Notes under the pieces: generated by a model
The model's database searches: none
Told to the model about the DNA's origin: nothing
Seen by the model: the letters and a program-made list of their open reading frames with translations, nothing else
Made by a program: the position numbers and the translations under genes
In this document: piece by piece, positions 1 to 64,000 of the stretch
Position numbering within the stretch: the stretch's first letter is position 1
How the letters are laid out: each line of letters begins with the position of its first letter
Assembly (NCBI GenBank): GCA_965247415.1
Contig: OZ252007.1
Coordinates: 2,416,416-2,480,415 of the forward strand
Direction of reading: 5' to 3'
DNA length: 64,000 nucleotides
From: Methylophilaceae bacterium
GTDB taxonomy: Bacteria > Pseudomonadota > Gammaproteobacteria > Burkholderiales > Methylophilaceae

Positions 1-1
1 G

Positions 2-2275
2 CTGCAATTGCCAGACACACGCGAAATCACGGAAAAAGAAGCGCTGATTACCGCGGCTGAAACTCAATTAACGCTTAAAGAGCAAGAAGTACAAGCGTTA
101 ATGCAAAATGAGCAAACGCTCAATCTCACCTTAAAAAACGCGCGCGAAACGCATCAAACGCAGCAAAAATCATTGCTTCAATTAGAAGCGCAAATGACTT
201 CTTTAGAAAAAATTCAACAAAGCATTCGTGCCGGCAACAATGAAAATTCGCTCAATGGTTGGTTAAAAGAAGTCCGTTTGGATGGAAAAAACCGTTTGTG
301 GCAAAGTGTACGGATGCAAACAGGTTGGGAAACTGCACTAGAAGCCGTGCTGGGCGGAAAATTAAATGCGATTTTACAAAATGATATTAATCTTGAAGAA
401 GCTGGCAAAAAACGCCCACCCAGTGCGCTTACACTGATTTTTGAAGCGAATGCGTCGCCATTACAACAAAAGGCGTCCATACAACATCAGCCAACATTAT
501 TTGATTTAATTGAACAGATTAAGCCTGAAATTGCAACGGTGATTGATGAATGGCTTGCGGGCGTTTATGTGTTGGATGACCATGAAGACGCAACTGCGCG
601 GGCAAAAGAATTATCATCGGGTGCGTTGTTGGTGAATCGCCAAGGCGATATTTATAGCAAACACAGCGTTTCCTATTTTGGCCCGCAAACGATGTTGCAC
701 GGTGTGTTAGAGCGGCAAGCAGAGTTAGATAAGCTAACAAATTCATTGCCCACACTCAAAGCAGAAACAGAAGCCTCTCAGCAAAATTTGATGGCTGTTG
801 AGGCGCAATTAGCCACATTACGCAATGCGCAAAAAAATAGCCAAGATACTTTAAGAACCGCCACGCAAGCGTTACATCAGTTAAAACTGGGCTTGCAACA
901 GCTTATGCAGCAACAGCAAAATATGCTTGCACGGCAATCTGCATTAACCGCCGAACAACAATTTGCGCAACAAAAAAATAGCCAATTGGAAACGGAGAGT
1001 AAACATCAGCAAGAAAAATTAAGCGCGCTTGCGTTAGAAATTGAACAATTAAAAGCTGAAAAAATAGCGAGCGAAACTGAAAAAAACCGTGCTGAACAAA
1101 CCATGCACAGCGCAAGGCACAATTTGCGTCAACTTGAGCAATCTCACCAAGAAAAGCATTTTAATATGCGTTTATTAGAAAATAAATTGGCAGAATTAAA
1201 GACGCGGTTCACGCATTTAGACGAAGAAAAAACACATTTGCTTATACGTGAAACTGATTTAAACGCGCAGTTGAACAACGCAAATACTGAAGAAATTAAG
1301 CAACAATTAGAAACGGCGATTAATGTAAAAATTACTGCTGAAGCCGCGTTAGTGAAAGCGCGTGAAGCCCAACATGCAGCGGAAAATGCCTTGCAGCATC
1401 ATGAGCGCGAACGCATGAAAAATGAGCAAATGTTGCATCCGCTACGTGATAAATTAGAAGCAAGCCGTTTGGCGGAGCAAGAAGCGCGCTTACATTTTGA
1501 GCAATGTCAGGCAGATTTAATGGCTGCTGGCATGAGCGAGCAAACGCTGACAGAATCGTTACAATTACAACAGATTTCAGATGAAAATCGAACGCAAAAA
1601 ATAAAAACACTTGAAAATAATAAAACAAAACTGCTGCAAGAAATTGACGCGTTGGGTGCGGTGAACTTAGCCGCCATTCAAGAATTAGCCACAGAAGAAA
1701 CGCGGCGAAACATTTTGAACCATCAAAGTGAAGATTTAATTGAAGCGAGTGAAACCTTAGAAAACGCTATCAAAAAAATTGATAAAGAAACCCGTGGCCG
1801 CTTGCAAACCACATTTGATGAAGCCAATTTACATTTTAAATCCCTGTTTACAACCTTATTTGGTGGCGGAGAAGCGCGTTTAGAAATGCTGGGCGATGAA
1901 ATTTTAGATACTGGCATGCAAGTATTTGCGCAGCCACCAGGCAAAAAAAATAGCACCATTCATTTGCTCTCAGGCGGAGAAAAAGCACTGACGGCGCTGG
2001 CGCTGGTTTTTGCTTTATTTAAATTAAATCCAGCGCCATTTTGTTTAATGGACGAAGTGGATGCACCATTGGATGATAGTAATACAGAACGCTTTTGCAC
2101 GATGGTGAAACAAATGTCTGAAAAAACCCAATTTTTGTATGTAAGCCACAATAAAATTACCATGGAAATGGCCCAGCAACTCATCGGCGTTACCATGCAA
2201 GAATCGGGGGTTTCTCGGATTGTGGATGTCGATATGGAGCAAGCTGTTCGTTTGGTAGAAGATTTTACTCATTAA
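2..2275 (+). CDS. smc: chromosome segregation protein SMC, C-terminal ~755 aa (5' end lies outside window)
   Basis: The frame is open from the window edge. A long Q/E/L/K-rich coiled coil is followed by the ABC signature LSGGEKALTALALVFA and Walker B FCLMDEVDAPLD. It sits in the conserved smc-zipA-ligA arrangement. Confidence 0.93.
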   Translation: MQLPDTREITEKEALITAAETQLTLKEQEVQALMQNEQTLNLTLKNARETHQTQQKSLLQLEAQMTSLEKIQQSIRAGNNENSLNGWLKEVRLDGKNRLWQSVRMQTGWETALEAVLGGKLNAILQNDINLEEAGKKRPPSALTLIFEANASPLQQKASIQHQPTLFDLIEQIKPEIATVIDEWLAGVYVLDDHEDATARAKELSSGALLVNRQGDIYSKHSVSYFGPQTMLHGVLERQAELDKLTNSLPTLKAETEASQQNLMAVEAQLATLRNAQKNSQDTLRTATQALHQLKLGLQQLMQQQQNMLARQSALTAEQQFAQQKNSQLETESKHQQEKLSALALEIEQLKAEKIASETEKNRAEQTMHSARHNLRQLEQSHQEKHFNMRLLENKLAELKTRFTHLDEEKTHLLIRETDLNAQLNNANTEEIKQQLETAINVKITAEAALVKAREAQHAAENALQHHERERMKNEQMLHPLRDKLEASRLAEQEARLHFEQCQADLMAAGMSEQTLTESLQLQQISDENRTQKIKTLENNKTKLLQEIDALGAVNLAAIQELATEETRRNILNHQSEDLIEASETLENAIKKIDKETRGRLQTTFDEANLHFKSLFTTLFGGGEARLEMLGDEILDTGMQVFAQPPGKKNSTIHLLSGGEKALTALALVFALFKLNPAPFCLMDEVDAPLDDSNTERFCTMVKQMSEKTQFLYVSHNKITMEMAQQLIGVTMQESGVSRIVDVDMEQAVRLVEDFTH

Positions 2276-2276
2276 A

Positions 2277-2690
2277 GTGCGCACTTTTCTTTTAAACTTT
2301 TTGGTAGAAAATTATCAAATTATTTTGATTTGTCTCGCCTTCATTTTTTTATTGTTAAAAATGACTGTTCATTGGCAAGAAAAAATCTTGATTCATGAAA
2401 TCGATCAACTATTAACACCGATTGCGCATGATGTTTTGCTTGAAAAAAAATTACCCACGCCAAACCAAGGGCAACAGCATCTTGAAGCCGTTAAAAAAAC
2501 GTTGCGTGGAATTGATTTAAACGCAACAACAAAGCAAACTGAAATGCAAAAAAATATACATCATCAGAAAAATATTCAAAATAATATTCATGCTTCTAGT
2601 GTGCCAACAAAACAAAAAGATGCTTTTAATGCTGAGATTGATACTTTAATCAGTGATATGGAAAAGCGTGCGCAGTTACGCAAAAAATGA
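2277..2690 (+). CDS. hypothetical small membrane-anchored protein
   Basis: 137-aa ORF (GTG start) between smc and zipA with an N-terminal hydrophobic segment (IILICLAFIFLLL). I recognise no family and the start is uncertain. Confidence 0.3.
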   Translation: MRTFLLNFLVENYQIILICLAFIFLLLKMTVHWQEKILIHEIDQLLTPIAHDVLLEKKLPTPNQGQQHLEAVKKTLRGIDLNATTKQTEMQKNIHHQKNIQNNIHASSVPTKQKDAFNAEIDTLISDMEKRAQLRKK

Positions 2691-2802
2691 GATGTTGCTA
2701 TCAATCCTTAACAAATCAATTTAAACTAGTTGTAAAATTAAGTTTAAATAAATGCAATTTTTTATGTTTATAATTCATTTTTTTGATAGCAAATAAATTT
2801 AA

Positions 2803-4788
2803 TTGGCTGAAATTTTTAAGTTCAATATGTATAACCACTTCCATTTAAGCGCAATATTTTCTGTATCTTCAGCTTCTACGCTCGATACTATGACGGTGTT
2901 TTTTAATCATATTTTTGGAAGCAATCAAACGCCAGATGGATATTTAATGTATTTACTCGTCATGTGTGGACTTGTTGTTATTGGCTTGGTGTTTGTTTAT
3001 AACTGGTGGGAAGAGCGTCGGTTTAACGAACAGGTTGAAAAAAGTTTTTCACCCATTAAAAATGATGCGTTGTTAGATCAAAATAAAAAACAGTTTTTAG
3101 AAAAATTTTCTTCAACCACTGGTTATTTAAGTGACGTTCCAGAATCAGGAATTTTGCATAATAAGCATAGCGATCTTGCAACAGATCATCCTGAAGATCA
3201 CGCTAAATCAATTGATGACGTTTATTCAGAGCTTTTAGACACAATGTCTAAACGCACTAGCCAAAAAAATAAAGTACAAAATGATGTTGATATTTCTAGT
3301 GACACGCAGCCAATATCAAATATTGCTGCTACAGAAACACATTTGCCAGCTTTTGAGTCTGCATATGATGCAAAAGAAGAAATCACAATTGCTAAAGACC
3401 CTGTGCAACACAATGCAATTAAATCAATTATTGATCAAGTATTTAAAAATAAAGGTTTTTTAGGAAAGCCTATCGATACAATCTCGCCAACTATAGATTC
3501 CTCTCCATTTGAAACGCCATCAGCGCAAACGCAAGAGGCTGATTATTTTGTGAATCAGGATTTAACACCACAAACGTTGCCTTCGCAGAGTGCTCCTTCT
3601 CAACAGCCAGAAAAAACAGAATCTGTGTTGGATGCTTTTTTATCTGCAAAAAATGCCATGGAATCACAGGAAACTATAGAAGACTCTGAACCATTGGTTT
3701 TGAATGATCAAATTAAAGAAACGCAAGAGATTGAGTGGGTTGATGATCATGAATTACCGTTAACAACAACGCAAGAAGACAGCAATGCAATGGCTGAATT
3801 AATTGGCCTGAAAGTGGTTGCTAATGCGCCAACCATTCCTACGGTTGATGAAATTCCAACGGTTCATGAAATAGTGCCACAAGAAACCCGCACGCAAGAT
3901 TTAGACAATGCATCATTACCAAAACATTTTAATAGTCAAATAGATTTGATTGGATTGCTTGAGCTCAATACGGGAGCAGCGCTTGGTTTGTTGGTTGAAT
4001 CTTTTTCAGCGTTATATAAAGATTTTGATAAACCCGTTTCATTGCATGTGCAAGATGCGACTAGCCAATGGGTTTTGCTCAACCCTGCTACCGCGCATCA
4101 ATTGTCTCAACCAATTGCTGATCATCAAACAATACGCATTGCATGCGGCATGCAGCTTGCAGATAGAAGTGGTGCGGTTTCAAGAAATATGATTAATCGC
4201 TTTCAATTAGCTTTTGAAGCCATTGCCGTTAATATGGGTGGCCGCGTTGCTTGGCAAAATGAGACAGATGCTTTTTCTCAAGCCATGGCGCTGGATGCAT
4301 TTTGTATTGATGTTGATAAAACCATGTTTTTTCATCTGATGAATGAAGTTTCTGGCCCTTTTACGGGTACAAAATTAAAAGGCTTGGCTGAAGCGCAGGG
4401 AATGAAATTAGCCAATGATGGCTCTTTTAAATATTTTGACAAAAATGATGCAAATATTGCCGAAACGCCTTATGCAGAATTTGTCATGTTTAACCGTGAT
4501 AATCATCCGTTTAACCCTGAAATGTTGAGAACTTCAGTGGTTAAATCGGTGACGTTTCAATTAGATATCCCTCACACAAAATCCAATACACAGGCTTTAG
4601 ATCATATGCTGGCAGTCGCAAAATCACTTGAAGCGGGGCTGAATGCAGTTTTGGTCGATGATAATAATCGTCCGTTGGGTGGCCTGCAAATTGAAAAAAT
4701 TCGTGAGCAAATTAAATCTATTCATGCAACCATGCAGTTGCGTGGCATTGTGCCAGGCTCTGATCACGCACATCGCTTGTTTTCTTAA
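2803..4788 (+). CDS. zipA: cell division protein ZipA (long-linker form)
   Basis: Lies between smc and ligA. It has an N-terminal TM anchor (MYLLVMCGLVVIGLVFVYNWWEERRF), a long acidic P/Q/T/S-rich linker and a globular C-terminal domain. The TTG at 2803 is probably too far upstream; ATG at 2890 or 2947 is more likely. Confidence 0.75.
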   Translation: MAEIFKFNMYNHFHLSAIFSVSSASTLDTMTVFFNHIFGSNQTPDGYLMYLLVMCGLVVIGLVFVYNWWEERRFNEQVEKSFSPIKNDALLDQNKKQFLEKFSSTTGYLSDVPESGILHNKHSDLATDHPEDHAKSIDDVYSELLDTMSKRTSQKNKVQNDVDISSDTQPISNIAATETHLPAFESAYDAKEEITIAKDPVQHNAIKSIIDQVFKNKGFLGKPIDTISPTIDSSPFETPSAQTQEADYFVNQDLTPQTLPSQSAPSQQPEKTESVLDAFLSAKNAMESQETIEDSEPLVLNDQIKETQEIEWVDDHELPLTTTQEDSNAMAELIGLKVVANAPTIPTVDEIPTVHEIVPQETRTQDLDNASLPKHFNSQIDLIGLLELNTGAALGLLVESFSALYKDFDKPVSLHVQDATSQWVLLNPATAHQLSQPIADHQTIRIACGMQLADRSGAVSRNMINRFQLAFEAIAVNMGGRVAWQNETDAFSQAMALDAFCIDVDKTMFFHLMNEVSGPFTGTKLKGLAEAQGMKLANDGSFKYFDKNDANIAETPYAEFVMFNRDNHPFNPEMLRTSVVKSVTFQLDIPHTKSNTQALDHMLAVAKSLEAGLNAVLVDDNNRPLGGLQIEKIREQIKSIHATMQLRGIVPGSDHAHRLFS

Positions 4789-6888
<2,100 letters not shown>

Positions 6889-6955
6889 ATTTTTAGCAAA
6901 ATTTTTCATCAAATCATTGATTGTTAAATATAAATTTTAAAATAGAGAAAAAATA

Positions 6956-7876
6956 ATGAATAAATTCATTGAAAAAAAATTGTTAAAAAATATGTTAAGT
7001 ATTTTTATGATCGCGAGTTGCAATTTAGCTTTTGCACTTAACGATGAAGAAATTGCGTGTAATAAATCGCTCGACAATGGGGATGGGCAAAAAGCATTAA
7101 TGCAAGCAGAAAAATTACTCAAACAAAATTCAACCAATACCAATGCCTTACTTTGCCAAGGGCGTGCCTATCATTTAGTTGGTAAAGATGATGATGCAAT
7201 TAAAACGTATAAACTTGCTGAAACAAGTACAAAAGATGTTTATGACCAAGCCGTAGCAACCATTTTGGCAGGCAATATTTATAAGCGCTTACTGCAATAT
7301 CCACAAGCGCTAGAACGTTATCAGCAAGCCATTGTTTATGCGCAAAACGCTAAAAATAATGCATTACTTTTAGCGGCTTATTTAGGCATGGCTGATGTTT
7401 ATTCTGCAAAAAATGCGCCCATCCAAGCGCTTGAAAATTATCAAAAAGCGTATTCTTACGGCGCAAATGATAACGAACGCGGCGAAACCCTTGAAAAAGT
7501 TGCCGCCGCACATTTTAATTTAAAGCAATATCCGTTAGCGGTTGAACAAGAATTAAAAGCTTATATTATGTTAGAACGCTCTGGCACGCTTGATCAATTT
7601 GCGAATGCAAGCGTGACGTTAGGCCGCTATTATTTGCAAAACAATGATTATGTGGCTTCTGAAAAAATCTTAAATAAAATCATTAAATTTGCCCAAGAAA
7701 ATGGTGGGCCTTTTTATGAAGCGCAAGGCAGTTATGTTTTAGCGCTGGTAAAAGCGGCGCAAAATGATCAAGCAAGTGCAAAAGCTTTAGTTGAAAATGC
7801 GCGCAACATTGCCAAGAAAACACAAGACAAAGCGTTAGAAGCAGAAATTGACCGTGAAACCAAAAATATTTTCTAA
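6956..7876 (+). CDS. secreted TPR-repeat protein
   Basis: Signal peptide MNKFIEKKLLKNMLSIFMIASCNLAFA. TPR-like A/Y/L periodicity is repeated throughout (YHLVGKDDDAIKTYKLA, YQQAIVYAQ, ALENYQKAY). Confidence 0.6.
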   Translation: MNKFIEKKLLKNMLSIFMIASCNLAFALNDEEIACNKSLDNGDGQKALMQAEKLLKQNSTNTNALLCQGRAYHLVGKDDDAIKTYKLAETSTKDVYDQAVATILAGNIYKRLLQYPQALERYQQAIVYAQNAKNNALLLAAYLGMADVYSAKNAPIQALENYQKAYSYGANDNERGETLEKVAAAHFNLKQYPLAVEQELKAYIMLERSGTLDQFANASVTLGRYYLQNNDYVASEKILNKIIKFAQENGGPFYEAQGSYVLALVKAAQNDQASAKALVENARNIAKKTQDKALEAEIDRETKNIF

Positions 7877-7955
7877 TTAAAATGTGTAAGGAATTTTAAT
7901 TGCCAAAGACTAAACCTTAACTGGCTTTTTATTCTTTTCAATTTTGAGAGAAATT

Positions 7956-8984
7956 ATGATTATTTTACCTAAATCAGACATCATTCCATCTGAAATCACG
8001 CCGCAATCCGTTTTTGAGAATCGCAGAACTTTTATCAAGCAAGCTGGCTTTGGTTTGGCGGCGGGTTTAATCAGCCAGCCACTTTTTGCTGCGAACTTAA
8101 GTTCAGGCACAACCGAAGGCGCAGGGCGTTTAATTGGTAGAGCGAACGCACCAGTCACGGCAAAACCAGCCATTAATGGTAAAAAAATAAGTGGTGTGAC
8201 TAAAACCGAGTACGGTAAAGGTGAAAAGCTGACCGAGTTTAAAGATGTGACAAGCTACAATAATTTTTATGAGTTTGGCACTGATAAAAGCGAACCAGCG
8301 ATTAACGCACGACTCTTCAAAACCAACCCTTGGACGGTGGCAATTGAAGGCGAAGTGAAGCAAAACAAAACGCTTAATCTTGAAGATTTATACAAAAAAT
8401 TTCCGCTTGAAGAACGTATTTATCGCATGCGCTGTGTTGAAGGTTGGTCCATGGTAATTCCGTGGGTTGGATTATCTTTAGCCGCCCTTATTAAATGGGC
8501 CGAACCAACAGGCAATGCTAAATTTGTTGAATTTGTCAGTTATTCAGATCGACAACAAATGCCGGGTACCAATTTACCTATTTTAGATTGGCCTTACACA
8601 GAAGCATTGCGCTTGGATGAAGCCATGAATCCACTCACAATGTTAGCGGTTGGCTTGTATGGCGAGGTGTTGCCCAACCAAAATGGCGCACCTATTCGGC
8701 TAGTTGTGCCGTGGAAATACGGGTTTAAAGGCGCAAAATCAATCGTAAAAATCCGCTTTACAGAAAAAATGCCGCAAACCACTTGGATGAAAGCAGGCCC
8801 AACAGAATATGGTTTTTATGCAAATGTAAACCCTGAGGTTGATCACCCACGTTGGACGCAATCTTCTGAAAAACGGATTGGCAATGGTGTTTTTGCGGGG
8901 CGGATTAAAACTAAAATGTTTAACGGCTATGAAAATGAAGTAGGCCAACTTTATGCGGGGATGAATTTAGAGAAAAATTTCTAA
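7956..8984 (+). CDS. msrP: protein-methionine-sulfoxide reductase catalytic subunit MsrP (YedY), molybdopterin
   Basis: Tat-type leader (ENRRTFIKQAGFGLAAG), a YedY-like body (YNNFYEFG, RMRCVEGWS, PIRLVVPWKYGFK) and msrQ immediately downstream. The start is moved from TTG 7944 to ATG 7956. Confidence 0.9.
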   Translation: MIILPKSDIIPSEITPQSVFENRRTFIKQAGFGLAAGLISQPLFAANLSSGTTEGAGRLIGRANAPVTAKPAINGKKISGVTKTEYGKGEKLTEFKDVTSYNNFYEFGTDKSEPAINARLFKTNPWTVAIEGEVKQNKTLNLEDLYKKFPLEERIYRMRCVEGWSMVIPWVGLSLAALIKWAEPTGNAKFVEFVSYSDRQQMPGTNLPILDWPYTEALRLDEAMNPLTMLAVGLYGEVLPNQNGAPIRLVVPWKYGFKGAKSIVKIRFTEKMPQTTWMKAGPTEYGFYANVNPEVDHPRWTQSSEKRIGNGVFAGRIKTKMFNGYENEVGQLYAGMNLEKNF

Positions 8985-9025
8985 TCATCATTTTGATGAC
9001 CGCTTAAATTTTACGGCTATATTTT

Positions 9026-9646
9026 ATGTTAAAACAATTAAAAACACTCAACCAAAATCAAGTTAAAAACATAAAAATAGGATTGTTTATTTTATGTTTA
9101 TTACCAATATTACGTTTAGTTTGGCAAGGATTTAACGACAACTTAAGCGCAAACCCAATTGAGTTTATTGAACGCAACACAGGTTATTGGGCATTATTAA
9201 TATTACTCATCACTTTAAGTTTGACACCGCTTAGGCTAACAACCAAAATTATTTGGCCCGTTCAACTCAGGCGGATGCTGGGTCTTTTTATGTTTTTTTA
9301 TGCGGTTTTGCACCTTATCACCTATCTTTTTCTTGATTATAATTTTGAGTGGTCAGATATTTTAAAAGATATTATTAAACATCCCTATGTATTGGTTGGA
9401 TTTTCAGCCTTTATCTTAACCATTCCGCTTGCGGCAACTTCAAACAACGCCATGATTAAAAAACTGGGAACACGTTGGAAAACATTGCACAAATCAGTGT
9501 ATTTGATCGCAATTTTAGGCGTGATTCACTTTTGGTGGTTAGTTAAAAAAGATTTACGCGAACCCATTTTATTTGCAATCATTTTAACGCTACTGTTGCT
9601 CGTTAGAATTTACTTTAAATACAAAGTTGACTCCGTAAAAAAGTAA
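9026..9646 (+). CDS. msrQ: heme-binding membrane subunit MsrQ (YedZ)
   Basis: 206-aa polytopic membrane protein directly after msrP with ferric-reductase-like TM histidines (AVLHLITY, GVIHFWW). Confidence 0.85.
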   Translation: MLKQLKTLNQNQVKNIKIGLFILCLLPILRLVWQGFNDNLSANPIEFIERNTGYWALLILLITLSLTPLRLTTKIIWPVQLRRMLGLFMFFYAVLHLITYLFLDYNFEWSDILKDIIKHPYVLVGFSAFILTIPLAATSNNAMIKKLGTRWKTLHKSVYLIAILGVIHFWWLVKKDLREPILFAIILTLLLLVRIYFKYKVDSVKK

Positions 9647-9717
9647 CTAATTTTTGTAAGTAATTGAGTTGATTAGCGACTTATGAAAACAAATAAATAC
9701 AACTAGGGGAAAATTAA

Positions 9718-10239
9718 ATGCGCTCATCACTCAACTTAAAGCAACTTTGTGCATTTTATTGTCAGATCACGCAGCAACTCTCCAAAATCGCTCATGATGT
9801 TCCAAACTTTGTGTTGCGCTTGATTCTCGCATGGGAGTTTGGGGAAGCTGGATTTGAAAAACTGCATGGCACAAATTGGTTTGCAGACATCGGTTTCCCA
9901 TTTCCATTTAACTTATTGCCAGCTTCCATCAGTTGGAATGTCGCGCTTTCATTTGAAATTATTGGTGCAATTGCTCTGGTTTTAGGCTTTGCAACAAGAT
10001 TTTTTTCAATCGCATTATTTATTTTAACCATTGTTGCAATTGCCGCCGTGCATTGGCCTGACCATTGGACAACGTTCAATGAGCTATTCAAAGGCTATCG
10101 AATTATCGACGAAGAAAATGATGGTTTTGGTAATTACAAGCTACCGCTTCTTTATATGGTAATGTTTTTACCCTTAATTTTTGGTGGAGCAGGCAGGGTA
10201 AGTGTTGACCATTTTTTAAAACGCTTTTTTAAGAATTAA
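9718..10239 (+). CDS. DoxX-family membrane protein
   Basis: 173 aa with 4 predicted TM segments and a DoxX-like N-terminus (VLRLILAWEFGEAGFEKL). It is stand-alone, not next to an MNIO gene. Confidence 0.6.
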   Translation: MRSSLNLKQLCAFYCQITQQLSKIAHDVPNFVLRLILAWEFGEAGFEKLHGTNWFADIGFPFPFNLLPASISWNVALSFEIIGAIALVLGFATRFFSIALFILTIVAIAAVHWPDHWTTFNELFKGYRIIDEENDGFGNYKLPLLYMVMFLPLIFGGAGRVSVDHFLKRFFKN

Positions 10240-10374
10240 TCAACCAAAATTTTAAAACTAAAGTTTGATGGCTAACGCTGGAATAAATTGAAAATTCATG
10301 TAAAATAAAATTACGCTAAATAACGAGACTTACTTTAAGTTAATAAATCATTAACTTAAGCAGAACTATTAAAT

Positions 10375-10620
10375 ATGTTGATTAAATGCGCGTCTATTAT
10401 TCTTTACATTATTTCTCTTTTATTCTTAGTGTTTTTTTCTTTTGAATACTCGCTAAACAGTTGGAGCGAAGGCAATAATTTAAACTTTACATTATCAATG
10501 ATGCTGATAATTTTACTCATTGCGCTGATTGTTGTCGCTTGCTTCAATTTAATGACATCTATCAACATTTGGCGTGAAATGAAAAAATCAACCAAAGAGC
10601 TTGATCAAATTATCGATTAA
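10375..10620 (+). CDS. hypothetical small membrane protein
   Basis: 81-aa ORF with two hydrophobic segments in a very AT-rich stretch. I recognise no family. Confidence 0.25.
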   Translation: MLIKCASIILYIISLLFLVFFSFEYSLNSWSEGNNLNFTLSMMLIILLIALIVVACFNLMTSINIWREMKKSTKELDQIID

Positions 10621-10664
10621 GTATTCCATCTACTTTCTGCAATTTCTATAAGTAACTAAACGTA

Positions 10665-11405
10665 ATGTTAGCAATTATTGGTGGTACAGGCTTAACCCAG
10701 CTAGAAAACCTCAATATTAAAAAAAGGCTGATCGTCAGAACGCCCTTTGGTGATCCATCACAACCATTAATATTTGGAGAAATTTCTGGAAAAGAAGTGA
10801 TTTTTTTAGCCAGACATGGAAACGGTCACACCATCCCGCCACATGCGGTTAATTATCGGGCAAATATTCATGCGCTGCACGCGCAAGGTGTTACAGAAAT
10901 TGCAGCAATTGCGACTGTTGGCGGGATTCATCTAGCTTTATCAGCAGGTGTGATTGCAATTCCAACACAAATTATTGACTATACGCACGGCAGACAAAAT
11001 ACATTTTTTGATGGTGTCAGTTTACCTGTAAAACATATCGACTTTACCCATCCTTATTGTGAAAACCTTAGAAATAAATGGCTTAAAGCTGCAAAAAATG
11101 CAAATGAACCCATCATTAACGAGGGTGTTTATGCCGTTATGCAAGGCCCACGTTTAGAAACTGCAGCCGAAATTAACCGACTAGAACGTGACGGCGCAAC
11201 CATGGTAGGTATGACAGGCATGCCTGAAGCTGTACTTGCACGTGAACTTGGTATAAGTTACGCAGCCATATGCCCTGTGGCAAACCATGCAGCGGGAAGA
11301 GGCGATAGCGCAGAAGGAATTTTGTACGAAGATTTAATGCACCATCTTGATTTAACCATGAAGCGCGTTCGCAACATTATTACGCAATTAGTTTTGCTGG
11401 AATAA
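10665..11405 (+). CDS. S-methyl-5'-thioadenosine/thioinosine phosphorylase family (PNP family 2)
   Basis: 246 aa. N-terminal IIGGTGL, FLARHG..H.IPPH..NYRAN and MEGPRLET-like QGPRLETAAE motifs are typical of MTAP-type phosphorylases. Confidence 0.8.
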   Translation: MLAIIGGTGLTQLENLNIKKRLIVRTPFGDPSQPLIFGEISGKEVIFLARHGNGHTIPPHAVNYRANIHALHAQGVTEIAAIATVGGIHLALSAGVIAIPTQIIDYTHGRQNTFFDGVSLPVKHIDFTHPYCENLRNKWLKAAKNANEPIINEGVYAVMQGPRLETAAEINRLERDGATMVGMTGMPEAVLARELGISYAAICPVANHAAGRGDSAEGILYEDLMHHLDLTMKRVRNIITQLVLLE

Positions 11406-11407
11406 AT

Positions 11408-11956
11408 ATGGCGATTAGAAAAGTTTTGCGTATGGGCGAGCCTTGTTTACTTTTACAAGCACAAAAGGTCACAAACTTTAATACGCAAGAACTACATCAA
11501 TTAATTCAAGACATGGAAGACACCATGAACGCAATGAATGGCGCTGGCATTGCTGCGCCGCAAATTGGCGTGAGCTTAAGCGTCGTGATTTTTGGAAAAA
11601 AATCAGAAACTGAATCTGTGAACCCGCGCTACCCTGATGCCGAAAGTGTCCCTTACACCGTTCTAATTAATCCAACGCTAACGCCAATCACTGATGAAAT
11701 TGAAGAAGGCTGGGAAGGGTGTTTATCAGTTCCCAATATGCGCGGAATTGTGCCACGCTACAAAAAATTACAATATTCAGGTTATGATCAATACGGACAA
11801 AAAATTGAACGAACCGTACAAAATTTTCATGCGCGCGTTGTTCAACATGAATGCGATCACCTTGAAGGTATTTTGTACCCAATGCGCATCAAAAATTTAA
11901 AAGATTTTGGCTACACTGATGTTTTTTTTCCAAATCAGGATATTCAAGACGACTAA
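11408..11956 (+). CDS. def: peptide deformylase
   Basis: Has all three PDF motifs: GIAAPQIG, EGCLSVP and QHECDHLEG. Confidence 0.95.
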   Translation: MAIRKVLRMGEPCLLLQAQKVTNFNTQELHQLIQDMEDTMNAMNGAGIAAPQIGVSLSVVIFGKKSETESVNPRYPDAESVPYTVLINPTLTPITDEIEEGWEGCLSVPNMRGIVPRYKKLQYSGYDQYGQKIERTVQNFHARVVQHECDHLEGILYPMRIKNLKDFGYTDVFFPNQDIQDD

Positions 11957-12019
11957 TTCTTTGCTATAATGCGGTCTTTCGTTAAACAAGTTCTTGTTAA
12001 CGTCAAAAAATTCAAATAC

Positions 12020-12109
12020 GGAAGAGTGGCAGAGCGGTTTAATGCTACAGTCTTGAAAACTGTCGTGGGTGCGAGCCCACCGTGAGTTCGAATCTCACCT
12101 CTTCCGCCA
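12020..12109 (+). tRNA. tRNA-Ser (anticodon UGA), with encoded CCA
   Basis: Hand-folded: acceptor GGAAGAG/CTCTTCC, anticodon stem ACAGT/ACTGT with loop CTTGAAA (anticodon TGA), long class-II variable arm, T-arm GTGAG-TTCGAAT-CTCAC and terminal GCCA. Confidence 0.95.
12081..12109 (+). repeat. attL core: 3' 29 nt of tRNA-Ser, repeated exactly at 44654-44682
   Basis: CGTGAGTTCGAATCTCACCTCTTCCGCCA occurs at both positions. The flanking bases differ on both sides. Confidence 0.9.
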
Positions 12110-12129
12110 GAATAACTAAGCCAGTACTC

Positions 12130-12390
12130 GTTCTAAGAAGTGCAGGTTTTTTTTGGGCTAAATTTGGGCTATTTAGCCTCGAATTGATGTTATTGATCTC
12201 ATTTGAGTTGTCTGACAATTCTATCCACCGAGCATAAACTTCTAGCAACATTTTCATGTTTACGTGGCCCATCTGTTTTGACACCTACATCGGAGCTCCG
12301 ATCACCTAGCGCCTTTCTTGGAGTGAAATACAACAAGCCTATATCACCGTTTCTGAGCATACCCGCAGTAAAAGTTAATCTTAAGTCAGT
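12130..12390 (-). pseudogene. tyrosine recombinase (integrase) C-terminal remnant
   Basis: Minus-strand translation gives ..DLRLTFTAGMLRNGD.. then an in-frame TAG (12285-12287), then SKQMGHVNMKMLLEVYARWI. These match the box II pattern (HxLRHTF.....G......LGH.....T..Y). No intact N-terminal domain is present upstream. Boundaries are approximate. Confidence 0.6.
12152..12171 (+). repeat. 20-bp motif TTTGGGCTAAATTTGGGCTA (2 x 10-bp TTTGGGCTA unit), copy 1
   Basis: Identical 20-mer at 44554-44573. Both copies lie inside the island, 42 bp from the attL core and 80 bp from the attR core. Confidence 0.8.
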
Positions 12391-12903
12391 GATATTGCAT
12401 ATGCTGTAATAATCGTCTCATTAAATGGCACAGCGGGTTTTTATGATTAGCATATCCTTCGCAGTTCCTGCCGGCTGAAAGATTACCTCGGTAGCTGGCA
12501 GCATAAGTCAAGTTAGTAAAACCACCGCCATCAATCGAACCAGCCAAACGCTCAATGTCAATTGGCAAAACTTTAACGTGAACAATTACGAAACCGTTAA
12601 CTTCGAGCAACCTAACAAAGCGATAAGTTGTTTGCACTCATGTCTGAAGAGGGGTTTGAGATGCACTAAGAAGTCAGATTTATCAGAGGTCATCACTTTA
12701 CATAACAGCCTGAACTCTAGGTTAGTGAATATTCTAGTGGAAAGAGCCACACATAACTATAAAATGAAGCCAATTTCCTATTTGCTAATCAGTGACGATT
12801 GGCTCAAAAATCCCCAAAGCGGAAGTTCAAATATTTCTAGTCTATTACTTATTTTGATCTTAATTATTACTAATAGAAAATCATTTAATAACTATAAATT
12901 TAT

Positions 12904-13383
12904 TTATAACCCCAAATCACTAAGACTAGGATGGTCATCGGGTCGTCTTCCCTGTGGCCAATGAAAAAGTCGCTCAGACTCTTTAATCGTTAAGTTATTA
13001 ATGCTTGCAAAGCGCTTTTTCATCAGGCCGTTTTCATCAAACTCCCAGTTTTCATTGCCGTAAGAGCGAAACCAATTTCCTGCTTCGTCATGCCACTCAT
13101 AAGCAAATCTCACAGCGATACGGTTATCAGTAAATGCCCATAGCTCTTTAATTAGTCGGTACTCATGTTCTCGCGCCCACTTACGAGTTAAAAATGCTTC
13201 AATCTCTGCTCTGCCACGCGGAAACTCTGAGCGGTTTCTCCAAATGCTGTCTGGGGTATAGGCGAGAGCTACGCGCTTGGGATCACGCCCATTCCAACCA
13301 TCTTCTGCCATGCGCACTTTTTGAGAGGCAGTCTCGGCTGTAAATGGTGGAAACGGTGGGCGGCTTTCTGTAGGTGTATTCAT
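12904..13383 (-). CDS. DUF1348 (NTF2/SnoaL-like fold) protein
   Basis: 159 aa. The sequence (PPFT.ETA..KVR.AEDGWN.RDP..V.LAYT.DS.WRNR.EF..GR..I..FL..KW..E..YRL.KELW.F...RIAVRF.YE) is characteristic of the DUF1348 family. Confidence 0.8.
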
Positions 13384-13431
13384 GTAAAAGCTCCTTGATG
13401 AATGAATGTAATAATAGATATTAAACTTCGG

Positions 13432-14028
13432 TTACATCCCAGGCATGCTAACGTATCTGGGTAGTGCTTTGAATCTGGCAAGCCAAGCAATAACAGAAGA
13501 AAAGCGCGATAGATCTACTTTGCCTTCATGCGCGAGGGCAATGTATGGATATAAGGCAATATCTGCAATCGTTGGTGCATCTAATGCTATCCAATCATGG
13601 TTGGTCAGCCGATCCTGCATAATGTTGAGCAACTTTTCTGTGATTTCTTCTGCCTCAACCGGGTTAATTAGTCGACCAAATTTATGATGAAGTCGCAATG
13701 CATTTGGGCCACGTACAATTTCATTGGCGGCGGTAAACAGCCAAGCCATGATTTCTGATAGACGGGCAGAATCGTTAGGCCACCAAACCTCGCCACCGTA
13801 ACGATGGGCTAGGTAGATTAGAATGGCCTGACTATCGCGAATGAGGGTGCCATCATCGTTAAGCACAGGCACTTGCCCGAGCGGGTTCATTGCAAGAAAG
13901 TCTCTGGATTTATGCTCAAGTGAGCTACCATTTACAAGGATGCTTTGGTAGTTTAAGCCTAAAAAACTGAGCATGAGCCGCACTTTGTGACAGTTACCTG
14001 AGAGTGCAAATTCGTAGAGTTTAATCAT
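13432..14028 (-). CDS. glutathione S-transferase family protein
   Basis: The GST N-domain starts at MIKLYEFALSGNCHKVRLMLSFLGL.. and includes QVPVL..DG. The start is set to ATG 14028 because the ORF-track start at 14127 would overlap the upstream gene. Confidence 0.8.
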   Translation of the reverse strand: MIKLYEFALSGNCHKVRLMLSFLGLNYQSILVNGSSLEHKSRDFLAMNPLGQVPVLNDDGTLIRDSQAILIYLAHRYGGEVWWPNDSARLSEIMAWLFTAANEIVRGPNALRLHHKFGRLINPVEAEEITEKLLNIMQDRLTNHDWIALDAPTIADIALYPYIALAHEGKVDLSRFSSVIAWLARFKALPRYVSMPGM

Positions 14029-14050
14029 TGTGTTTCCTATTGTTTGCGTT

Positions 14051-15640
14051 TTATAAGTCGAGCACCAATTTAGGAGTGTTTGCTCGAGACACACAGATAC
14101 ACATCTTCTTGCCGTGTGTGCGTTCACGTTCGGTCAGAGCGGAATCAAGATGCAATGGCGAACCTTCTAACACGTTCACAGCGCAGGTGCCGCAATTGCC
14201 GACCTTGCATTCGGATAAGGTTTTTACCCCCGCAGCTTCTACCGCACTGAGTATGCTTTCATCGGGCGTTACGTATAGGGTTTTGCCAGAGCGACGTAAC
14301 TCAACTTCTATCGCTTGCGCATGAAGAGGCTCTGGCGCAGAAAAGCGCTCAAAACGTATTTGTGTCTCTGCGATGCCGAGCGACAATGCAGCCTGCTGAA
14401 CACCTTTGAGCAAGCGTTCTGATCCGCACACATAAAACAAAGCATCATGCGCGACTTCAGCCATGATTTTTTCAAGGTTAATCGCTTGCTGGGTAGAGAT
14501 ATGCAAGATCAGTCGTTCATCAAACTCATGCTGCAAAGCTTCAACATACGCCATTTCATTCTGCGTGCGGCCGATATAGTGCAAATGAAAAGCGTGACCG
14601 CTTTGTTTAAGTGTTCTCGCCATAGCTAAGATGGGGGTAATGCCAATTCCCCCCGCAATAAGCACAGCGGGTATATCCTCACTTTGTAATGCAAAGTCAT
14701 TGCGTGGTAGTCCACAATGCAGTTGCATGCCTAGCTGATAGTGTTCGTGTATAAAGCGTGAGCCACCCTTGCCTTCAGCCTCATGCAATACCGCAATTTC
14801 GTAGAAATTATTTTGGCTAGGGTTAGAACTAATCGAGTAATTTCGCGTACTGGCTAGTCCATCCGCAAGCATGACTGGCACGCTTAAATGCACCCCTGCA
14901 CTTACTTTGGGCAGCGCTTCCCCAAGTGGGTGACGTAGCTGGTAGGCGCGTATCTTTGGGGTCAGTTGCTGCACGCTTGTAATCACCAGCGACAATTGGC
15001 CTTCCCCTAAAGTTTGCATTGGTGCTTGCCCTGAACTTTGCGCACGTAACTGTTGATTTTCTTCTATCAACGGCTTCAGCACCGCCTCCATTTCGGCCTC
15101 AGTATAGCGTGGGATAATGTGCTGCGGGCAGTTCCACTCCACGGCTTCTACTTGAATCAAAATACCGCGCTCAACACGCGCACGATAGCTCGGCATTTCA
15201 AGACGCGAGATGAGTTCTGGCTCTTCGTCTTGGTGGATGACCCTGGTGGATCCCCATATTTTTAGGCGACGGCGATTGGGATAATCCATCAAAATAATTG
15301 AAATGCGCGGGTTGGCGTTGAGGTTGCCCACGCTCAGATATTGTCGATTGCCTCGAAAATCAGCAAAGCCTATGGTGCGTGCGTCTAGCACTTTTAAAAA
15401 GCCTTGTGGGCCGCCACGGTGTTGTACATAGGGCCAGCCATTTTCGGAAATGGTCGCCATGTAAAGACTATCACGCGCTGCAATAAACTCAGCTTCAAAT
15501 GCGCCGATTTCATTTTTGGGATCATCCGCGAGCTCAAAACCAAGATTACTTTCACGGCTGCCGTAACGTGTTTGGGCCGCTTTGACGCTCTCAGTAAAAC
15601 TAATGGTGGCAAATGCGTTTGGCATATCAGGCCTCTTCAT
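14051..15640 (-). CDS. three-domain oxidoreductase: PNPOx-like FMN-binding domain + FNR-like FAD/NAD(P) domain + plant-type 2Fe-2S ferredoxin
   Basis: 529 aa. The N-terminus has the pyridoxamine-5'-phosphate-oxidase-like split barrel (GWPYVQHRGGPQGFLKVLD...FADFRGNRQY). The middle is a phthalate-dioxygenase-reductase-like flavin/NAD module (RNYSISS, IAGGIGITP). The C-terminus carries CKVGNCGTCAV...C. Confidence 0.8.
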   Translation of the reverse strand: MKRPDMPNAFATISFTESVKAAQTRYGSRESNLGFELADDPKNEIGAFEAEFIAARDSLYMATISENGWPYVQHRGGPQGFLKVLDARTIGFADFRGNRQYLSVGNLNANPRISIILMDYPNRRRLKIWGSTRVIHQDEEPELISRLEMPSYRARVERGILIQVEAVEWNCPQHIIPRYTEAEMEAVLKPLIEENQQLRAQSSGQAPMQTLGEGQLSLVITSVQQLTPKIRAYQLRHPLGEALPKVSAGVHLSVPVMLADGLASTRNYSISSNPSQNNFYEIAVLHEAEGKGGSRFIHEHYQLGMQLHCGLPRNDFALQSEDIPAVLIAGGIGITPILAMARTLKQSGHAFHLHYIGRTQNEMAYVEALQHEFDERLILHISTQQAINLEKIMAEVAHDALFYVCGSERLLKGVQQAALSLGIAETQIRFERFSAPEPLHAQAIEVELRRSGKTLYVTPDESILSAVEAAGVKTLSECKVGNCGTCAVNVLEGSPLHLDSALTERERTHGKKMCICVSRANTPKLVLDL

Positions 15641-15713
15641 CTTTAAATGTTATCTATGTGAGGATTATGGCAAGAACAACTCGCAATAAGAATACTCACG
15701 AAAGACAATTAAT

Positions 15714-15734
15714 TATTTCAATATTTGGAATAAT
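15714..15734 (+). promoter_or_regulatory. 21-nt AT-rich dyad-like motif TATTTCAATATTTGGAATAAT, near-identical to 19806-19826
   Basis: The two copies match at 8 + 9 flanking positions with a 4-nt central variation. This copy lies 74-94 nt upstream of the oxidoreductase start (15640). The other lies in the LysR divergent promoter region. Confidence 0.35.
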
Positions 15735-15748
15735 CTTTCTGAGTAGCG

Positions 15749-16222
15749 CTATTTTGTATTTTGCTGAAAGCGACTCAATAACCATGCATCCATTGAATAC
15801 TTACCAACGCCAGAAACTGCAATCATTGCAAATAGGCTGCCCCAAAGGATGTGTTGCGATAAGGCTACGGGCGGAATATCGACCAAGCTGATGACGGCCA
15901 TGCCATTCACAATACATAAACCGATAGCAGAAAACCGACCCAGCAATCCAGCCGTCAGCAAGATTGGTAAAAGTAATTCGCCACCTGTTCCCATCCATGC
16001 CGCCAGCTCGGGCGGGAGTAAAGGCACGTGGTACTCTTCATTAAATAAAAACAAGGTACTGTCCCAATCCCTCACCTTGGTGAGGCCTGATAAGAAGAAA
16101 ATCTTGGCTAGGTAAAGTCTAGCTATCAATAAGCCTAACGATGTGAGCTTTTCAAGTTGCCCTAGCAACATGTGCTGCCAGTGATAAACGCGGATAAATG
16201 ATGGTGTCTGAATTGTTTTCAT
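15749..16222 (-). CDS. DoxX-family membrane protein of the MNIO/bufferin-type operon
   Basis: Its ATG at 16222 overlaps the upstream stop (ATGA). It is a DoxX-like 4-TM protein (LIARLYLAKIFFLSGLTK) and the last gene of the DUF2282-DUF692-DUF2063-DoxX set. Confidence 0.8.
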   Translation of the reverse strand: MKTIQTPSFIRVYHWQHMLLGQLEKLTSLGLLIARLYLAKIFFLSGLTKVRDWDSTLFLFNEEYHVPLLPPELAAWMGTGGELLLPILLTAGLLGRFSAIGLCIVNGMAVISLVDIPPVALSQHILWGSLFAMIAVSGVGKYSMDAWLLSRFQQNTK

Positions 16223-16989
16223 AATGAATCTCCTAATTGATTTGAGGTAAAGCCTATGGCTAGGCATTGTTGTAATGCACTCTGCAACCAAGGTAATGTT
16301 TTTTCGCCCATGTTGGATGCCTCATTAATTGCATGCGCTAAGCTTTTGCCTTGTAATAGGCTTGAAAAAAACAAATACGCTTCGTGAGTAATGATGGAAA
16401 GTGACGCACGCCAATGCTCACGACTAATAAGCAGATACTGCTGCGCACCCTCCGATAAAGGTTGATTGGCCTGATCTAACCATGTTTCGCGATTTTCCTT
16501 AGCGTGATGGGCCTGCCAAATTTCCAAGAGTGGAAAGCGAGAGGCCATGACGGCCACATAATGTGTCGGGTTTAAATGCAAAAATTGCCCGTCTATGGCG
16601 TTAAGTAAGGCGATAGAAGCAACTGTATGTTCTGGTGTTGCAGCGCGTTTCAAGCGATGACAAAACCAATCAAGTTGTGCTACATCTGCCAGAAAAGGCA
16701 TGTCATGCAGAGTCTCTTGTTGTGATAGCCATTTCGCCAGATGCTCACCCCATTCACCCCAATCGCCAGTGTGCAATGGATGCGCATCATAATAAAGTGC
16801 AGCCACAGCTTGCAGCCCTTCTGCACCAAGCAGTTGATCAAGTGTAGGAAAGCTAATGTCGAGCGTACGTGAAGCGCTTGCAAGCAGGTTGCTGCGATAA
16901 ACCAGAATGCCTTTTGGCGGTATTGCGGCAGTTTTGTGTGCAATAGAACGCGCAAATTGTTCTGGTGAACCGTCAATCACGCTGATCAT
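16219..16989 (-). CDS. DUF2063-domain RiPP maturation partner (BufC/HvfC-like)
   Basis: 256 aa from ATG 16989, which forms an ATGA overlap with the MNIO gene stop. It has the DUF2063 hallmark ..LVYRSNLLASASRTLDISFPTLDQLLG. Confidence 0.8.
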   Translation of the reverse strand: MISVIDGSPEQFARSIAHKTAAIPPKGILVYRSNLLASASRTLDISFPTLDQLLGAEGLQAVAALYYDAHPLHTGDWGEWGEHLAKWLSQQETLHDMPFLADVAQLDWFCHRLKRAATPEHTVASIALLNAIDGQFLHLNPTHYVAVMASRFPLLEIWQAHHAKENRETWLDQANQPLSEGAQQYLLISREHWRASLSIITHEAYLFFSSLLQGKSLAHAINEASNMGEKTLPWLQSALQQCLAIGFTSNQLGDSL

Positions 16990-17846
16990 GATGTAAGCAC
17001 CCCTTGCAAGATGCTCCGTGCGATTTGTGCTTCGGCGACCAAGGCTTCCCAGCTTGGCAAATCGTTGTCCCATTCAATCAGCGTGGGTATTGCGCCAAAG
17101 CGTTTTAAAGCCAAACGATAAGCCTGCCAAACGGTTTCAGATACAGGGTGACTGTGATCATCAATCATCAGCTCGCCTTCGGCTGGTGGCGTGCATCCAG
17201 CAAGATGTATTTCACCAACAACGGTTATGGGGATAGACGCTATCCACTGGCTTACATATTCAATTGGGTTTGGGATAGCGCTATTTGTCGCATTCACGAC
17301 CAAATTATTTAAATCCAACAACAGACCACAACCAGTGCGTTGCGTTAGCTCGGTGAGGAATTCTGTTTCAGACATACTACTGCTGCTAAACGCCACATAA
17401 GCAGAAATGTTCTCCACTAACATCTGTCTCTTTAAGCTGTTTTGTAGCGTATCAACGTTTTCACATAACGCGCCTAAACACGCCTCATTAAACGCTAACG
17501 GTAATAAATCGCCAGCATGCTGTAGTTCATCATGGTGCAGAGTCCATCCATGCGCAGCGTGGTCAGATACCAAAATAGGATTCGTGCGTTCCACTAAACG
17601 TTTAAGCTTTTGCACATGCTGTGGCGCTACACCCGCTTTTGAGCCAAGACCTAATGCCGTGGCGTGCAGACTGATGGGAAAACGAGCGGCCGCTTCATCA
17701 AGCACAGCGATGCTCGCACCCCCGTCTGCAAAAAAATTTTCTGCATGCACTTCCACAAAATCCACCAAAACATCAGAGTTAAGCGCAGCTTCATAATGCG
17801 GGCTTCTAAGACCAACGCCTATCATGTGTTGCGTAACGGTTTTCAT
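16986..17846 (-). CDS. DUF692 / MNIO (multinuclear non-heme iron oxidative) enzyme (BufB/HvfB/MbnB-like)
   Basis: 286 aa with a TIM-barrel DUF692 signature at the N-terminus (IGVGLRSPHYEAAL...VDFVEVHAENF), and later SLHATALGLGS, HLAG and LIEWD. Confidence 0.88.
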   Translation of the reverse strand: MKTVTQHMIGVGLRSPHYEAALNSDVLVDFVEVHAENFFADGGASIAVLDEAAARFPISLHATALGLGSKAGVAPQHVQKLKRLVERTNPILVSDHAAHGWTLHHDELQHAGDLLPLAFNEACLGALCENVDTLQNSLKRQMLVENISAYVAFSSSSMSETEFLTELTQRTGCGLLLDLNNLVVNATNSAIPNPIEYVSQWIASIPITVVGEIHLAGCTPPAEGELMIDDHSHPVSETVWQAYRLALKRFGAIPTLIEWDNDLPSWEALVAEAQIARSILQGVLTS

Positions 17847-17871
17847 GGGCTGATACTGACTTCGTTAACGT

Positions 17872-18156
17872 TTAAGATTTTGTAGACTTAAACTTGGCCT
17901 TGGCTTCAGCATCCACCAGACCATTCAGTGATTTGCATGTGCCTTTTGCAACCAGCTTCCACTCGCCAATATCATTGTTTGTTTTGGACTGACCAGCACA
18001 CGAATGCGTACCTGCTAAATTGGCACAGTCGTTTTGCCCAGCCTTGACGATGCCGTAGCATTTTTCTTTGTTTGGGTCTGCGGCAAAACTGGTTGAAGAA
18101 ATGCCATTGGCAACTAAGCCAGCTAAGGCTGTTGCGAGGAATAATTGATGATTCAT
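17872..18156 (-). CDS. DUF2282 family secreted Cys-containing precursor (bufferin BufA1-type)
   Basis: Sec signal peptide (MNHQLFLATALAGLVANGISSTSFA) followed by the DUF2282 core EKCYGIVKAGQNDCANLAGTHSCAGQSKTNNDIGEWKLVAKGTCKSLNG, which has 4 Cys. An SD-like AAAGGA precedes ATG 18156. Confidence 0.85.
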   Translation of the reverse strand: MNHQLFLATALAGLVANGISSTSFAADPNKEKCYGIVKAGQNDCANLAGTHSCAGQSKTNNDIGEWKLVAKGTCKSLNGLVDAEAKAKFKSTKS

Positions 18157-18181
18157 GATAGTTCCTTTCATTGATTAAAAT

Positions 18182-18514
18182 TTAAATGCCAAAGCCTTCA
18201 TGATGAATGAGCCAACGATTAATCTCTGACTCCGCATGATGACCAACCATTGTGTCTACTAGCTCGCCGTCACGCAGTAGTACCAAAGTCGGCACGCTAC
18301 GCACATTGAAAAACGCGGCAATTTCTTCCTGTTGGTCTATATTCGTTCTGGCAGCAAGCAAATTTGATTTGTAGCGGGATGCGACGCGCTCGAATACGAT
18401 GCCTAAACGTTGGCAAGAGGCGCAACAAGATGACCAAAAATCAATTAACACCCAGCGATGTTGCGTAGCTAGCTCGGCCAAGTGTTCAGTTTTATTAATA
18501 TGAATAATGCTCAT
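18182..18514 (-). CDS. thioredoxin-fold protein with atypical CASC active site
   Basis: 110 aa with the motif LIDFWSSCCASCQRL in the thioredoxin position and no signal peptide. It ends 10 nt upstream of the DUF2282 ORF. Confidence 0.7.
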   Translation of the reverse strand: MSIIHINKTEHLAELATQHRWVLIDFWSSCCASCQRLGIVFERVASRYKSNLLAARTNIDQQEEIAAFFNVRSVPTLVLLRDGELVDTMVGHHAESEINRWLIHHEGFGI

Positions 18515-18570
18515 TTCAGGCTCCTTAAGCTCTGAGCCATCTCAAATGACAAGATGGCTCAGATGATGTC

Positions 18571-19074
18571 TTACAAGTCTTTAGGGGCTTTGTTACGAAG
18601 TTGTGGCCACTCTGACTCAGCTTTTGTCAAATTACCTGGCACGTCTTCTAACCATTTAGTCTGTACTTCTTTGTTAAGGTTGAGGTAGAGCTTGTTGTCC
18701 ACCACACGCCATGCTTGTGGGTCGCCATCAAGCTTTTTACCTAATGCCACGCCCATTGCACAAAAGCCGCCGTACTGAGGTACAAATTTTTCTGAATTTG
18801 CCTTAAATGCATCTCGGTTTTTTGCATTGGCAAAATGGTAGGTTGCGCCTTTGTAAGATGCGGTGAATTTATCGGAACCTTCTACTGGCGCGGCATTTGT
18901 AAAGTAAGCCACAGGGTCGTAGCCTTTAATCGCTACGCCTTGTTTATCCACATTGAGTGCGCTAGTAGAGGTTTCGTCATAGGCAAAGGCCAATTCAGGC
19001 ACAATGGTGACAAGGGTGCTGGTACTTAAAATCGCCGCTAATAGGAGGTGACGGCTAAAAAATTGGGTTTTCAT
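18571..19074 (-). CDS. secreted YHS-domain protein
   Basis: Signal peptide followed by VAIKGYDPVAYFT...KF.ASYKGATYHFANAKNRDAF..NPEKF.PQYGGFC, typical of YHS-domain proteins. Confidence 0.75.
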   Translation of the reverse strand: MKTQFFSRHLLLAAILSTSTLVTIVPELAFAYDETSTSALNVDKQGVAIKGYDPVAYFTNAAPVEGSDKFTASYKGATYHFANAKNRDAFKANSEKFVPQYGGFCAMGVALGKKLDGDPQAWRVVDNKLYLNLNKEVQTKWLEDVPGNLTKAESEWPQLRNKAPKDL

Positions 19075-19124
19075 AATGTGATCCTTTAAAAATAATGAGT
19101 GTTAATGAATAAAATACGCGTGTC

Positions 19125-19670
19125 TTAAGCCGCCACTTTTAATGCCACTTTTGGAAAATCAATATCTAATTGACTGGCTTTACCAATCATGTTGGTCAGT
19201 ACGTTCATGCCTACATGGGTAATAATCTCCACAATCTCAGCATCGCTGTAGCCAGCTGCACGTGCCTCAAGTAACTCCGCAGTCGTCACATCGCCAGTAT
19301 GTTCTGCAATTGAATTAGCCAGTTTGACGGCCACTGCAGCTTTTGCGTCTTGGCTAGTGCCGGCGCGATTTGCAGAGATTTCATCGCCAGTTAAACCAGC
19401 TTTGCGACCAATAGCGGTATGCGCGGATAAACAGTACTCGCAAGAGTTTTGTTGTGCCAAAGCTAGGGCGATACGTTCGCGGGTTTGTGGGTCTAGGCTG
19501 CCTTCATTCGCTATACCATGCAAACCTAAGAATGCACGTAATGCAGCAGGCGAGTTGGCGAATACTTTTAAAAAGTTAGGCACCATCCCTAGTTGTGATT
19601 GAATAGCATCTAGCAATGCTTTTTGCTCTGAATTTGCAGTTTCATTTGTAACAGTAGTAATACGGCTCAT
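19125..19670 (-). CDS. carboxymuconolactone decarboxylase / AhpD-like family protein
   Basis: 181 aa with the AhpD-type CxxC motif in context (QQNSCEYCLSAH). Confidence 0.8.
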   Translation of the reverse strand: MSRITTVTNETANSEQKALLDAIQSQLGMVPNFLKVFANSPAALRAFLGLHGIANEGSLDPQTRERIALALAQQNSCEYCLSAHTAIGRKAGLTGDEISANRAGTSQDAKAAVAVKLANSIAEHTGDVTTAELLEARAAGYSDAEIVEIITHVGMNVLTNMIGKASQLDIDFPKVALKVAA

Positions 19671-19805
19671 GATTTCATTCCTTTTAAAAATAAGATTAAA
19701 TTAAATAGTCGCTTTATGTTGTGTAGCTGTTTGGTACCGTTTAGCGAGTGAGTGCATTGTTCCATCTTTCATTTAGTTAAAGAATATGCAAAAATAACAA
19801 TAAAC

Positions 19806-19826
19806 TATTTCAAATATTGGAATAAT
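19806..19826 (+). promoter_or_regulatory. 21-nt motif TATTTCAAATATTGGAATAAT (partner of 15714-15734)
   Basis: Lies in the 160-bp divergent region between the AhpD-like gene (start 19670, minus) and the LysR gene (start 19831, plus). Confidence 0.35.
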
Positions 19827-19830
19827 TAAG

Positions 19831-20736
19831 ATGGCGGTAGATCGACTTTTATTGATGACGGTGTTTGTGGCAGTGGCCGAAGAGGAAGGATTTGCTGGAG
19901 CAGCGCGGCGTTTGAATATATCGCCGCCCGCAGTGACTAGAGCAATTGCCACATTAGAGCAACACTTGGGGATTAAACTCTTAAATCGTACAACACGTTA
20001 TGTGCGTGTGACGGAAGCTGGTCAGCGTTATCTGGAAGATGCCAAGCGGGTAATCGCGGCAGCAGATGAAGCCGACGAGTCTGTGGTGGGGCTCAATGCG
20101 GAGCCACGCGGACATATCGTCGTCACAGCGTCTGTGCTTTTCGGGCGTTTATACGTGATGTCAGGCATTGTGGACTATATGAAACGCTATACGCAGATGG
20201 AAGTGTCGGCCTTGTTTGTGGACCGCGTCGTCAATATGTTAGAAGAAGGAGTGGATGTCGCTATCCGTATTGGTGAACTGCCAGACTCAAGCTATCGCGC
20301 CATTCGCGTGGGTTCAGTCAGAAGGGTCATGTGCGCTTCGCCAAATTATTTAGAGCAATATGGCATGCCAAAATCGCCTGAGGAGCTTGCGCAACATCAA
20401 ATTATTCTCGCGAGAGGGCTTAACCCGTCACCTGAGATTCGATTTGTAAAGAATGACGCTCCTCTAACAGTAAAAGTAAAACCCAGACTGATGGTGAGCG
20501 ATAATGATTCGGCGATAGAGGCTGCTGTAGAAGGCATGGGTATTACACGTTTGCTTTCTTATCAAATTGCACCACAACTCGCGGATGGCAGCTTGAAAAT
20601 TATTCTCAGTGAATTCGAGACGAAAGCTGTACCCGTGCATATCCTACATAATGAGGGTAGATATAGTTCGGCAAAAATTAGAACGTTTGTGGATTTGATG
20701 GCTGAGCGATTGCGTGCCGATACATCTTTAAATTAG
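19831..20736 (+). CDS. LysR-family transcriptional regulator
   Basis: N-terminal wHTH (FVAVAEEEGFAGAARRLNISPPAVTRAIATLEQHLGIKLLNRTTR) and a typical ~300-aa length. It is divergent from the minus-strand array. Confidence 0.92.
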   Translation: MAVDRLLLMTVFVAVAEEEGFAGAARRLNISPPAVTRAIATLEQHLGIKLLNRTTRYVRVTEAGQRYLEDAKRVIAAADEADESVVGLNAEPRGHIVVTASVLFGRLYVMSGIVDYMKRYTQMEVSALFVDRVVNMLEEGVDVAIRIGELPDSSYRAIRVGSVRRVMCASPNYLEQYGMPKSPEELAQHQIILARGLNPSPEIRFVKNDAPLTVKVKPRLMVSDNDSAIEAAVEGMGITRLLSYQIAPQLADGSLKIILSEFETKAVPVHILHNEGRYSSAKIRTFVDLMAERLRADTSLN

Positions 20737-20759
20737 TGAAATCCCTTTGGAGAGCTGCT

Positions 20760-21674
20760 ATGTCAAAAATCGCCATCGTTCAACACCCCCCCACTTTTTT
20801 AGATCGCGCTAGCGCATTACAAAGAACGGTTTCCGCGATTAACGAAGCAGCAATCAACGGTGCAAAACTTATTGTATTTCCCGAAGCTTTTATTTCAGGT
20901 TATCCCGCTTGGGTGTGGCGTTTAAGGCCAGGCACAGATCGTGAAGCTCTGACCAAACTTCATGCCATGGCGTTAAGCCAAGCTATCAGTTTGCAAAACG
21001 ATGATTTGCTCCCAGTGCGTGAAGCCGCCAAAGCCCATCAAGTCACCGTTGTGTGTGGAATGAATGAGCGAGATAACGAACGCAGCCAAACAACGCTATA
21101 CAACACGGTGGTAACAATTGGGCCAGATGGAGAAGTGTTAAATAGACACAGAAAGCTCATGCCCACAAATGCTGAGCGAACATTTTGGGGGCTTGGAGAT
21201 GCCAGTGGACTAAAGGTGGTAGAAACACCATGCGGAAGAATTGGTAGCCTGATTTGTTGGGAAAACTACATGCCACTCTCAAGAACCGCTTTGTATGAAC
21301 AAGGGATTGAGATTTACATTGCCCCCACTTACGACAGTGGAGAAAACTGGATATGTAGCTTAAGGCATATTGCCCGCGAAGCTGGATGTTGGGTACTTGG
21401 TGCTGGAAATATTTTTCAGGCAAGCGACATTCCAGATACGCTAACAGCAAAACACATCATGTACCCAAACCCAAAAGAATGGGTCAACCCTGGCGATTCT
21501 GTAGTGATTGCGCCTGATGGAACTATTGTGGCTGGCCCCTTGCATCAAGAACAAGGAATTTTGTATGCCGACATTGAGCTACAATCTGTAGTGACTGCTA
21601 GAAGAAGTCATGACGTTGTTGGACATTCGGCACGCAACGATATTTTCCAGCTAAAAATCACATCAACAGAATAA
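20760..21674 (+). CDS. nitrilase / carbon-nitrogen hydrolase family protein
   Basis: Catalytic-triad contexts are present (FPEAF, ..HRKL.P.., GSLICWENYMP). ATG 20760 is preceded by a GGAGA SD-like sequence. Confidence 0.85.
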   Translation: MSKIAIVQHPPTFLDRASALQRTVSAINEAAINGAKLIVFPEAFISGYPAWVWRLRPGTDREALTKLHAMALSQAISLQNDDLLPVREAAKAHQVTVVCGMNERDNERSQTTLYNTVVTIGPDGEVLNRHRKLMPTNAERTFWGLGDASGLKVVETPCGRIGSLICWENYMPLSRTALYEQGIEIYIAPTYDSGENWICSLRHIAREAGCWVLGAGNIFQASDIPDTLTAKHIMYPNPKEWVNPGDSVVIAPDGTIVAGPLHQEQGILYADIELQSVVTARRSHDVVGHSARNDIFQLKITSTE

Positions 21675-21730
21675 TAGTTTATAAAATTAAATGACCGCTT
21701 TGTCCCTAAGATTTTACATTATAAAAACTC

Positions 21731-21784
21731 TTTGCGAATGACTGCTTATCCCCCCCCTGAAAAGCCTATCCGTATTAAATCCCC
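21731..21784 (+). repeat. ~54-bp repeat, copy A (TTTGCGAATGACTGCTTATCCCCCCCCTGAAAAGCC...ATCCCC)
   Basis: Aligns with 32233-32284 in the same orientation. It shares TTTGCGAATG-CTGCTT-TCCCCCC-CTGAAAAGCC----CGTA-TA-ATCCCC. Confidence 0.6.
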
Positions 21785-21858
21785 TACAGCCAGTCAACAA
21801 CTATTCAGCGATTGCCGAAGTTGGTCCATCTGGATTGAATACTTTTGCCGCAATCGAT

Positions 21859-22425
21859 TTACTCAGCTCGCATTGCAATTTTCGGCTTGTGCCAAGCACG
21901 AGACTTCACTACCTTGTCCAGTGGAGTGCCGGCTATTGAATTTGTAAAGTTGCTCATTACCTTGATTGCCAATCCAAGAACAACCTCCAGTGCCTGCTGT
22001 TGCGAGAAGCCTGCGATGAAAAAGGACTCAAGAGCTGCAGGCGATACCTTTCCACGCTCATGAATTAGTGCCTTTGCGAATACATGTAGGGCATGCAGCC
22101 GCGGATCTGGGAGTTGCGCGCCAGCGCGCAAAGCATTTAAATTTGAAGCATCCATACCGGCTTTCTCGGCTAAAAGGCTGTGCCATGGAACGCAGTAGTC
22201 ACATTCGTTCTCGAAGTTAGCCGTGAGGTATACAACTTGTCGCTCGACCGGTGATAGGCTCGTTGTATCAAAGAGATCCCAAGAACTGCTGTAGGCAGCT
22301 AGAAGCGCTGGTGCCGACGCCATAACACGTTCAAGGTTTGGAATCATTCCGAAGTTGCGTCTTGTGGCGGCTAAAGCCTCTTGAGCCACCTCGGGTGCTG
22401 TTGTTTCGTCGTGAAGGGGGAACAT
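21859..22425 (-). CDS. carboxymuconolactone decarboxylase / AhpD-like family protein (second copy)
   Basis: 188 aa with the CxxC motif in context (FENECDYCVPWH). Confidence 0.75.
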   Translation of the reverse strand: MFPLHDETTAPEVAQEALAATRRNFGMIPNLERVMASAPALLAAYSSSWDLFDTTSLSPVERQVVYLTANFENECDYCVPWHSLLAEKAGMDASNLNALRAGAQLPDPRLHALHVFAKALIHERGKVSPAALESFFIAGFSQQQALEVVLGLAIKVMSNFTNSIAGTPLDKVVKSRAWHKPKIAMRAE

Positions 22426-23125
22426 CTTGACTCCTTGGTACTTAGAGGTGGCTAGGCTTGTGATCTAATAACATTATAGAAGCTCATGTTTCTTTAAATT
22501 TACAATTGTGATTGTAACTTGCATGGCTAGTGTTCTTTGTATTTCTCGGTTTTGTTATTTATCGATCTCCTTAATGAAATATTAATATATAGACTCAGGG
22601 AAATATACTTTTGATTAAAAATGTCATGTTTTTCACCAATTTTGCAGAAGAAACTTGAATGCTAGATCTCCTTAGGCGGCCTTTAAAAGTAAAGTCTGTA
22701 TTTCTAAAGTCAGCCAATAAAAGAAAGGCAATATTTAATATTGTGAAGTATTTTGGCAATGATAATTATTCATTTCAAGTTAATTGCCGATTATCTATTA
22801 GTATATAAAAAGATGATCTCTTCAAGTAAGCAAAGCTGCTTAAGCTCACTGAGTGTTAAACTAAAATGCATGAGAATTTTTGAGAAACTGAAGTAAATTG
22901 TGGCACAACACAAAGCTTTGTATTATTTTTAATGGTACCTATCTCAACGTCTACAATAAAAATGCATGCCAAAGTATTCTTCTGGTTGAACATTGGTAAC
23001 GTATTAATGTCTTTATTTTAAATCCCGGTTTTTTTAACAATAACTGGTCAATTTGATGCGGTAATAATTATTCTATTTTTACAGTTTCTCATCCTTAAAT
23101 TAACGTCACAAGTAATTGTTAAAGA

Positions 23126-23782
23126 ATGCGGAGATCATATTTTATGATGGCAATTTGGCAAATGATCATGAACTTTGATGCGCATTTACCTCTATTAGTC
23201 TCCATGCATGAGTATTTCGTGTACTTTCTGTTGTTTGGATTGGTATTTTTGCAAATTGGTGTGCTGCCTTTTTTCTTCTTACCAAGTAATCCGTTTTTGT
23301 TTGTGTGTGGTGCAGTTTGGGCGAGCTCAGGGCTTAATTTACTTTTGCTATTGTTGGTGTTAATGGCAGCAGCAATGCTCGGCAGTTTAAGTGGGTACAG
23401 ATTAGGTCAAAAGGTTGGTCAGGCTTTTTTTGTGGATTATCTGCAATGGCCGAACCAAGTCACATTGGATAAAACCCGCATTTTTTATGATAAACACGGT
23501 GAAAAGGGTTTTATTGTGTCTTTATTTTTACCAGTAGTTCGCACCGTTTCACCGTTTTTGGCGGGTATCACTAAAATGAACCAGCTCAATTTTATGCGCT
23601 CATCCTGCATTGGGGCAGTGATTTGGGTGCTGGCTTGTGTGTTGCCGGGCTATTTTTTTGGCAATATCCCAGTCATTAAAAATCATTTGGGCTTAATCAC
23701 AATGTTGGGCTTGGCGATGGTGATCATCATTTTTTTGCTCAAAAAACTATTGGATACCGTTGCAAAATCCACCAAAGCTTAA
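23126..23782 (+). CDS. DedA-family membrane protein
   Basis: Polytopic membrane protein with DedA/SNARE-associated features (FLQIGVLPFFFLPSNPFLFVCG, ...RTVSPFLAGITKM). The true start is probably downstream, e.g. MNFDAH at 23168. Confidence 0.7.
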   Translation: MRRSYFMMAIWQMIMNFDAHLPLLVSMHEYFVYFLLFGLVFLQIGVLPFFFLPSNPFLFVCGAVWASSGLNLLLLLLVLMAAAMLGSLSGYRLGQKVGQAFFVDYLQWPNQVTLDKTRIFYDKHGEKGFIVSLFLPVVRTVSPFLAGITKMNQLNFMRSSCIGAVIWVLACVLPGYFFGNIPVIKNHLGLITMLGLAMVIIIFLLKKLLDTVAKSTKA

Positions 23783-23906
23783 ATTTACAATAGCTAAGTA
23801 ACAATAGAGTCAGAGTTAAAGTTACTTCGCAAAACATATGAGGCTGTTATGTCACGCATTTCAGCTATTTAGTTGTTATAAAAATTATGTCAATGGTTAA
23901 ACTAAT

Positions 23907-24683
23907 CTATGCTACCTTACTAATTAACCCAGCCTCCAGCCAGCCAGCAATATATTGTGCCGCAGTTGTCATGGCTTGCTCATCATCCATCTCGACTTCT
24001 AGGCTGGCACAGATTTCTCCGAAGGTTGCCCCCATCATTGCCATATTTAAGGTGATGAATTCCATTTCTACAATTTGCCTAAATTGTGAGTTGAAGTTTT
24101 TACGCCAGATGAGCCATGATTGATAAGTGGCTTCTTGCGCAGGTTTTGGTGGTGTTTCTTCAATTTCTAGCGCTTGCCATATTGGTATTGTGTTCCAGTG
24201 CGTGCGTACTATTTTGATGGTAGGTTGAAATTTAAATCTCAGCATAGCCCAGTTTTCTAGTGGAATTTCAGCGAGGTCTTGCAGGCTTAATTCGGGGACA
24301 TCTTCTTCATCAAATGCTAAAGACAATGCCCATTCAAAATCTGCCATCTCGGCGGCGATTGGGTATTGCGATAGTGTAGCAAGTAAATGCTCATGCATTT
24401 GGCTGCCATACCAACGTAAATTGCGGTAGGTTGAAGGATGTGCCGTTATATACTCTCGGGCAGTTTTATTGAATAGCACGTCACCAAGTAAGGCTTTTAG
24501 CTGTGGGTAGGCAGTTGCAAGCGCTTCGACAATGCGTAATCGATAGGCATTATGGTAAATACTAAGGCGTTGTTTTGCGCCTACTTTTTTGTCGTCGATT
24601 ATGGCTTTAACAAAACCTGTACCTTGCGCATCGTCTAACAAATATGCTTGAAAATCAGCTTGAAGTTTAGCTAGATTGTTCAT
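23907..24683 (-). CDS. DUF2063-domain RiPP maturation partner (second locus)
   Basis: The N-terminus LAKLQADFQAYLLDD and RLSIYHNAYRLRIVEALATAYPQLKALLG are DUF2063 hallmarks. Its start forms a 4-nt ATGA overlap with the MNIO gene stop. Confidence 0.8.
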   Translation of the reverse strand: MNNLAKLQADFQAYLLDDAQGTGFVKAIIDDKKVGAKQRLSIYHNAYRLRIVEALATAYPQLKALLGDVLFNKTAREYITAHPSTYRNLRWYGSQMHEHLLATLSQYPIAAEMADFEWALSLAFDEEDVPELSLQDLAEIPLENWAMLRFKFQPTIKIVRTHWNTIPIWQALEIEETPPKPAQEATYQSWLIWRKNFNSQFRQIVEMEFITLNMAMMGATFGEICASLEVEMDDEQAMTTAAQYIAGWLEAGLISKVA

Positions 24684-25516
24684 GCTGCCACCTTTAGCAC
24701 GCTAGATGATAGGTCACGCGCAATTTGCAACTCTTGCACTAAAACATCTAATTCTGGAATATTATCATCACGCTCTATCATGGTGGAAACCTCGCCCAGT
24801 TTTGAGATTGCGTAACTATATAAATCCCACACATGATCTATCACTGGTGCATCGTGCGTATCAATAATGTAGTCGCCATTATTTTGGTGCCCAGCTAAAT
24901 GAATTTGCTGAACGCGATTTTTTGGAACGCCGTTAATAAACGTTTTAGCATCAAATTGGTGGTTGTAACTGCTTACGTAAATATTGTTTACATCTAGCAG
25001 CAAAAGGCAATCTGCTTGCTCGCTAATAAGCGAGATGAACTCCCATTCGCTCATACTCGAATCTACATAGCTTGCGTAGCTAGAGACGTTTTCCAGCAAA
25101 ATTTGGCGACCTAGGTAATCTTGCACAATCTTTACACGCTCGGCTACATGCTTGGCTGTTTCTTCTGTATATGGTAGTGGTAATAAATCATGTAAGTTTT
25201 GGCCGTGCACGCCTGTCCAGCAAAGGTGGTCAGAAATCCATTGAGGTTGAATTCTATCAGCCAGTTTTTTTAAATCTTTTAAATAAGTTGGATCAATTGG
25301 CGCTGTTGAACCAATTGAGAGCGAAACGCCGTGCATCACAACGGGATAATCGGCACGAATTCTGTCTAAAAAATTGAGAGGCAAGCCACCAGGAATCATA
25401 TAGTTTTCTGATAGCGCTTCGAACCAATCAATATTGGGCTTGGAATCTAAAATTTCGTTGTAATGCTCTGATCGTAAACCAAGTCCAAATCCTAATGTTG
25501 GTGGATTGTTACGCAT
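24680..25516 (-). CDS. DUF692 / MNIO enzyme (second locus)
   Basis: 278 aa with LGFGLGLRSEHYNEIL...IDWFEALSENY, VMHGVSLSIGS, IHLAGH and MIERDD. It is paralogous to 16986-17846. Confidence 0.88.
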   Translation of the reverse strand: MRNNPPTLGFGLGLRSEHYNEILDSKPNIDWFEALSENYMIPGGLPLNFLDRIRADYPVVMHGVSLSIGSTAPIDPTYLKDLKKLADRIQPQWISDHLCWTGVHGQNLHDLLPLPYTEETAKHVAERVKIVQDYLGRQILLENVSSYASYVDSSMSEWEFISLISEQADCLLLLDVNNIYVSSYNHQFDAKTFINGVPKNRVQQIHLAGHQNNGDYIIDTHDAPVIDHVWDLYSYAISKLGEVSTMIERDDNIPELDVLVQELQIARDLSSSVLKVAA

Positions 25517-25611
25517 GTTTATCTCAAATAGTAGGGTATTTTACAAACTCAAAATTTGAGCATGGGTTAGTAGCAATTCCCATGCTCAGCTTTAGCACTA
25601 AACCGTCTAAA

Positions 25612-25962
25612 CTAAATCAAGTGACCGCCTTTTGCATCACAATCAGCACCAGTTAATGCTAAGTGCCCATGACCTTTACATTCGTTTTGACCTTTGCAGG
25701 CATTTGCAGCACTTTTGCAAGAACCTTGACCTTTACAAGCATTTGTAGCTGTTTTACAAGAGTTGTGACCTTTACAAGCATTGCCAGCAGTTTTGCAATC
25801 ACTAGTACCCTTACATGAGTTTACTCCTACACATGCACCTACGGTGCTGTTGGCTGCTGTATTGGTGCCTGCACCAGTTGCTGCACAGCCAGCTAAGATA
25901 AGTGCTGCCGCACCAATTGCTAGCAATGCGCCCCGGCGGCCATTATTTGTATTTATAGACAT
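25612..25962 (-). CDS. Cys/Lys-repeat lipoprotein-type precursor peptide (multi-Cys bufferin/HvfA-like class)
   Basis: 116 aa. The leader has an RR motif (NNGRRGALLAIG) and a lipobox (LILAGC). The body contains four tandem 13-14-residue units (VNSCKGTSDCKTAG / NACKGHNSCKTAT / NACKGQGSCKSAA / NACKGQNECKGHGH), giving 10 Cys after the lipobox Cys. It lies directly upstream of MNIO and DUF2063. Confidence 0.75.
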   Translation of the reverse strand: MSINTNNGRRGALLAIGAAALILAGCAATGAGTNTAANSTVGACVGVNSCKGTSDCKTAGNACKGHNSCKTATNACKGQGSCKSAANACKGQNECKGHGHLALTGADCDAKGGHLI

Positions 25963-26226
25963 GATATTTCCTTTCGAGTTTATTAAAAAAATCCACCATT
26001 TCTAATTAAAACTAACATTTAGAAAAGACAGACGATCTAAATACGTGAATTAACACAAAATAGATTCATCATGTGCCACGCATTACTTTGTCGAAATAAT
26101 CTGCAGACCCTTACAATTCGTTTACTTTTATATTGCTTTCTATTCACCGTAATTTAAATTTACAAAATATGTAAGTAAACATTTTCATTTGCGACTAATG
26201 TTGACATTTAATAATCGGAGTTCATT

Positions 26227-26610
26227 ATGAAAGCTTTATTTAAATCAATATTATTAACATCTAATCTTATAGTCGTTGCGACTGCGTTTGCAGAAACTAC
26301 CGCTTTTACTCAATCAGGTTTTAATCAATTACAACAAGAAGGTAAATCTATACTGGTTGAAATTCATGCGCCATGGTGTCCTACTTGTCGCGCGCAAGCA
26401 CCAGTTATTGATATGTTACTCAAGAAAAAAGAGTATCAATCCATTAACGCTTTACGTGTGGATTTTGATAGCCAAAAAGAGGCTTTAAAGGCATTTAATG
26501 TAAGTAGGCAAAGTACATTAATCGTTTATAAAGGGTCGAAAGAGATGGGTCGCAGTACTGGGGATACTTCACCAGCAAATATCGAGAAGTTAATTCAGAA
26601 AGCAATCTAA
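26227..26610 (+). CDS. secreted thioredoxin-family protein (WCPTC)
   Basis: Signal peptide MKALFKSILLTSNLIVVATAFA and active site HAPWCPTCRAQ. Confidence 0.85.
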   Translation: MKALFKSILLTSNLIVVATAFAETTAFTQSGFNQLQQEGKSILVEIHAPWCPTCRAQAPVIDMLLKKKEYQSINALRVDFDSQKEALKAFNVSRQSTLIVYKGSKEMGRSTGDTSPANIEKLIQKAI

Positions 26611-26626
26611 CAAAAATTAAGGATTT

Positions 26627-27361
26627 GTGATCATGATTGCTCATTTTGGTATTTATGGACTTAGTTTCTTAGCTGGAATACTGTCTATACTATCTCCATG
26701 TGTTTTACCTCTTGTCCCCATTATCGTGGGGGCTGCACTTAATACGCATAAATATGGTCCATATACGCTAGCATTTGGATTGGCAATTTCATTCACTGCA
26801 GTTGGGGTCTTTATTGCCACAATTGGCGCATCAATTGGAATAGATCAAGAAGCGTTTAGAACGATTGCAGCCTTACTTTTAATCATCTTCGGTGTGGTAT
26901 TGCTTTCAGGGACTTTGCAGGAAAGATTTGCTAGTGTTACTGCTGGCATTAGTGGATCTGGAAATAACTTATTAAGTAAAGTATCTGCAAACTCATTATT
27001 TGGTCAATTTATTTTGGGATTGTTATTAGGTATTGTATGGAGTCCATGCGTAGGGCCCGTTTTAGGAGCAACCATCACTCTAGCAAGCCAAGGAACTAAC
27101 TTGCTTCACGTGACAATAGTTATGGCAATATTTGGACTTGGTGCAGGCTTACCATTAATCATATTGGGATCGCTTTCAAAACAAATCATGATGAACCTTA
27201 GAGTCAAGTTATTTGCCGCAGGTAAAATTGGCAAACGTATCCTTGGTGTTATTTTATTGCTTGTTGGATTACTAATAATATCTGGATTCGATAAACAATT
27301 TGAAGCTTTAATTGTAAAAGCATCACCAGATTGGTTAATTTCAATTACTACACGATATTGA
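26627..27361 (+). CDS. CcdA/DsbD-family transmembrane thiol-disulfide electron transporter
   Basis: Polytopic protein with the two conserved Cys-Pro motifs (LSPCVLPLVP and WSPCVGPVLG). The start is GTG 26627 or ATG 26633. Confidence 0.85.
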   Translation: MIMIAHFGIYGLSFLAGILSILSPCVLPLVPIIVGAALNTHKYGPYTLAFGLAISFTAVGVFIATIGASIGIDQEAFRTIAALLLIIFGVVLLSGTLQERFASVTAGISGSGNNLLSKVSANSLFGQFILGLLLGIVWSPCVGPVLGATITLASQGTNLLHVTIVMAIFGLGAGLPLIILGSLSKQIMMNLRVKLFAAGKIGKRILGVILLLVGLLIISGFDKQFEALIVKASPDWLISITTRY

Positions 27362-27566
27362 ATGATTTACTTTGATTTAGATGTGGGCATTCGTACCTTA
27401 GTTATCTTAGAAATCCATATTAGTATTTTTTGACATGCCATTATTGGGTAGCCTAACAAGTCAGTTTGAGTTGCATTGAATCATTAAGCAATATAAATAG
27501 TTGATTTGTCTAGTAAGTTTTGAGTATCTACAACGACTAATGCTTATTTAAATAGGATGCGAAGTT

Positions 27567-28358
27567 ATGTTTCTCAAACGAATTAGTAAACCAACAGTTA
27601 TTTGTACTCTCCTATTACCTTTTATTTTATCAACTTTATCAACAACACTTATTGCTGCAGAATGCTCTTCTAAAAGTGGTGCCACCAGAGTTCCATTGCT
27701 TGAGCTATATACTTCGGAGGGCTGTAGTAGTTGTCCTCCCGCTGACAAGTGGCTGAATAGCATGAAGTTAAGTGCTGATAAAGTAGTGCCTTTGGCTTTT
27801 CATGTAGATTATTGGGACTATATTGGATGGAAAGATAGGTTTTCAAAGCCAGAATTCAGTGCACGTCAACATTCGAATGTGGCGTTTAATAAGTCAAGCT
27901 TTGTTTATACTCCGCAATTTAGTTTTAATGGGCAGGATTTTAGAGGTTGGAATGACTCGCGTTTAAATAATTTTGTAGAACAAAGTTTAAAGCAGCCATC
28001 TCGTGCCAACTTGACGCTTGATGAGATTAATCAAGCAAACGGCGAAATTGTAATAAAAGCAACTGCGCAGGTAATTCAATTAGAGGACTCAAAACATTCT
28101 GAAATTTATATTGCAATTTACGAAAATAAATTAGTGAGCAACGTCAAAGCTGGTGAAAATAATGGTCGTGAACTCAAGCATGATTATGTCGTTCGTGATT
28201 TATTGGGAGCTTACCAACTCAACTTAAAAAGCGAATTCTCAAAAAGTATTACTTTAAAGCCTGAATGGAAGGGTCGAAATGCAGGTGCTGTAATATTTGT
28301 ACAAAACTCTCAAAGTGGTGAAATTCTTCAAAGCCTACAGCTACCTTTTTGTATTTAA
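27567..28358 (+). CDS. secreted DUF1223 protein (CxxC)
   Basis: Signal peptide followed by the family hallmark LLELYTSEGCSSCPPADKWL ... AFHVDYWDYIGWKD. Confidence 0.85.
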   Translation: MFLKRISKPTVICTLLLPFILSTLSTTLIAAECSSKSGATRVPLLELYTSEGCSSCPPADKWLNSMKLSADKVVPLAFHVDYWDYIGWKDRFSKPEFSARQHSNVAFNKSSFVYTPQFSFNGQDFRGWNDSRLNNFVEQSLKQPSRANLTLDEINQANGEIVIKATAQVIQLEDSKHSEIYIAIYENKLVSNVKAGENNGRELKHDYVVRDLLGAYQLNLKSEFSKSITLKPEWKGRNAGAVIFVQNSQSGEILQSLQLPFCI

Positions 28359-28445
28359 TTTAAAAAATTTAGATATAAACAATGCGTTAAAGTAACTTCT
28401 TATCTTTTAAACCATGATTCGAGCCATGGTTGAGGTCAAATATAT

Positions 28446-28470
28446 TAAAAAAGCCCATGTGGGCTTTTTT
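28446..28470 (+). terminator. rho-independent terminator
   Basis: AAAAAAGCCC-ATGT-GGGCTTTTTT lies downstream of the DUF1223 gene, 8 nt before the IS left end. Confidence 0.7.
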
Positions 28471-28531
28471 GATTTGTATGACCCGTCCTGAAATAAGTTG
28501 ACACTTTTTGAATTGAATCAAGGAGAGTCAA

Positions 28532-28933
28532 ATGAGCATTGGGATTAAGAGAACACAACGAGATTACACGCTGTCTTTTAAATTGTCGGTTGTTGAACAA
28601 ATTGAGCATGGAGAGCTGACTTATAAAGAAGCCCAGAAACGCTATGGTATACAGGGTAGATCAACGGTATTAATCTGGTTACGCAAGCACGGTCATCTGG
28701 ATTGGTATAATCTTTCATCATCAGATTTACTGAGTACTGAGATGACTAAAAAACCTTCGTTACCACAAACGCCAGAGCAGCGGATTAAAGCTTTAGAGGC
28801 TGAATTAAAAGACGCTAATCTCAAAGCGCAATTGTTCGAAGCCATGCTGGATGTCATCAAGACTGAGTACGGAGTAAAACTCCCAAAAAAGCCTTTAAGT
28901 GCGTCCTTGCCAAAAAAGAAACTCTTCGAATAA
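28532..28933 (+). CDS. IS3-family transposase OrfA (HTH)
   Basis: 133 aa with an N-terminal HTH (YTLSFKLSVVEQIEHGELTYKEAQKRYGIQGRSTVLIWLRKHG) and a leucine-zipper-like C-terminus. A AAA AAG slippery heptamers lie in phase at 28885-28891 and 28912-28918. Confidence 0.9.
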   Translation: MSIGIKRTQRDYTLSFKLSVVEQIEHGELTYKEAQKRYGIQGRSTVLIWLRKHGHLDWYNLSSSDLLSTEMTKKPSLPQTPEQRIKALEAELKDANLKAQLFEAMLDVIKTEYGVKLPKKPLSASLPKKKLFE

Positions 28934-28956
28934 GTACGGCCAAAGCCTGTCGATTT

Positions 28957-29766
28957 GTGGGGATGAGTCGTCAAGCTTATTATCAGCGCTGTGCCACTGA
29001 AGCCAATGTAGCTAACGAGCACCTTCAAGTGCTAACGTTGGTTCGAGAACAACGCATGTTGCAACCTAGGGTTGGTACGCGCAAGCTGCACTACCTGCTT
29101 AAAAACAGCATGACTGAACGTCACATCAAAATGGGACGTGATGGCTTGTTTAATTTACTTCGCAAAGCACGGCTGCTTGTGTTGCCTAGTAGGTCTTATC
29201 ACAAGACAACCAACAGTCATCATCGCTTTTATAAACACCCCAACTTACTGAAGCCAGGGTTGAATCAAGTCATGCCTAGCAGGCCAGAGGAAGTATGGGT
29301 TGCTGATATTACTTATTTGCCAACGCAAACACAAAACACCTATTTGAGTTTAGTGACGGATGCTTACTCCAGAAAGATCGTGGGTTATCACGTAGATGAA
29401 CATATGCAGACCAGTGCAGTGGGTAGGGCGTTGAAGATGGCAGTTAGTGCGAGACGCTCAACCTCCCCCTTGATTCACCACTCGGATAGAGGAATTCAAT
29501 ATTGTTCATCCGAATATCAATCCATTCATCTGCGTAATCAAATAACGTGTTCGATGACCGATGGTTACGACTGTTATCAGAATGCGCTGGCTGAACGTGT
29601 TAATGGTATATTAAAGAATGAGTTTCTACTGACCAAACCCAAGGATTTGGAAGAAGCAAGAAAGATGGTCAAACAATCCATCAAGATTTACAATGAACTC
29701 AGGCCGCATCTAAGCCTAAAATACAAAACGCCTAATGCAGTGCATCAGGCGTTTGAATCAACCTAA
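28957..29766 (+). CDS. IS3-family transposase OrfB (DDE/rve integrase core), expressed as an OrfAB fusion by -1 frameshift
   Basis: DDE core contexts are present (WVADITYL, HSDRGIQYCS, NALAERVNGILKNE). The -1 frame is open from at least 28885 and reads KKETLRISTAKACRFVGMSRQAYY after the second heptamer. Confidence 0.9.
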   Translation: MGMSRQAYYQRCATEANVANEHLQVLTLVREQRMLQPRVGTRKLHYLLKNSMTERHIKMGRDGLFNLLRKARLLVLPSRSYHKTTNSHHRFYKHPNLLKPGLNQVMPSRPEEVWVADITYLPTQTQNTYLSLVTDAYSRKIVGYHVDEHMQTSAVGRALKMAVSARRSTSPLIHHSDRGIQYCSSEYQSIHLRNQITCSMTDGYDCYQNALAERVNGILKNEFLLTKPKDLEEARKMVKQSIKIYNELRPHLSLKYKTPNAVHQAFEST

Positions 29767-30000
29767 AATAGGTAAATAACTGTCAACCTATTTTAGGACG
29801 GGACAGTATGAAGAAATTAACTTGTATACATTTTTATGTGAAATGCTCATTCATTATCTTACTCATAATCCGTTGATGTTGAGTTCATGCTTTTTTAATA
29901 ACAAAGCCCAGGACTTAATCAAGTTATATTTAATTTTGCCGATAAAATTATTGAAAAATACCTGTAATTTAAAGATAGGCAACATAGAGAATTTAACTTA

Positions 30001-31953
30001 ATGAAAAATAAAGTAATTACAAAATTATTGGCTTCGTTCATTACGGTTTTATTACTCGTAGGCACAGTAGTTTATATTAGCAGCACCTCAGTTAAACGCG
30101 TTTCATCAAAAGCCGATCAATTAATCAAATTTGAAATTCCACAGCTAAATGAAATTTCCAACACTCAAAGTCTAATGGCAGAAATTTCAAATAATTTATT
30201 TCAATATTACGCGACGCTCGACAGAGATAATCATGTTAAAAATATACAAAATATCGAACGCATCAAAGAAGATATAAAAAATATTACCTTCATCAATAAG
30301 CAGGGTAACGTTAATCAATTACTTGATGATAGTTTGTTGGCGTTTATTTCTTATGCAAACAAATTAGATACTGAAATGCAATTAGGTGATGGTCGTGATT
30401 GGGATAAATTGCGTGAGTATTTATACGCTGCTCAAGAAAATTCCAAAACAATGATGTATCAGCTTGATACGGCCAAAATTGAGATTGAAAATAGCGTAAA
30501 ACAAAATAGCCTTTCTACTCAACAGGAAGTGAACAAACTCAACTATTTACAACTAGGATTTAGCTTAGCAGTATTGATCGCAGCATTATTTATTCTCGTA
30601 AATTTACATTTCAGAATAAAAGATAAGTCAGCGTTATTTAAACGTGCTTACTTCAATGACATCTCTGATTTACCAAATAGAAAATATTTTGAAGAGAATA
30701 TAGAGAAAATCTTATCTGACAAAAACAATAATCATTTTGGGTTTATGTTGTTGAATTTAGACCGTTTTAGCCTTATCACAGGGTCAATGGGCTATATATT
30801 TGGCGACCTTCTAATTAAAAAGATTTCAGAGTGGTTGGTCAATAGATTGGAAAGTAATGGCAATCCATTTGAAGTTTACCATTTCTCAGGAACTTCATGG
30901 TTAGTGATATTTACAAATATTCAAGATAAAAAACACATGATTAATATCGCAAATAGCATATCAAGCATGTCGACCGTTTCCTTGAATTTAGGTGACCGTG
31001 AAATGACTTGTAGTTGTAGTATTGGCATTTGCTTTAAGCCAGACAATCATATTAGAAGTGAAGAATTACTGAGCAACTTAGATACCTCATTACGCAACTC
31101 AAAAAAATCAGGCGGTAATACTTTTACTTTCTACGATCCGAGTATGAGTGTTGAAGCAAAAAGTTGGATTGATACTGAACAGTCATTAAGAAATGCTATT
31201 GAAAAACGAGAATTTGAACTCTTCTATCAACCAAAAGTGGACGCTCAAACAGGTAAAGTATCAAGCTCAGAAGCTTTGTTACGATGGTCAAAAAACGGTA
31301 CGTTAATTTCCCCCGCTGTTTTCATTCCCATCGCAGAAAAAAGCAATCTTATTTTAAAAATTGGTGACTGGGTACTTATTGAAGCCTGTAAACAGTGGGT
31401 AAATTGGCAGAAAGAGGGTATGCCAGCAATGCCGATTGCCATTAATATTTCTGCCCAACAATTTCAAGAGGCTGATTTCCCAAGCAAAGTTCAAGACGCG
31501 ATTGATAAAACAGGTATTCCAGCACACATGCTTGAATTAGAGATAACTGAAGAAGCTGCAGCACATGATTCAAAACATGTGGTTCAAATTATGAATGAGT
31601 TAAAAAAAATTGGGGTGAGTCTTGCAATTGATGACTTCGGGACGGGCTTTTCTTCACTGTCACATTTGAGTCATTTCCCAGTAAATGTTCTTAAAATTGA
31701 TCGTGCTTTTATTAAAAATATGAACAACTCGGCGACAGATGAATCCATCGTGAAATTAATATTGCAGCTTGCAAAAGTATTGCAATTTAAAGTGGTAGCG
31801 GAAGGTGTGGAAACAGAAATGCAATACCAACAACTGAAAGCTTGGGAATGTAATCTGATTCAAGGCTTCTTGTTTAGTAAGCCTTTGCCGGCAAATCAAT
31901 TTGTAAATCTAGTGATGCAAGAACAACAAACCACTTTGATTAATGCTGCATAG
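30001..31953 (+). CDS. membrane sensor protein with degenerate GGDEF and intact EAL domain (likely c-di-GMP phosphodiesterase)
   Basis: An N-terminal TM, a ~170-aa periplasmic/helical region and a second TM. The GGDEF position reads HFSGTSW. EAL-domain motifs are present (EFELFYQPKV, SSEALLRW, ELEITE, DDFGTGFSSL, LKIDRAFI, AEGVET, QGFLFSKP). Confidence 0.88.
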   Translation: MKNKVITKLLASFITVLLLVGTVVYISSTSVKRVSSKADQLIKFEIPQLNEISNTQSLMAEISNNLFQYYATLDRDNHVKNIQNIERIKEDIKNITFINKQGNVNQLLDDSLLAFISYANKLDTEMQLGDGRDWDKLREYLYAAQENSKTMMYQLDTAKIEIENSVKQNSLSTQQEVNKLNYLQLGFSLAVLIAALFILVNLHFRIKDKSALFKRAYFNDISDLPNRKYFEENIEKILSDKNNNHFGFMLLNLDRFSLITGSMGYIFGDLLIKKISEWLVNRLESNGNPFEVYHFSGTSWLVIFTNIQDKKHMINIANSISSMSTVSLNLGDREMTCSCSIGICFKPDNHIRSEELLSNLDTSLRNSKKSGGNTFTFYDPSMSVEAKSWIDTEQSLRNAIEKREFELFYQPKVDAQTGKVSSSEALLRWSKNGTLISPAVFIPIAEKSNLILKIGDWVLIEACKQWVNWQKEGMPAMPIAINISAQQFQEADFPSKVQDAIDKTGIPAHMLELEITEEAAAHDSKHVVQIMNELKKIGVSLAIDDFGTGFSSLSHLSHFPVNVLKIDRAFIKNMNNSATDESIVKLILQLAKVLQFKVVAEGVETEMQYQQLKAWECNLIQGFLFSKPLPANQFVNLVMQEQQTTLINAA

Positions 31954-32232
31954 CGATTAAAAGATAAAAAATTCAACTTAGATTGGCTGAACACAAATCA
32001 TCTTGAATAATTCCTCTTGATTTCAAAACTGTCCAAATCGTTTGAAAAAGTAATTTCACCACCAAACTTCTTTTAATTAATGTATAGGGTTAAAGAAGTT
32101 AGTAACTTTATGGATAAAGTAAAAAAGTTAAATTGTTTATTCTCAGAATTTTTCATTATTTTTAGCCCCCTTATGTTTGCCCCACGGCTGTTATTCTAGG
32201 TTGTGCCCAAGTTTTTAACAGTTTAAACAATA

Positions 32233-32284
32233 TTTGCGAATGGCTGCTTCTCCCCCCTGAAAAGCCATGGCGTACTAGATCCCC
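32233..32284 (+). repeat. ~52-bp repeat, copy B (partner of 21731-21784)
   Basis: TTTGCGAATGGCTGCTTCTCCCCCCTGAAAAGCCATGGCGTACTAGATCCCC lies in a ~1-kb region with no convincing gene. Confidence 0.6.
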
Positions 32285-33028
32285 AAAGCTGCCTTTCGTA
32301 GTCAAATGATTAATTGATTAAATAGGCCATAATCAATCAGTTATTCTAATTGGATCGAGTCCAAAATAGCGAGCCAAGCTGTTAGACAGGTTAATAGTAT
32401 ATTTAAAAATTTTATTCTATTTTATTTAGGATAGATTTAATCAATATCCACAAGTTTCATATAAAGCTATTGCCTGCAAGGCTAACAGCAGTTGTATTTA
32501 TAGCCCTCCCGTGTAACATTAGCGGGAAACAATGCTTAGTTATTAAAAACCGTCGTAGGGACATGATCACTAATAATCAATTCAATAATGGGAATTATAT
32601 AAAATGAGTGAAGAAAAATCAGTGGGTAGAATTGAATATGAGAAAAGATTTTGTCTTCTTCTAAAAAATTCTTCAACAGCAATTTGAAGCTGGAAAAATA
32701 AGAATAGCATAGGGATTGGATATAGAATAAAACTTTCTAGCCCTTATGGTATGGATTTGATGGTGAAATTGATCTTGATACTGTTGACGGTGTTTTCAGA
32801 TTAATGGCTCTTTGCATTACCGCAATGCATGATCTTGAAGAGTTAAAAAAGGAGGCGTCCTTAAGCGATATACATAATATGTATTTCAAACTTATCGAAG
32901 ACAGTTTCGGTGAATTTTACAAAATTATGCAAAAGCGAGACATATACACTGTTTTTAATATAGCATTTTTCAACTTATCATTTATAAACCGCTGAATTGC
33001 AAACCTAATAAATAAATTGAATTCTATT

Positions 33029-34111
33029 ATGTATAAAATAAAAAAAATAATACATCAATATGATCATAGGAGAAATCTCGATGCCGCTACCATAGCGCTA
33101 ATGGCAGCATCGAAAGTGAATGATACGTTGTTAATACCTGAGCTTTGTAGCACATTCAAAACAATATTTAATTTAGCCGAGTGTGGTTTTTTTTGGTCAA
33201 ACGAACGTGGTGAGTTTTTAGACGCCTGGTGTACGACACCACATTTTTTAAATTTTGACACTTTAAATTCATGTGCGGCATTTCAAGCGGAAGGAGAGCG
33301 TAATTGGCCGACTTTTACTGAAAATGTATTAGCAGGTCCGCTAGCAGGTTATTTAATACCTTTTCAAAACGAGCGCTTGTATGCTTCAGCACATTTTAAA
33401 AGAGTTTATGAGCCACTTAATGTTAAATTTTTATTAGATGTTGTGTTGCATGACGGGCAAAGGCCATATGGCGCATTTTTAATGATGCGCACTTTAGCTC
33501 AAGGGCAGTTTACTGAAGAAGAATGTGATTTTATTGCGAGTTTGATTCCAACCTTAAATGGTATTTTTAAGGAGGAGCAACCTAATGTTACCTATTCAGA
33601 TAAACTTACTACTGGTTTTTCTGTGCTATCAGAAAATGGTGAAGCTAATTATATCGATTCTGTTGCATCTAGCATTGTTTGGGCGCTGGTTTACGATACG
33701 CCAGGTGCGTTTGCCAACCCTACAGCACCAAATTTAAGTAAGCAATTAGAGGCGTTATGTGCGCCTTATTATGAAAAAGCCCTAGAGGGTGAGGAGATGA
33801 TTTTTTCTATTAAAAATAGATGGGGCTGCTTTAATTTAAAGTTTGAAAGTCCATATTCATCCCGTCAAATTTCAGTTCAGTTGCAAAAGCGCGTTCCGCT
33901 ACGCACTGAAATTATCAATAAGCTATATTTGTTAAAGTTAACGCCTATGCAGCAAATTGTGGCTTACCAATTGGCGCTTAATGGGTCAAGACAAGAAATT
34001 GCAGAGTCACTGGGTGTTTCTATTGAAACTGTTACTACGCACATTAAATCTATTTATAAATTAACAGATACGCAATCAAGTCACGGGCTACTCTTAAAAT
34101 TGATAGGTTAG
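33029..34111 (+). CDS. LuxR/GerE-type HTH transcriptional regulator with unrecognised N-terminal domain
   Basis: The C-terminal ~60 aa are LTPMQQIVAYQLALNGSRQEIAESLGVSIETVTTHIKSIYKLTDTQSSHGLL (LuxR-type HTH). I assign no family to the N-terminal ~290 aa. The start is ATG 33029 or TTG 33017. Confidence 0.75.
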   Translation: MYKIKKIIHQYDHRRNLDAATIALMAASKVNDTLLIPELCSTFKTIFNLAECGFFWSNERGEFLDAWCTTPHFLNFDTLNSCAAFQAEGERNWPTFTENVLAGPLAGYLIPFQNERLYASAHFKRVYEPLNVKFLLDVVLHDGQRPYGAFLMMRTLAQGQFTEEECDFIASLIPTLNGIFKEEQPNVTYSDKLTTGFSVLSENGEANYIDSVASSIVWALVYDTPGAFANPTAPNLSKQLEALCAPYYEKALEGEEMIFSIKNRWGCFNLKFESPYSSRQISVQLQKRVPLRTEIINKLYLLKLTPMQQIVAYQLALNGSRQEIAESLGVSIETVTTHIKSIYKLTDTQSSHGLLLKLIG

Positions 34112-34243
34112 CGTCACAAAAAATTCATACCATATCCCCCATTTAGGGGATATAGGTTTGTGTAAACAATTGTTATAATTTTGTGGTATTTAACAAATAC
34201 ACTTCAAAAAGTTGCGTATCATAAATTTTTAAGGGGCAATAAT

Positions 34244-34981
34244 ATGAAAAAAATTTCTAAATTAACATTGGTTTTATTGATGGCAGTAGGTGTTTTAAGT
34301 TCCGGCGTTGTGAATGCGGCATGTAGTGATGTTACAAGAGCGGCATTGCAAGCTGCAGCTGATGGTGTAGTTACTGGTGCAAGTGGCACAGGTGGTTTTG
34401 GTCTTAATATGTGGGTAACAATGGTCGATGAAACTGGCGCTGTTTGTCATGTTGTAACAACAGGGGATACAGGTAAATTAGCTGGTAACGCTGAATGGCT
34501 AGGTAGTCGTGTGATTTCTGCACAAAAAGCCAATACTGCTAATGCTTTTAGTTTAAATGGTGTTTCAATTTCATCAGGTGCTTTATATGCCGCTGTTCAA
34601 CCAGGTGGAAGTTTATTTGGCTTGCAAGAATCTAATCCAGTAAACGCATCTGTGGCATATTCTGGCTCGCCTAATAATTATGGTAAAGCAAATGACCCAT
34701 TAAAAGGTAAACGTATTGGTGGTGTGAATGTATTTGGTGGTGGAATTGCACTATATAATTCAGCCGGTACAAAAGTAGGTGCTATTGGTGTTTCAGGTGA
34801 TACTTCCTGCACCGACCATGCTTTTGCTTGGAAAGTGCGTGAAACGCTTAATTTAGATACCGCGCAAACAAATGATTTTGAGAAATTAAATCTTACAACT
34901 ACTTTTGCTAATTTGGGCGATCATCCAAATTGTGCTTCAGATACTAATTTAAATAACGCAACAGCATTTGGTTTTAATTAA
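34244..34981 (+). CDS. secreted GlcG/HbpS-like (DUF336) protein
   Basis: Signal peptide MKKISKLTLVLLMAVGVLSSGVVNA. DUF336 pattern is present (MWVTMVDETGAV, SRVISAQKANTANAF, GGGIALYN..GTKVGAIGVSGDTSCTDH). An AAGGGG SD precedes ATG 34244. Confidence 0.7.
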   Translation: MKKISKLTLVLLMAVGVLSSGVVNAACSDVTRAALQAAADGVVTGASGTGGFGLNMWVTMVDETGAVCHVVTTGDTGKLAGNAEWLGSRVISAQKANTANAFSLNGVSISSGALYAAVQPGGSLFGLQESNPVNASVAYSGSPNNYGKANDPLKGKRIGGVNVFGGGIALYNSAGTKVGAIGVSGDTSCTDHAFAWKVRETLNLDTAQTNDFEKLNLTTTFANLGDHPNCASDTNLNNATAFGFN

Positions 34982-35005
34982 CAATCTAGTTTGTTGAGTA
35001 AAAAT

Positions 35006-35035
35006 AAACCTCAGATCTCCTGAGGTTTATTTATA
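35006..35035 (+). terminator. rho-independent terminator
   Basis: AAACCTCAG-ATCTC-CTGAGGTTT is followed by a T-rich tract. It separates the DUF336 gene from the pseudopilin gene. Confidence 0.7.
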
Positions 35036-35093
35036 TGTTCACACTTGCTTATTTTGCGTTTAGAATTAAATCACCGTTTATAACTAATTATGG

Positions 35094-35510
35094 GTGTGTA
35101 TAAAAGTGAAAAGTCAGTCTGGTTTTACTTTATTAGGGTTGTTAGTGGTTATGGTGATTGTTGGTTTGTTATCGGGTTATGTTGGACCTAAATATTTCGC
35201 ACAGTTAGGAATGTCTGAAGTGAAATCAGCAAAAGCACAGCTCAATTCACTCAGAAAAGCATTAGATGTCTATCGACTAGATACAGGCAACTATCCAGAC
35301 CAACAACTCAGATTAAGTGCATTAATAGTTGCACCACAAGGTGTAAATGGATGGCAAGGCCCTTATTTATATAAAGCTGTCCTTAACGACCCATGGGGGC
35401 ACCCTTATATTTATAAAATTCCTGATGAGAAAAGTGAACTGGAAATTATTTCTCTTGGTGCGGATGGTCAGGCTGGCGGAAGTGATGAAAACGCCGATAT
35501 TGTCGAATAA
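35094..35510 (+). CDS. GspG-like major pseudopilin with Gly instead of Glu at mature position +5
   Basis: Prepilin leader and cleavage site (KSQSG/FTLLGLLVV) and a GspG body (YRLDTGNYP, GWQGPYL, DPWGHPYIY, SLGADGQAGG). The codon at +5 is GGG. The start is probably GTG 35106. Confidence 0.8.
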   Translation: MCIKVKSQSGFTLLGLLVVMVIVGLLSGYVGPKYFAQLGMSEVKSAKAQLNSLRKALDVYRLDTGNYPDQQLRLSALIVAPQGVNGWQGPYLYKAVLNDPWGHPYIYKIPDEKSELEIISLGADGQAGGSDENADIVE

Positions 35511-35512
35511 TA

Positions 35513-36730
35513 ATGCAATATCAATTACGTGTTTTGCGCGATGGTAAAGCGCCACAGCAGTTTGAGGTTGATGCAACTTCTTCGGGTGAGGCCATAAAAA
35601 AAGCAGAGCAGCAAGGCCTCACGGTACTTCAAATTAAGCCAGCGCAAACAGGTTTTTTTTCTTTTATTCCCAATTTGCTCACTCAAAAAAGTGGTGTTAG
35701 CAATCAAACTTTTCCATTAATCTTATTTTGCCAAGAATTCCGTGTGTTATTTGATGCGGGATTGGCGGTGATGGAAGTGTTAAATACCTTAATTGACAAA
35801 GAGTCTAATTCTCCAACTAAACAAGTGTTAGAAAATTTACTGCAAGCTGTGCAAGAAGGTAAAACGCTCTCACAAGCCATGGCACTGAATCCGCAGGCTT
35901 TTCCAAGTTTGTTGATTGCAACGGTGAGTGCAGCAGAATCTACAGGAGACTTGTCTGAAGCGCTGATGCGCTATAGCCATTATTTAGAAAGCGTGGATTT
36001 ATTAAAAAAGAAAATTGTCAGCGCAACGCTTTACCCAGCAATTGTGAGTACAGTTGGGGTAGTAGTGTTGATTTTTTTAATTGTTTTTGTGATTCCAAAA
36101 TTCAGTAAAATTTATGAAACCCAAGTTAAAACCGTTTCATTGACCACGCAGTTTTTACTAAAGCTGGGTAATTTCTCACAACACTATGGTTTTTTGATGT
36201 TGGTAATATTTGTGGTGTTAGTTGTAGGGATATCTATCAGTATTGCAAACCCTGAAAACAGAAAACGCTTGACTGAAAAAATGTGGAAAATTCCATACCT
36301 TGGTGAGCATTTACGCTTGTATTACCTAACACGGTTCTATCGCACGTTTGCCATGTTATTAAAAAGTGGTATTCCTGTGATGAATGGTTTAACAATGGTA
36401 GAAAACTTATTAGGCGTGCAGTTAAAAAGTAATCTATTGCATGCAAAAAAATTGATTTCAGAAGGAAAGCCTTTTTCAAATGCACTCCAAACGGCAGGCC
36501 TTACTACGCCAGTAGCGATTCGACTATTTAACGTTGGCGAGCAAACAGGTACGCTGGATTTAATGATGGAACGCGCGGCGACTTTTCATGAAGAGCAAAT
36601 GGTGCGTTGGATAGACCGTTTTACCAAAGTGTTTGAGCCTATGCTGATGGCTTTGATTGGCATTATGATTGGGGGGATTGTGCTCATGCTGTATATGCCA
36701 ATTTTTGAATTAGCTAGTGGTATTGAGTAA
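35513..36730 (+). CDS. GspF/PilC-family inner-membrane platform protein (cluster 1)
   Basis: 405 aa with the duplicated T2SSF domain, 3 TM segments and the conserved C-terminus MLMALIGIMIGGIVLMLYMPIFELASGI. Confidence 0.9.
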   Translation: MQYQLRVLRDGKAPQQFEVDATSSGEAIKKAEQQGLTVLQIKPAQTGFFSFIPNLLTQKSGVSNQTFPLILFCQEFRVLFDAGLAVMEVLNTLIDKESNSPTKQVLENLLQAVQEGKTLSQAMALNPQAFPSLLIATVSAAESTGDLSEALMRYSHYLESVDLLKKKIVSATLYPAIVSTVGVVVLIFLIVFVIPKFSKIYETQVKTVSLTTQFLLKLGNFSQHYGFLMLVIFVVLVVGISISIANPENRKRLTEKMWKIPYLGEHLRLYYLTRFYRTFAMLLKSGIPVMNGLTMVENLLGVQLKSNLLHAKKLISEGKPFSNALQTAGLTTPVAIRLFNVGEQTGTLDLMMERAATFHEEQMVRWIDRFTKVFEPMLMALIGIMIGGIVLMLYMPIFELASGIE

Positions 36731-36738
36731 TTAAGCAA

Positions 36739-38391
36739 ATGACCACTGCACATTTTCAACAGCTTTTTCTACAAGCTCGGACCCTATCAGAAAAAAATGG
36801 TCAACGCGCTATTGAGCAATTGGAAACGCTCTCTCAACTTTCACCCCCGATATTTACTGAGCAATTGGCTACTTTGTTTTCTTACCCTGTTTTATCCTTG
36901 GATGAGATGCAAATTTTGACACCCGATTTTCAGCGAATTAATTTCTCAGAAAGTTTGCAATATGAATGTTTGTTGCTAAAACGAGATGAAACTTACTTAT
37001 TTGTATTTGCTGATGTGTATAAGCAAAGTGTCATTGCTTGGGCGGCAGAGCGCATTCAAACGGCATTTGTCACACATTTAGCGCATCGAGCGGATATTGC
37101 TGCATTCTTGGCTAAGCATGAAGATGAAACACGTGCCATGCAAAGTGCGATGCACCATGTGGGCGTGACTAAGCAAGAGGGTGAAACGAAAGAAGAACTT
37201 TCGCTCAATGTGATTGAAGGGGATATTAGCCCCGTCATTAAACTTGTCCGTTCCACGCTTTATGATGCACTTAAAGCAGAAGCAAGTGACATTCATTTAG
37301 TGACAGCACCTGACGGCTTGGTAATTAAATATCGTTTAGATGGTGTATTAACACAAATTGGTGCAATCAATGAATTGTCATTAGCGGAGCAAGTGGTTTC
37401 CCGTATTAAGGTGATTTCTGAGCTTGATATTACCGAGCAGCGTGTGCCACAAGATGGACGCTTTAGAGCCGTTTATCGTGGTCGTGATGTCGATTTTCGT
37501 GTGTCCGTGATGCCAAGTATTCATGGCGAAGATGTGGTGATTCGGGTTTTGGATAAGCAAACACTGGCTGACCAATCGGTTGGTTTGCGTTTAGATGTGC
37601 TGGGCTTTGATGCTGAAACGATGGCGGTGATGCGTGAGCAGTTTGCCATGCCTTATGGAATGGTGTTAGTCACTGGGCCAACAGGCAGTGGCAAAACCAC
37701 AACACTCTATGCGGCTATTAGTGAAATTAATCGTGGTGACGACAAAATTATCACCATTGAAGACCCTGTAGAGTATGAATTAAAAGGGGTTTTGCAGATT
37801 CCCGTGAATGAGAAAAAGGGTCTGACTTTTGCCCGGGGGTTGCGCTCAATTTTACGTCACGACCCTGACCGCATTATGGTTGGGGAAATTCGAGACAGTG
37901 AAACAGCGCAAATTGCGGTGCAATCTGCGTTAACTGGGCATTTGGTATTTACAACTGTACATGCAAATAATGCTTTTGATGTCATTGGGCGCTTTATAAA
38001 TATGGGTGTTGATCCTTATAGTTTTGTTTCAGCCTTAAATATAGTTGTTGCTCAACGATTGTTGCGTGTGAATTGCCCGCAATGTGCAGAAAAGGTTACT
38101 GCAAATATTCCCTATAAAAATATTGTGATTCCAGCCAGTGCGCAATTAAAACGTGGTAAAGGATGCGGTACTTGTCGTGGCACTGGCTACAAAGGACGGC
38201 GTGCAGTGGCGGAAATTTTAATATTAGATGATGAGTTGCGTGAACTTATCGCCAATCGTGGCTCCATTCGACAAATTAAAGAATTGGCAGCCAAAAAGGG
38301 CACACAATTCTTACATCAATCTGCACTGAACATGGCTTTTGCTGGTGAAACAACGATTGAGGAGGTGCTACGTGTTGCTCCCTTGGTCTAA
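36739..38391 (+). CDS. GspE/PilB-family secretion ATPase (cluster 1)
   Basis: Walker A GPTGSGKTT, Asp box, Walker B (IMVGEIRD), His box (LVFTTVHAN) and a tetracysteine motif (CPQC...GCGTCRGTGYKGR). Confidence 0.95.
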   Translation: MTTAHFQQLFLQARTLSEKNGQRAIEQLETLSQLSPPIFTEQLATLFSYPVLSLDEMQILTPDFQRINFSESLQYECLLLKRDETYLFVFADVYKQSVIAWAAERIQTAFVTHLAHRADIAAFLAKHEDETRAMQSAMHHVGVTKQEGETKEELSLNVIEGDISPVIKLVRSTLYDALKAEASDIHLVTAPDGLVIKYRLDGVLTQIGAINELSLAEQVVSRIKVISELDITEQRVPQDGRFRAVYRGRDVDFRVSVMPSIHGEDVVIRVLDKQTLADQSVGLRLDVLGFDAETMAVMREQFAMPYGMVLVTGPTGSGKTTTLYAAISEINRGDDKIITIEDPVEYELKGVLQIPVNEKKGLTFARGLRSILRHDPDRIMVGEIRDSETAQIAVQSALTGHLVFTTVHANNAFDVIGRFINMGVDPYSFVSALNIVVAQRLLRVNCPQCAEKVTANIPYKNIVIPASAQLKRGKGCGTCRGTGYKGRRAVAEILILDDELRELIANRGSIRQIKELAAKKGTQFLHQSALNMAFAGETTIEEVLRVAPLV

Positions 38392-39148
38392 ACCCTTAAT
38401 CTTAACCATCGCTGCACACAGTATTGCGCTTAAAGATTCAAATAGTAAAGTCCACTTGCTATCTAAGCAAACCACAGATTTTGCGAATATTCCAAATGTA
38501 TTAGAGAAAGTTAAAGCGCTTTTTAAAAGGCAATCTGTTGAGATCATACTTTCAAATCATTTTGTAAGATTTTTAGCTTTACCTTGGCAAGCGCACATTG
38601 TGCAACTACAAGATTGGCAAGCCATTGCGCAACACGCGTTTAAAAAAGAATTTGGTGCGATGGCTAACGACTGGAAAGTGGCCGTGCATTTATATGGATT
38701 TGGTCAGCCTATTTTAGCCACAGCGATGGATAAAAGTGCCATTCATCATCTTAATGAAGTTGCTATGCTGATGGATTTTAAAATTCAATCTATCATCCCC
38801 TTATTAAATAAATGTTGGTCGCAACATTTAACAGAAAAAGATTGGCTGCTTATTGTTGAACCGCAAAGGCTATTATTAGCGCAAATGCAAGCATGTATTT
38901 GCAATCAAATGGTGGTTGATATGCCACCATCAGGGCAAGAGCAACAACATGCAACACAATTAGTACAGCGCAGCTTGATGCAAACGCCCGAGACTTTGCG
39001 CCCAAGTCGCGTGCTGACTTACGTAACAAGTGAAATACAGGAAAATTGGCAAAAAAATGGGGATTCCATCATTAAGCTGGTAAATCCAGTGGTGAATAAT
39101 CAACCGCATGCAGTTTGGATGGCAAATTTCTTGGATGACAAATTTTAA
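38372..39148 (+). CDS. PilM/GspL-like assembly protein (cluster 1), family assignment tentative
   Basis: The GTG start overlaps the end of gspE and is preceded by GAGGAGG. It is positional and sequence paralog of 48125-48982 and occupies the PilM/GspL slot before three single-TM proteins. Confidence 0.4.
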   Translation: MLLPWSKPLILTIAAHSIALKDSNSKVHLLSKQTTDFANIPNVLEKVKALFKRQSVEIILSNHFVRFLALPWQAHIVQLQDWQAIAQHAFKKEFGAMANDWKVAVHLYGFGQPILATAMDKSAIHHLNEVAMLMDFKIQSIIPLLNKCWSQHLTEKDWLLIVEPQRLLLAQMQACICNQMVVDMPPSGQEQQHATQLVQRSLMQTPETLRPSRVLTYVTSEIQENWQKNGDSIIKLVNPVVNNQPHAVWMANFLDDKF

Positions 39149-39165
39149 GTCATCAAGCTAATGGA

Positions 39166-39693
39166 TTGAAAGTGAATACAATGCAAAAACCTAATTTTAA
39201 TTTTGTGACTCATTCAGTTTTGAAAAAATCATCGATTGATTTTATCTTAGTTGCATTGGCAATATTATTAGCGGCGATTTTATTTATAGTTTATCAATTT
39301 AAATTAAGTGCATTCAATGATCTTCAAGCAAAAAAAGATGCACAGCCTGTCATCAGGACAAAGCCAATTAATCCACAATTCGCAGAACATTTACAACATT
39401 TTAAGATTGCTCAACATACCCTTAATGTGCCTTGGATGGAAACTTTTAACGCGCTAGAGTTGGTAAAGCAAGCGCATCCAAATGTGCAATTTTTGTCCGT
39501 AGAGCCTAATCTGAACCGTAATGAAATTAAAATTAAAGTGAAGGCAGAAGCATTTGATGAAGTGACCGCTTTACTAGAGTCGTTACGAAAATCACCACTG
39601 TTTAATGAAGCGGAATTAGTGAGTCAGCATATTGAAACCACCGATGAGGAAGTGGTTACTGTATTTGATATACATTTAGGGTGGAAAATATGA
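39166..39693 (+). CDS. PilN-like single-pass membrane protein (cluster 1)
   Basis: A short cytoplasmic N-terminus, one TM (IDFILVALAILLAAILFIVY), then a coiled coil and a small periplasmic domain. The start is uncertain (TTG 39166 or ATG 39181). Confidence 0.45.
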   Translation: MKVNTMQKPNFNFVTHSVLKKSSIDFILVALAILLAAILFIVYQFKLSAFNDLQAKKDAQPVIRTKPINPQFAEHLQHFKIAQHTLNVPWMETFNALELVKQAHPNVQFLSVEPNLNRNEIKIKVKAEAFDEVTALLESLRKSPLFNEAELVSQHIETTDEEVVTVFDIHLGWKI

Positions 39694-40241
39694 GTTTCTT
39701 TTCTATTGAATTAAGTGCAAAAATTAAATGGCAATTAATCCGATTTTTTGACCAAGTTGGTTTGTTAGGTCGCGCCGCTTTATTATTAGTTTTTCTTTTA
39801 ACGGTGCTATTTTTTATCCGTTGGCAGGCATTGCAAAACAAAATAAATACCATGCATCTTGAGGTGCCCGGAATCACAAAAAATACTGATGCATATGTAG
39901 ATCAAGAAAAAATGCTCGCAGATGCGCTCGTCAAATTTCCCAAAGTAGATGATAAAGCGCAAACTTTTAATAGATTGATGCAACTTGCCAATGCGCAAGA
40001 GCTTACGTTAGATGCAGTGACTTATAAAACAAAACATAGCGAAAGCACAGCACCATTAAGTCAAACAATGGTGGATTTTACTTTGATTGCAACTTATCCA
40101 GAAGTGCATGATTTTATTAACAAAGTCATGGTAAGTATGCCTTTTGTGGCGATAGAGCAGCTCAGTTTTACTCGTATTAATAATGAAGATGACGTGATTG
40201 AAGCGCGTATAAAACTACTCTTTAACTTTGTGCTGAATTGA
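39690..40241 (+). CDS. PilO/GspM-like single-pass membrane protein (cluster 1)
   Basis: ATGA overlap with the upstream stop. It has a TM (GRAALLLVFLLTVLFFI) followed by a ~130-aa periplasmic domain. Confidence 0.45.
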   Translation: MSFFSIELSAKIKWQLIRFFDQVGLLGRAALLLVFLLTVLFFIRWQALQNKINTMHLEVPGITKNTDAYVDQEKMLADALVKFPKVDDKAQTFNRLMQLANAQELTLDAVTYKTKHSESTAPLSQTMVDFTLIATYPEVHDFINKVMVSMPFVAIEQLSFTRINNEDDVIEARIKLLFNFVLN

Positions 40242-40246
40242 GTTTA

Positions 40247-40783
40247 ATGACGATGAAAAAAAGCAATGCATGGATATTGTGGGGAGGTTTATTCTTGACG
40301 CTGATATTGACTTGGCGCATGAGCACTCATGATGCTTCAGAGCAGACCGTTTTGCCTATCAGAATATTGGCGCAAACTAACATACCATTGCAAATGCGAG
40401 ATATTCAACCTTTTCAGCAAAGTATTGGTGAGAATGAAAAGTTAACTTTAAGAAAGTCTTATGAAAGCATATCGGATTTATTTGCATTAGCAGAAGTAAA
40501 GGAAGAACCTGCAGAAACAAACCGTAAAAAGTCACAAGTGCAACCTATCATAGTGCCACCTTTGCCTTTTAAATATATCGGGCGCTGGAAAGACCAAACA
40601 CAAACGCTGGTGCTTCTTAGTATGAATGATGAAATTATTTCTGCAAAAGTGGGTGATACCATTTTTAATAAATATCAATTACAAAATGTGACTGAAAATG
40701 CGCAAGTATTAACTTTGCAGTTTTTAAATCAACCTTTTCACCAAACACAGATACTTCAAGTAGGGAAAGCTCAAGATGAATAA
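40247..40783 (+). CDS. PilP-like periplasmic protein (cluster 1)
   Basis: An N-terminal anchor, a linker, then PLPFKYIGRW...TLVLLSMNDEIISAKVGDTIFNKYQLQNV, which resembles the PilP beta-domain pattern. Its end overlaps the secretin start. Confidence 0.45.
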   Translation: MTMKKSNAWILWGGLFLTLILTWRMSTHDASEQTVLPIRILAQTNIPLQMRDIQPFQQSIGENEKLTLRKSYESISDLFALAEVKEEPAETNRKKSQVQPIIVPPLPFKYIGRWKDQTQTLVLLSMNDEIISAKVGDTIFNKYQLQNVTENAQVLTLQFLNQPFHQTQILQVGKAQDE

Positions 40784-42698
40784 AGCCACGCTCATAAAAA
40801 CAGGCTTTTATTTTTTAGTCATTCAATTAGGCATGCATTTAACTGCTTGCGAAACAATGACGGCTAAATTACACACTCAAAAATACGATGTAAATCAACT
40901 AGAGAATCCAAAAGAAGCTAAGCAGATTCCAGAAAAAATTCAAAATATCAATGCGCGTGAAGCTAAAATTCAGCAGTTGATTCAAGATGCGGAGCATGCA
41001 AAGCGTGAAGGAAATTTTGACGAAGCGGCGCGGTTTTATGATGAACTTCTCGCTTATGACTCCAATAATTTGAAAGCGCAAGATGGTTTGTTGCAGTTAA
41101 GTTTAGAGAAAAAACATGCAGAATTATTGGCAGATGCAGAAAACATTTTATCTGAGTCCACAGAAAAAAATCGCTTAGAAAAAATAGAAGCTGCACTTAC
41201 TAAACTGCATAAAATATTATTAGAAAATGCGCAGCACCCTAAAGCGTTGGCGTTGAATCAGCATTTATTAGCGGAACAATTGCAATTAATGCAGGCTAAA
41301 AATGTTAAAAAATTGGCGTTTAACCAACCAGTGACGATGGAATTTAGAGATGTAAATATCAAAATGATTTTTGAGTCACTTTCTAAAATGGCAAAAATTA
41401 ATTTCATTTTAGATAAAGATATTCCAAGTGATCAAAAAGCAACCATTTTTGTAAAGTCGGTTGAGTTTAATGATGCGCTAGATTTATTACTACAAACAAA
41501 TCAATTAGAAAAAAAAGTTCTCAGCGATAACTCTGCCATTATTTATGTGAATGACCCGCTTCGCCAAAGAGAATATAAAGATCTTTCAGTGCGGAGCTAC
41601 ACGTTGGATTACGCAGATGCAAAACAAATGAGTACGATTTTGCGTTCCATGTTAAATATTCGGAATATGGAAGTAGACCCACGTTTAAATGTGTTGCTGA
41701 TTAAAGATTCACCTGAAATTTTACAGTTAGCAGAAAAAATTATTTATGCGCAAGATAAACCAGATCCAGAAGTCTTACTTGAATTGCAAGTGATGGAGAT
41801 TAAGCGCTCATACTTACAAAATCTAGGGGTGAATATGCCCACAGGCGTGAATGTGCCTGTGCCTAGTTCAGGTATTCTCACGGTTAAAGACTTAAGTAAT
41901 GTCACGGGAAGTTCCCTCATGGTCAATGGCGTACCAGGGTTAGTGTTTAATGCCACTAATGGCGATGTGAACTTGCTCGCAAATCCACGTATTCGGGTTA
42001 AGAATAAAGAAGTTGCAAAAATTCATATTGGTGAAAAAGTGCCTGTGTTTACTTCAAATGTCGCATCTACGGGGGTGACATCGCAGTCAATTCAATATAT
42101 TGATGCAGGTCTTAAATTAGAGGTTGAACCTTCAGTAAGCTCAACGGATGATGTCACGATTAAAATCAATCTTAACGTGGGCTCAATCGGCGATAAAGTG
42201 ATCGCCTCAAGTGGTGGCAATCAAAGTGTTGCGTTTAGAGTGGGGACAAGATTAACCAGTACACAGTTGCGTTTGCACGATGGCGAAACGCAATTGCTAG
42301 CAGGGTTAATAGATGACCAAGACCGAAAAAATGTGAGTGGCATTCCAGGGCTATCAAATATTCCTTTGTTAGGAAAGCTTTTTTCTAGTCAAACCGATGA
42401 CAAAGTAAAAACAGAAATTGTACTTTCCATTACGCCGCATATTATTCGGCCAAGAACCCCACAACAAGCACATGAGTCTGAAATTTGGGTCGGTTCAGAA
42501 GGGCGCGCAGGTAAACGTTCAGCAAGTCCGAGATTTGAAAATGGCGCATCACCTTTTATTGTGCCGCAACCGCCAAAACCTGCGCAAACAGCACCAAAAT
42601 CTGAAGAACCATCGAATATTAATATTCCATTACCAACAGGCTTTTCATTAGGAACAGGTTTAACGCCACCGACGAAAGAAGGCGCGGATAAGCAGTAG
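40776..42698 (+). CDS. secretin (GspD/PilQ/MshL superfamily) lipoprotein with N-terminal TPR-like domain (cluster 1)
   Basis: Lipobox (MHLTAC), a TPR/helical region of ~170 aa, an N0-like domain (VTMEFRDVNIKMIFESLSKMAKINFILDKDI) and a secretin core (NPRIRVKNKEVAKIHIGEKVPV; LRLHDGETQLLAGLIDD...SGIPGLSNIPLLGKLF...IVLSITPHII). The C-terminal tail is P/Q-rich. Confidence 0.9.
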   Translation: MNKATLIKTGFYFLVIQLGMHLTACETMTAKLHTQKYDVNQLENPKEAKQIPEKIQNINAREAKIQQLIQDAEHAKREGNFDEAARFYDELLAYDSNNLKAQDGLLQLSLEKKHAELLADAENILSESTEKNRLEKIEAALTKLHKILLENAQHPKALALNQHLLAEQLQLMQAKNVKKLAFNQPVTMEFRDVNIKMIFESLSKMAKINFILDKDIPSDQKATIFVKSVEFNDALDLLLQTNQLEKKVLSDNSAIIYVNDPLRQREYKDLSVRSYTLDYADAKQMSTILRSMLNIRNMEVDPRLNVLLIKDSPEILQLAEKIIYAQDKPDPEVLLELQVMEIKRSYLQNLGVNMPTGVNVPVPSSGILTVKDLSNVTGSSLMVNGVPGLVFNATNGDVNLLANPRIRVKNKEVAKIHIGEKVPVFTSNVASTGVTSQSIQYIDAGLKLEVEPSVSSTDDVTIKINLNVGSIGDKVIASSGGNQSVAFRVGTRLTSTQLRLHDGETQLLAGLIDDQDRKNVSGIPGLSNIPLLGKLFSSQTDDKVKTEIVLSITPHIIRPRTPQQAHESEIWVGSEGRAGKRSASPRFENGASPFIVPQPPKPAQTAPKSEEPSNINIPLPTGFSLGTGLTPPTKEGADKQ

Positions 42699-42700
42699 CC

Positions 42701-43222
42701 ATGTTCAATAAACGTTCAACGAAAGGTTTCTCATATGTGGAAATGGTATTTGTTGTTGCCATGTTGGCGCTCATGGCCGCTGTTGCAACGCCTTATTTGG
42801 AAAAAAATATTCAACGCAAAAAAGAAACTGAGCTTAAACAAAATTTGCGTGAAATTAGAATGGCAATTGATGCTTATAAAGCTGCATTTGATGCGGGAAA
42901 GTTTGCAAAAGGCATTTCTTATAGTGGGTACCCAAAAAATTTAGATGATTTAGTGAATGGCGTAGATGATGTCACAGACCCACAAAAAAAGAAGCTATTT
43001 TTTTTAAGAAAAATACCCGCAGACCCGATGTTTTCAGATGCGCAATTACGTGAATCTCAGAATGATGGCGCAAATGCTGACCCTATTAACCCCGCAGATA
43101 CATGGGGAAAACGTAGTTATGAGAGTGATGCGGATAATCCTAAAGAAGGTCGTGATGTGTATGACATTTTTTCATTAAGCCCTGATGTGGGTGTGAATGG
43201 CATACCATACGCAAAATGGTAA
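42701..43222 (+). CDS. GspG-like pseudopilin A (cluster 1)
   Basis: Prepilin motif KG/FSYVEMVFVV with Glu at +5 and a GspG-like body (YPKNLDDLV, IPADPM). The C-terminus is GIPYAKW. Confidence 0.8.
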   Translation: MFNKRSTKGFSYVEMVFVVAMLALMAAVATPYLEKNIQRKKETELKQNLREIRMAIDAYKAAFDAGKFAKGISYSGYPKNLDDLVNGVDDVTDPQKKKLFFLRKIPADPMFSDAQLRESQNDGANADPINPADTWGKRSYESDADNPKEGRDVYDIFSLSPDVGVNGIPYAKW

Positions 43223-43224
43223 AT

Positions 43225-43605
43225 ATGCATAAAAATGTAATACTTCGTGGCTTTACGATGATAGAACTCATGATTGTGATGGCAATGATTGCAACCATCA
43301 TCGCAATTGCGATGCCACGCTACTTTGACGGCTTGCACCGCACCAAAGAAATGGCATTGAAGCAAAATTTAAAAGAAATGCGTGAGGCAATTGGCCATTA
43401 TCATGAAGATAAAGGACAATATCCAGCAACGTTAGACACGCTGGTTCTGGAGCGTTACTTGCGTTTTATTCCAGTTGATCCCATCACACAGAGTGCAGAA
43501 ACTTGGCAAATTGTAGAGATGTCACAAGGCCAACGCGGTGTTTATGACGTGCAAAGTGGTTCACCCGAGAATGCAGACAGCGGTGTTCCTTATAATAGTT
43601 GGTAA
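43225..43605 (+). CDS. GspG-like pseudopilin B (cluster 1)
   Basis: Prepilin motif RG/FTMIELMIVM with Glu at +5, YPATLDTLV, IPVDPIT and the C-terminus GVPYNSW. An alternative ATG is at 43216. Confidence 0.8.
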   Translation: MHKNVILRGFTMIELMIVMAMIATIIAIAMPRYFDGLHRTKEMALKQNLKEMREAIGHYHEDKGQYPATLDTLVLERYLRFIPVDPITQSAETWQIVEMSQGQRGVYDVQSGSPENADSGVPYNSW

Positions 43606-43608
43606 TGT

Positions 43609-44169
43609 ATGCGTGCTTCTTTGAAAACAAAGCAAATTCAAACCCAAAGAGGCTTTGCTTATATTGTTTTACTTTTTTTAGTGGCCGCTATTTCTGTCAC
43701 CATTGCAATTGTTTCGCAAGATGAAGCAACCTTGCAAATGCGTGAGAAAGAGCGTGATTGGTTGTTTATTGGGCATCAATACCAGCAAGCTATCAAGCGT
43801 TACTATGAAAAATCTCCTGATGGCATAAAAACCTTACCAAATAACATAGATGATTTGGTGTTAGATAGTCGCTTCATAAAGCCAGTCCATCATTTACGCA
43901 AGCCATATTTAGACCCCTTAACAGGAAAAGAATGGGCTTTGATTAGAAACGAAGAAGGCTTTCTTATTGGCGTAAATAGTGAATCGGCCAATCCAGTTTT
44001 TTTGCAACAAATGGTATCGCAGTTAATAGAGTCTTCCAGTGCTATTTCGCAGCATACAGATGTGAAATTTGTATTTAAAGTAGATGATGCAGAGTCTGAA
44101 GATTCAAATGAAAATCAAGAGATCGATAATTTAGATAGCGTTGAATCCGAAGCTATTGTTAGCCAGTAA
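43609..44169 (+). CDS. pseudopilin-like protein lacking Glu5 (cluster 1)
   Basis: RG/FAYIVLLFLVAAI has a prepilin-like hydrophobic N-terminus with Val at +5. The C-terminal tail is acidic. Confidence 0.5.
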   Translation: MRASLKTKQIQTQRGFAYIVLLFLVAAISVTIAIVSQDEATLQMREKERDWLFIGHQYQQAIKRYYEKSPDGIKTLPNNIDDLVLDSRFIKPVHHLRKPYLDPLTGKEWALIRNEEGFLIGVNSESANPVFLQQMVSQLIESSSAISQHTDVKFVFKVDDAESEDSNENQEIDNLDSVESEAIVSQ

Positions 44170-44553
44170 CTAATTCTATGTAGATGCAGATTGCGCACAT
44201 TCATTTGTGTGATTCATAGAAGACGTTTCAACATAATTGGGGTGAATTAAGTTGGGGACCTCTTGGGTCTCTAAGACATTTAATTTGATAAATTTATTCA
44301 AAGAAACATAGTTTTTCTACATCTAGATCACCTACAGGGCAATTAAGATGAATGTCAGCTTTAGAGAGTAAGTATGAATATAAAAAATCAGACGGGCAGC
44401 TTATCCCCCATTCTGTTGAAAAACTCCTAATGGCAATATCTAGACCTATCTGGTCTTCATCAGCACTTATCTGAGTTTTATAGCTATACAGGTAGACCGT
44501 ATGTACCTGCGCTAAATAGCCAAGTATTCGCAATTCGGGAATGGCAAAAAACG

Positions 44554-44573
44554 TTTGGGCTAAATTTGGGCTA
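44554..44573 (+). repeat. 20-bp motif TTTGGGCTAAATTTGGGCTA, copy 2
   Basis: Identical to 12152-12171. It lies 80 bp inside the island relative to the attR core. Confidence 0.8.
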
Positions 44574-44653
44574 AAATTGAGTTGAACTATGTACAACCAT
44601 GTTCACTAAGTTATTGATGTGTATAGCTATGTATAACCATGTTTTATATGTTG

Positions 44654-44682
44654 CGTGAGTTCGAATCTCACCTCTTCCGCCA
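44654..44682 (+). repeat. attR core: orphan copy of the 3' 29 nt of tRNA-Ser
   Basis: Exact match to 12081-12109. No remaining tRNA body lies upstream of it. Confidence 0.9.
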
Positions 44683-45247
44683 ATTTTATTCAATACAATC
44701 AATGAGTTATATATTTTTTACTTTAGTTTTGTACAATATTTGTACTAAAAAGTAAATTGTTAACTTTTTCGATTTCTTTTGACTTGTCAGCTGAATCAAT
44801 CCATTTTGCATAAACCTACAAGTAACTGTAGTCAGGGTCTGTCACACCTTGCTTGTGATACAAGATAATTGTGGCAATTATTCCCGCGATAAAAAATAAA
44901 GCAATCTAAAGCTTAGTGATGAATAAGCTTTCAATTTTTTTATAAAAAAGTCTTTTTATTTAATTACCTTTAGAAATGGTTTCTGAGTTGAATTGCTTCT
45001 GAGGATTTTTTTTCTTGCAAAGGTATCTTAATGCAAAGACATCTTAATAAAGTCTACTTGAAAAATTAGAAATAAATTCCAAGGTTTGGCTACTCTGATA
45101 TATTTTTTTTAAGTTAATCTTTTCAAGATTCACCTCATAAACACTATTGCTGGCTGTCACAATTCTGCAATCTCTTTGTCATCATTAATCGTTAATATTG
45201 GCTGGTTAAAAGCAACATGTTTGTTGTTGACGATGGGTGAAATGTTC

Positions 45248-46432
45248 ATGGAATTTCAGGTAAAAGCAGTGCGTGGTGGGGCAGTGGTTTTTTTAAACCT
45301 TGTTGCTAATCATGCAGAAGATGCACTTTTGCAAGCGCGTGCGCGTGGTTACGCGCCTATATCAGCGCGTCCTGAAAAAAAATCAATACTGGCTGTAGGT
45401 AATACTAAAAAATTTCCGTTAGATCTTTTTAGCCAAGAGTTATTAGCGTTGCTTGAGGCTGGCATGAATTTGGTTGAAGCAATTGAAGCGCTCACAGAAA
45501 AAGAGGAGCGTTCTGAGGTGAAAAGCGTACTAGATGCCTTATTGCAATCGTTATATCAAGGGCAAACTTTATCTGCCGCGTTAGAGCAACAAGCGTCAAT
45601 TTTTCCTGTGCTATATATCTCTACCGTGCGCGCTAGTGAAAAATCGGGCGATTTGCCGGAAGCGCTTACACGTTATGTGAAATATGCTGAACAACTAGGT
45701 GTGCTAAAGAAAAAAATTGTAAGTGCTTCCATTTACCCGATGTTACTTTTAGCGGTTGGTAGTTTAGTGATTCTTTTTTTACTTGGCTTTGTAGTACCTA
45801 AATTTAGCAAAATTTATGAGGGCACGGGCGGCGATTTGCCGTGGATGTCTCAAGTGTTGATGGCTTGGGGGGTGTTGTTAGAAACACATGGCGAAGCAAT
45901 GTTGATTGGCTTGTTTGTTGCCGTGATTTTTTTAGTAATCGCACTTTCTCAACCAGCAACAAAAAAATGGATTGCGCAACTATTTTGGCGGATTCCAGCA
46001 TTTGGTAAAAAATTAAAAACCTATCAACTTGCTAGGTTTTATCGCACATTAGGCATGTTGCTCAAAGGTGGTACGGCGATTACTGCTGCCATGCAATCTG
46101 TCGCTGGCTTGCTTGACACCGCTTTGCAAAAAAATATGAATCAGGCGATTTTGGCAATATCTGAGGGTCAATCGCTTTCTGTTGCGTTTGAACAAGCTGG
46201 GCTGACTACACCCGTTGCGCTCAGAATGTTAAGGGTGGGTGAGCGGGGCGGCAATATCGGCGACATGATGGAGCGTGTTGCCAGCTTTTATGATGAAGAA
46301 CTTTCGCGTTGGATAGATTGGTTTACCAAATTATTTGAGCCAATTTTAATGCTTTTTATTGGCTTGGTGATTGGTGTCGTTGTCTTGCTACTTTATATGC
46401 CAATTTTTGAGCTAGCGGGCAATATTCAATGA
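45248..46432 (+). CDS. GspF/PilC-family platform protein (cluster 2)
   Basis: Paralog of 35513-36730 with the same C-terminus (ILMLFIGLVIGVVVLLLYMPIFELAGNI). The start is set to ATG 45248 (MEFQVKAVRGG) by alignment with its paralog. Confidence 0.9.
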   Translation: MEFQVKAVRGGAVVFLNLVANHAEDALLQARARGYAPISARPEKKSILAVGNTKKFPLDLFSQELLALLEAGMNLVEAIEALTEKEERSEVKSVLDALLQSLYQGQTLSAALEQQASIFPVLYISTVRASEKSGDLPEALTRYVKYAEQLGVLKKKIVSASIYPMLLLAVGSLVILFLLGFVVPKFSKIYEGTGGDLPWMSQVLMAWGVLLETHGEAMLIGLFVAVIFLVIALSQPATKKWIAQLFWRIPAFGKKLKTYQLARFYRTLGMLLKGGTAITAAMQSVAGLLDTALQKNMNQAILAISEGQSLSVAFEQAGLTTPVALRMLRVGERGGNIGDMMERVASFYDEELSRWIDWFTKLFEPILMLFIGLVIGVVVLLLYMPIFELAGNIQ

Positions 46433-48144
46433 TGATTGATACGCGCAATATACTTGAATTAGAAAGCATGCCTGCCATGTTAATTAATCCCATGCAAATC
46501 AAGCAGGCAAAGCTACAAGCGGCTTCGCAACAACGACGTGTGGTGGATGTGTTGGAAGATTTATTGGCAGTTGATCAAGCAGAATTTTTACAATCGCTCA
46601 GCAAAACATTTCAATATACCGCCATCAGCATGAAAGAAATGCATGCATTAAATGTTGCGTTTGATGTCATTTCATTTACCCAAGCCCAACAAAAAGAATG
46701 CATTGCTTTTGCGCAAGCAGATCAAAAAGTCATCATTGTGTTTGCAGATCCATTCAATGAAAATCTCTATGAATGGATTCTTTCAATCATGCAGCGCCCA
46801 TTTGAATGTCGCTTGGCGCATCGCAAAGATTTAGCCGCTTATTTGGCGCGGCACGAAGAAAGCATGCGTGCGATGGACGGTTTGCAGCAAAATCACGCAA
46901 GTTTAACGGCGGAATCTGATGAAGCTGTGACGCATCTATCCTTAAAATCAATTAATGAAGATACCAACCCGATTGTTAAACTGATTAATTCCACCTTGTA
47001 CGATGCATTAAAAGCGCAAGCCAGTGATATTCACATGGAATGCACACCGCTTGGTCTGGCAATTAAATACCGGATTGACGGCGTGATGGCGCATGTGGCC
47101 GGTATGCAGGGCATTGAAAATGCTGATCAAGCCATCTCGCGCATTAAAGTCATGGCGCAGCTAGACATTTCAGAACGGCGTATTCCGCAAGATGGCCGCT
47201 TTAAGGTAATTGTGCAAAATCGTGATGTAGATTTTCGTGTTTCCATTATGCCAAGTTCGTTTGGTGAAGATGCAGTATTGAGGGTGCTAGATAGAAAATC
47301 GTTAACTGAAGAAGCGCAAGGCTTGAGTTTGCATTCTTTAGGATTTGATGAAGATATTATTTTGCAATTTAGACAATTAGCCAGCGAGCCTTACGGCATG
47401 GTGCTGGTAACTGGGCCTACTGGTAGCGGGAAAACAACTTCTTTGTATGCCGCCATTACTGAGGTGAATACTGGCGTTGATAAAATTATTACCATTGAAG
47501 ATCCTGTGGAATATCAATTACCTGGTGTGTTACAAATTCCAGTGAATGAGAAAAAAGGGCTTACTTTTGCCAGAGGCTTACGTTCAATTTTACGGCACGA
47601 CCCTGACAAAATTATGGTGGGTGAAATTCGTGACCCAGAAACTGCACAAATTGCTGTGCAAGCAGCCCTGACAGGGCATTTGGTGTTTACCACAGTGCAT
47701 GCCAACAGCGTGCTGGATGTAATTGGTCGTTTTATGCATATGGGCGTAGACCCATACAATTTTGTTTCAGCAGTCAATGGTATTGTGGCACAGCGCTTGA
47801 TAAGAGAAATTTGTACGCATTGTGCAGAAGATTTTTACCCCAACGCAGCGTTATTAAAAGCTTCTGGATTAACACCAGAAGTGGCTTCCACCATGCGTTT
47901 TAAATTTTCAAAAGGGTGCGGACATTGCCGTGGCACAGGCTACAAAGGGCGCAAAGCAGTGGCGGAACTTTTAGTGCTCAATGATGAATTGCGTGAAATG
48001 ATTGTGGCGCGTGACCCAATTAGAAAGTTGAAGGAAGCCGCAAAGCGTTCTGGTATGCGCACCATTCGAGAAGCTGCGCTGGATGCAGCAGGGCGCGGAC
48101 TTACCACATTACAGGAGATTAATCGTGTCACTTTTGTCGCCTAA
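46429..48144 (+). CDS. GspE/PilB-family secretion ATPase (cluster 2)
   Basis: Walker A GPTGSGKTT, IMVGEIRD, LVFTTVHAN and CTHC...GCGHCRGTGYKGR. The ATPase core looks highly similar to the cluster 1 copy by eye. ATGA overlap with gspF. Confidence 0.95.
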   Translation: MMIDTRNILELESMPAMLINPMQIKQAKLQAASQQRRVVDVLEDLLAVDQAEFLQSLSKTFQYTAISMKEMHALNVAFDVISFTQAQQKECIAFAQADQKVIIVFADPFNENLYEWILSIMQRPFECRLAHRKDLAAYLARHEESMRAMDGLQQNHASLTAESDEAVTHLSLKSINEDTNPIVKLINSTLYDALKAQASDIHMECTPLGLAIKYRIDGVMAHVAGMQGIENADQAISRIKVMAQLDISERRIPQDGRFKVIVQNRDVDFRVSIMPSSFGEDAVLRVLDRKSLTEEAQGLSLHSLGFDEDIILQFRQLASEPYGMVLVTGPTGSGKTTSLYAAITEVNTGVDKIITIEDPVEYQLPGVLQIPVNEKKGLTFARGLRSILRHDPDKIMVGEIRDPETAQIAVQAALTGHLVFTTVHANSVLDVIGRFMHMGVDPYNFVSAVNGIVAQRLIREICTHCAEDFYPNAALLKASGLTPEVASTMRFKFSKGCGHCRGTGYKGRKAVAELLVLNDELREMIVARDPIRKLKEAAKRSGMRTIREAALDAAGRGLTTLQEINRVTFVA

Positions 48145-48982
48145 CCGACTGATGTCGCGCAATCAATTGAGCCTGTTAATCAGTGCAAATGAAATTACTC
48201 TGCAACACATCAAGGGTTGGTTAAGCCCGCGTGTGGCGCTTCAAGCACAAGTTAATTATGCGTCTGCTGATGGCGATAAATGGCGAGAAGCACTTCTTCA
48301 AATAGACACATTATTTTCAAAAATAAAAGTACCCGCAAAAACCCCGTTAAAAATTGTGCTATCCAGTGAATGCTTAAGATTTTTAACCTTGCCAGCGCAA
48401 CACGCTTTTTTGCCAGAGGCTGAAAAAAACGCTTATGCAAAGGCTTTTTATGATGAAGTGTATGGTGAGCGCGTGAATGATTGGGAAATTAGGCAAGATG
48501 ATGCGCCGCCCCATTTACCATCCATTTCCGTTGCGATGGATAAATTCTTGCTGGAGCAGCTTATAAAAATAGCAGAAAAATATCAGCTCATATTAACCAC
48601 GGTTGAGCCTTATGTGATGACAGCGGTGAATCATTTAAAAAAAGAAATTGGTTGCACGGATGGTTTTTTAGCGATGATTGAAAATAATCGACTGGTGTTA
48701 ATTCAATTGCAAGGTGGGCATTTAATAAATTTAAAAATCGAGGCGATTGGACAAGAATGGCAAACCAGCTTGCATCAAATGTTGTTGCGTGAAAGTTTGC
48801 TAGCCGCAGAAAAAGCAGGCGCTCAAGATAACATTTTAGAAAAACCAACTGTATTGTTATATGCACCACACATTACAAACGCAAAAATCCAAAAAATTGC
48901 TGATTGGCCCATCACCATGATTGGTCAACAGGGACAATCAGTTGTCACGCATACGAATGCCTTGATGGAGGCCTTGGTGTGA
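48125..48982 (+). CDS. PilM/GspL-like assembly protein (cluster 2), tentative
   Basis: The GTG start overlaps the end of gspE and is preceded by AGGAG. It occupies the same position as 38372-39148 and has a similar N-terminus. Confidence 0.4.
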   Translation: MSLLSPNRLMSRNQLSLLISANEITLQHIKGWLSPRVALQAQVNYASADGDKWREALLQIDTLFSKIKVPAKTPLKIVLSSECLRFLTLPAQHAFLPEAEKNAYAKAFYDEVYGERVNDWEIRQDDAPPHLPSISVAMDKFLLEQLIKIAEKYQLILTTVEPYVMTAVNHLKKEIGCTDGFLAMIENNRLVLIQLQGGHLINLKIEAIGQEWQTSLHQMLLRESLLAAEKAGAQDNILEKPTVLLYAPHITNAKIQKIADWPITMIGQQGQSVVTHTNALMEALV

Positions 48983-49557
48983 ATCAAAAATTAACAATTT
49001 CATTTATCAATGTTGATACATTTTCAATCAAACAATGGACTTGGATCAGCGTAATTTTGCTTGGCTTCAGTTTGATGATGTTTGTACAAATGGGTGTGGT
49101 TTATTTTAAACACCAACAAGCATTAACAGAATTACAAGAAAAGTTTGCGCGTAAGCAAATGACACGTGTGCAAAAAGATCATGCTTCGATTCAACATAAA
49201 ATGCCTGTTTCAGAAATTAAACTCAGTATCACGCAAAAAAAACAAATCAATGAAACCATCAGCGAGTTAGTCGTTGATTGGGATTCACTTTTTCAAACCA
49301 TTGAAAACACCCTGCTTGAAGAAATTGCAATCTTAGAAATCAGCCCTAATAGCAAGAAAAAATTAATTGTGATTCGCGGTGAAGCAAAAACTCTGAAAGC
49401 CGTATTTGCCTACATCAAATCGCTGGATGACACAGCAAATTTATCAAAAGTATATTTGCAAACGCACAGTGTTGATGAGGCAAATGTGAGTAAACCCGTG
49501 AGTTTTACCGTTTCAGCAGAGTGGCAACGCCATTCATCTTTTGAGGAGCAACCATGA
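48979..49557 (+). CDS. PilN-like single-pass membrane protein (cluster 2)
   Basis: The GTG start overlaps the upstream TGA. It has a TM (WTWISVILLGFSLMMFVQMGVVYF) followed by a coiled coil. Confidence 0.45.
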   Translation: MNQKLTISFINVDTFSIKQWTWISVILLGFSLMMFVQMGVVYFKHQQALTELQEKFARKQMTRVQKDHASIQHKMPVSEIKLSITQKKQINETISELVVDWDSLFQTIENTLLEEIAILEISPNSKKKLIVIRGEAKTLKAVFAYIKSLDDTANLSKVYLQTHSVDEANVSKPVSFTVSAEWQRHSSFEEQP

Positions 49558-50138
49558 TGCAAATAAACGCTCATTATTTTATGTGGATGCTAAATAAAGC
49601 CAGTAAAAACTTAGGGGTTTGGGGCTTGACCGCGATTGTCATTTTATTGGCGACTGTTTTTTTCTATACATCAAAAATATTGCCAATGGAGCAAGAAATA
49701 CGCGATTTAAATACACGTTTGCTCTTGCAGGGAACAGTGCCAACTACTGAGAGTATTGTAGAAACTAAACCTAAACAAAATACGGCTGAAGAAGTTTCAA
49801 TTTTTTATCATCGTTTTCCAGAGGTTGCAACATTACCCAATTGGCTGGAAGCCATTGATGAAGCGGCCATTCATGAACAGTTGGCATTAAATCGTGGCGA
49901 CTACAAACTGAATAAAGTGAGTAAAGCTGCAACAACACTTAAAGAAAACTCCTTAACACGTTACGAAATTATGTTGCCAGTGAAGGGTAGTTACATTCAA
50001 ATTAGAAAATTTATTGCAACCATTTTGCGGCAGTTGCCGATGCTTGCTTTGTCTGATTTTCAAATCACGAGAGAAAATGTTTCATCTGCAACAGTGGACG
50101 CCAATTTACTCTTTGTGTTGTTTTTAAAAGAGCATTAA
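49554..50138 (+). CDS. PilO/GspM-like single-pass membrane protein (cluster 2)
   Basis: ATGA overlap with the upstream gene. It has a TM (VWGLTAIVILLATVFFY) and a periplasmic domain. Confidence 0.45.
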   Translation: MMQINAHYFMWMLNKASKNLGVWGLTAIVILLATVFFYTSKILPMEQEIRDLNTRLLLQGTVPTTESIVETKPKQNTAEEVSIFYHRFPEVATLPNWLEAIDEAAIHEQLALNRGDYKLNKVSKAATTLKENSLTRYEIMLPVKGSYIQIRKFIATILRQLPMLALSDFQITRENVSSATVDANLLFVLFLKEH

Positions 50139-50159
50139 TGATGAATCTACTAATAATAG

Positions 50160-50831
50160 ATGCACGCTAAGATGCAAGCTGTTAAACAATCATCCAACAA
50201 ATTTTTGTATTTTTTACTGGCTGTTACAGTACTCATCACCCTTTGGACAGCGATGAGCGATGAAACGCAATCGGACTCACAGAACGAATCAACCATGACC
50301 TTGGTACAACCCGCAAAAGCGAATATCAATGAAAATAAAATAACGCAATCTGATAAAAATCCTCAACCATCAAATAAAACATCTGAACCTAAAGACGCAA
50401 TTGAAAATGAGGAAACCGTAACATTTCCTTGGGCTGCACTTGAAAGAGCAAATTCTGCGGAAATCACACAAGATGTGTTCAAGCCGCATTCTTGGTTAGT
50501 TGTGGTTCCACCACCACCGCCTGCGCCAGAGCCGCCACCAGAACCACCACCGCCGCCAACCGCACCGCCTGCACCGTTTCAATATATTGGAAAAATGGAA
50601 AACTCTCCTAATGCAGGAAAAGTATTTTTAATGCAAAACAAGCAGTTTTATTACGTGGCAGTTGGTGAAAATATCAATCAAGAATGGCGATTAGATAAAG
50701 AAGAAACCAATGTGTTGCGACTGACTTATTTACCCCTTGATTTACCACAAGTATTGATTAAATCAGCTAAACGTAAAGTTGCTGTTTCACAAGATGCTGC
50801 TAGTGAACCAATCAATGAAACAAATTATTAA
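50160..50831 (+). CDS. PilP-like periplasmic protein with poly-proline linker (cluster 2)
   Basis: An N-terminal TM, the linker PPPPPAPEPPPEPPPPPTAPPAP, then FQYIGKME...KVFLMQNKQFYYVAVGENINQEWRL, which is homologous to the cluster 1 PFKYIG domain. Confidence 0.45.
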   Translation: MHAKMQAVKQSSNKFLYFLLAVTVLITLWTAMSDETQSDSQNESTMTLVQPAKANINENKITQSDKNPQPSNKTSEPKDAIENEETVTFPWAALERANSAEITQDVFKPHSWLVVVPPPPPAPEPPPEPPPPPTAPPAPFQYIGKMENSPNAGKVFLMQNKQFYYVAVGENINQEWRLDKEETNVLRLTYLPLDLPQVLIKSAKRKVAVSQDAASEPINETNY

Positions 50832-50856
50832 TAAAAAATCATTCAAAGTAGAATTT

Positions 50857-52800
50857 ATGAAGTTAACAAGAAAAATTTATCTATTGTCATTATTGCTGAC
50901 AGCCTTGCAACTGACTGCTTGTGCAACAGCGCCTTGGGATGAACCAAAAAAAACTAATTTGACCCCAGAAGAAAAGGTAAAAATTGCAACCGAAAAATTT
51001 AATAGAAACTCAGATTCAACTAAAACCCGTAAAGAATTACTAATCGCTAAAGAAGAGTCTGTGAATGCATTGATTAAAGAATCAAAAGTAGCGCATGCTA
51101 ATCAACAATATGATAAAGCAGATGAATTATATTCGCGCGTGTTAAATATTTCACCGGAAAATGTCACTGCCTCAAATGGGCGTGCAGATATTGCAAGAGT
51201 AAGTTCGCAGCAAAAGCAATTAGATCTAGCAAAAAAAATGATTGAAGAAAACAAGCTAGAAGCTGCAAAAGAAATTGCGCGCGATGTGCTTCTACAAGAG
51301 CCAAAAAATGCCAAAGCAAAAGAATTGCTAGAAGTGATTAATAAGAAAACAGGCGTTAGCAAAGCCAGCCCCGCAAAATTGAAACCTAATTCTGATAAAC
51401 AAGTGACATTAGAATTGCGGGACGCAGAAGTAAAAGTTGTTTTTGAAGCGTTATCACGCGCAACAGGCATCAATTTTATTTTAGATAAAGACATTAAGCC
51501 CAATACCAAAGCCACCATTTTTGTGAAAAAAATGCGTATTGAAGATGCCATTGAAATTGTGCTTTCAAGCAACGGCTTGCAGAAAAAAGTGTTATCTGAA
51601 AATACCGCGTTGATTTATCCAAATACACCTGCAAAATTAAAAGATTATCAAGATTTAGTCATTCGCAATTTTTACTTAACCAATACCAACGCCAAACAAG
51701 TAGCGTTGCTGGTTAAAACCATGCTCAAAACAAAAGATGTATTTATAGATGAGCGCTTAAATATGTTTGTAATGCGTGATCGCCCAGAGGTGATTCGGCT
51801 GGCTGAAAAATTAGTCGCCGCCAATGATTTAGCTGATCCTGAGGTCATGCTTGAAATAGAAGTATTAGAAGTAAGCCGCACGCGCTTACAAGAGCTTGGA
51901 ATTGTCTATCCCAATCAAGTGTCTGTTTTAACGCCAGCAACCTTGACTGTTGAAGCATTGAAAGCTTTAAAATCTGCTAACTATGCAGTTTCACCCAATC
52001 CAGCGTTAAACTTCAAAAAAACCACGGGCGATGTGAATTTGCTATCTAACCCAAGAATTCGTGTTAAAAATAATGAAAAAGCCAAAGTTTTGGTAGGCGA
52101 TAAAGTGCCTATTATTACCACCACTTCTACCGCCAATGTTGGAATTTCAGAAAGTGTTCAATATGTGGATGTTGGTTTAAAAGTGGATGTAGAACCACGC
52201 ATTTTGTTAGATGATTTTGTGAATATTAAAGTTGGTTTAGAAGTGAGTTCATTAGGTGAAAAAACGGTGACCAGAAATGGCACAACCGTTTACACCATAG
52301 GCACGCGTAATGCCAATACCTTACTGCGATTAAAAGATGGTGAAACGCAGGTTTTAGCGGGTTTAATTTTGGATGATGAACGTAAAAATGCCAGCAAATT
52401 ACCGGCTTTAGGTGATATTCCAATTTTGGGTCGGTTATTTTCTAGCCAAGAAGATAAGAAAAGTAAAACGGAAATTGTGCTCGCCATTACGCCAAAAGTG
52501 TTGGGCAATATTCGTCAACCAGAAGGCGATGAAATGGAGTATTGGTCTGGCACAGAATCTGTGATTTCTGATACGCCGCGCGTGACCTTACCTGCTCAAA
52601 ATGCACCTCAGGATAGAACTCGTCCATCTAATCCTGAGCCTGTTTCACTACCTGGCGGTGGTGTTGTGATGGAGAATCTTGTGGCACCAAACCCACAAGA
52701 AAATTTACTTCCAGGCGAATCAATCGTTCCAACGGAACCTGCCTCAGTAGAGCAATTGGTTCCGCTTGATGCTAGTCAAACTGAAATGCCAAATCAATAA
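50857..52800 (+). CDS. secretin lipoprotein with N-terminal TPR-like domain (cluster 2)
   Basis: Lipoprotein signal MKLTRKIYLLSLLLTALQLTAC, a helical/TPR region, an N0-like domain (VTLELRDAEVKVVFEALSRATGINFILDKDI), a secretin core (NPRIRVKNNEKAKVLVGDKVPI; LRLKDGETQVLAGLILDD...LPALGDIPILGRLF...IVLAITPKVL) and a P-rich tail. An alternative start is ATG 50815. Confidence 0.9.
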   Translation: MKLTRKIYLLSLLLTALQLTACATAPWDEPKKTNLTPEEKVKIATEKFNRNSDSTKTRKELLIAKEESVNALIKESKVAHANQQYDKADELYSRVLNISPENVTASNGRADIARVSSQQKQLDLAKKMIEENKLEAAKEIARDVLLQEPKNAKAKELLEVINKKTGVSKASPAKLKPNSDKQVTLELRDAEVKVVFEALSRATGINFILDKDIKPNTKATIFVKKMRIEDAIEIVLSSNGLQKKVLSENTALIYPNTPAKLKDYQDLVIRNFYLTNTNAKQVALLVKTMLKTKDVFIDERLNMFVMRDRPEVIRLAEKLVAANDLADPEVMLEIEVLEVSRTRLQELGIVYPNQVSVLTPATLTVEALKALKSANYAVSPNPALNFKKTTGDVNLLSNPRIRVKNNEKAKVLVGDKVPIITTTSTANVGISESVQYVDVGLKVDVEPRILLDDFVNIKVGLEVSSLGEKTVTRNGTTVYTIGTRNANTLLRLKDGETQVLAGLILDDERKNASKLPALGDIPILGRLFSSQEDKKSKTEIVLAITPKVLGNIRQPEGDEMEYWSGTESVISDTPRVTLPAQNAPQDRTRPSNPEPVSLPGGGVVMENLVAPNPQENLLPGESIVPTEPASVEQLVPLDASQTEMPNQ

Positions 52801-52824
52801 CCGCTTGGATGTTGAACGATTGTG

Positions 52825-53301
52825 ATGTTAAAAAGGCGCATCAAAGGATTTACCTTAATTGAACTCATTACCACAGTTGTGATTGTTGCAATTTTGGCAG
52901 TAGTGGCAACGCCAATGTTGAAAGTGACTGTTCAACGTAAAAAAGAGAGTGAATTGCGTGAAAACTTACGCCTTATTCGACAGGCAATTGATGCATATAA
53001 ACTTGCTTCAGATGAAGGGCGTATCAAAAAAAATATTGATCAAACTGGCTATCCACCTAATTTAGAAATACTGGTAGAAGGTGTCACAGATATTAAAGCG
53101 CCTAAAGCACAAAAGATAAAATTTTTGCGAAGAATTCCGCTAGACCCCATGCTGAATGAGCAAGTGCCAGATGAAAAAAAATGGGGATTACGCAGTTATG
53201 GAAGCGATGAAAAAAATCCAACAGAAGGTGAAGATGTGTACGACGTTTATTCGTTAAGTTCAGCCATTGGATCTAATAAAGTGCCTTATTCTCAGTGGTA
53301 A
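52825..53301 (+). CDS. GspG-like pseudopilin A (cluster 2)
   Basis: KG/FTLIELITTV with Glu5, YPPNLEILV and IPLDPM. The C-terminus is KVPYSQW. Confidence 0.8.
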   Translation: MLKRRIKGFTLIELITTVVIVAILAVVATPMLKVTVQRKKESELRENLRLIRQAIDAYKLASDEGRIKKNIDQTGYPPNLEILVEGVTDIKAPKAQKIKFLRRIPLDPMLNEQVPDEKKWGLRSYGSDEKNPTEGEDVYDVYSLSSAIGSNKVPYSQW

Positions 53302-53314
53302 ATTTTTTATCACC

Positions 53315-53728
53315 ATGAAAACATCTATAAGCTTCCAATTTGAATTGAAGTTAAAGCCCGCAATATTGGGTTTTACATTGGTTGAACTTTTAGTGGTTTT
53401 GGCTATATTAGCATTACTGATGACTATAGCAACGCCGCGCTACTTTAATGGCATTGACCGCGCAAAAGAATCGGCACTCAAGCAAGATTTAGCGACCTTA
53501 CGTGAAAGTATCGATCAATATTATTTAGATAAAGGCAAGTATCCAAGCACTTTAGAAGATTTAATTACCCATGAATATATCCGTAAACTCCCTGTCGACC
53601 CAATGACAGAAAGTGCAGAAACTTGGCAGGTTGTTCCGCCAGAGCCACCCTTAGAAGGTGATATTTATGATATTCACAGCGGGGCGACCGCAACTGCGAA
53701 AGATGGTAGCAAATATTCTGATTGGTAA
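53315..53728 (+). CDS. GspG-like pseudopilin B (cluster 2)
   Basis: LG/FTLVELLVVL with Glu5, YPSTLEDLI and LPVDPMT. The C-terminus is GSKYSDW. The start is set to ATG 53315. Confidence 0.8.
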   Translation: MKTSISFQFELKLKPAILGFTLVELLVVLAILALLMTIATPRYFNGIDRAKESALKQDLATLRESIDQYYLDKGKYPSTLEDLITHEYIRKLPVDPMTESAETWQVVPPEPPLEGDIYDIHSGATATAKDGSKYSDW

Positions 53729-54395
53729 TTCACGCCCACAAGTTGGATTTACTTACATGGGCTTATTGATGGTGCTAGCAATTTCAAGCATTGCGATGGC
53801 TGTGGTTGGCATTGTTTGGCACAAAGAAATGCAACGCGAACGTGAAAAAGAGCTCAAATTTATTGGCGAATCTTATAAAAAAGCGATTGGTAGTTATTAT
53901 GAGAGCAAAGTAAATGGGACAAAACAATTTCCCGAAAAGTTAGAAGAATTGCTTTTGGATGAACGCTTTCCAACCGTTAAACGCCATATTAGAAAATTAT
54001 ATGCTGACCCCTTTAATACAAAGCCACTCAACTTAGAAAAATCTTGGGGATTGGAATTGCAGCAGGGGAGAATTATTGGCGTTTATAGCTTGTCAGAAGA
54101 AAAAATCATTCAGCAAAATGATCAACATTCAAACAAACCAATAAAGTACAGCGAAATGAAATTTATCTATGTTCCAACCGCTACAAGCGCGCCAACCGTA
54201 GATACTAAATCACTTGATCAATTAGCGTTGCCTGAATCTTCAGCAACACACTTGCAATTACCAGAAACGCAGTCAGCTAAAGGTGAGCCAAACAATCAAA
54301 ATCAAGCAGACTCAAATGCGGAAACACATGTTCAAATTCCAGAAACACTGAATAATGTGCGTGCTATTAATGCACCAGCCATTTCAAAACCATAA
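53703..54395 (+). CDS. pseudopilin-like protein lacking Glu5 (cluster 2)
   Basis: VG/FTYMGLLMVLAISS with Gly at +5. It is homologous in position and N-terminal half to 43609-44169 (shared YY/YYE..P.G.K..P....DL.LD.RF....H.RK.Y.DP). Confidence 0.5.
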   Translation: MVANILIGNSRPQVGFTYMGLLMVLAISSIAMAVVGIVWHKEMQREREKELKFIGESYKKAIGSYYESKVNGTKQFPEKLEELLLDERFPTVKRHIRKLYADPFNTKPLNLEKSWGLELQQGRIIGVYSLSEEKIIQQNDQHSNKPIKYSEMKFIYVPTATSAPTVDTKSLDQLALPESSATHLQLPETQSAKGEPNNQNQADSNAETHVQIPETLNNVRAINAPAISKP

Positions 54396-54430
54396 TTGAC
54401 ATGAATTTTAAAATCATGCGAATTTTAAAA

Positions 54431-55189
54431 TTACGTGAATTTTTTATATAAACTCATCACCTTAGGTACATATTTTTGCGTTTCTTGGTAAGGTGGAATT
54501 TTACGATTGTGTTTGAGTACCGCTGGCAAGCCCGCATTGTAAGCCGCTAAACTTAATTTCACGTCACCATTAAACACTTTAAGCAAATCTTTAAGCAGTT
54601 TTGCGCCCGCCAAAATATTTTGTTTTGGATCTTTACGGTCTGTAACTTTATAAAATTTGGCGGTGGCAGGCATAATTTGCATTAAACCATAGGCTCCTTT
54701 TGCAGAGCGAGCGTGTGGATTATGGTTTGATTCTGCAGAAATAATCGCATGAATCAACGCAGGAGCTACTGAAGTCATCCTCGCTGCCAACTGTACTTCT
54801 TTGTTAAATGGTAAGTTTTTAACGAGATTACTAGATTTTTTATTGTTTGCATCATCAGAACTATTTGCAAACTTATTTTGTTGAATATTATTATTTGTAA
54901 GAACGATGGTATTTTCAGCGTTTGTTTCAAGCAACACTTCATCAACACTTGCTAGTGCGTTGATATCTTCTTGGTTTATTTGAATCTCAGTGCCAACTCC
55001 AGCAATTACAATCGCTTCGTTTTGTTCTTCAATTTTAAATGTATACGCAATATTTTCTTGTGTGTTGCTGATAACAATCTCATCCGTTTGCGCCATATCA
55101 ACCAAAACATCTGCATGACTCAAGCTGATGCTTGCGTTTAAGCAAAGCATTAACAAAAGACTTAATCTCTTTAGCGATGGTTTTAGCAT
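54431..55189 (-). CDS. soluble lytic murein transglycosylase (SLT domain) protein
   Basis: Signal peptide. The C-terminal SLT domain has the catalytic context AIISAESNHNP.A.S.KGAYGLMQIMPATA ... AYNAG. Confidence 0.85.
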   Translation of the reverse strand: MLKPSLKRLSLLLMLCLNASISLSHADVLVDMAQTDEIVISNTQENIAYTFKIEEQNEAIVIAGVGTEIQINQEDINALASVDEVLLETNAENTIVLTNNNIQQNKFANSSDDANNKKSSNLVKNLPFNKEVQLAARMTSVAPALIHAIISAESNHNPHARSAKGAYGLMQIMPATAKFYKVTDRKDPKQNILAGAKLLKDLLKVFNGDVKLSLAAYNAGLPAVLKHNRKIPPYQETQKYVPKVMSLYKKFT

Positions 55190-55423
55190 AACGCCAATAT
55201 AGCGAATGAATATGACAGCAATAAGAAATGGAATTATAAATAGTCAATTTTTGGTCTATTCAAACACTATTCGCATGTTTATAGTTTTAAAGAACACATT
55301 AAATCTGTCATAAAAAAGTCAAAAAAATTACTTTTTTTATAAACAAAAGTGTCATTTTTTCTTCATTGTTACGTCATTATGAAACTGGATAATCTTAAAA
55401 ATTTCATAACAACCAATTGAAAA

Positions 55424-56275
55424 GTGAATGAGATGTTCATGGACACCTTGATGGCGCGTTCGCAAGTAACAAGCAATGCAAGCTTTAATCCGACACGAGA
55501 AGAAGAACTTACCCTCACCGATGAGCAGCGGCACGTCTTTATGGAGGTTGTGGAGGAGTCACTTAAAATTAGCCAAAATATTCATTTATTTAAATGGCTG
55601 CAAGGTGGTTTTCAATATTTACTCGGTCATGAGGTGATGGTGTTTGGCGTAAAAGACAATCATGAAAATCTTTATAAATTTGAATATTTAACCAGCGTTC
55701 GCTATTTTAACGATGCTAAGTTAGACGAGGCCATCAAAGAAAATTCTGGCATCATCCAACGCGCTATCAACGCATGGAAAGTGGCTTCAGTGCCGCTTTT
55801 CGTGACTAATTTACTGCAAGATGGCATGCACAACCAATTTGCCGTCATGAACATTAATGAAGATGAGTTAAACGACTCAGAGTTACAAAGTTTTATAGTG
55901 CATGGCTATGGCGAGCATAATTCAATTGTTATATTCGGCAGGTTACACAAAAAACCATGCGCTGAAATCGCAAAAATTTTAGAAATGCTCATGCCGCATT
56001 TGCATTGCACCTTAAGTAACTTACTCACCGGAAAAGTAAAAACCTTACAACCTGTTGTTAAAACCAATAAAAAGTTGAGCAGTAGAGAATCGCAAGTGAT
56101 TCAATATTTATACTTGGGAAAAACCAACTGGGAAATTTCTACCATTTTAGAAGTGAGTCCACTGACAGTAAAAAACCACGTACAAAATATTATTAAAAAA
56201 TTAAACGTCACTAACAGAAGGCAAGCGGCAACCAAAGCAGCAAAAATGGGCATTATTAAGCAGCATTCATCTTAA
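55424..56275 (+). CDS. LuxR/GerE-type regulator, EpsA-like (PEP-CTERM locus regulator type)
   Basis: C-terminal HTH LSSRESQVIQYLYLGKTNWEISTILEVSPLTVKNHVQNIIKKLNVTNRRQA. The ~280-aa size and the position next to a PEP-CTERM gene resemble the EpsA family described for Methylobacillus EPS loci. The start is ambiguous (GTG 55424, ATG 55433 or ATG 55439). Confidence 0.7.
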   Translation: MNEMFMDTLMARSQVTSNASFNPTREEELTLTDEQRHVFMEVVEESLKISQNIHLFKWLQGGFQYLLGHEVMVFGVKDNHENLYKFEYLTSVRYFNDAKLDEAIKENSGIIQRAINAWKVASVPLFVTNLLQDGMHNQFAVMNINEDELNDSELQSFIVHGYGEHNSIVIFGRLHKKPCAEIAKILEMLMPHLHCTLSNLLTGKVKTLQPVVKTNKKLSSRESQVIQYLYLGKTNWEISTILEVSPLTVKNHVQNIIKKLNVTNRRQAATKAAKMGIIKQHSS

Positions 56276-56359
56276 TAAAATCAATACTTTAAAATAATAC
56301 TTTAAAGTAAATTATTCAATAATTTACTTTAATTTTGACATTATTATTGAGACTACTTT

Positions 56360-57124
56360 CTATTTCTTCTCTACATTTTTGTTAATTGCAGCAATTAATT
56401 CTTGTGGATTTTGAGTCATTTCACCATTTTGTAAGCAAATGGTGGGTGTGCCTAACACACCAATTTCATCCGCCAGTTTTTCATTGCTTTCCAATGGATT
56501 CTTACACGTTGCTTTTTCTGGCGCGGTTTCTTTCACCATATAATTTGACCAAGCAGCCACTTTATCTTTTGCACACCAAATAGATTCCGCTTTTTGTGCT
56601 GCATCTGGGTGTAATTCTTTCAGTGGGAATAAGAAAATGTAGGCTGTGTAATCCGTTACATTTAATTTCTCTAAACCTTGTTCTAATTTTTTGCAAAATG
56701 GGCAATCAGGGTCAGAAAATACCGCAAATTTATATGCACCAGTTCCTTTTTTAATTTCAATGGCGTTGTTGACAGGCAGCGTTTCAAATTTGATACTGGT
56801 CAGCTTTTTTAAGCGTTCCTCAGTTAAGTTCTTTTTATTTTCATCATCAATTAGCATCCCGCCAGTGATCACATATTTGACGTTTTTATCGACATAAAAA
56901 ATATTTCCATTAGCAAACACTTCATACAAGCCAACAATGGGTGAAGCTGTCACGCTTTTAATGTTGAGCGGTGGTTTTCGATTCACTAAATTATTTTTAA
57001 TGGTTTGAATATCTGTTTCGGTTTGATTGGTTTCAGCACCAATAGAATTGGGGGCAAATGTTGAAAAAAGTAAAGCCGTTGAGATGGCAATCAAACTTTT
57101 TTGCAAGTGATGTTTTTGTTGCAT
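56360..57124 (-). CDS. periplasmic thiol:disulfide interchange protein DsbC/DsbG family
   Basis: Signal peptide, an N-terminal dimerisation-type domain and a thioredoxin domain with FSDPDCPFCKKLE. Confidence 0.85.
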   Translation of the reverse strand: MQQKHHLQKSLIAISTALLFSTFAPNSIGAETNQTETDIQTIKNNLVNRKPPLNIKSVTASPIVGLYEVFANGNIFYVDKNVKYVITGGMLIDDENKKNLTEERLKKLTSIKFETLPVNNAIEIKKGTGAYKFAVFSDPDCPFCKKLEQGLEKLNVTDYTAYIFLFPLKELHPDAAQKAESIWCAKDKVAAWSNYMVKETAPEKATCKNPLESNEKLADEIGVLGTPTICLQNGEMTQNPQELIAAINKNVEKK

Positions 57125-57301
57125 AGGTCTTTCCTAATTTAATGATGCGGTGAAATATAAATACATTATTTTAGTAAAGCTACATGACGTAAATATGACC
57201 AATTTTTGCAGTGTCTATTTGATTCTTTAAATAGGCATGGTTAATCATTTCAGTTCATCAATTTCAATTACCCAGCGCATTTTAATTCGTAAATTTTGTA
57301 A

Positions 57302-57327
57302 AAACATAGTCCGAACGGACTATGTTT
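57302..57327. promoter_or_regulatory. perfect 26-bp palindrome AAACATAGTCCG-AA-CGGACTATGTTT
   Basis: 12-bp arms with a 2-bp spacer. It lies in the 555-bp divergent region between dsbC/G (minus) and the PEP-CTERM gene (plus). A second small dyad, TTTGTT-GCG-AACAAA, overlaps at 57325-57339. Confidence 0.5.
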
Positions 57328-57679
57328 GTTGCGAACAAATGTCACATTCAAAGCCAATAATCGCGATATAAATTTGTGTCAATGTAACTAATGTTTTAGA
57401 AAACAAGTTTTAAGTGCATTTCAAATATGACAACTAAATATAGATTCAATGGCAGTTGCAATATCAAACCATTGTGTTTTATAGCCCAAAAGGACTAGGT
57501 TTGCATCATCAGATATTCACTTTAAAACTTTAACATCACGTTGCATTAAAGTTTTTGATGTTTTAAGTGATTTAAGTAGTTGATTTTAATGTGGTTGTTT
57601 TAAAGGTAAGTCGCTTAAAAGCAGCTTACTTAATTTTGTAGGCTGTTGTTTTTTATGTAGTTAATTTAGGAGAAATACA

Positions 57680-58525
57680 ATGAAATTTAAATTTAAACGT
57701 CTAGCGGTTGCAGTGGCTTTATCTGCTGTTGCGGTTTCTGCTCAAGCGGAGATCAACAGTGGTAGCTCAACTAACTCTGAGTTGTTTTTCAGTGCTTGGA
57801 ATGGTGACAATGGTTACACATTTGATTTGTCATCAGCATTAACTTTGAACGATATTGTTGGTGCAGATGGTACAAACGCCGCAAACTTCGTTACAAATTT
57901 ACCAACTTTTGCAGCTGGTACAGTTTTATTTGATGGTGCGTTAACAGGATTTAATAGCTCATTTTCGTCTACGACTGGTGTGGAGTGGAACTTAGCCGCA
58001 TTCGATAACAATGGTTTAAAACGTTTTATTTCAACACAAGACGTATCAACATCTGGCTCAATTGCCTCTTCAAATTTAATCGTGTCTCAAGCTGCAGCGG
58101 CAATGGAATCATATTCTGGCGCTGTAAATGGAAACATGGTTGATTTAACTGTACCTGCTGACTCTTATGCAAACACTTTAAGTACGGATGGTACGGCTTA
58201 TGCTGGCACTTGGGGTTCTACATGGAATAATAATCTTGTCGACTCAACCAATGTAATGGGTGCAACCTCTGCTTTAGGGTTTTATGCACGCTCATCACAA
58301 TCAGCTGCTCAAGGTAACGCTGCACCAATTTTTGCTCAACTTGGTTTAACAGCACGTACTTACCAAGGTGCAGGCAATGAGTGGCGTTTAGAGTTAGCTG
58401 CCTTACCTGCTACAAATCCTATTGACCCTGTTGCGGCAGTGCCTGAACCAGAATCATACGCGATGATGTTGGCTGGATTAGCATTATTAGGTGGCGTTTC
58501 TCGTCGTCGTAACAACAAAGCTTAA
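57680..58525 (+). CDS. PEP-CTERM sorting-domain protein
   Basis: Signal peptide MKFKFKRLAVAVALSAVAVSAQA, a low-complexity S/T/A/G/N-rich body and the C-terminal VPEPESYAMMLAGLALLGGVSRRRNNKA (PEP motif, TM and basic cluster). Confidence 0.92.
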   Translation: MKFKFKRLAVAVALSAVAVSAQAEINSGSSTNSELFFSAWNGDNGYTFDLSSALTLNDIVGADGTNAANFVTNLPTFAAGTVLFDGALTGFNSSFSSTTGVEWNLAAFDNNGLKRFISTQDVSTSGSIASSNLIVSQAAAAMESYSGAVNGNMVDLTVPADSYANTLSTDGTAYAGTWGSTWNNNLVDSTNVMGATSALGFYARSSQSAAQGNAAPIFAQLGLTARTYQGAGNEWRLELAALPATNPIDPVAAVPEPESYAMMLAGLALLGGVSRRRNNKA

Positions 58526-58684
58526 TTGCTGAATGGCTATGGTGTAGATGTCAAGTTTATATACATCATAGCCAGTTAATCAAATAACTATTTTATTAAA
58601 CCTAAATTTAGGTTTATGGCATAACTTTGCCTAAATTTTCGTTAATTGCTTTTAATTACATAATTTTTTAGAGGAAAATTTCAA

Positions 58685-60190
58685 ATGAAATATTCAAAAA
58701 TCGCACTTGCTTGTGGATTGGCACTTTCAGCCATGGCAGCACAAGCCGCTGGACCAACAATTCCAGCTGGTACAGTGACAATTTACTTTTCTGGAGCTTC
58801 AGCTCCAGATAACTTTTTAAACGATACAATTAAAGATATGCTTACCAATGAAGTTGCAATTCGTGGTACAGCGAATGCAAATAGCTATCGTGCTTTCTTA
58901 GGTCAAGCTACTGCTAACGTACCTGGTGTTACTGCAGGCACTAACATTTTACTCATCAAACGTTCAAAAGGTGGTTCTGTTTGGGGTGTTGATCCGGTCG
59001 CGCGTGCGCAACGTGTTGAGGTGTTAGATTTAAATAACTGTACAGCTGTAACACCTACAACTGCGGATCCATACTCATGGGCATGCGGTACGAAAGGTGT
59101 GGATCCAGGTACATCTGGCTATGTTAATACTACTGCAAATACAGGTTTAATCCCTGATTTTGGTATATCTGACGTTGAGCCAAAATTATTTAAAGCGCCC
59201 TATAACACTGAAAATGGTGCTGCAGCTCTTACTTCAACTGAGTTGGCTAGATTAACCGCTAGCCCAGTCAATCAAATTATGATGGGGATTGTTGCAACCA
59301 ACGCTGTTGCTGCAACAACACACATTAGCCGTACGCAGTATGGCGCGATGTTAGCTGGTCAGTTTGACACTTGGGAGCAAATTGATGGTTCACAAGATCC
59401 AGTTGTTGTTTGCCGTCGTGTAAATGGTTCTGGTACACAAACTTCCTACAACTGGTTCTTCTCAGGGTTCCCATGTAATGGCGGCTCTTCAACTAACATG
59501 TTGCCAAAAACAGTCGCTGACAGCTACGGTTATGACGGTGCGCATGCCGGCACTACTTTAGATCCAATCTTAGTTGATCCTTCTGCCGGTTACACTGTGG
59601 TAGAAAATTCAGGTTCAGGCGACGTACGTAATTGCCTAACAGCTGCAAATGCTGGTACTGACCATACAGTTACTGGCTCAAATGGTAAAGTTTACAAAGT
59701 ATTGTTCTCAGCAGTGGGTGGCCCATCAAAAGCAATTGGTGTGCTTTCTTTAGACAGCTACGTTACAGCAGCCTCATCTCCTAATTACAGCTTCCGTATG
59801 TTAGATGGCGCAGGCACATTTAACGGTGTAACACAAGCTGCTTCAGCAGGTGCAACAGGTATTGCACCATCAAAAGCAAACTTGGTAAATGGCAAATATG
59901 ACTTTGTAGTTGAGTTATCAATGCAAAGGCGTAACCAAGCTGTGACTTTAGCAGGTGGTGAAGTAGTTGCTGCTCCATCAGCTGTTCAAACAGCATTCTT
60001 TACACAATTAGTTAAAAACTTAGGTAGCACTAAATATACTGCAAATGATGGCGGTACATTTACAACAACACCAAATGCATTTGCTTCACTACCAACAGCT
60101 GCTAGCTATTCAGCTAAACCAAACTTTGTAAACCGCTACACACGTAACTCTGATACTTGCCAAGCCTTGCAAGGTAAACCATCACTTTAA
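58685..60190 (+). CDS. large secreted protein of unknown function (possibly periplasmic-binding-protein-like fold)
   Basis: Signal peptide MKYSKIALACGLALSAMAAQA, 501 aa. The segment RRVNGSGTQTSYNWFF is reminiscent of PstS-like PBP motifs, but I cannot assign a family. Confidence 0.4.
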   Translation: MKYSKIALACGLALSAMAAQAAGPTIPAGTVTIYFSGASAPDNFLNDTIKDMLTNEVAIRGTANANSYRAFLGQATANVPGVTAGTNILLIKRSKGGSVWGVDPVARAQRVEVLDLNNCTAVTPTTADPYSWACGTKGVDPGTSGYVNTTANTGLIPDFGISDVEPKLFKAPYNTENGAAALTSTELARLTASPVNQIMMGIVATNAVAATTHISRTQYGAMLAGQFDTWEQIDGSQDPVVVCRRVNGSGTQTSYNWFFSGFPCNGGSSTNMLPKTVADSYGYDGAHAGTTLDPILVDPSAGYTVVENSGSGDVRNCLTAANAGTDHTVTGSNGKVYKVLFSAVGGPSKAIGVLSLDSYVTAASSPNYSFRMLDGAGTFNGVTQAASAGATGIAPSKANLVNGKYDFVVELSMQRRNQAVTLAGGEVVAAPSAVQTAFFTQLVKNLGSTKYTANDGGTFTTTPNAFASLPTAASYSAKPNFVNRYTRNSDTCQALQGKPSL

Positions 60191-60235
60191 TTGTGCGCAT
60201 TTTACAAGTTAAAAGTTAAGTAGCTTTTAGATTTG

Positions 60236-60266
60236 CCTCTCTCTAATTTTAGGGAGAGGATTTTTG
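60236..60266 (+). terminator. probable rho-independent terminator
   Basis: CCTCTC...GAGAGG stem followed by TTTTT, 45 nt after the stop at 60190. Confidence 0.5.
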
Positions 60267-60369
60267 TTTAGTAAAAGTTGTTTTTTCGAGCGTTTTTTTA
60301 TCAGTGTAGTAAAAAGAATGCTCGAAAAATAATTTTTAATGTGTTGAAAGTTTTTTAGGATTTAAGCCA

Positions 60370-63300
60370 ATGAATCACGGTATTTATCGTCTTGTTTTTA
60401 ATGAAGTACGTGGACTTTGGATGGTGGTTGATGAACATGCACGTAGCCATCAATCTGGTAAAAATGGTGCTAGGGCAAGTAATCGCCGCAACTCAAAAAG
60501 TAAGCAAACCAGTTTTTGGATAGTTTTACTTGGCATTACGACTGCCATGCTGGGCTTGTTTGCTGATCAAACATTAGCTGCAGGCAATTTACCTGCAGGC
60601 ACACTTCCAACAGGGCTGGAAGTCAAAGCGGGCAATATCAATTTAAGTAACCCAAGTGCTACTACCTTAAATATTAATCAAAGTAGCGTTAAAGGCATTA
60701 TGCAGGGCACCAATTTTAATATTGGTACTGGAGCGGCCGTTAATTTTAATCACACAGGCGGTGCGGGTTCTGCCACATTAATACGTATTAATGGCCCTAA
60801 AAGCGTCATTGAAGGTGCGCTTAATTCCCCAAATGGTGCTGTTCATCTCATCAATCAAAACGGTATTTTATTTGCTAACGGTGCACGGGTTGATGTGAAT
60901 GGTTTAGTTGCTTCTGCATTAGATGTAAAAGACAGTGATTTTTTAAGTGATTTAGGCCATTTTAATTCATATTTAGATGGTGGCCGCGCCGCTTATGTTT
61001 GGGGTGGCGATAATGAAGGCTTTAAAACCGTTTTAGTACAAGTTGAGCCTGACGCAAATATTAAGGCAAAACTGGGTAGCTCTGTGATGTTGTTTGCGCC
61101 TACTGTTGTCAACCAAGGTAGCATTCAAACTACAGAAGGCCAAGTAGCCATGGCTGCTGGTGCAAAAGTTTATATTTCTGTCGCGCCAGATATTAACTCT
61201 GGCACCAATGTAAAAGATGTTTATAACTACACTAAAGATTCGCCTTACCGAGCATTGGCTGGCGTTTTAGTTGAAGTGGATTCCTACAAAGAGCCAGCAG
61301 TTCCTGCAACAGAGTCCACGCCAGAAATTCCAGAAGTGGACATTAAAGGCCAAGTGACGAACGACACCATGGGGCGCATTTTGGCGCAACGCGGTAATGT
61401 AACCATGGCTGGTTTTTTGGTAAACCAAAGTGGGCGAGTGACCGCAACTTCTTCAGTGAATCAAAAAGGGTCAATTCGCTTATTAGCCAGAGATACACTG
61501 GAAAACAATAATGGCAATATTGAAGTTGTAAAGTCAGACGACTCTCAAACGCAAACGCTTTCTCAGCGTTTAAGTGAAATTCAAGCATCTGGAAATAATA
61601 AATTAATTACTGCAAGCCGTGCTGGCACGCTGACGATTGGTAAAAATAGCATTACAACCGTGCTAGGTGAAGATAAAGCGTCTTTAGTAAAAGCTAACGC
61701 ATTATTTTCTAACGCCCAAGCTGGGGAGCCAGCAGCCACAAATGGTGAAGTAAGTTATAAACAGAAAGTCATTAACGCGCTGAATAATTACAAGGTGGAT
61801 GATAAAGGAAAAGTAATCCTTGATAGTAAAGGCAAACCAATGGTTGTTGCGCCACCAACCATTAGCGATGACCAAGTTTACAATTCTGCCACGATTGAAG
61901 CGGTTGGTCGGCAAGTGAATATTGAAGATAACGCAAAAGTTGTGGTGCCTGGTGGTTACATCAATATTGCTGCGCAAAAAAATGGCTCACAATTTAATGT
62001 GGATAACACCAATATTTTTGATCCAGAATCCCGTGTTTATTTAGGCAAAAATACGCTGATTGATGTGGCAGGCTTGCAAAATGTGGCTGTTTCAATGGAA
62101 AGCAATTTTGTAAAACGCCTGTTAACGCTTACAGACTTAAATGACAATTCGCTTAACCGTGATGGCTTTTTATACCGCAAAGAGGTTTGGTTTGATATTC
62201 GCAACGCGCCAGACTCACGCGTGGCAAATTTATCAGGCTTTATTTCGCAAGTACCGCGCAGTTTAGGCGAAAAGTTAGCAAGTGCTGGCAAAGTGGATAT
62301 TAAATCTGAAGGTGATGTTATTCAGCGCGCGGGTTCAAAAATTGACGTTTCTGGCGGAAGCATAAAATATAGCGATGGTGTGAATAAAGAAACTTGGGTT
62401 AAAGACGCAAGTGGTAAATTTTATTCTTTAGGCAATGCCCCTGTTGATGTCAAATTTACAGGGTTTTACGGTGGTAAAAATTCTATCGGAAAACGTGAAA
62501 ACGGTTATGTAGAAGGTAAAATTGCAGGTGATCTTGATATTGCAGCTTATAAAATTGCCTTGGATGGCGAAGTTAAAGGCGGTGCGATTTATGGCCCTAA
62601 ACAACGTGAAGCTGATAACTTAGGTGGAAAACTTAAAATTAATGTGATGACCCCAAGCACAGGGGAGCTTACCAATGTTAATTTTGGAAAAACTCAAAAC
62701 ATTGAAGCATTAAACTCTTTATTTGATGTTGGTTCAGCAGAAACAAATCCTGATTTTAGAAAACTAACAGAATCCCGCAGCAAAACGGTGGAGTTAGATT
62801 CAGCCCTGCTCAGTAAAAGTGGGCTTGAGTCAATTAAGGTTAAGGCGCAAGGCAATATCACAGTTAATAGTGCATTAAATTTGGCAGATGGCGCAAGTTT
62901 AAATTTGGCTGGGAACAGCATAGATATTAACCAAAATATTGTCGCTAGAGGCGGCAAAATTAGTCTAACAAGTACATTTGTTGAAACCAGCCCAATTAAT
63001 AATATTACTTTAGCCAATGGCATTACCTTAGATGTTTCTGGTAACTGGATAAATGATATTAAACAAAGCATTCTGCCAAGAGTTGTGACGAATGGCGGCT
63101 CTGTTACTATCAACTCTGCCGATGAAATAACGCTCGGCGGAAATAGCTTGGTGGATGTTTCCGCAGGTGGTTGGGTAAGGTTAAATAACAAAGTTGTACA
63201 AATTGCAGATTCAGGTAAAGCAGGTGAAATTAACATTGCTACCCAGCGAGGGCAGGGCGGCAATGTCAACCCATACACCTACAAAGCACCCGTTTTAGAC

Positions 63301-64000
63301 GGAGAATTAAGAGGTTTTGGTTTTGGTAATCACGGCGGCAGTTTGTCGATTACCGCACCATTTATCACGATTGGCAATGCCGGCTTTGGTGATGCACGTG
63401 AGTTTTTAGCAACACCTGATTTTTTTAAAAATAATGGTTTTACCAATTTTAAATTAACTGGGCGCGATGGCGTAGTGGTGCGTGATGGCACAAACGTTGA
63501 AGTTACTGCTAAAAATTATGTACTTGATAAAAATTATCATTTAAAAGAAACAGGCAGCCATGTACATGATTTTGCAAAAATTACTCAACTGCCAGAGCAT
63601 TTAAGAAGTTCAACCAAGCTTTCATTATTTACAGAAGCAACGGATGTTATTACTCCTGCAGAAGCTTTCACTAAATCAAACATAGCCCGCGGAAGTATTT
63701 TGATTGGGCAGAGCGCAAGCATCAATGTTGAATCAAATGGCCAGCACGTTGATACGCATGGCGTGAAATCTGCACCAAGCATTTCACTCTCAGCTTGGGA
63801 TAATCAAATTACAGTGTTAGGCACCCTTAAAGCATTGGGGGGTGATATTTCGCTCACCATGAATGGCGACCCAACCACTGAAAGCGATAATGGCTACAAT
63901 GCGTCGCAAGCCATTTGGTTGGGCGGACAAGCCAATTTGTTAGCAGGTGGTTATACACGTACTATTCCAAACAGAAACGGTACGCGCGAAGGGACCGTTT
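60370..64000 (+). CDS. two-partner-secretion exoprotein (TpsA, filamentous-hemagglutinin-like), 5' 1210 codons; 3' end outside window
   Basis: It is absent from the ORF track because no stop occurs before the window end. I checked the frame at both ends. It has an extended signal peptide region (MNHGIYRLVFNEVRGLWMVVDEHA), a TPS domain (LNINQSS..GIMQGTNFNIG..AVNFNH....ATLIRING.KSVIEGALNSPNGAVHLINQNGILFANGARVDVNGLVASALDV) and then G/N/V/I-rich beta-helix repeats. Confidence 0.9.
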   Translation, partial: MNHGIYRLVFNEVRGLWMVVDEHARSHQSGKNGARASNRRNSKSKQTSFWIVLLGITTAMLGLFADQTLAAGNLPAGTLPTGLEVKAGNINLSNPSATTLNINQSSVKGIMQGTNFNIGTGAAVNFNHTGGAGSATLIRINGPKSVIEGALNSPNGAVHLINQNGILFANGARVDVNGLVASALDVKDSDFLSDLGHFNSYLDGGRAAYVWGGDNEGFKTVLVQVEPDANIKAKLGSSVMLFAPTVVNQGSIQTTEGQVAMAAGAKVYISVAPDINSGTNVKDVYNYTKDSPYRALAGVLVEVDSYKEPAVPATESTPEIPEVDIKGQVTNDTMGRILAQRGNVTMAGFLVNQSGRVTATSSVNQKGSIRLLARDTLENNNGNIEVVKSDDSQTQTLSQRLSEIQASGNNKLITASRAGTLTIGKNSITTVLGEDKASLVKANALFSNAQAGEPAATNGEVSYKQKVINALNNYKVDDKGKVILDSKGKPMVVAPPTISDDQVYNSATIEAVGRQVNIEDNAKVVVPGGYINIAAQKNGSQFNVDNTNIFDPESRVYLGKNTLIDVAGLQNVAVSMESNFVKRLLTLTDLNDNSLNRDGFLYRKEVWFDIRNAPDSRVANLSGFISQVPRSLGEKLASAGKVDIKSEGDVIQRAGSKIDVSGGSIKYSDGVNKETWVKDASGKFYSLGNAPVDVKFTGFYGGKNSIGKRENGYVEGKIAGDLDIAAYKIALDGEVKGGAIYGPKQREADNLGGKLKINVMTPSTGELTNVNFGKTQNIEALNSLFDVGSAETNPDFRKLTESRSKTVELDSALLSKSGLESIKVKAQGNITVNSALNLADGASLNLAGNSIDINQNIVARGGKISLTSTFVETSPINNITLANGITLDVSGNWINDIKQSILPRVVTNGGSVTINSADEITLGGNSLVDVSAGGWVRLNNKVVQIADSGKAGEINIATQRGQGGNVNPYTYKAPVLDGELRGFGFGNHGGSLSITAPFITIGNAGFGDAREFLATPDFFKNNGFTNFKLTGRDGVVVRDGTNVEVTAKNYVLDKNYHLKETGSHVHDFAKITQLPEHLRSSTKLSLFTEATDVITPAEAFTKSNIARGSILIGQSASINVESNGQHVDTHGVKSAPSISLSAWDNQITVLGTLKALGGDISLTMNGDPTTESDNGYNASQAIWLGGQANLLAGGYTRTIPNRNGTREGTV

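Follow-up and report, generated by a model that had tools for sequence, protein, structure and literature searches.

The interval 12110-44653 (32.5 kb) of the window, that is, of the whole 64,000-nt stretch of DNA analysed, is likely to be the content of an integrative element that was inserted by a lambda-like tyrosine integrase into the 3' end of the tRNA-Ser(UGA) gene downstream of def in a Methylotenera-like methylotroph, with an interior that would have accreted in place. It is a genomic island of the ordinary, already known kind, with a mosaic history, that carries, in place of phage genes, copper/redox-defence genes and a secretion system. The features are, from left to right (coordinates, strand where assigned, identity):

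12020-12109, +: tRNA-Ser(UGA), intact (ARAGORN, Rfam); its last 29 nt (12081-12109) are the attL core
12110-12175, +: P' arm of element 1, a degenerate hairpin, then tandem 11-mers TTTGGGCTAAA / TTTGGGCTATT (12152-12173)
12147-12400, -: integrase remnant 1, C-terminal part only, matching the integrase of viral contig L173
12741-12831, +: boundary element A, a variant copy; its 3' box AAATCCCCAAAGC is common to A, B and C
12808-21703: cassette 1, GC 0.46 (Pfam; nucleotide identity to loci L159 and L157)
15749-18171, -: buf1DCBA (DoxX, DUF2063, MNIO, BufA1; PF10048, PF05114, PF09836, PF07681)
21735-21795, +: boundary element B (CGAATGACTGCTTATCCCCCC...AAATCCCC...)
21859-31953: module 2, with CMD2, VTT/DedA, the buf2 locus, Trx, DsbD/CcdA-like, DUF1223, an IS3-family element and GGDEF-EAL
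23907-25962, -: buf2 locus, with BufC (23907-24683), BufB (24680-25516) and BufA2 (25612-25962)
28464-29805: IS3-family element, within module 2
30001-31953: GGDEF-EAL gene, within module 2
32237-32295, +: boundary element C, a direct-orientation copy with about 80% identity to B
33017-44169, +: module 3, with a 364-aa HTH protein, an HbpS-like protein and T2SS-like cluster 1
44538-44653, +: P arm of element 1, tandem 11-mers TTTGGGCTAAA x2 plus a degenerate third (44554-44584)
44654-44682, +: second 29-nt core, attR of element 1 and attL of the remnant element 2
44683-45152, -: second element, of the same family, reduced to a remnant with arm repeats and integrase remnant 2

ARAGORN detects a single tRNA in the window, a complete tRNA-Ser(tga) at 12020-12109 on the plus strand, in agreement with Rfam (57.2 bits), and the insertion site is the 3' end of this gene, which is left intact. 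The initial annotation had noted that the last 29 nt of the gene recur, and the 29-mer CGTGAGTTCGAATCTCACCTCTTCCGCCA is indeed found exactly at 12081-12109 and 44654-44682, with 0 matches expected by chance (100 shuffles). No other copy is present in the window with up to three mismatches allowed, and the same search found no internal att copies between the two cores. The second copy has no tRNA body upstream, as had also been stated. The flanks of the two copies, described earlier as diverging immediately on both sides, are unrelated on the left, but on the right, despite their dissimilar appearance on inspection, they are distantly homologous, each comprising a tandem 11-mer arm and, beyond it, an integrase gene's 3' end on the minus strand.

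An arm repeat of 20 bp is found without mismatch at both 12152 and 44554, and the exact 11-mer TTTGGGCTAAA is confined to the two ends of element 1. The P' arm overlaps the 3' end of the integrase gene, and the P arm also contains two CTATGTA(C/T)AACCATGTT boxes. An attP rebuilt from the right end, the core and the left end aligns with L173 in one colinear 344-bp HSP (E 1.7e-35) and with viral contig L184 in a 191-bp HSP. As an attP like the one rebuilt from these ends is present as contiguous sequence in viral contigs, the proposal of the initial annotation that the repeats are the attL and attR of a tRNA-targeting element is supported. The arm 11-mers vary between elements but agree between the P and P' arms within each element (TTTGGGCTAAA in the window, TTTGTGCTAAA in L173, and TTTGGGGCAAA in L184 and L223).

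The tyrosine-integrase remnant reported to abut the tRNA is borne out by the match of the segment 12293->12147 to residues 334-382 of the 386-aa L173 integrase (69% identity, E 6.5e-12) and by an alignment of the catalytic region. This segment contains an in-frame stop, with a frameshifted 'RxTF..ML..G' box upstream; altogether, about 50-85 codons with a stop codon and frameshifts are left, and the pseudogene reads towards the tRNA. Pfam and PDB sequence searches with the remnant were negative, and tblastn against phage genomes produced weak matches (E 1-9), 11 of 12 on integrases; the decisive match was reached via viral contigs retrieved with the att core. The phage group that includes L173, L184 and L223 comes from IMG/VR; L184 encodes tail proteins and an amidase, and L223 is a prophage located at def-tRNA-Ser in a relative, its integrase being oriented as in the window. 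Four near-identical viral contigs (L163-166) with the arm 20-mer were judged unrelated, given that there is no tRNA core or integrase nearby. The integration module is of the temperate-phage type. The integrase, as a pseudogene, is presumably without function, so that the island would be unable to excise by itself, in line with the earlier view of a broken integrase and an element that is probably fixed in place; given that the cores and arms are intact, a related integrase acting in trans might still move it.

To the right of the second core, the P' arm of the second element contains tandem 11-mers TTTGTACAATA/TTTGTACTAAA (TTTGTAC-type repeats; 44728-44749), and integrase remnant 2 (44821->44729) is 68% identical to residues 350-380 of the L173 integrase (E 1e-7) and contains an in-frame stop; the element also includes about 330 bp of unassigned DNA. 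This is a second element of the same family, lying in tandem on the right, with different arm repeats and with all but about 470 bp deleted. The second 29-mer is also the attL of this nearly deleted element, so that the accessory DNA extends to about 45152 and the present right flank is not the original one. The insertion of a ~32.6-kb island bounded by the 29-bp repeat is upheld, with accessory DNA continuing past its right limit. Homology with the two nearest relatives (84-88% at the nucleotide level) begins only at 45153, with divergence to the left of this position, and the nearest relatives of E2, the ATPase of the window's cluster 2 (94-96% at the amino acid level), are encoded on 3-4-kb contigs that end or diverge at 45153. 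A match of the right flank to L185/187/189/229 was rejected as an AT-rich extension beside a tRNA-Ser gene. In annotation, the right boundary of the accessory region should be placed at about 45152, not at 44682, and the adjoining paralogous secretion cluster should be considered chromosomal.

In 29 of the 48 Methylotenera-like loci, tRNA-Ser is directly followed by a cupin gene, and the remaining loci that extend far enough past the tRNA contain P4-type integrases, IS elements, tandem tRNA-end repeats or other inserts. The tRNA-Ser(UGA) gene is a hot spot, with other insertions there in about a third of the Methylotenera relatives; the arm sites and the rebuilt attP now document that, in Methylotenera, temperate phages and P4-type islands alike recurrently integrate at this gene beside def. 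None of the tRNA's ancestral neighbours (cupin genes, a glnD-like gene and map) is present in the window. The initial annotation had suggested a search for the empty site in relatives, and no site joining the two flanks of the window was found among the relatives compared: at the genus level, tRNA-Ser is joined to cupin genes, and the two nearest relatives diverge left of 45153. A conspecific empty site was not findable because the Def scans of genomes and metagenomes yielded no relative with more than 75% identity. That no relative with the two flanks joined was found and that the ancestral tRNA neighbours are missing are observations that count against our preferred explanation. In L082, a locus resembling cluster 2 lies next to the tRNA but is inverted.

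Annotation of all ORFs of at least 80 aa with Pfam, complemented with NCBIfam, confirmed the gene content listed initially, namely, two MNIO RiPP loci, redox/metal genes, an IS3, a GGDEF/EAL gene and a secretion/pilus-like cluster. Between the att sites, no phage structural, lysis or replication genes were detected by Pfam in these ORFs, and no island protein matched the related phage loci; an intact prophage was rejected because the interior contains no phage genes. An integrative and conjugative element was rejected as well because no relaxase, coupling protein or conjugative type IV secretion genes were found; what the secretion cluster encodes includes a pseudopilin at the GspG-equivalog level, the F and E proteins of a T2SS, and a secretin. 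The composition is distinct at 12.8-22.4 kb (GC 0.456) but core-like at 22.5-44.65 kb, two thirds of the interval, so that the compositional difference expected of an island is seen in one part only. Similarly, the proposal that everything between the repeats is accessory cargo holds for the 8.9-kb cassette (90% nucleotide identity, in another context) and the IS3 but not clearly for the T2SS-like module, with its core-like composition and core-level divergence, albeit in a non-canonical place.

Cassette 1 (gene order DUF1348, GST, PNPOx-FNR-Fer2, buf1DCBA, Trx, YHS, CMD, LysR, nitrilase) is 90.2% identical to L159 at the nucleotide level over 8.9 kb and 83.7% identical to L157, and in both loci it is placed in mobile-element contexts that differ from that in the window. 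The proteins of the cassette are 86-99% identical, compared to 75-82% for core genes, and its GC content is 0.456 versus about 0.39; matches to plasmids are limited to sub-blocks (DUF1348-GST-PNPOx) at 67-70% nucleotide identity. Both MNIO loci have the composition of a bufferin cluster, that is, a BufA1/DUF2282 or BufA2 precursor with MNIO and DUF2063, with or without DoxX. In buf2, BufA2 (NF050166) scores 105.5 against a cut-off of 60 and BufB (NF050167) 386 against 310, whereas MNIOa falls just under the BufB cut-off (303.8 versus 310). The buf1 locus contains BufA1 (DUF2282, 4 Cys), MNIO, DUF2063 and DoxX in the same order as buf1ABCD of Caulobacter vibrioides, and buf2, with BufA2 and BufB above the cut-offs plus DUF2063, resembles the buf2ABC of that bacterium (PMC11626156); unlike the Caulobacter clusters, both loci are located inside an att-bounded island, and buf1 travels from one mobile element to another within an 8.9-kb cassette. 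The presence of a complete buf1 operon inside a redox cassette in three mobile-element contexts bears on the spread of this recently described copper-defence RiPP system. Because the cargo includes two bufferin loci, thioredoxins, DsbD, YHS and AhpD-like proteins, we predict that it contributes to fitness under periplasmic copper and oxidative stress and, in addition, provides a second T2SS-like machine.

Cluster 1 in module 3 encodes a GspG-type pseudopilin, F, E, L/N/M-like proteins, a secretin and minor pseudopilins. It was rejected as a canonical T2SS (Gsp; the GspC-M set with equivalog GspD and GspE) because GspG alone reaches its cut-off; none of the ATPases and secretins attains any NCBIfam cut-off, and Pfam and NCBIfam identified no GspC/H/I/J/K in the window. 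In two other lineages, orthologues of cluster 1 are located between queC and rpsP. E1, the ATPase of cluster 1, is 75-81% identical to its counterparts in other Methylotenera, that is, diverged like core proteins, so that some of the interior may be native DNA relocated by rearrangement. A cluster related to cluster 1 (at least 90% identity at the amino acid and 77% at the nucleotide level) was found in the same metagenome as a near relative and, hence, module 3 is not strain-specific. These two features of cluster 1, along with the core-like composition of 22.5-44.65 kb and the failure of Pfam to recognise the integrase remnant, are further observations that count against the preferred explanation.

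The boundary elements are hairpin-like sequences of about 60 nt with a 5' box GAATGNCNGCTT..TCCCC and the 3' box AAATCCCCAAAGC; they occur in direct orientation at 12741, 21735 and 32237 and bound the 8.9-kb cassette in three unrelated contexts. Element A has 91 bp in common with the cassette end in L157, and a shorter motif copy of element B is located at 21689-21707. The folding z-scores are weak (-1.3 to -2.9), and no match was found in viral contigs, in Rfam or elsewhere in the 1.9 Mb of fetched loci. An integron was rejected because the elements have no RYYYAAC/GTTRRRY boxes, the only recombinase remnant is of the phage type, and the cassettes are 9-10 kb long and multigenic. It is quite improbable that these elements serve as sites for a hitherto undescribed recombination system by which large multigene cassettes are carried from one mobile element to another and lined up in arrays, the interior being such an array; if they are, the copper-defence bufferin clusters would be directly mobile.

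Under the scenario we favour, two successive integrations would have occurred at the regenerated tRNA end, and later deletions would have removed the phage genes along with most of both integrase genes. At least three modules, separated by the recurring hairpin-like element, which may be a recombination site, would have accreted in place and thereby built up the interior or replaced it. We infer this order of events, with accretion after integration, as opposed to transfer as one unit; the island would then exemplify a prophage scaffold that was emptied and subsequently refilled with adaptive cargo.

The simple reading of the initial annotation, namely, that the whole 32.5 kb is one circular genomic island, with a phage-type integrase and all the present cargo, that integrated once, followed by decay of the integrase, accommodates the matching P and P' arms, the identical cores and the lack of internal att copies. 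We nevertheless regard it as unlikely, considering that the truncation of the integrase lies about 340 bp from the boundary element of the cassette, that cassette 1 deviates in composition and divergence and occurs alone in two other contexts, that repeated boundary elements split the interior into modules, and that an IS3 insertion is present. The alternative that integration played no part in the second 29-mer, which would instead be a chance match, a dispersed repeat or what is left of another tRNA-Ser gene, has nothing in its favour beyond the bare repeat and is refuted by the chance expectation of 0 matches, by the homologous arm sites and integrase fragments beside both copies, and by the existence of a contiguous attP in phage contigs.

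It is also conceivable, albeit very improbable, that only the att and integrase fragments and cassette 1 are foreign, whereas modules 2 and 3 are chromosomal and came to lie between the prophage ends through deletions, inversions or recombination involving prophage remnants. The core-like composition of 22.5-44.65 kb, the core-like divergence of E1, the missing ancestral right flank with the synteny break at 45153, and the inverted cluster-2-like locus abutting the tRNA in L082 all fit such a capture. However, recombination between prophages exchanges flanks, not interiors, and the arms at both ends represent a single variant, oriented as one integration event would leave them. Furthermore, module 3 is located in relatives at a different, conserved core site (queC-rpsP), so that this module has moved in any case. 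Accretion of the interior between the ends of an integrated element remains our preferred reading.

The integration module shares with lambda-type temperate phages, in which int is directed towards attP and arm-type sites flank a tRNA-derived core (L173, L184, L223), the 69% identity of the integrase C-terminus, the colinear core, P and P' arms, and the position and orientation of the integrase relative to the tRNA. Unlike these phages, the window contains an integrase pseudogene, no structural, lysis or replication genes, and an interior of metabolic and secretion cargo. The VPI-2 of Vibrio cholerae likewise is a large island beside tRNA-Ser with a tyrosine integrase and flanking direct repeats, but its integrase is of the P4 type and is transcribed away from the tRNA, its cargo is different, and the host is unrelated. 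The islands of 'Methylopumilus', which belongs to the same bacterial family, are recognisable by the recurrence of a tRNA 3' end and grow by successive additions at one tRNA, and some of the inserts carry a type II secretion operon and oxidative-stress genes (PMC10872708). The tRNA-end repeats, the successive additions and comparable cargo are shared with the window, which differs in that the target is Ser-UGA next to def, the genus is another one, there are only two core copies, and the arm sites and attP are resolved, as is the integrase's origin from a phage.

The sole tRNA gene in the window (ARAGORN, in agreement with Rfam) is tRNA-Ser(tga), on the + strand at 12020-12109. Its 29-nt 3' end, CGTGAGTTCGAATCTCACCTCTTCCGCCA (the core), occurs there in two exact copies, 12081-12109 and 44654-44682, with a start-to-start spacing of 32,573 bp, and in no further copy even with 3 mismatches allowed; none appeared in 100 shuffles, and the second copy has no tRNA body ahead of it. 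On the repeat and the missing tRNA body, the initial annotation, which proposed an integrative island at this tRNA, was correct.

Judged by their sequence, the island ends are the split attP (phage-side attachment site) of a temperate-phage family. They also share another exact direct repeat, TTTGGGCTAAATTTGGGCTA, placed 43 nt past the left core and 81 nt ahead of the right core, and exact matches to the 11-mer TTTGGGCTAAA are confined to the two island ends. Scanning of IMG/VR with the tRNA-derived core yielded 67 viral contigs, three of them informative. Two of these, L173 and L184, contain a contiguous homologue of the right end of the window element, the core and the left end, in that order. 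The attP rebuilt in silico (44480-44682 joined to 12110-12420) aligns with L173 as a single colinear 344-bp HSP (E = 1.7e-35) and with L184 over a 191-bp HSP. L184 has genes for tail proteins and for an amidase, the integrase of L173 is assigned to phrog_1, and the third contig, L223, is a prophage at the def-tRNA-Ser site in a relative (Def 75% identical), where the integrase points to the tRNA. The tandem 11-mers vary between elements (TTTGTGCTAAA in L173, TTTGGGGCAAA in L184 and L223), yet match across the P and P' arms, on either side of the core, within each element, the pattern expected for arm-type integrase-binding sites.

The tyrosine-integrase remnant reported beside the tRNA was recovered by a tblastn search of the window with the 386-aa L173 integrase (12293->12147, 49 aa, 69% identity, E = 6.5e-12, one in-frame stop); it aligns to the C-terminal catalytic region of phage integrases (R-x-T-F box, G-H, V-Y-A-R-W) and goes undetected with Pfam alone. 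The same search unexpectedly found a second remnant (44821->44729, 31 aa, 68% identity, E = 1e-7, in-frame stop). Rightwards of the second core, the DNA is therefore not ordinary chromosome: it comprises the P' arm of another member of the family, which has an 11-mer variant of its own (TTTGTACAATA/TTTGTACTAAA, 44728-44749), and the stump of that member's integrase. The two nearest relatives of the T2SS-like cluster 2 in the right flank, L071 (83.8% nt) and L072 (88.5% nt), show homology with the window that begins only at 45153 and extends to the right, and all three differ from one another upstream of that position. The window contains no third core copy. The tRNA end has received two family members in tandem, and of both integrases only stumps remain.

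Arrangement of the island in the window
tRNA-Ser (attL)
12110-44653: element 1, comprising modules 1 to 3
12808-21703: module 1 (cassette 1)
about 21.8-32.2 kb: module 2
33.0-44.2 kb: module 3 (HTH protein, HbpS-like protein, T2SS-like cluster 1)
second core copy
44683 to ~45152: element 2 remnant
T2SS-like cluster 2

The left flank is core DNA (smc, zipA, ligA, msrPQ, PNP of the purine-nucleoside-phosphorylase family, def) of a 2.75-Mb genome; Def and PNP are nearest to Methylotenera MAGs, at 71-81% identity only. In the right flank, cluster 2 (45176-54395) is followed by SLT, LuxR, DsbC and PEP-CTERM genes. Cluster 2 is a chromosomal locus, conserved across Methylotenera (ATPase E2 77-82% identical, the same downstream order in L070). 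Of 48 Methylotenera-like loci, 29 have a terminator hairpin and a Cupin_3 gene within 53-85 bp after def-tRNA-Ser, and beyond these another cupin gene, a glnD-like gene and map. This cupin-glnD-map block is missing from the window, and none of the 48 loci is an empty site joining the two flanks of the window. The site is a hot spot, and the inserts seen after tRNA-Ser at other loci support integration at this attB.

Genes directly 3' of tRNA-Ser in other loci
L007, L014, L099: P4-type integrases with arm-binding domains
L005: IS30-like transposase
L018: signalling genes

The Methylotenera contig L077 retains the cupin gene beside the same tRNA-Ser and, ~400 bp further downstream (11235-12579), carries a copy, 87.5% identical in nucleotides, of the IS3-family element of the island (28464-29805; terminal inverted repeats TGACCCGTCCTGAAATA.../...TATTTTAGGACGGGACA).

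Two additional copies of the tRNA-Ser 3' 20-mer (4821, 6019) lie downstream of the tRNA in the relative L066 (2582-6038), so that two small islets, 2.1 and 1.2 kb long, stand in tandem at this site. The Methylotenera-like metagenome contig L082 carries an inverted cluster-2-like T2SS-like locus (10677-20546; E2 72%, GspG-like gene present) 45 bp past def-tRNA-Ser, which suggests repeated rearrangement, or cargo of such kind, at the same tRNA. The buf2-like MNIO gene (64% to MNIOb) and DUF2063 gene ~3 kb downstream of def in a Hydrocarboniphaga MAG (L028, 13213-14800) are probably a coincidence.

The interior is a mosaic of non-phage DNA: a Pfam search of all ORFs of at least 80 aa found no phage, relaxase or conjugation genes, and the island proteins have no match in the related phage loci. 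A deviating composition is seen in module 1 (GC 0.456 vs ~0.39; tetranucleotide correlation with the flanks 0.79-0.87 vs 0.92-0.97 among other segments) but not in module 3, which is core-like. Module 1 encodes a complete buf1ABCD-type bufferin operon (BufA1/DUF2282 with 4 Cys, MNIO, DUF2063, DoxX) together with Trx, YHS, two AhpD-like CMD, LysR, nitrilase, GST, DUF1348 and PNPOx-FNR-Fer2 proteins. It is horizontally mobile: the cassette is 90.2% identical in nucleotides over 8.9 kb to L159, where its neighbours are umuDC and an antirestriction gene, and 83.7% identical to L157, where it lies between an integrase and RecJ at one end and a type I R-M system at the other. The proteins of the cassette share 86-99% identity with their L159 counterparts, vs 75-82% for core proteins. 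Module 2 contains a buf2-type locus (BufA2 = NF050166, 105 bits, cut-off 60; BufB 386, cut-off 310) and genes for DedA, Trx, DsbD-like, DUF1223 and GGDEF-EAL proteins besides the IS3. The BufA2-type precursor (25612-25962, - strand) carries a lipobox-like signal (LAGC); its roughly ten Cys lie in N-x-C-K-G-form repeats encoded by three tandem 39-nt units (25687-25803).

Module 3 has diverged as much as core genes have, and a relative at 90% or more amino acid identity comes from a metagenome that also holds a near relative. In two lineages its orthologues (ATPase E1 76-81% identical) are found between queC and rpsP-rimM-trmD, in a third beside gluQ, so that the genus has this module at three or more different loci and its position in the window is non-canonical. 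More specifically, the HbpS-like gene and cluster 1 lie between tol-pal-queE-queC and rpsP-rimM-trmD-rplS in L153/L154 (7531-17541) and L234 (7445-17401), and adjoin gluQ and a metalloprotease in L155. Clusters 1 (35094-44169) and 2, both conserved across Methylotenera, are back-to-back paralogues with only the att core and the prophage stump between them. They share F, E, L/N/M-like, STN-secretin and pseudopilin components, with 25-53% amino acid identity where counterparts match (40-53% for the larger proteins). The GspG pseudopilin of cluster 1 passes its NCBIfam cut-off, whereas its ATPase and secretin fall under all of them; neither cluster reaches those for GspD/E, PilQ/B or MshL. Cluster 2 has a PEP-CTERM/EPS-type neighbourhood and no GspG gene upstream of F.

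The chief remaining lead is a ~60-nt boundary element found at the ends of cassette 1 in three unrelated contexts (the window, L157 and L159) and, in the window, at the borders of the three modules. It consists of a 5' box, GAATGNCNGCTT..TCCCC, and a 3' box, AAATCCCCAAAGC, with arms forming an imperfect palindrome (CCGCTTTG/CAAAGCGG), and flanks the L159 cassette as a direct repeat (~6145-6175, ~15051-15110).

Other boundary-element copies (window copies A to C all direct)
window 12741-12831: copy A, variant
window 21689-21707: additional, shorter copy of the motif
window 21735-21795: copy B
window 32237-32295: copy C
L157 ~6040-6099 and 15871-15961

We found no copies in the other 1.9 Mb of fetched DNA, the IMG/VR viral contigs or Rfam, and no integron attC boxes within the element, which also scored weakly for folding. 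The element may act as a site of recombination. Copy C lies in a 1.06-kb stretch (31954-33016), between the GGDEF-EAL gene and a 364-aa HTH gene, that has no convincing ORF and whose single Rfam match, rli52, is far under threshold (E = 4.2).

These data support and refine the proposed integrative island, adding a rebuilt attP that matches L173 and L184, a tandem second element and a mosaic interior. Element 2, the distal one, would have integrated first, and element 1 next, into the regenerated tRNA end. Phage genes would then have been lost by deletions, one of which may have joined the element 2 stump to the promoter region of cluster 2 and, in the same event, removed or displaced the ancestral cupin-glnD-map flank; the modules would have piled up in place afterwards. 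The integrase is cut off ~340 bp from boundary element A, which suggests that integration preceded the arrival of cassette 1. The island appears unable to excise by itself; since its cores and arms are intact, it might still be a substrate for an integrase provided in trans.

Arrival of all 32.5 kb in a single transfer would fit the matched arms but is at odds with the heterogeneous interior and the integrase truncation point, and we regard it as unlikely. That native DNA was captured by rearrangement would account for the core-like composition of modules 2 and 3, but recombination between prophages swaps flanks, not interiors; we consider this reading more doubtful still. That the repeat is a chance or dispersed one is refuted, to near certainty, by the arm sites and integrase fragments at both copies and the contiguous attP of the phage contigs.

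The feature is a tRNA-associated additive genomic island on prophage remnants, a well-known kind. Within the same bacterial family, the nearest published parallel is the additive island of 'Ca. Methylopumilus', with recurring tRNA-Lys 3' ends and inserts carrying a T2SS operon and oxidative-stress genes (PMC10872708), and the bufferin loci have the same architecture as buf1 and buf2 of C. vibrioides (PMC11626156).

Follow-up and report, generated by a model that had tools for sequence, protein, structure and literature searches.

Gene content of the locus

Seven genes lie on the minus strand between positions 15749 and 19670 of the window, the whole 64,000-nucleotide stretch of Methylophilaceae DNA that was analysed. 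In order, they encode an AhpD-like protein, a YHS-domain protein, a thioredoxin-fold protein (Trx), a DUF2282 precursor, an MNIO enzyme, a DUF2063 partner protein and DoxX. A sequence-only reading had listed these genes with two ATGA overlaps and a hairpin, and reading of the DNA together with profile matches confirmed all of them, the genes at the same coordinates. The last four genes had been recognized as a Buf1/Hvf-type MNIO RiPP cluster; every HMM named for the locus matches, that for YHS (PF04945) just below its cut-off. In itself this four-gene core is unremarkable, a Buf1 (bufferin 1/GIG/Hvf-like) cluster of a kind already known. The interesting part is formed by its neighbours, which are not accidental.

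The 94-residue BufA1-type precursor (17872-18156) matches PF10048 with 84.5 bits over profile positions 1-50 of 53. Its DUF2282 core and four Cys were as described, the latter in the contexts EKCYG, NDCAN, HSCAG and GTCKS, downstream of a signal peptide that by inspection ends in SSTSFA, followed by AD. The Trx gene had been said to end 10 nt before the precursor ORF, which is true for the first ATG (18171). Translation probably starts at the second ATG (18156), which would make the gap 25 nt, because this codon is preceded by the better ribosome-binding site (AAAGGAA) and agrees with the N-termini of homologues. The MNIO (16986-17846; PF05114, 288 bits, E 7.5e-86) is of the BufB type, although its score of 303.8 against the NCBIfam model MNIO_BufB is 6 bits short of the cut-off of 310. 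Assignment to HvfB was rejected (173 bits against a cut-off of 360). The closest solved structure, 3BWW (E 5e-29), belongs to the HvfB branch, and the motifs H, DH, EN, DxNN, H, DxH and E align with it. The genes for the DUF2063 partner (BufC/PME1; 16219-16989; PF09836, 51 bits) and the BufD/HvfX-like membrane protein DoxX (15749-16222; PF07681, 56 bits; 50.6 against a cut-off of 80 for the HvfX family NF050144) are each coupled to the preceding gene by an ATGA overlap, read directly at 16989-16986 and 16222-16219.

The Buf1 cluster of Caulobacter vibrioides (bufABCD; PMC11626156) likewise encodes a DUF2282 precursor that has four Cys and a Sec-type signal, followed by MNIO, DUF2063 partner and DoxX in the identical order. 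The chemistry expected to be shared would comprise conversion of the central Cys to 5-thiooxazoles, a disulfide linking the two outer Cys and periplasmic copper binding. Unlike in Caulobacter, genes for AhpD, YHS and Trx lie before the cluster of the window, and genes for a reductase, a GST and a DUF1348 protein lie after it. Buf1 clusters are typically accompanied by an ECF sigma factor and NrsF (PMC12452194), whereas a divergent LysR gene and a conserved operator-like sequence are present here. The hvf (oxazolin) operon of Haemophilus influenzae, the doxX operon of Neisseria and the GIG operons of Cupriavidus and Legionella also encode MNIO, DUF2063 and DoxX together with an exported substrate that contains Cys, and are stress-induced, by HOCl via RpoE2 or, for GIG, by gold and copper. 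HvfA is an EGKCG-repeat protein, in contrast to the DUF2282 precursor of the window. YHS or Trx partners have not been reported for any of these operons in the literature searched.

The neighbouring genes

The AhpD-like protein of the CMD family (19125-19670) scores 63 bits with PF02627 and 84.8 with TIGR01926 (cut-off 81.8), and the CxxC motif ascribed to it is CEYC. No signal peptide was seen by inspection. No other protein of the block is as conserved: identity is 85 % with the Niveibacterium copy and reaches 94-98 % among members of the lineage.

The YHS protein (18571-19074) had been called a secreted, metal-associated protein. Secretion and family stand, the signal peptide ending by inspection in ELAFA before YDE, but simple metal association does not. 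PF04945 gives 30.1 (cut-off 30.3), whereas NF041384, a family in which a conserved Cys is replaced by Sec in some members in a GxU motif (PMC13188914), gives 160 bits against a cut-off of 70, making the protein a clear member. Its Cys105, in GGFCAMG, is invariant across 40 homologues, and the invariant GG[FY]C motif is the counterpart of the GxU selenocysteine site. Since the invariant Cys of NF041384 is Sec in some members, the site points to a putative redox-active residue rather than to simple metal binding. Neither a function nor a solved structure for NF041384 was found in the literature and structure libraries searched, nor a solved structural relative of the window protein in those libraries, and the literature searched did not link the family to DUF2282, DoxX, Trx or AhpD genes.

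The cytoplasmic thioredoxin-fold protein (18182-18514) matches PF00085 with 70.7 bits and scores 79 against TIGR01068 (cut-off 96.8). Its site, FWSSCCASCQ, differs from that of E. coli thioredoxin by W31C, G33A and P34S, while Asp26 and the cis-Pro are kept in an alignment to solved thioredoxins. The atypical CCASC site noted before is thus present, but only in the window's own lineage, and does not characterize the system as a whole. It appears to be a lineage-specific derivative, because syntenic thioredoxins in other lineages carry WCxPC. A search for close homologues yielded only seven, each with CCASC and an unchanged gene order, and among 1.84 billion representatives there were none with identities between 46 % and 78 %. 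The Fe-S-binding thioredoxins (E. coli Trx1 CACC/CACA, W28C/I75C and IsTRP; PMC6210436) have similarly lost the proline of WCGPC and gained an extra loop Cys, although their motifs differ from CC-A-S-C; by this analogy, binding of Fe-S or metal by the CCASC protein may be entertained as a lead only.

An intercistronic stem-loop (18531-18563, minus strand) with a 14-bp stem occupies the gap between the YHS and Trx genes. The perfect 11-nt arms reported earlier exist, about 3 nt from the place given (18532-18542 and 18552-18562). The 81-nt fold has a free energy of -25 kcal/mol (z = -2.6), lacks a U-tract and is followed by the Trx ribosome-binding site. In loci L081, L170 and L163 the arms are conserved and the loop is fully divergent, with one compensatory change of G-C to A-U; with four sequences this covariation is statistically weak, being equalled in 127 of 500 shuffles. 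In L166, L168, L169, L171, L173, L002 and L003 this position after YHS is taken by strong hairpins that are not homologous.

Downstream of doxX, on the same strand, follow genes for a PNPOx-FAD/NAD(P)-2Fe-2S fusion reductase (14051-15640; PF01243, PF00970, PF00175 and PF00111), a glutathione S-transferase with GST_N and GST_C domains (13432-14028) and, as the last gene of the conserved block, a SnoaL-like DUF1348 protein (12904-13383; PF07080, 227 bits), which shares 86 % identity with its Niveibacterium counterpart and 71 % with that of Thalassolituus. Upstream, a LysR-type regulator (19831-20736, plus strand; PF00126 and PF03466), 69 % identical to that of Niveibacterium, is divergent from the AhpD-led array. 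The region between LysR and AhpD (19739-19826) contains a near-palindromic 23-mer (19804-19826) and a conserved block, ATTCTT...AATGCACTCAYTCGCT (19739-19785), with alignment columns that are invariant in the window lineage and four Betaproteobacteria, a conservation that spans classes. A second operator-like copy of 47 nt (15688-15734), 77 % identical to 19780-19826 and with its palindromic 23-mer at 15712-15734, sits in the 108-nt gap between the DoxX and reductase genes. This duplication (D1/I1) is the largest repeat family of the region, and both copies also occur in L081. A simple scan revealed no sigma-70 promoter in either control region. From AhpD to DUF1348 the intergenic gaps are 50, 56, 25, 25, -4, -4, 108, 22 and 48 nt, and a consensus scan of all these gaps detected nothing resembling an intrinsic terminator.

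Conservation of the gene neighbourhood

The Trx, YHS and AhpD genes do co-occur with the operon elsewhere, as had been anticipated. Among 80 loci, YHS is directly upstream of BufA in six of the seven closest MNIO relatives (L001, L002, L003, L005, L006 and L007), with Trx between the two in four of these six. Metagenome loci of the best 80 YHS relatives, 56 of which could be assessed, show BufA, MNIO or DoxX downstream of YHS in 22 cases, usually with Trx intervening; YHS adjoins BufA in 19 and Trx is present in about 19. In about 60 % of the assessable relatives YHS has none of buf, Trx or DoxX beside it, and a YHS gene is absent from 73 of the 80 closest Buf1 clusters. The YHS-bufferin partnership is restricted to certain clades. 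The BufA of YHS-linked loci is 53-72 % identical to that of the window, versus 38-56 % in other Buf1 loci. AhpD is less firmly tied to bufferin than YHS or Trx are, because CMD rarely adjoins YHS in the marine metagenome set. The recurrence of YHS and Trx beside bufferin genes in many bacteria is a partnership that was not found described in the literature searched.

The proposed extended unit holds in that the neighbours recur with the operon, but its limits, 15749 and 19670, were set too narrowly. The LysR gene, both copies of the operator-like palindrome and the genes for reductase, GST and DUF1348 also belong to the unit, and the window's 11-gene order is repeated in L081, L163, L164 and L170. 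LysR is divergent from CMD-YHS in these four and in L166, L168, L169 and L173; the fusion reductase is co-located with LysR, CMD and YHS in L166, L168, L081, L163, L170 and L001, and the GST follows it in L081, L163, L166 and L170. Contexts of the closest named YHS homologues were compared: L166 has LysR, then CMD-YHS-Grx-CMD-reductase-GST-DUF1348; L168 and L173, LysR, then CMD-YHS-Grx-BufA-DoxX-peroxiredoxin; L169, LysR, then CMD-YHS-DoxX; and L171, AraC, then CMD-Trx-YHS-BufA. A module of divergent LysR, AhpD, YHS, Trx or Grx, followed by PNPOx-FNR-Fer2 reductase, GST and DUF1348, is found in Betaproteobacteria with no MNIO at all, in some cases accompanied by BufA and DoxX only: that of Niveibacterium has no buf genes, while those of Chitinilyticum, Chitinibacter and Dechloromonas have BufA with or without DoxX. 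The view of AhpD and YHS as additions to a bufferin operon had to be abandoned, as they head a LysR-divergent redox module, to which they belong, that is found without MNIO or DUF2063. A Buf1 cluster nested in an AhpD/YHS module is the more accurate description.

These arrangements lend some weight to a role mainly against reactive chlorine or oxygen species or electrophiles, with copper secondary, which we regard as possible though rather unlikely. LysR would then sense the oxidant, AhpD, GST, reductase and Trx would repair cytoplasmic damage, and YHS, BufA and DoxX would protect envelope thiols, BufA acting as a sacrificial or catalytic thiol/thiooxazole redox buffer, workable even without MNIO. 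BufA, with or without DoxX, indeed accompanies CMD, YHS and Grx or Trx without MNIO/DUF2063 in L168, L171 and L173, and possibly also in L103 and L111, although an MNIO may be encoded elsewhere in such genomes. Peroxiredoxin genes lie 3' of DoxX in L168 and L173, the Sec/Cys site of the YHS family suggests redox catalysis, and HOCl induces the H. influenzae hvf/doxX operon through RpoE2 (PMC7907618). The AhpD-like RcsA has been linked to HOCl degradation (PMC9751292), but the likeness of the window protein to RcsA is at the family level only, and the sole Buf1 function shown experimentally is copper binding and copper tolerance (PMC11626156).

Proposed origin and function

The 3' end of a tRNA-Ser(TGA) gene (12081-12109 of the plus-strand gene 12020-12109) recurs as an exact 29-bp copy at 44654-44682, zero such repeats being expected by chance, and an integrase C-terminal remnant lies at about 12150-12284 on the minus strand. 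To judge from the sequence, the tRNA-Ser end is the left attachment-site repeat of a 32.6-kb genomic island. Within it, the redox backbone and Buf1 cluster together form a 9.5-kb block (12900-22430) with 46.2 % GC, versus 38-39 % in the rest of the window. Such a foreign composition within a tRNA-Ser island would also suit YHS, Trx and AhpD being mere passengers among stress genes that accumulate and shuffle on mobile islands without functional interplay. The block is a mosaic, with backbone proteins 64-86 % identical to those of a betaproteobacterium and buf proteins at best 54-61 % identical to those of marine Gammaproteobacteria; the related loci L081 and L173 are flanked by integrases, and gene order varies (Trx after DoxX in L095 and L097, DoxX before BufA in L084 and L085). 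We nevertheless consider such a passenger role improbable: YHS, Trx or Grx, BufA and DoxX occur together in at least three arrangements in two proteobacterial classes, and a gene set that stays together although its order changes is usually functionally linked. The gaps are, moreover, very short and free of terminator-like sites in the consensus scan, and the thiol oxidoreductase slot is taken by nonhomologous proteins, Trx or Grx.

The reading that we favour, with reasonable though far from full confidence, is that the locus is a stress-defence block, gained by horizontal transfer and with a LysR-type regulator in divergent orientation, that carries its Buf1 cluster inside an older thiol/redox module. 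Beyond the identity of the genes, the roles that we infer are as follows, that in copper defence being extrapolated from Caulobacter Buf1. By extension from the Buf1 work, BufA would be made in the cytoplasm and bound by the DUF2063 partner, MNIO and O2 would turn its two central Cys into 5-thiooxazoles, and the product would be Sec-exported and bind copper in the periplasm. LysR may drive two promoters, before AhpD and before the reductase gene, and the hairpin after YHS could set different transcript levels for the genes on either side of it. The cytoplasmic thioredoxin might keep the precursor Cys reduced or feed reducing equivalents to the iron site of the MNIO; the need of MNIOs for an external reductant is treated as an open question in PMC13097082. 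In the cytoplasm, the same stress, whether oxidative or due to chlorine or copper, would be dealt with by AhpD, the flavin/Fe-S reductase, GST and the DUF1348 protein. Caulobacter requires DoxX neither for the modification of Buf1 nor for protection from copper (PMC11626156), and the accessory genes may therefore be just as dispensable.

The secreted YHS protein could, via its single invariant Cys, be an envelope redox or Cu(I)-handling partner of bufferin and DoxX. The DoxX-SseA-SodA membrane oxidoreductase complex of Mycobacterium tuberculosis has been cited as a model for bufferin-linked DoxX (PMC7907618, PMC12452194) and also joins a DoxX membrane protein to soluble thiol/redox partners in oxidative-stress defence. 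The two DoxX proteins are only distantly related, and the partners differ: SseA and SodA in M. tuberculosis, whereas the candidate partners here are YHS, Trx or Grx and BufA.

Gene array and Buf1 core

Ten closely spaced genes occupy the minus strand from 19670 down to 12904. The first encodes an AhpD-like protein of the carboxymuconolactone-type (CMD) family (19670-19125) and is followed by genes for a YHS-domain protein (19074-18571), a thioredoxin-fold protein (Trx; 18514-18182; PF00085, 70.7 bits), a DUF2282 precursor, BufA (18156-17872; PF10048, 84.5 bits against a cut-off of 22.4, profile positions 1-50 of 53), an MNIO (17846-16986; PF05114, 288 bits, E 7.5e-86), a protein with an N-terminal DUF2063 domain (16989-16219; PF09836, 51 bits) and DoxX (16222-15749; PF07681, 56 bits), with which the Buf1 cluster ends. 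The array is completed by genes for a PNPOx-FAD/NAD-2Fe2S fusion reductase (15640-14051), a GST (14028-13432) and a DUF1348 protein (13383-12904). Both the DUF2063 and the DoxX gene are coupled to the preceding gene by an ATGA overlap, as could be read directly in the sequence. A gene for a LysR-type regulator (19831-20736) diverges from the AhpD-like gene and is followed by a nitrilase gene. The gene set, overlaps and hairpin described in the sequence-only reading are present, with small coordinate corrections. The profiles that it had named for DoxX, DUF2063, MNIO and DUF2282 all matched; the Pfam YHS model was marginal (30.1 vs 30.3), and membership was settled by NF041384 (160.1 bits against a cut-off of 70).

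[quoted passage not shown] The DUF2282-MNIO-DUF2063-DoxX order is that of the Caulobacter Buf1 cluster (PMC11626156), in agreement with the earlier assignment of these four genes to the bufferin/Hvf-type systems; the core of the locus is an already known system. The precursor carries the same four Cys residues as its homologues (EKCYG, NDCAN, HSCAG and GTCKS) and, by inspection, a Sec-type signal peptide with a hydrophobic N-terminus and the junction SFA-AD. Among the MNIO models, the NCBIfam equivalog MNIO_BufB scored best (303.8 bits, 6 below its cut-off of 310), while the HvfB model reached 173 bits, about 131 less. When aligned to 3BWW, TglH (8HCI) and MbnB, the window MNIO was found to keep the lH, sDH, vEN, lDlNN, iHlAG, DxH and E motifs over a full-length TIM barrel; these motifs include the residues that we take, from the MbnB structures, to be the iron ligands. 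In Caulobacter, the MNIO and DUF2063 proteins of Buf1 turn the two central Cys residues of the precursor into 5-thiooxazoles; the product, exported through Sec, binds copper, and DoxX is not required (PMC11626156). By analogy with these published homologues, the window precursor would undergo the same conversion of Cys to 5-thiooxazole and bind copper.

Gene neighbourhoods of the MNIO and YHS genes

Related loci (L-numbers) were collected in two ways. In an MNIO-based scan of GTDB at one genome per species (185,579 species genomes), the best 80 loci were searched with the window proteins and their ORFs were read. The best match to the window MNIO was only 54% identical (Thalassolituus), which means that the window organism is not closely represented in the GTDB species set. 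A YHS gene lies directly upstream of bufA in six of the seven closest MNIO relatives (Thalassolituus, two Psychromonas, two Neptuniibacter and one Alteromonas), four of which have a Trx gene in between. In the remaining 73 loci, a YHS match was present in L051 only, some 3 kb downstream of the MNIO gene and not upstream of bufA. Thalassolituus has a LysR/AhpD-DUF1348-reductase unit (the slash marks divergent genes) just downstream of doxX, and thus the same parts in another arrangement. In both Psychromonas loci, bufA is present as a tandem pair of nearly identical genes between the Trx and MNIO genes (5098-5370 and 5691-5963 in L002; 5093-5368 and 5689-5961 in L003).

In the YHS-based scan, metagenomes were queried with a YHS alignment. 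Of the 80 loci obtained, representing the best relatives, 56 extended at least 700 nt downstream of the YHS gene and could be assessed. BufA, MNIO or DoxX is encoded immediately downstream of YHS in 22 of these 56, and a Trx gene is present in about 19. The commonest arrangement with buf genes is YHS-Trx-BufA-MNIO-DUF2063-DoxX; others have Trx after DoxX (L095, L097), the order LysR/YHS-DoxX-BufA-MNIO (L084, L085), or YHS-Trx-(BufA)-DoxX with no MNIO between (L103, L111, L113, L129). The association of YHS and Trx or glutaredoxin (Grx) with BufA and DoxX is non-random, and the co-occurrence of the YHS and Trx genes with buf genes elsewhere, on which the proposed extension of the operon depended, was seen in both searches. 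L098, a contig of 5065 nt examined as a whole by tblastn, has minus-strand MNIO, BufA and Trx genes upstream of YHS that mirror plus-strand copies downstream, a palindrome that probably arose as an artefact of assembly.

Among named organisms, Betaproteobacteria supplied the best YHS homologues (60-71% identity). Niveibacterium has the order LysR/CMD-YHS-Grx-CMD-reductase-GST-DUF1348, from which buf genes are absent. In Chitinilyticum the order is LysR/CMD-YHS-Grx-BufA-DoxX-peroxiredoxin, followed some 2.5 kb downstream by the reductase and GST genes; in Chitinibacter an integrase gene precedes LysR/CMD-YHS-Grx-DUF302-BufA-DoxX-peroxiredoxin. Massilia has LysR/CMD-YHS-DoxX and Dechloromonas AraC/CMD-Trx-YHS-BufA. 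Metagenomic contigs of the window lineage (Trx 77-92% identical) have exactly the order of the window, some with an additional gene after doxX, for a Zn-dependent alcohol dehydrogenase. From the named and metagenomic contexts together, the conserved elements are AhpD/CMD, YHS and a thiol oxidoreductase, often joined by BufA and DoxX. Trx and Grx, which share the thiol-oxidoreductase slot, are not homologous replacements of each other, and MNIO and DUF2063 occur in some lineages only. The window is a union of this CMD-YHS-thiol-oxidoreductase backbone with a complete Buf1 cluster.

In seven loci (L103, L111, L113, L129, and those of Chitinilyticum, Dechloromonas and Chitinibacter, L168, L171 and L173), BufA and/or DoxX genes stand beside YHS and Trx/Grx genes while MNIO and DUF2063 are absent at the locus. 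'Orphan' bufferin precursors have been noted before (PMC12452194), and the loci without MNIO supply a genomic context for them. In that landscape study, an unrelated neighbour was accepted within 10 bp only and domains were tabulated when present at 5% or more of the loci. LysR is listed in its table at 11%; YHS and thioredoxin are not. Under these two rules, partners confined to certain clades, YHS and Trx among them, would be missed. No mention of YHS together with MNIO, bufferin, DUF692 or DUF2282 was found in the literature searched, nor any description of the wider context conserved around the core or of YHS, Trx/Grx, BufA and DoxX as a set independent of MNIO; both, as judged from gene context, appear to be new.

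The AhpD-like, YHS and thioredoxin-fold proteins

The AhpD-like protein is the most conserved protein of the block. Its earlier description as an AhpD-like CxxC protein was borne out by a CMD domain (PF02627, 63 bits), the motif CEYC and scores above cut-off for TIGR01926 (84.8 against 81.8) and ahpD_dom (61.5 against 27.8). At the level of family, these matches assign it to the peroxidase-related CMD proteins.

The YHS protein has a signal peptide by inspection. It carries the GG[FY]C/U motif of NF041384, the family of YHS domain-containing (seleno)proteins, with the sequence GGFCAMG, the Cys of which (Cys105) is invariant in 40 homologues. A Cys was also present in all 100 YHS loci scanned, with a pattern that itself required Cys and is silent on selenocysteine usage. 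Some members of NF041384 have selenocysteine in the motif GxU (PMC13188914); its presence at the position of the invariant Cys favours a role of this residue as a redox-active nucleophile. A conserved Cys-Ala-Met Cu(I) site was considered and rejected, as the Met varies among relatives (M, F, W or Y). A sequence search of solved structures yielded chance matches to BAF only (E about 0.1). With a moderately confident AlphaFold2 model (pLDDT 76.8), Foldseek gave no PDB match with an E-value of 1e-3 or lower; its output was limited to short YHS-like segments of toluene/phenol monooxygenase hydroxylases, and the fold gave no functional clue.

The Trx protein, cytoplasmic by inspection, has the active site SCCASC instead of WCGPC (W31C, G33A and P34S) and keeps the buried Asp and the cis-Pro. 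TIGR01068, the equivalog of canonical TrxA/TrxC, scored 79 bits, below its cut-off of 96.8. With its fold kept, this atypical site and the low score make it a thioredoxin-fold protein rather than a canonical thioredoxin. The alignment confirmed the CCASC site noticed earlier, which is invariant in seven close homologues. The syntenic Trx genes of the metagenome YHS loci encode WCxPC in every case, and an exhaustive search of representatives revealed no CCxxC relatives outside the window lineage; the nearest single-domain match was 40% identical and has the site SSGCGAC. In engineered thioredoxins, loss of the active-site Pro together with an extra Cys permits binding of an Fe-S cluster (PMC6210436). 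By likeness to these, Fe-S binding by the CCASC protein is a lead.

Possible function of the extended module

In the mechanism that we favour, with moderate confidence, Trx would serve the MNIO step as a reductant or as a keeper of thiols, YHS would be a periplasmic partner and LysR would control two promoters. The need of MNIOs for such a reductant is described as an open question (PMC13097082). The most far-reaching reading of these contexts, to which we give a rather slim chance, is that DUF2282 bufferins have a dedicated periplasmic partner in the NF041384 YHS Cys/selenocysteine protein. Bufferin, this partner, membrane-located DoxX and a Trx or Grx in the cytoplasm would form an envelope redox/copper system, in which MNIO-made thiooxazoles would be an optional upgrade and not the defining feature. 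As a corollary, the Trx of the operon could be the missing physiological reductant of the MNIO step or a keeper of the precursor thiols, and the CCxxC site that it has evolved in the window lineage may bind metal or an Fe-S cluster. A DsbD-like Cys electron relay from Trx to DoxX was rejected because the single Cys of DoxX (GLCIVNG) is replaced by Ser in the related locus L001.

The main rival to the favoured mechanism is a module directed against oxidative or chlorine stress rather than copper. This is supported by the induction of a related hvf/doxX operon by HOCl (PMC7907618) and by the BufA contexts that lack MNIO; copper binding by the product of Caulobacter Buf1 is the published observation on the other side. 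The conserved set of YHS, Trx/Grx, BufA and DoxX, with or without MNIO, provides concrete candidates for three open questions about bufferins, i.e., the role of DoxX, the need of MNIO for a cellular reductant, and the many DUF2282 genes without an adjacent MNIO gene. It also ties the uncharacterised NF041384 (seleno)protein family to a tractable phenotype. The extended context is useful to specialists and directly testable.

Regulation and the intercistronic hairpin

The window lineage and four Betaproteobacteria share invariant columns in the LysR-AhpD intergenic region (ATTCTT ... AATGCACTCAYTCGCT). A near-palindromic 23-mer occurs next to the start of the LysR gene (19804-19826) and again at 15712-15734, in the 108-nt gap between the DoxX and reductase genes. 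The copies sit in a 47-nt direct repeat with 77% identity (15688-15734 and 19780-19826). No other repeat in the region is as large, and L081, the closest related contig, has kept the duplication (8726-8748 and 12819-12841). From the duplicated 23-mer and the conserved intergenic block we infer two LysR-controlled promoters. Simple scans revealed no consensus sigma-70 promoter in either control region, which is uninformative about promoters, and no intrinsic terminator-like site in any intergenic gap of the array.

The hairpin reported between the YHS and Trx genes was recovered slightly off its original position, with arms at 18532-18542 and 18552-18562 and a stem that extends to 14 bp. In the window lineage, the arm sequences have been conserved and the 9-nt loop has diverged completely. 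The changes in the stem (one compensatory G-C to A-U, one G-U and one A-C mismatch) do not amount to significant covariation on their own (four sequences; 127 of 500 shuffles were as good). More telling than covariation is the occurrence, just after YHS, of unrelated strong stem-loops in Niveibacterium, Chitinilyticum, Chitinibacter, Massilia, Dechloromonas and Psychromonas. The window hairpin lacks a U-tract and leaves the Trx ribosome-binding site free. The hairpin was rejected as a repeated element of the REP kind, since the window has a single copy. It is best read as an intercistronic RNA element, a partial terminator or stabiliser, that would set the levels of AhpD and YHS relative to the downstream genes; less probably, the sequence could be a protein-binding palindrome.

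Mosaic origin and the genomic island

The proteins encoded by the array differ in their nearest relatives. Identity to Niveibacterium is 85% for AhpD, 86% for DUF1348, 71% for YHS, 69% for LysR, 68% for GST and 64% for the reductase. For the buf proteins the highest identities, 54-61%, are to marine Gammaproteobacteria, and Trx shares only 26-36% with its syntenic counterparts. The 9.5-kb block 12900-22430 has a GC content of 46.2%, against 38-39% in the remaining window. An exact 29-bp direct repeat of the 3' end of tRNA-Ser(TGA), at 12081-12109 and 44654-44682 (zero expected by chance), marks the limits of a 32.6-kb segment with both MNIO loci, an IS element and secretion/pilus genes. Beside the tRNA, a C-terminal integrase remnant of about 45 codons remains on the minus strand (about 12150-12284). 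With its repeat, its integrase (as a remnant only) and its atypical composition, the segment qualifies as a tRNA-integrated genomic island. Related loci lie in other neighbourhoods and beside integrases. If the link of YHS and Trx to the buf genes were only island hitch-hiking, the locus would be one more Buf1 cluster.

The second MNIO locus (23907-28358) has precursor, MNIO and DUF2063 genes on the minus strand. Its precursor (25962-25612; 116 aa) has a lipoprotein-like LAGC signal and 11 Cys residues in repeated xxC-K-G/T motifs, and gave no Pfam match; the MNIO scored 373 bits and the DUF2063 gene is ATGA-coupled. Divergent from these are genes for a secreted thioredoxin (WCPTC, 26227-26610), a DsbD/CcdA-type membrane electron carrier (26627-27361) and a DUF1223 protein (27567-28358). 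With this secreted thioredoxin, both MNIO loci of the island adjoin thioredoxin-fold genes.

The GC-rich block is closed, beyond the nitrilase gene, by a second CMD/AhpD-family gene (21859-22425; 188 aa, CDYC, 51% GC), relatives of which (39-41% identity) lie near YHS in L044, L106 and L111. The nitrilase gene is intact in the window (20736-21674); in L081 (6876-7792) it was called as pieces of 72 and 241 aa, which suggests a frameshift or pseudogene. Judged from translations only, an IS3-family-like transposase pair (28532-29766; HTH orfA of 133 aa and integrase-core orfB of 269 aa) separates the second MNIO locus from the secretion genes within the island. Two type II secretion/type IV pilus-like runs, likewise judged from translations only, flank the right-hand tRNA repeat (35513-44169 and 45176-54395) and include a secretin (40776-42698), pseudopilins (42701-44169), a GspF-like protein (45176-46432) and a GspE-like ATPase (46429-48144). 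One of these runs is possibly island-borne and the other chromosomal.

Follow-up and report, generated by a model that had tools for sequence, protein, structure and literature searches.

The closest described system is bufferin 2 of Caulobacter vibrioides (buf2ABC, CCNA_02999-03001; BUF_6/12Cys), in which the genes follow one another in A-B-C order and DoxX is absent (PMC11626156). It combines a secreted Cys-rich precursor, whose first and last Cys lack a following Lys and enclose the Cys-Lys motifs, with an MNIO of the BufB clade, a DUF2063 partner and a promoter of SigF-type architecture (PMC11626156, PMC3511200, PMC13097082). In the Caulobacter product, the central Cys residues lose 4 Da each and the first and last Cys are unmodified (PMC11626156). 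The Buf2 class is already published, including the absence of DoxX and a subset of lipoproteins (PMC11626156, PMC12452194, PMC13056109), with predicted lipoproteins making up about 16% of Buf2 precursors (PMC12452194). Further relatives are bufferin 1, composed of DUF2282/BufA1, BufB1, BufC1 and DoxX, and the oxazolin (HvfABC) and fontiphorin (EGKCG) systems, Lys-Cys captophorins with thiooxazole chemistry and a link to copper (PMC13097082). In Caulobacter, SigF controls buf1, buf2 and yedY/msrP from the site GTAACC-N16-CGAA (PMC3511200, PMC11626156). The SigF/NrsF (ECF) regulons of Caulobacter, Bradyrhizobium and Azospira contain buf operons, yedY/msrP and doxX behind a promoter of two blocks, the -35 block containing GTAA and the -10 block CGA (PMC3511200, PMC4436054).

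The current work concerns a Methylophilaceae locus within a window of 64 kb, the window being the whole stretch of DNA that was analyzed. Its positions 23907-25962 very probably constitute a biosynthetic gene cluster for a Buf2-type bufferin (captophorin, Cys-Lys group), for which a scheme of maturation, export and regulation is proposed below. The three open reading frames are located exactly where the sequence-only reading had placed a precursor, an MNIO and a DUF2063 protein:

25612..25962, reverse strand: bufA2, precursor lipoprotein of 116 aa (NCBIfam NF050166 BufA2)
24680..25516, reverse strand: bufB2, MNIO (DUF692) bufferin maturase of 278 aa (NCBIfam NF050167 MNIO_BufB)
23907..24683, reverse strand: bufC2, DUF2063/HvfC-type partner of 258 aa (Pfam DUF2063)
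25687..25803, reverse strand: 39-bp tandem repeat within bufA2 (TRF: period 39, 2.9 copies, 79% matches at 25687-25798; also detected by a second repeat search)

Family models and the tandem repeat agree with the earlier description, in which an MNIO RiPP locus encodes a repeat-type precursor rich in Cys. The operon order is bufA2-bufB2-bufC2, as in the 80 related loci compared, essentially all of which keep the succession precursor-MNIO-DUF2063. An ATGA overlap, read directly, joins the bufB2 stop to the bufC2 start and indicates translational coupling. DoxX is absent from the locus; this had been regarded as a distinguishing trait and is in fact the normal layout of Buf2 clusters (PMC11626156).

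The family membership of all parts was established in this analysis. BufB2 matches Pfam MbnB_TglH_ChrH with 373 bits and scores 386.1 bits on NF050167 MNIO_BufB (cut-off 310); on other MNIO models it reaches 282.6 bits for HvfB (cut-off 360), 93 for ApyH, 73 for MbnB (cut-off 325) and 56 for ChrH. The clade of the two MNIOs in the window, which the sequence-only reading had left to be checked, is in effect settled by NCBIfam, since BufB is the top-scoring model for both (386 and 304 bits), with HvfB, ApyH, MbnB and ChrH far behind. The BufB2 residues H62, H97, E142, D175, N178, H206, D219, H221 and E248 are identical in 3BWW, 8HCI, 7DZ9 and 7TCR, and the motifs H62, D96/H97, E142, D175/N178, H206, D219/H221 and E248 match conserved positions of MbnB, TglH and 3BWW. 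From the MbnB and TglH structures, we take the conserved His, Asp and Glu positions to be the iron ligands. BufB2 reads ERDDN where 3BWW reads ERDFN; Asp-Asp is typical of Cys-Lys-class MNIOs, and Asp-Phe occurs in Lys-Cys-class enzymes (PMC13097082). The cluster thus shares with oxazolin and fontiphorin an MNIO with a DUF2063 partner and a repeat-containing, Cys-rich secreted precursor (PMC13097082), and presumably their chemistry and copper link, but differs from oxazolin/HvfABC in the order Cys-Lys instead of Lys-Cys, in the sub-threshold HvfB score and in this Asp-Asp pair. Unlike methanobactin MbnABC, it scores below the MbnB cut-off and uses DUF2063 instead of MbnC as the partner.

The N-terminal domain of BufC2 passes the cut-off of Pfam DUF2063 with 79.6 bits. 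Residues 36-255 align with NCBIfam HvfC at 40.7 bits (E = 2.4e-10), below the cut-off of 142, and it is this sub-threshold full-length alignment that points to a putative RRE-like domain at the C-terminus. A sequence search of the PDB with BufC2 returned no match.

BufA2 scores 105.5 bits on the NCBIfam model NF050166 Cu_RiPP_BufA2 (cut-off 60), a curated NCBI equivalog model, so that the precursor class is not new and already has a name. There are 2847 homologues at E <= 1e-3, and identity among Methylophilaceae is 62-92%. The earlier statement that the precursor is unrelated to DUF2282 was borne out: BufA2 has no Pfam match to this domain, none of 58 family members matches it, and hhalign against the BufA1 of the window gives a probability of 0.5%. 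The N-terminus carries a hydrophobic region followed by the lipobox LAGC at Cys26, as do close homologues (pattern test), and the top 120 BufA2 homologues include 54 ten-Cys proteins, of which 53 have a lipobox. In the C. vibrioides precursor, by contrast, a signal peptidase I site takes the place of the lipobox.

The repeat architecture, likewise established here, accounts for the unusual Cys content. The ten core Cys are located at 44 (followed by V), at 50, 56, 63, 69, 76, 82, 89 and 95 (all Cys-Lys) and at 108 (followed by D); all eight inner Cys therefore precede Lys, and the first and last do not. The repeat unit consists of 13 aa, C-K-T-A-x-N-A-C-K-G-x-x-S. Six scaffold Cys are invariant in the BufA2 alignment and the four extra Cys fall in an insert. 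Relative to the 6-Cys BufA2 of C. vibrioides, two extra units inside the domain add four Cys-Lys sites, giving eight in total, and because of this insertion the number of core Cys is 10 instead of the published 6 or 12. The published 12-Cys Buf2 forms arose by whole-domain duplication, in contrast to the gain of units inside the domain seen here. The homologues form a 6/8/10-Cys series, and the Methylophilaceae precursors thus provide a natural dosage series built by gain of the 13-aa Cys-Lys unit, a possible test of the thiooxazole and copper-ion load per bufferin. The AlphaFold2 model of BufA2, built from a 58-sequence alignment, is poor (mean pLDDT 48.6); the disulfide pairing and the fold are therefore without structural support.

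For the proposed mechanism, the family literature supplies the thiooxazole chemistry and the choice of modified Cys, as well as lipidation, the binding of copper and the sigma factor involved. Transcription of bufA2 would start from an ECF (SigF-like) promoter, and the same promoter type would drive the divergent trx-ccdA pair, the DUF1223 gene, msrPQ and a distant doxX. BufA2 would be made as a pre-lipoprotein of 116 aa. BufB2, an iron enzyme, and its partner BufC2 may act in the cytoplasm and oxidize the Cys of the eight Cys-Lys sites to 5-thiooxazoles. The modified protein would be exported via Sec, the signal peptide cleaved at the lipobox, and Cys26 lipidated. A disulfide between core residues Cys44 and Cys108 is expected to form in the periplasm, where the membrane-tethered product would sequester excess copper. 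As a bufferin cluster, the locus adds little, the family, its chemistry, the Buf2 layout and the lipoprotein subset having been published in 2024-2026 and curated NCBI models being available.

A further difference from C. vibrioides Buf2 is that the cluster and trx-ccdA-DUF1223 together make up a 4.5-kb block. The features of this block and of its border are as follows:

23854..28360: module bufC2B2A2 / trx-ccdA-DUF1223, 4.5 kb, collinear with Methylotenera versatilis 301
26227..26610, forward strand: secreted thioredoxin with WCPTC active site, signal sequence by eye (Pfam Thioredoxin 56.5 bits)
26627..27361, forward strand: CcdA/DsbD-type membrane electron transporter (Pfam DsbD_TM 64.5 bits)
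27567..28358, forward strand: DUF1223, secreted thioredoxin-fold protein with CSSC (CxxC) (Pfam DUF1223 203 bits)
28434..28483: hairpin terminator closing the module (inverted repeat; terminator-like site)
23126..23782, forward strand: DedA, convergent to the cluster

The boundaries of the module were established by comparison with M. versatilis 301. By blastn, the module is 82.6% identical over 4522 bp to that genome (L081, positions 6289-10794), and beyond the module edges nothing in common was detected between the two sequences. The gene tables of the module match gene for gene; its surroundings differ between the two genomes, each of which has an IS element after DUF1223. The nucleotide identity of the module (78-83%) and the names of homologues suggest a Methylotenera-like member of the Methylophilaceae as the host. 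The genes bufC2B2A2 and trx-ccdA-DUF1223 move together as a 4.5-kb cassette, and the thiol-reductant module, described earlier as a divergent neighbor, is truly linked to the cluster, being part of one block common to two genomes. Of the Methylophilaceae loci, 11 extend far enough to show whether DUF1223 adjoins buf2; it does so in each of them, in varying positions. The protein matches PDB 2AXO (E = 3e-22) with the CxxC aligned, and DUF1223 has been classified as a thioredoxin-like fold (PMC3091736). This family of known structure gains here a concrete setting in periplasmic metal or oxidant stress. The other flank fared differently: a convergent DedA gene is present where it was reported, but it is not part of the system, as none of the 80 related loci keeps a DedA homologue and the gene lies outside the block common with M. 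versatilis.

Conservation of a promoter motif was also established in this analysis and extends the comparison beyond the block. The motif TGTAAG-N16-CGACTAA was found ahead of bufA2, trx, DUF1223 (as a variant) and msrP, and also ahead of a doxX that stands alone 14 kb away:

26090..26115, reverse strand: motif TGTAAGG-N15-CGAC upstream of bufA2, with a leader of about 125 nt (PWM 19.8)
26170..26195, forward strand: divergent copy upstream of trx-ccdA (PWM 23.0)
27512..27537, forward strand: variant AGTAAG-N16-CGACTAA directly 5' of the DUF1223 gene (PWM 20.5)
7885..9646, forward strand: motif (7885-7910; PWM 26.2), msrP (7944-8984) and msrQ (9026-9646) (Pfam Oxidored_molyb, Ferric_reduct)
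9655..10239, forward strand: motif copy (9655-9680; PWM 17.7) and stand-alone doxX (9718-10239; Pfam DoxX 61.6 bits)

The exact pattern occurs three times in the 64-kb window against 0.31 expected. A PWM whose training set was confined to other loci picks msrP, trx, DUF1223, bufA2 and doxX in the window, the msrP copy having the best score; in the shuffle control, 19 of 20 peaks were at 14 or less and one at 17.0, which the doxX copy barely exceeds. One additional match (56055-56016, reverse strand, score 17.9) was discarded as chance, lying inside a LuxR-type gene without a CGAC core or a downstream gene. Every Methylophilaceae locus keeps the motif upstream of bufA2; ahead of trx-ccdA, the motif is conserved in L007 and in M. 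versatilis. It was called 5' of DUF1223 in nine of 11 related loci carrying this gene; in L012 and L013, the ORF as called is over-extended and the site falls at its 5' end. It was also found ahead of msrBA, trx-ccdA and DUF1223 in loci without buf2.

The motif resembles the Caulobacter SigF site but reads GTAAGG and CGAC where that site reads GTAACC and CGAA, and similarity of the motifs is the basis on which a SigF-type factor may be assigned. Unlike the described SigF/NrsF regulons, the window contains neither sigF nor nrsF, and no sigma or anti-sigma gene was found within its 64 kb; for the Caulobacter, Bradyrhizobium and Azospira regulons, membership of trx-ccdA and DUF1223 has not been reported. 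The msrPQ genes are putative members of the same regulon as bufA2, and the doxX at 9718-10239 is a candidate trans-encoded DoxX. Since one promoter type is common to bufA2, trx-ccdA, DUF1223, msrPQ and the distant doxX, the cluster appears to be an arm of a periplasmic metal/oxidant stress regulon; Msr co-regulation would fit oxidant defense as well as a role in copper handling. In Methylotenera, the motif links buf2 with msrPQ, msrAB, doxX, trx-ccdA and DUF1223, and the picture of a SigF-type regulon would thereby reach beyond Alphaproteobacteria and Azospira.

A second MNIO system lies in the same window and belongs to bufferin 1 (locus 1):

17872-18171: DUF2282 precursor (BufA1)
16986-17846: MNIO
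16219-17073: DUF2063 protein
15749-16291: DoxX

The two MNIOs are paralogous, as proposed earlier, with 37% identity. The enzyme pair is the same and the chemistry and role are presumed to be so, but the precursors have no detectable sequence relation, locus 1 has four Cys and a DoxX gene, and the TGTAAG...CGAC motif is absent from it by pattern and PWM. Locus 1 forms a separate 8.9-kb cassette (12808-21755) that is richer in GC and carries a LysR gene in divergent orientation, and this cassette and that of locus 2 (23854-28360) each occur elsewhere beside mobile-element genes. The mobile-island picture holds in the form of a mosaic whose cassettes are each mobile on their own, next to a tRNA-Ser (12020-12109) and an IS3 element. 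As for a possible integrase remnant beside the tRNA-Ser, the ORF at 12045-12284 has no Pfam match and the integrase of L084 matches nothing in the window.

Several other explanations were weighed against that of a copper-sequestering Buf2 cluster. It is very improbable that the precursor founds a new class and that metallophore RiPPs have accreted here on a mobile island in an unusual way, the latter being the view of the sequence-only reading. The unrelatedness to DUF2282, the two separate cassettes and the rarity of Buf1 within 8 kb of Buf2 (two of 80 loci) speak for this framing; against it, the precursor passes a curated BufA2 model and has more than 2800 homologues, its class, DoxX absence and lipoprotein subset are published (PMC11626156, PMC12452194, PMC13056109), and genomes with many bufferin loci are documented, a single Legionella genome carrying seven MNIO genes (PMC12452194). 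The claim of a new class is thus largely refuted, and the proximity of two MNIO systems is uncommon but has precedents in L019 and L054. It is hardly credible that the small ORF encodes no substrate and that the target of the MNIO is something besides the adjacent peptide: no evidence for it was found, and the constant gene order in the related loci, the conservation of the precursor among Methylophilaceae and the top BufB score all stand against it.

The remaining explanations concern the redox genes. Trx, CcdA and DUF1223 may form a dedicated bufferin accessory for disulfide setting or repair, reduction of thiooxazole thiols, or transfer or reduction of copper. The six-gene block with unlike flanks, the constant presence of DUF1223, and the recurrence of CcdA/DsbD_TM genes close to buf2 in further lineages, among them Legionella tunisiensis (L028, with a fusion DsbD_TM-Redoxin-Trx), Methylobacterium (L051) and Bradyrhizobium (L071), favor this role, which we nevertheless consider somewhat unlikely: L087, with a DUF1223 homologue of 86% identity, carries only trx-ccdA / DUF1223 and no buf2; L089 and L090, also without buf2, carry DUF1223 after msr genes; about 70 of the 80 Buf2 loci have neither gene near; and BufB and BufC alone modify Buf1 in vitro (PMC11626156). 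Since the thiol-reductant genes also occur without buf2, they look like regulon partners instead of tailoring enzymes, and a dedicated tailoring function of DUF1223 was downgraded for the same reason. More doubtful still is a broader proposal, in which the 4.5-kb block would be a self-contained, IS-mobilized defense cassette, its membrane-anchored, repeat-expanded bufferin carrying eight thiooxazoles, which could give each molecule several copper sites, and its own electron relay from CcdA to secreted Trx to DUF1223 keeping the thiooxazole thiols or the disulfide redox-active; if true, the relay would provide the first function for DUF1223 and a redox-recycling step in bufferin biology. Finally, the main role of the product could be to scavenge oxidants or reactive chlorine species sacrificially in the periplasm, like MrpX of the Azospira SigF regulon, with thiooxazoles re-reduced via Trx-CcdA-DUF1223. 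The presence of msrP/msrQ under the same promoter motif is consistent with this, as are the motif driving msrB-msrA-cytb-molybdopterin oxidoreductase-DUF1223 in L089/L090, the specific response of Azospira SigF/NrsF to reactive chlorine species with control of yedY/mrpX (PMC4436054), and the labile additional S-S bond that Buf1 can form between modified residues (PMC11626156). The only experimental data for the family, however, are copper induction, binding and protection (PMC11626156, PMC13097082), and the NCBIfam model calls BufA2 a metallophore, so that scavenging as the main role appears improbable; it and the copper role are not mutually exclusive.

At the RNA level, two hairpins with two covarying pairs (RNAalifold) were predicted in the bufA2 leader; with only these pairs and a single-sequence z-score of -0.5, a structured RNA was not established there. 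An Rfam scan of 23000-28700 gave one sub-threshold sRNA match, at the terminator. A stronger structure lies within the operon:

25552..25593, reverse strand: stem-loop of 10 bp followed by a U-rich stretch, between bufA2 and bufB2 (inverted repeat)

The bufA2-bufB2 intergenic region folds with -24.1 kcal/mol (z = -3.1). The stem-loop may act as a partial terminator or stabilizer that raises precursor mRNA over enzyme mRNA. A strong hairpin of different sequence was found at the same junction in all 14 related loci examined.

The locus at 23907-25962 is a Buf2 bufferin (Cys-Lys captophorin) cluster, and thus of an already known kind. Its genes and those flanking it are as follows.

Genes of the Buf2 locus and its flanks (window coordinates)
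23126-23782, plus strand: DedA/VTT protein (profile match)
23907-24683, minus strand: bufC2, DUF2063 protein, 258 aa (Pfam DUF2063)
24680-25516, minus strand: bufB2, MNIO/DUF692 enzyme, 278 aa (NF050167; Pfam MbnB_TglH_ChrH)
25612-25962, minus strand: bufA2, precursor, 116 aa (NF050166)
26227-26610: secreted thioredoxin (profile match)
26627-27361: DsbD_TM/CcdA protein (profile match)
27567-28358: DUF1223 protein (profile match)

The precursor scores 105.5 bits against NCBIfam NF050166 ('BufA2 family periplasmic bufferin-type metallophore'; cut-off 60) and BufB2 386.1 bits against NF050167 ('MNIO family bufferin maturase'; cut-off 310), with far lower BufB2 scores on other NCBIfam models (HvfB 283, ApyH 93, MbnB 73, ChrH 56). 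Pfam scores are 373 bits (MbnB_TglH_ChrH) for the MNIO and 79.6 bits (DUF2063) for its partner, whose ATG overlaps the bufB2 stop codon as ATGA. Aligned with 3BWW, TglH and MbnB, BufB2 keeps every conserved His/Asp/Glu motif; it has Asp-Asp (ERDDN) where 3BWW, a Lys-Cys-class enzyme, has Asp-Phe, a substitution tied to Cys-Lys substrates (PMC13097082).

The gene positions, the ATGA coupling and the flanking genes given by the sequence-only reading, including the thiol-reductant genes (Trx, CcdA and DUF1223), were all found in place, and the clade placement that it proposed for the MNIOs is in effect provided by the NCBIfam scores, both enzymes being best on BufB. Its observation was thus confirmed, but its interpretation was supported only in part. 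DoxX is indeed absent from the locus; this is no peculiarity but the normal layout, since Caulobacter buf2 (CCNA_02999-03001) consists of BufA2, BufB2 and BufC2 and 'lacks a bufD1-like gene' (PMC11626156). What is locally interesting is a 10-Cys, unit-expanded lipoprotein precursor, a 4.5-kb module with trx-ccdA-DUF1223, and a common SigF-like promoter.

The precursor has a LAGC lipobox (Cys26) followed by a 17-residue Ala/Thr/Asn/Gly linker. Its core cysteines are Cys44 (Cys-Val), eight Cys-Lys sites (50, 56, 63, 69, 76, 82, 89 and 95) and Cys108 (Cys-Asp). The repeat-type character claimed for it was borne out by Tandem Repeats Finder, which reports a 39-bp period at 25687-25798 (2.9 copies, 79% matches). 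Six scaffold cysteines are invariant in an alignment of 58 relatives, and the other four lie within an insert of 26 residues that consists of two units of 13 aa with the pattern C-K-T-A-x-N-A-C-K-G-x-x-S. Of the best 120 homologues, 53 combine 10 Cys with a lipobox; 6 Cys are found in 55 and 8 Cys in 3. Of the published Buf2 precursors, 90% have 6 Cys and the others have 12, via whole-domain duplication (PMC12452194), whereas the 8- and 10-Cys forms reflect unit gain inside the domain. Lipoprotein signals are known on about 16% of Buf2 precursors (PMC12452194; also PMC13056109). In Caulobacter Buf2, the first and last Cys are unmodified and each central Cys loses 4 Da to form a thiooxazole, and the product has copper-binding and copper-protective activity (PMC11626156). 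By analogy, eight thiooxazoles and one Cys44-Cys108 disulfide are predicted in the present BufA2. The AlphaFold2 model of BufA2 (pLDDT 48.6) is too poor for judging its fold. A Methylotenera locus sharing the divergent trx-ccdA (L007, 7312-7917) carries a tandem pair of 6-Cys precursor genes; one has the lipobox LSGC, and QSGF at this position leaves the other without a lipidation site.

The bufA2-bufB2 intergenic region contains a hairpin of 10 bp and, after it, a U-rich stretch; a strong hairpin of different sequence occupies the equivalent position in every related locus examined. By partial termination or by stabilisation, it would presumably raise precursor mRNA relative to enzyme mRNA. 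The bufA2 leader of about 125 nt (25963-26089, minus strand) is conserved, also in L002, L005-L008 and L081 (Methylotenera versatilis 301). It contains a short uORF-like frame, which reads MMNLFCVNSRI both in the window and in M. versatilis, then a hairpin CUACC...GGUAG with variable loop length, and then a U-run about 30 nt 5' of the ribosome-binding site. The leader may be an attenuator, with weak covariation (2 pairs) and a folding z-score of -0.5.

The closest BufB relatives (74-89% identity) all come from Methylotenera or other Methylophilaceae, as do the named precursor homologues. In 11 of the 13 Methylophilaceae loci (L001-L013) the sequence extends far enough to reveal the region after bufC2, and in all 11 bufA2B2C2 is followed by a convergent DUF1223 gene. 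Most lie in a housekeeping setting, mreB-gatCAB...M48 peptidase, buf2, DUF1223-MFS-metW; the window instead has the module bufC2B2A2, trx-ccdA-DUF1223. The same six genes form one collinear block of 4522 bp in M. versatilis 301 (82.6% identity; window 23854-28360), outside which the two loci have nothing in common. An IS element follows DUF1223 in both, IS21 in M. versatilis 301 and IS3 (28532-29766) in the window. Because the block is common while its flanks differ and an IS element follows, the module is a discrete and probably mobile unit. The DedA gene lies as described, but as part of the locus it is incidental, since it falls outside this block and has no counterpart in 80 related loci.

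The window element begins 174 bp past the DUF1223 stop and encodes a two-ORF transposase (133 and 269 aa; IS3-type by eye); its M. versatilis equivalent is of IS21 type, with a Mu-transposase C-terminal domain and IstB. An M48 peptidase gene is the immediate upstream neighbour of bufA2, in the same orientation, in L003, L005, L006, L009, L011 and L012 and is absent from the window module. In a Methylotenera MAG contig (JAYVLK010000001.1; L005 and L010), two inverted copies of gatAB...buf2-DUF1223-MFS-metW lie about 30 kb apart; this is a true segmental duplication or else an artefact of binning or assembly.

A motif upstream of bufA2, TGTAAGG-N15-CGACTAA, is common to the Methylophilaceae loci. 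The form TGTAAG-N14-18-CGAC occurs 3 times in the window, ahead of bufA2, trx and a stand-alone doxX, against 0.31 expected, and a weight matrix built solely from other loci gave the following matches.

Promoter-motif matches in the window (PWM score)
7885-7910 (core): upstream of msrP, 26.2
9655-9680, plus strand: upstream of stand-alone doxX (gene 9718-10239), 17.7
26090-26115, minus strand: upstream of bufA2, 19.8
26170-26195, plus strand: upstream of trx, 23.0
27512-27537 (core): upstream of DUF1223, 20.5

In 19 of 20 shuffles the peak score was at most 14.0; one reached 17.0, so the doxX score is only marginally above the null. Another match (56055-56016, minus strand, 17.9) lies inside a LuxR-type gene (55424-56275) and is probably due to chance, as it has GTGAG for CGAC and no downstream gene on its strand. 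The msrP (7944-8984), msrQ (9026-9646) and doxX genes are outside the accessory region, adjoining housekeeping genes.

The motif precedes bufA2 and DUF1223 in related loci, and trx-ccdA, DUF1223, msrB-msrA and a cytochrome b gene in loci without buf2. Upstream of bufA2, GTAAG...CGAC is found in other Betaproteobacteria and GTAAC...CGAA in some Alphaproteobacteria. Matches occur in 21 of 67 loci overall, compared with 0.045 per region in the background. In its layout the motif is similar to the Caulobacter SigF site, GTAACC-N16-CGAA. Caulobacter SigF controls both buf operons, yedY/msrP and doxX (PMC3511200, PMC11626156), and Azospira SigF controls yedYZ-mrpX as a response to reactive chlorine species (PMC4436054). 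The motif and its target genes suggest an ECF SigF-like regulon; the window contains no sigma gene, and locus 1 no TGTAAG...CGAC motif. In L089 (154-3379), a related contig, the motif precedes an msrB-msrA-cytochrome b-molybdopterin oxidoreductase operon, and in another, L087 (11588-12159), it precedes an EF-hand protein and also a gene for cytochrome b. Buf_EGKC peptides are known to occur fused to EF-hand_5 domains.

The DUF1223 protein is secreted, has a CSSC motif and is homologous to PDB 2AXO; its fold is classed as thioredoxin-like (PMC3091736). Together with CcdA and the secreted Trx, it could relay reducing power to the periplasm. Several observations point to a functional link of these three genes with buf2: the six genes are kept as one block in two genomes, DUF1223 stays adjacent to buf2 across Methylophilaceae despite rearrangement, trx-ccdA, DUF1223 and bufA2 have a common promoter motif, and buf2 has CcdA/DsbD_TM genes close by in Methylobacterium, in Bradyrhizobium and, as a DsbD_TM-Redoxin-Trx fusion, in Legionella tunisiensis. 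Against a dedicated role, an 86%-identical DUF1223 accompanies trx-ccdA without buf2 in L087, a 71%-identical one follows msr genes in L089 and L090, and most Buf2 loci among the 80 have neither gene nearby. The best reading is that Trx-CcdA-DUF1223 are co-regulated partners of buf2 in periplasmic stress defence; a dedicated redox-recycling role is a less likely alternative. Thioredoxin, DsbD, DUF1223 and DedA go unmentioned in the main text of the MNIO landscape paper, which states that further conserved genes are rare. In the L. tunisiensis locus (L028), the DsbD_TM-Redoxin-Thioredoxin_10 fusion (10226-11635) lies about 0.6 kb downstream of bufC2, and umuD/umuC-like genes lie upstream of bufA2.

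Locus 1, the other MNIO cluster of the window, is a Buf1 cluster, because its MNIO is best on BufB (304 bits) and its precursor is a DUF2282 protein; the two MNIOs are 37% identical. An 8.9-kb segment (12808-21755) is 84-90% identical to two metagenome contigs (L084 and L086). There the cassette adjoins genes for an integrase, anti-restriction and type I restriction as well as umuDC-like genes, and buf2 is not nearby. Locus 1 is a second cassette in its own right. Apart from a few close relatives, its MNIO is nearest to those of marine Gammaproteobacteria (51-58% identity), and its GC content is 46-47% versus about 35-42% at locus 2. The 12-30 kb region is a mosaic of cassettes, being bounded by tRNA-Ser (12020-12109) and the IS3 element with separate cassettes between. 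The proposed modular accretion holds in this sense; the proximity of the two systems, thought unusual, is uncommon but precedented, as just 2 of 80 loci (L019 and L054) have Buf1 and Buf2 within 8 kb of each other. Genomes with multiple bufferin loci are documented (PMC12452194).

The locus-1 cassette comprises genes for nitrilase, LysR (at a divergent boundary), CMD, YHS, Trx, BufA1, BufB1, BufC1, DoxX, a PNPOx-FNR-ferredoxin fusion, GST and DUF1348. The tRNA-Ser (TGA anticodon) separates housekeeping genes (ligA, PNP, def) from the accessory region. An overlapping ORF (12045-12284, minus strand) has an end resembling the C-terminus of a tyrosine recombinase, with no Pfam match and no similarity to the L084 integrase. 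Further along, 33017-54395 holds two consecutive clusters with the look of duplicated systems for type II secretion or of type IV pilus-like nature; each has a T2SSE-type ATPase (36739-38391 and 46429-48144), and a secretin (40776-42698) is present in the first.
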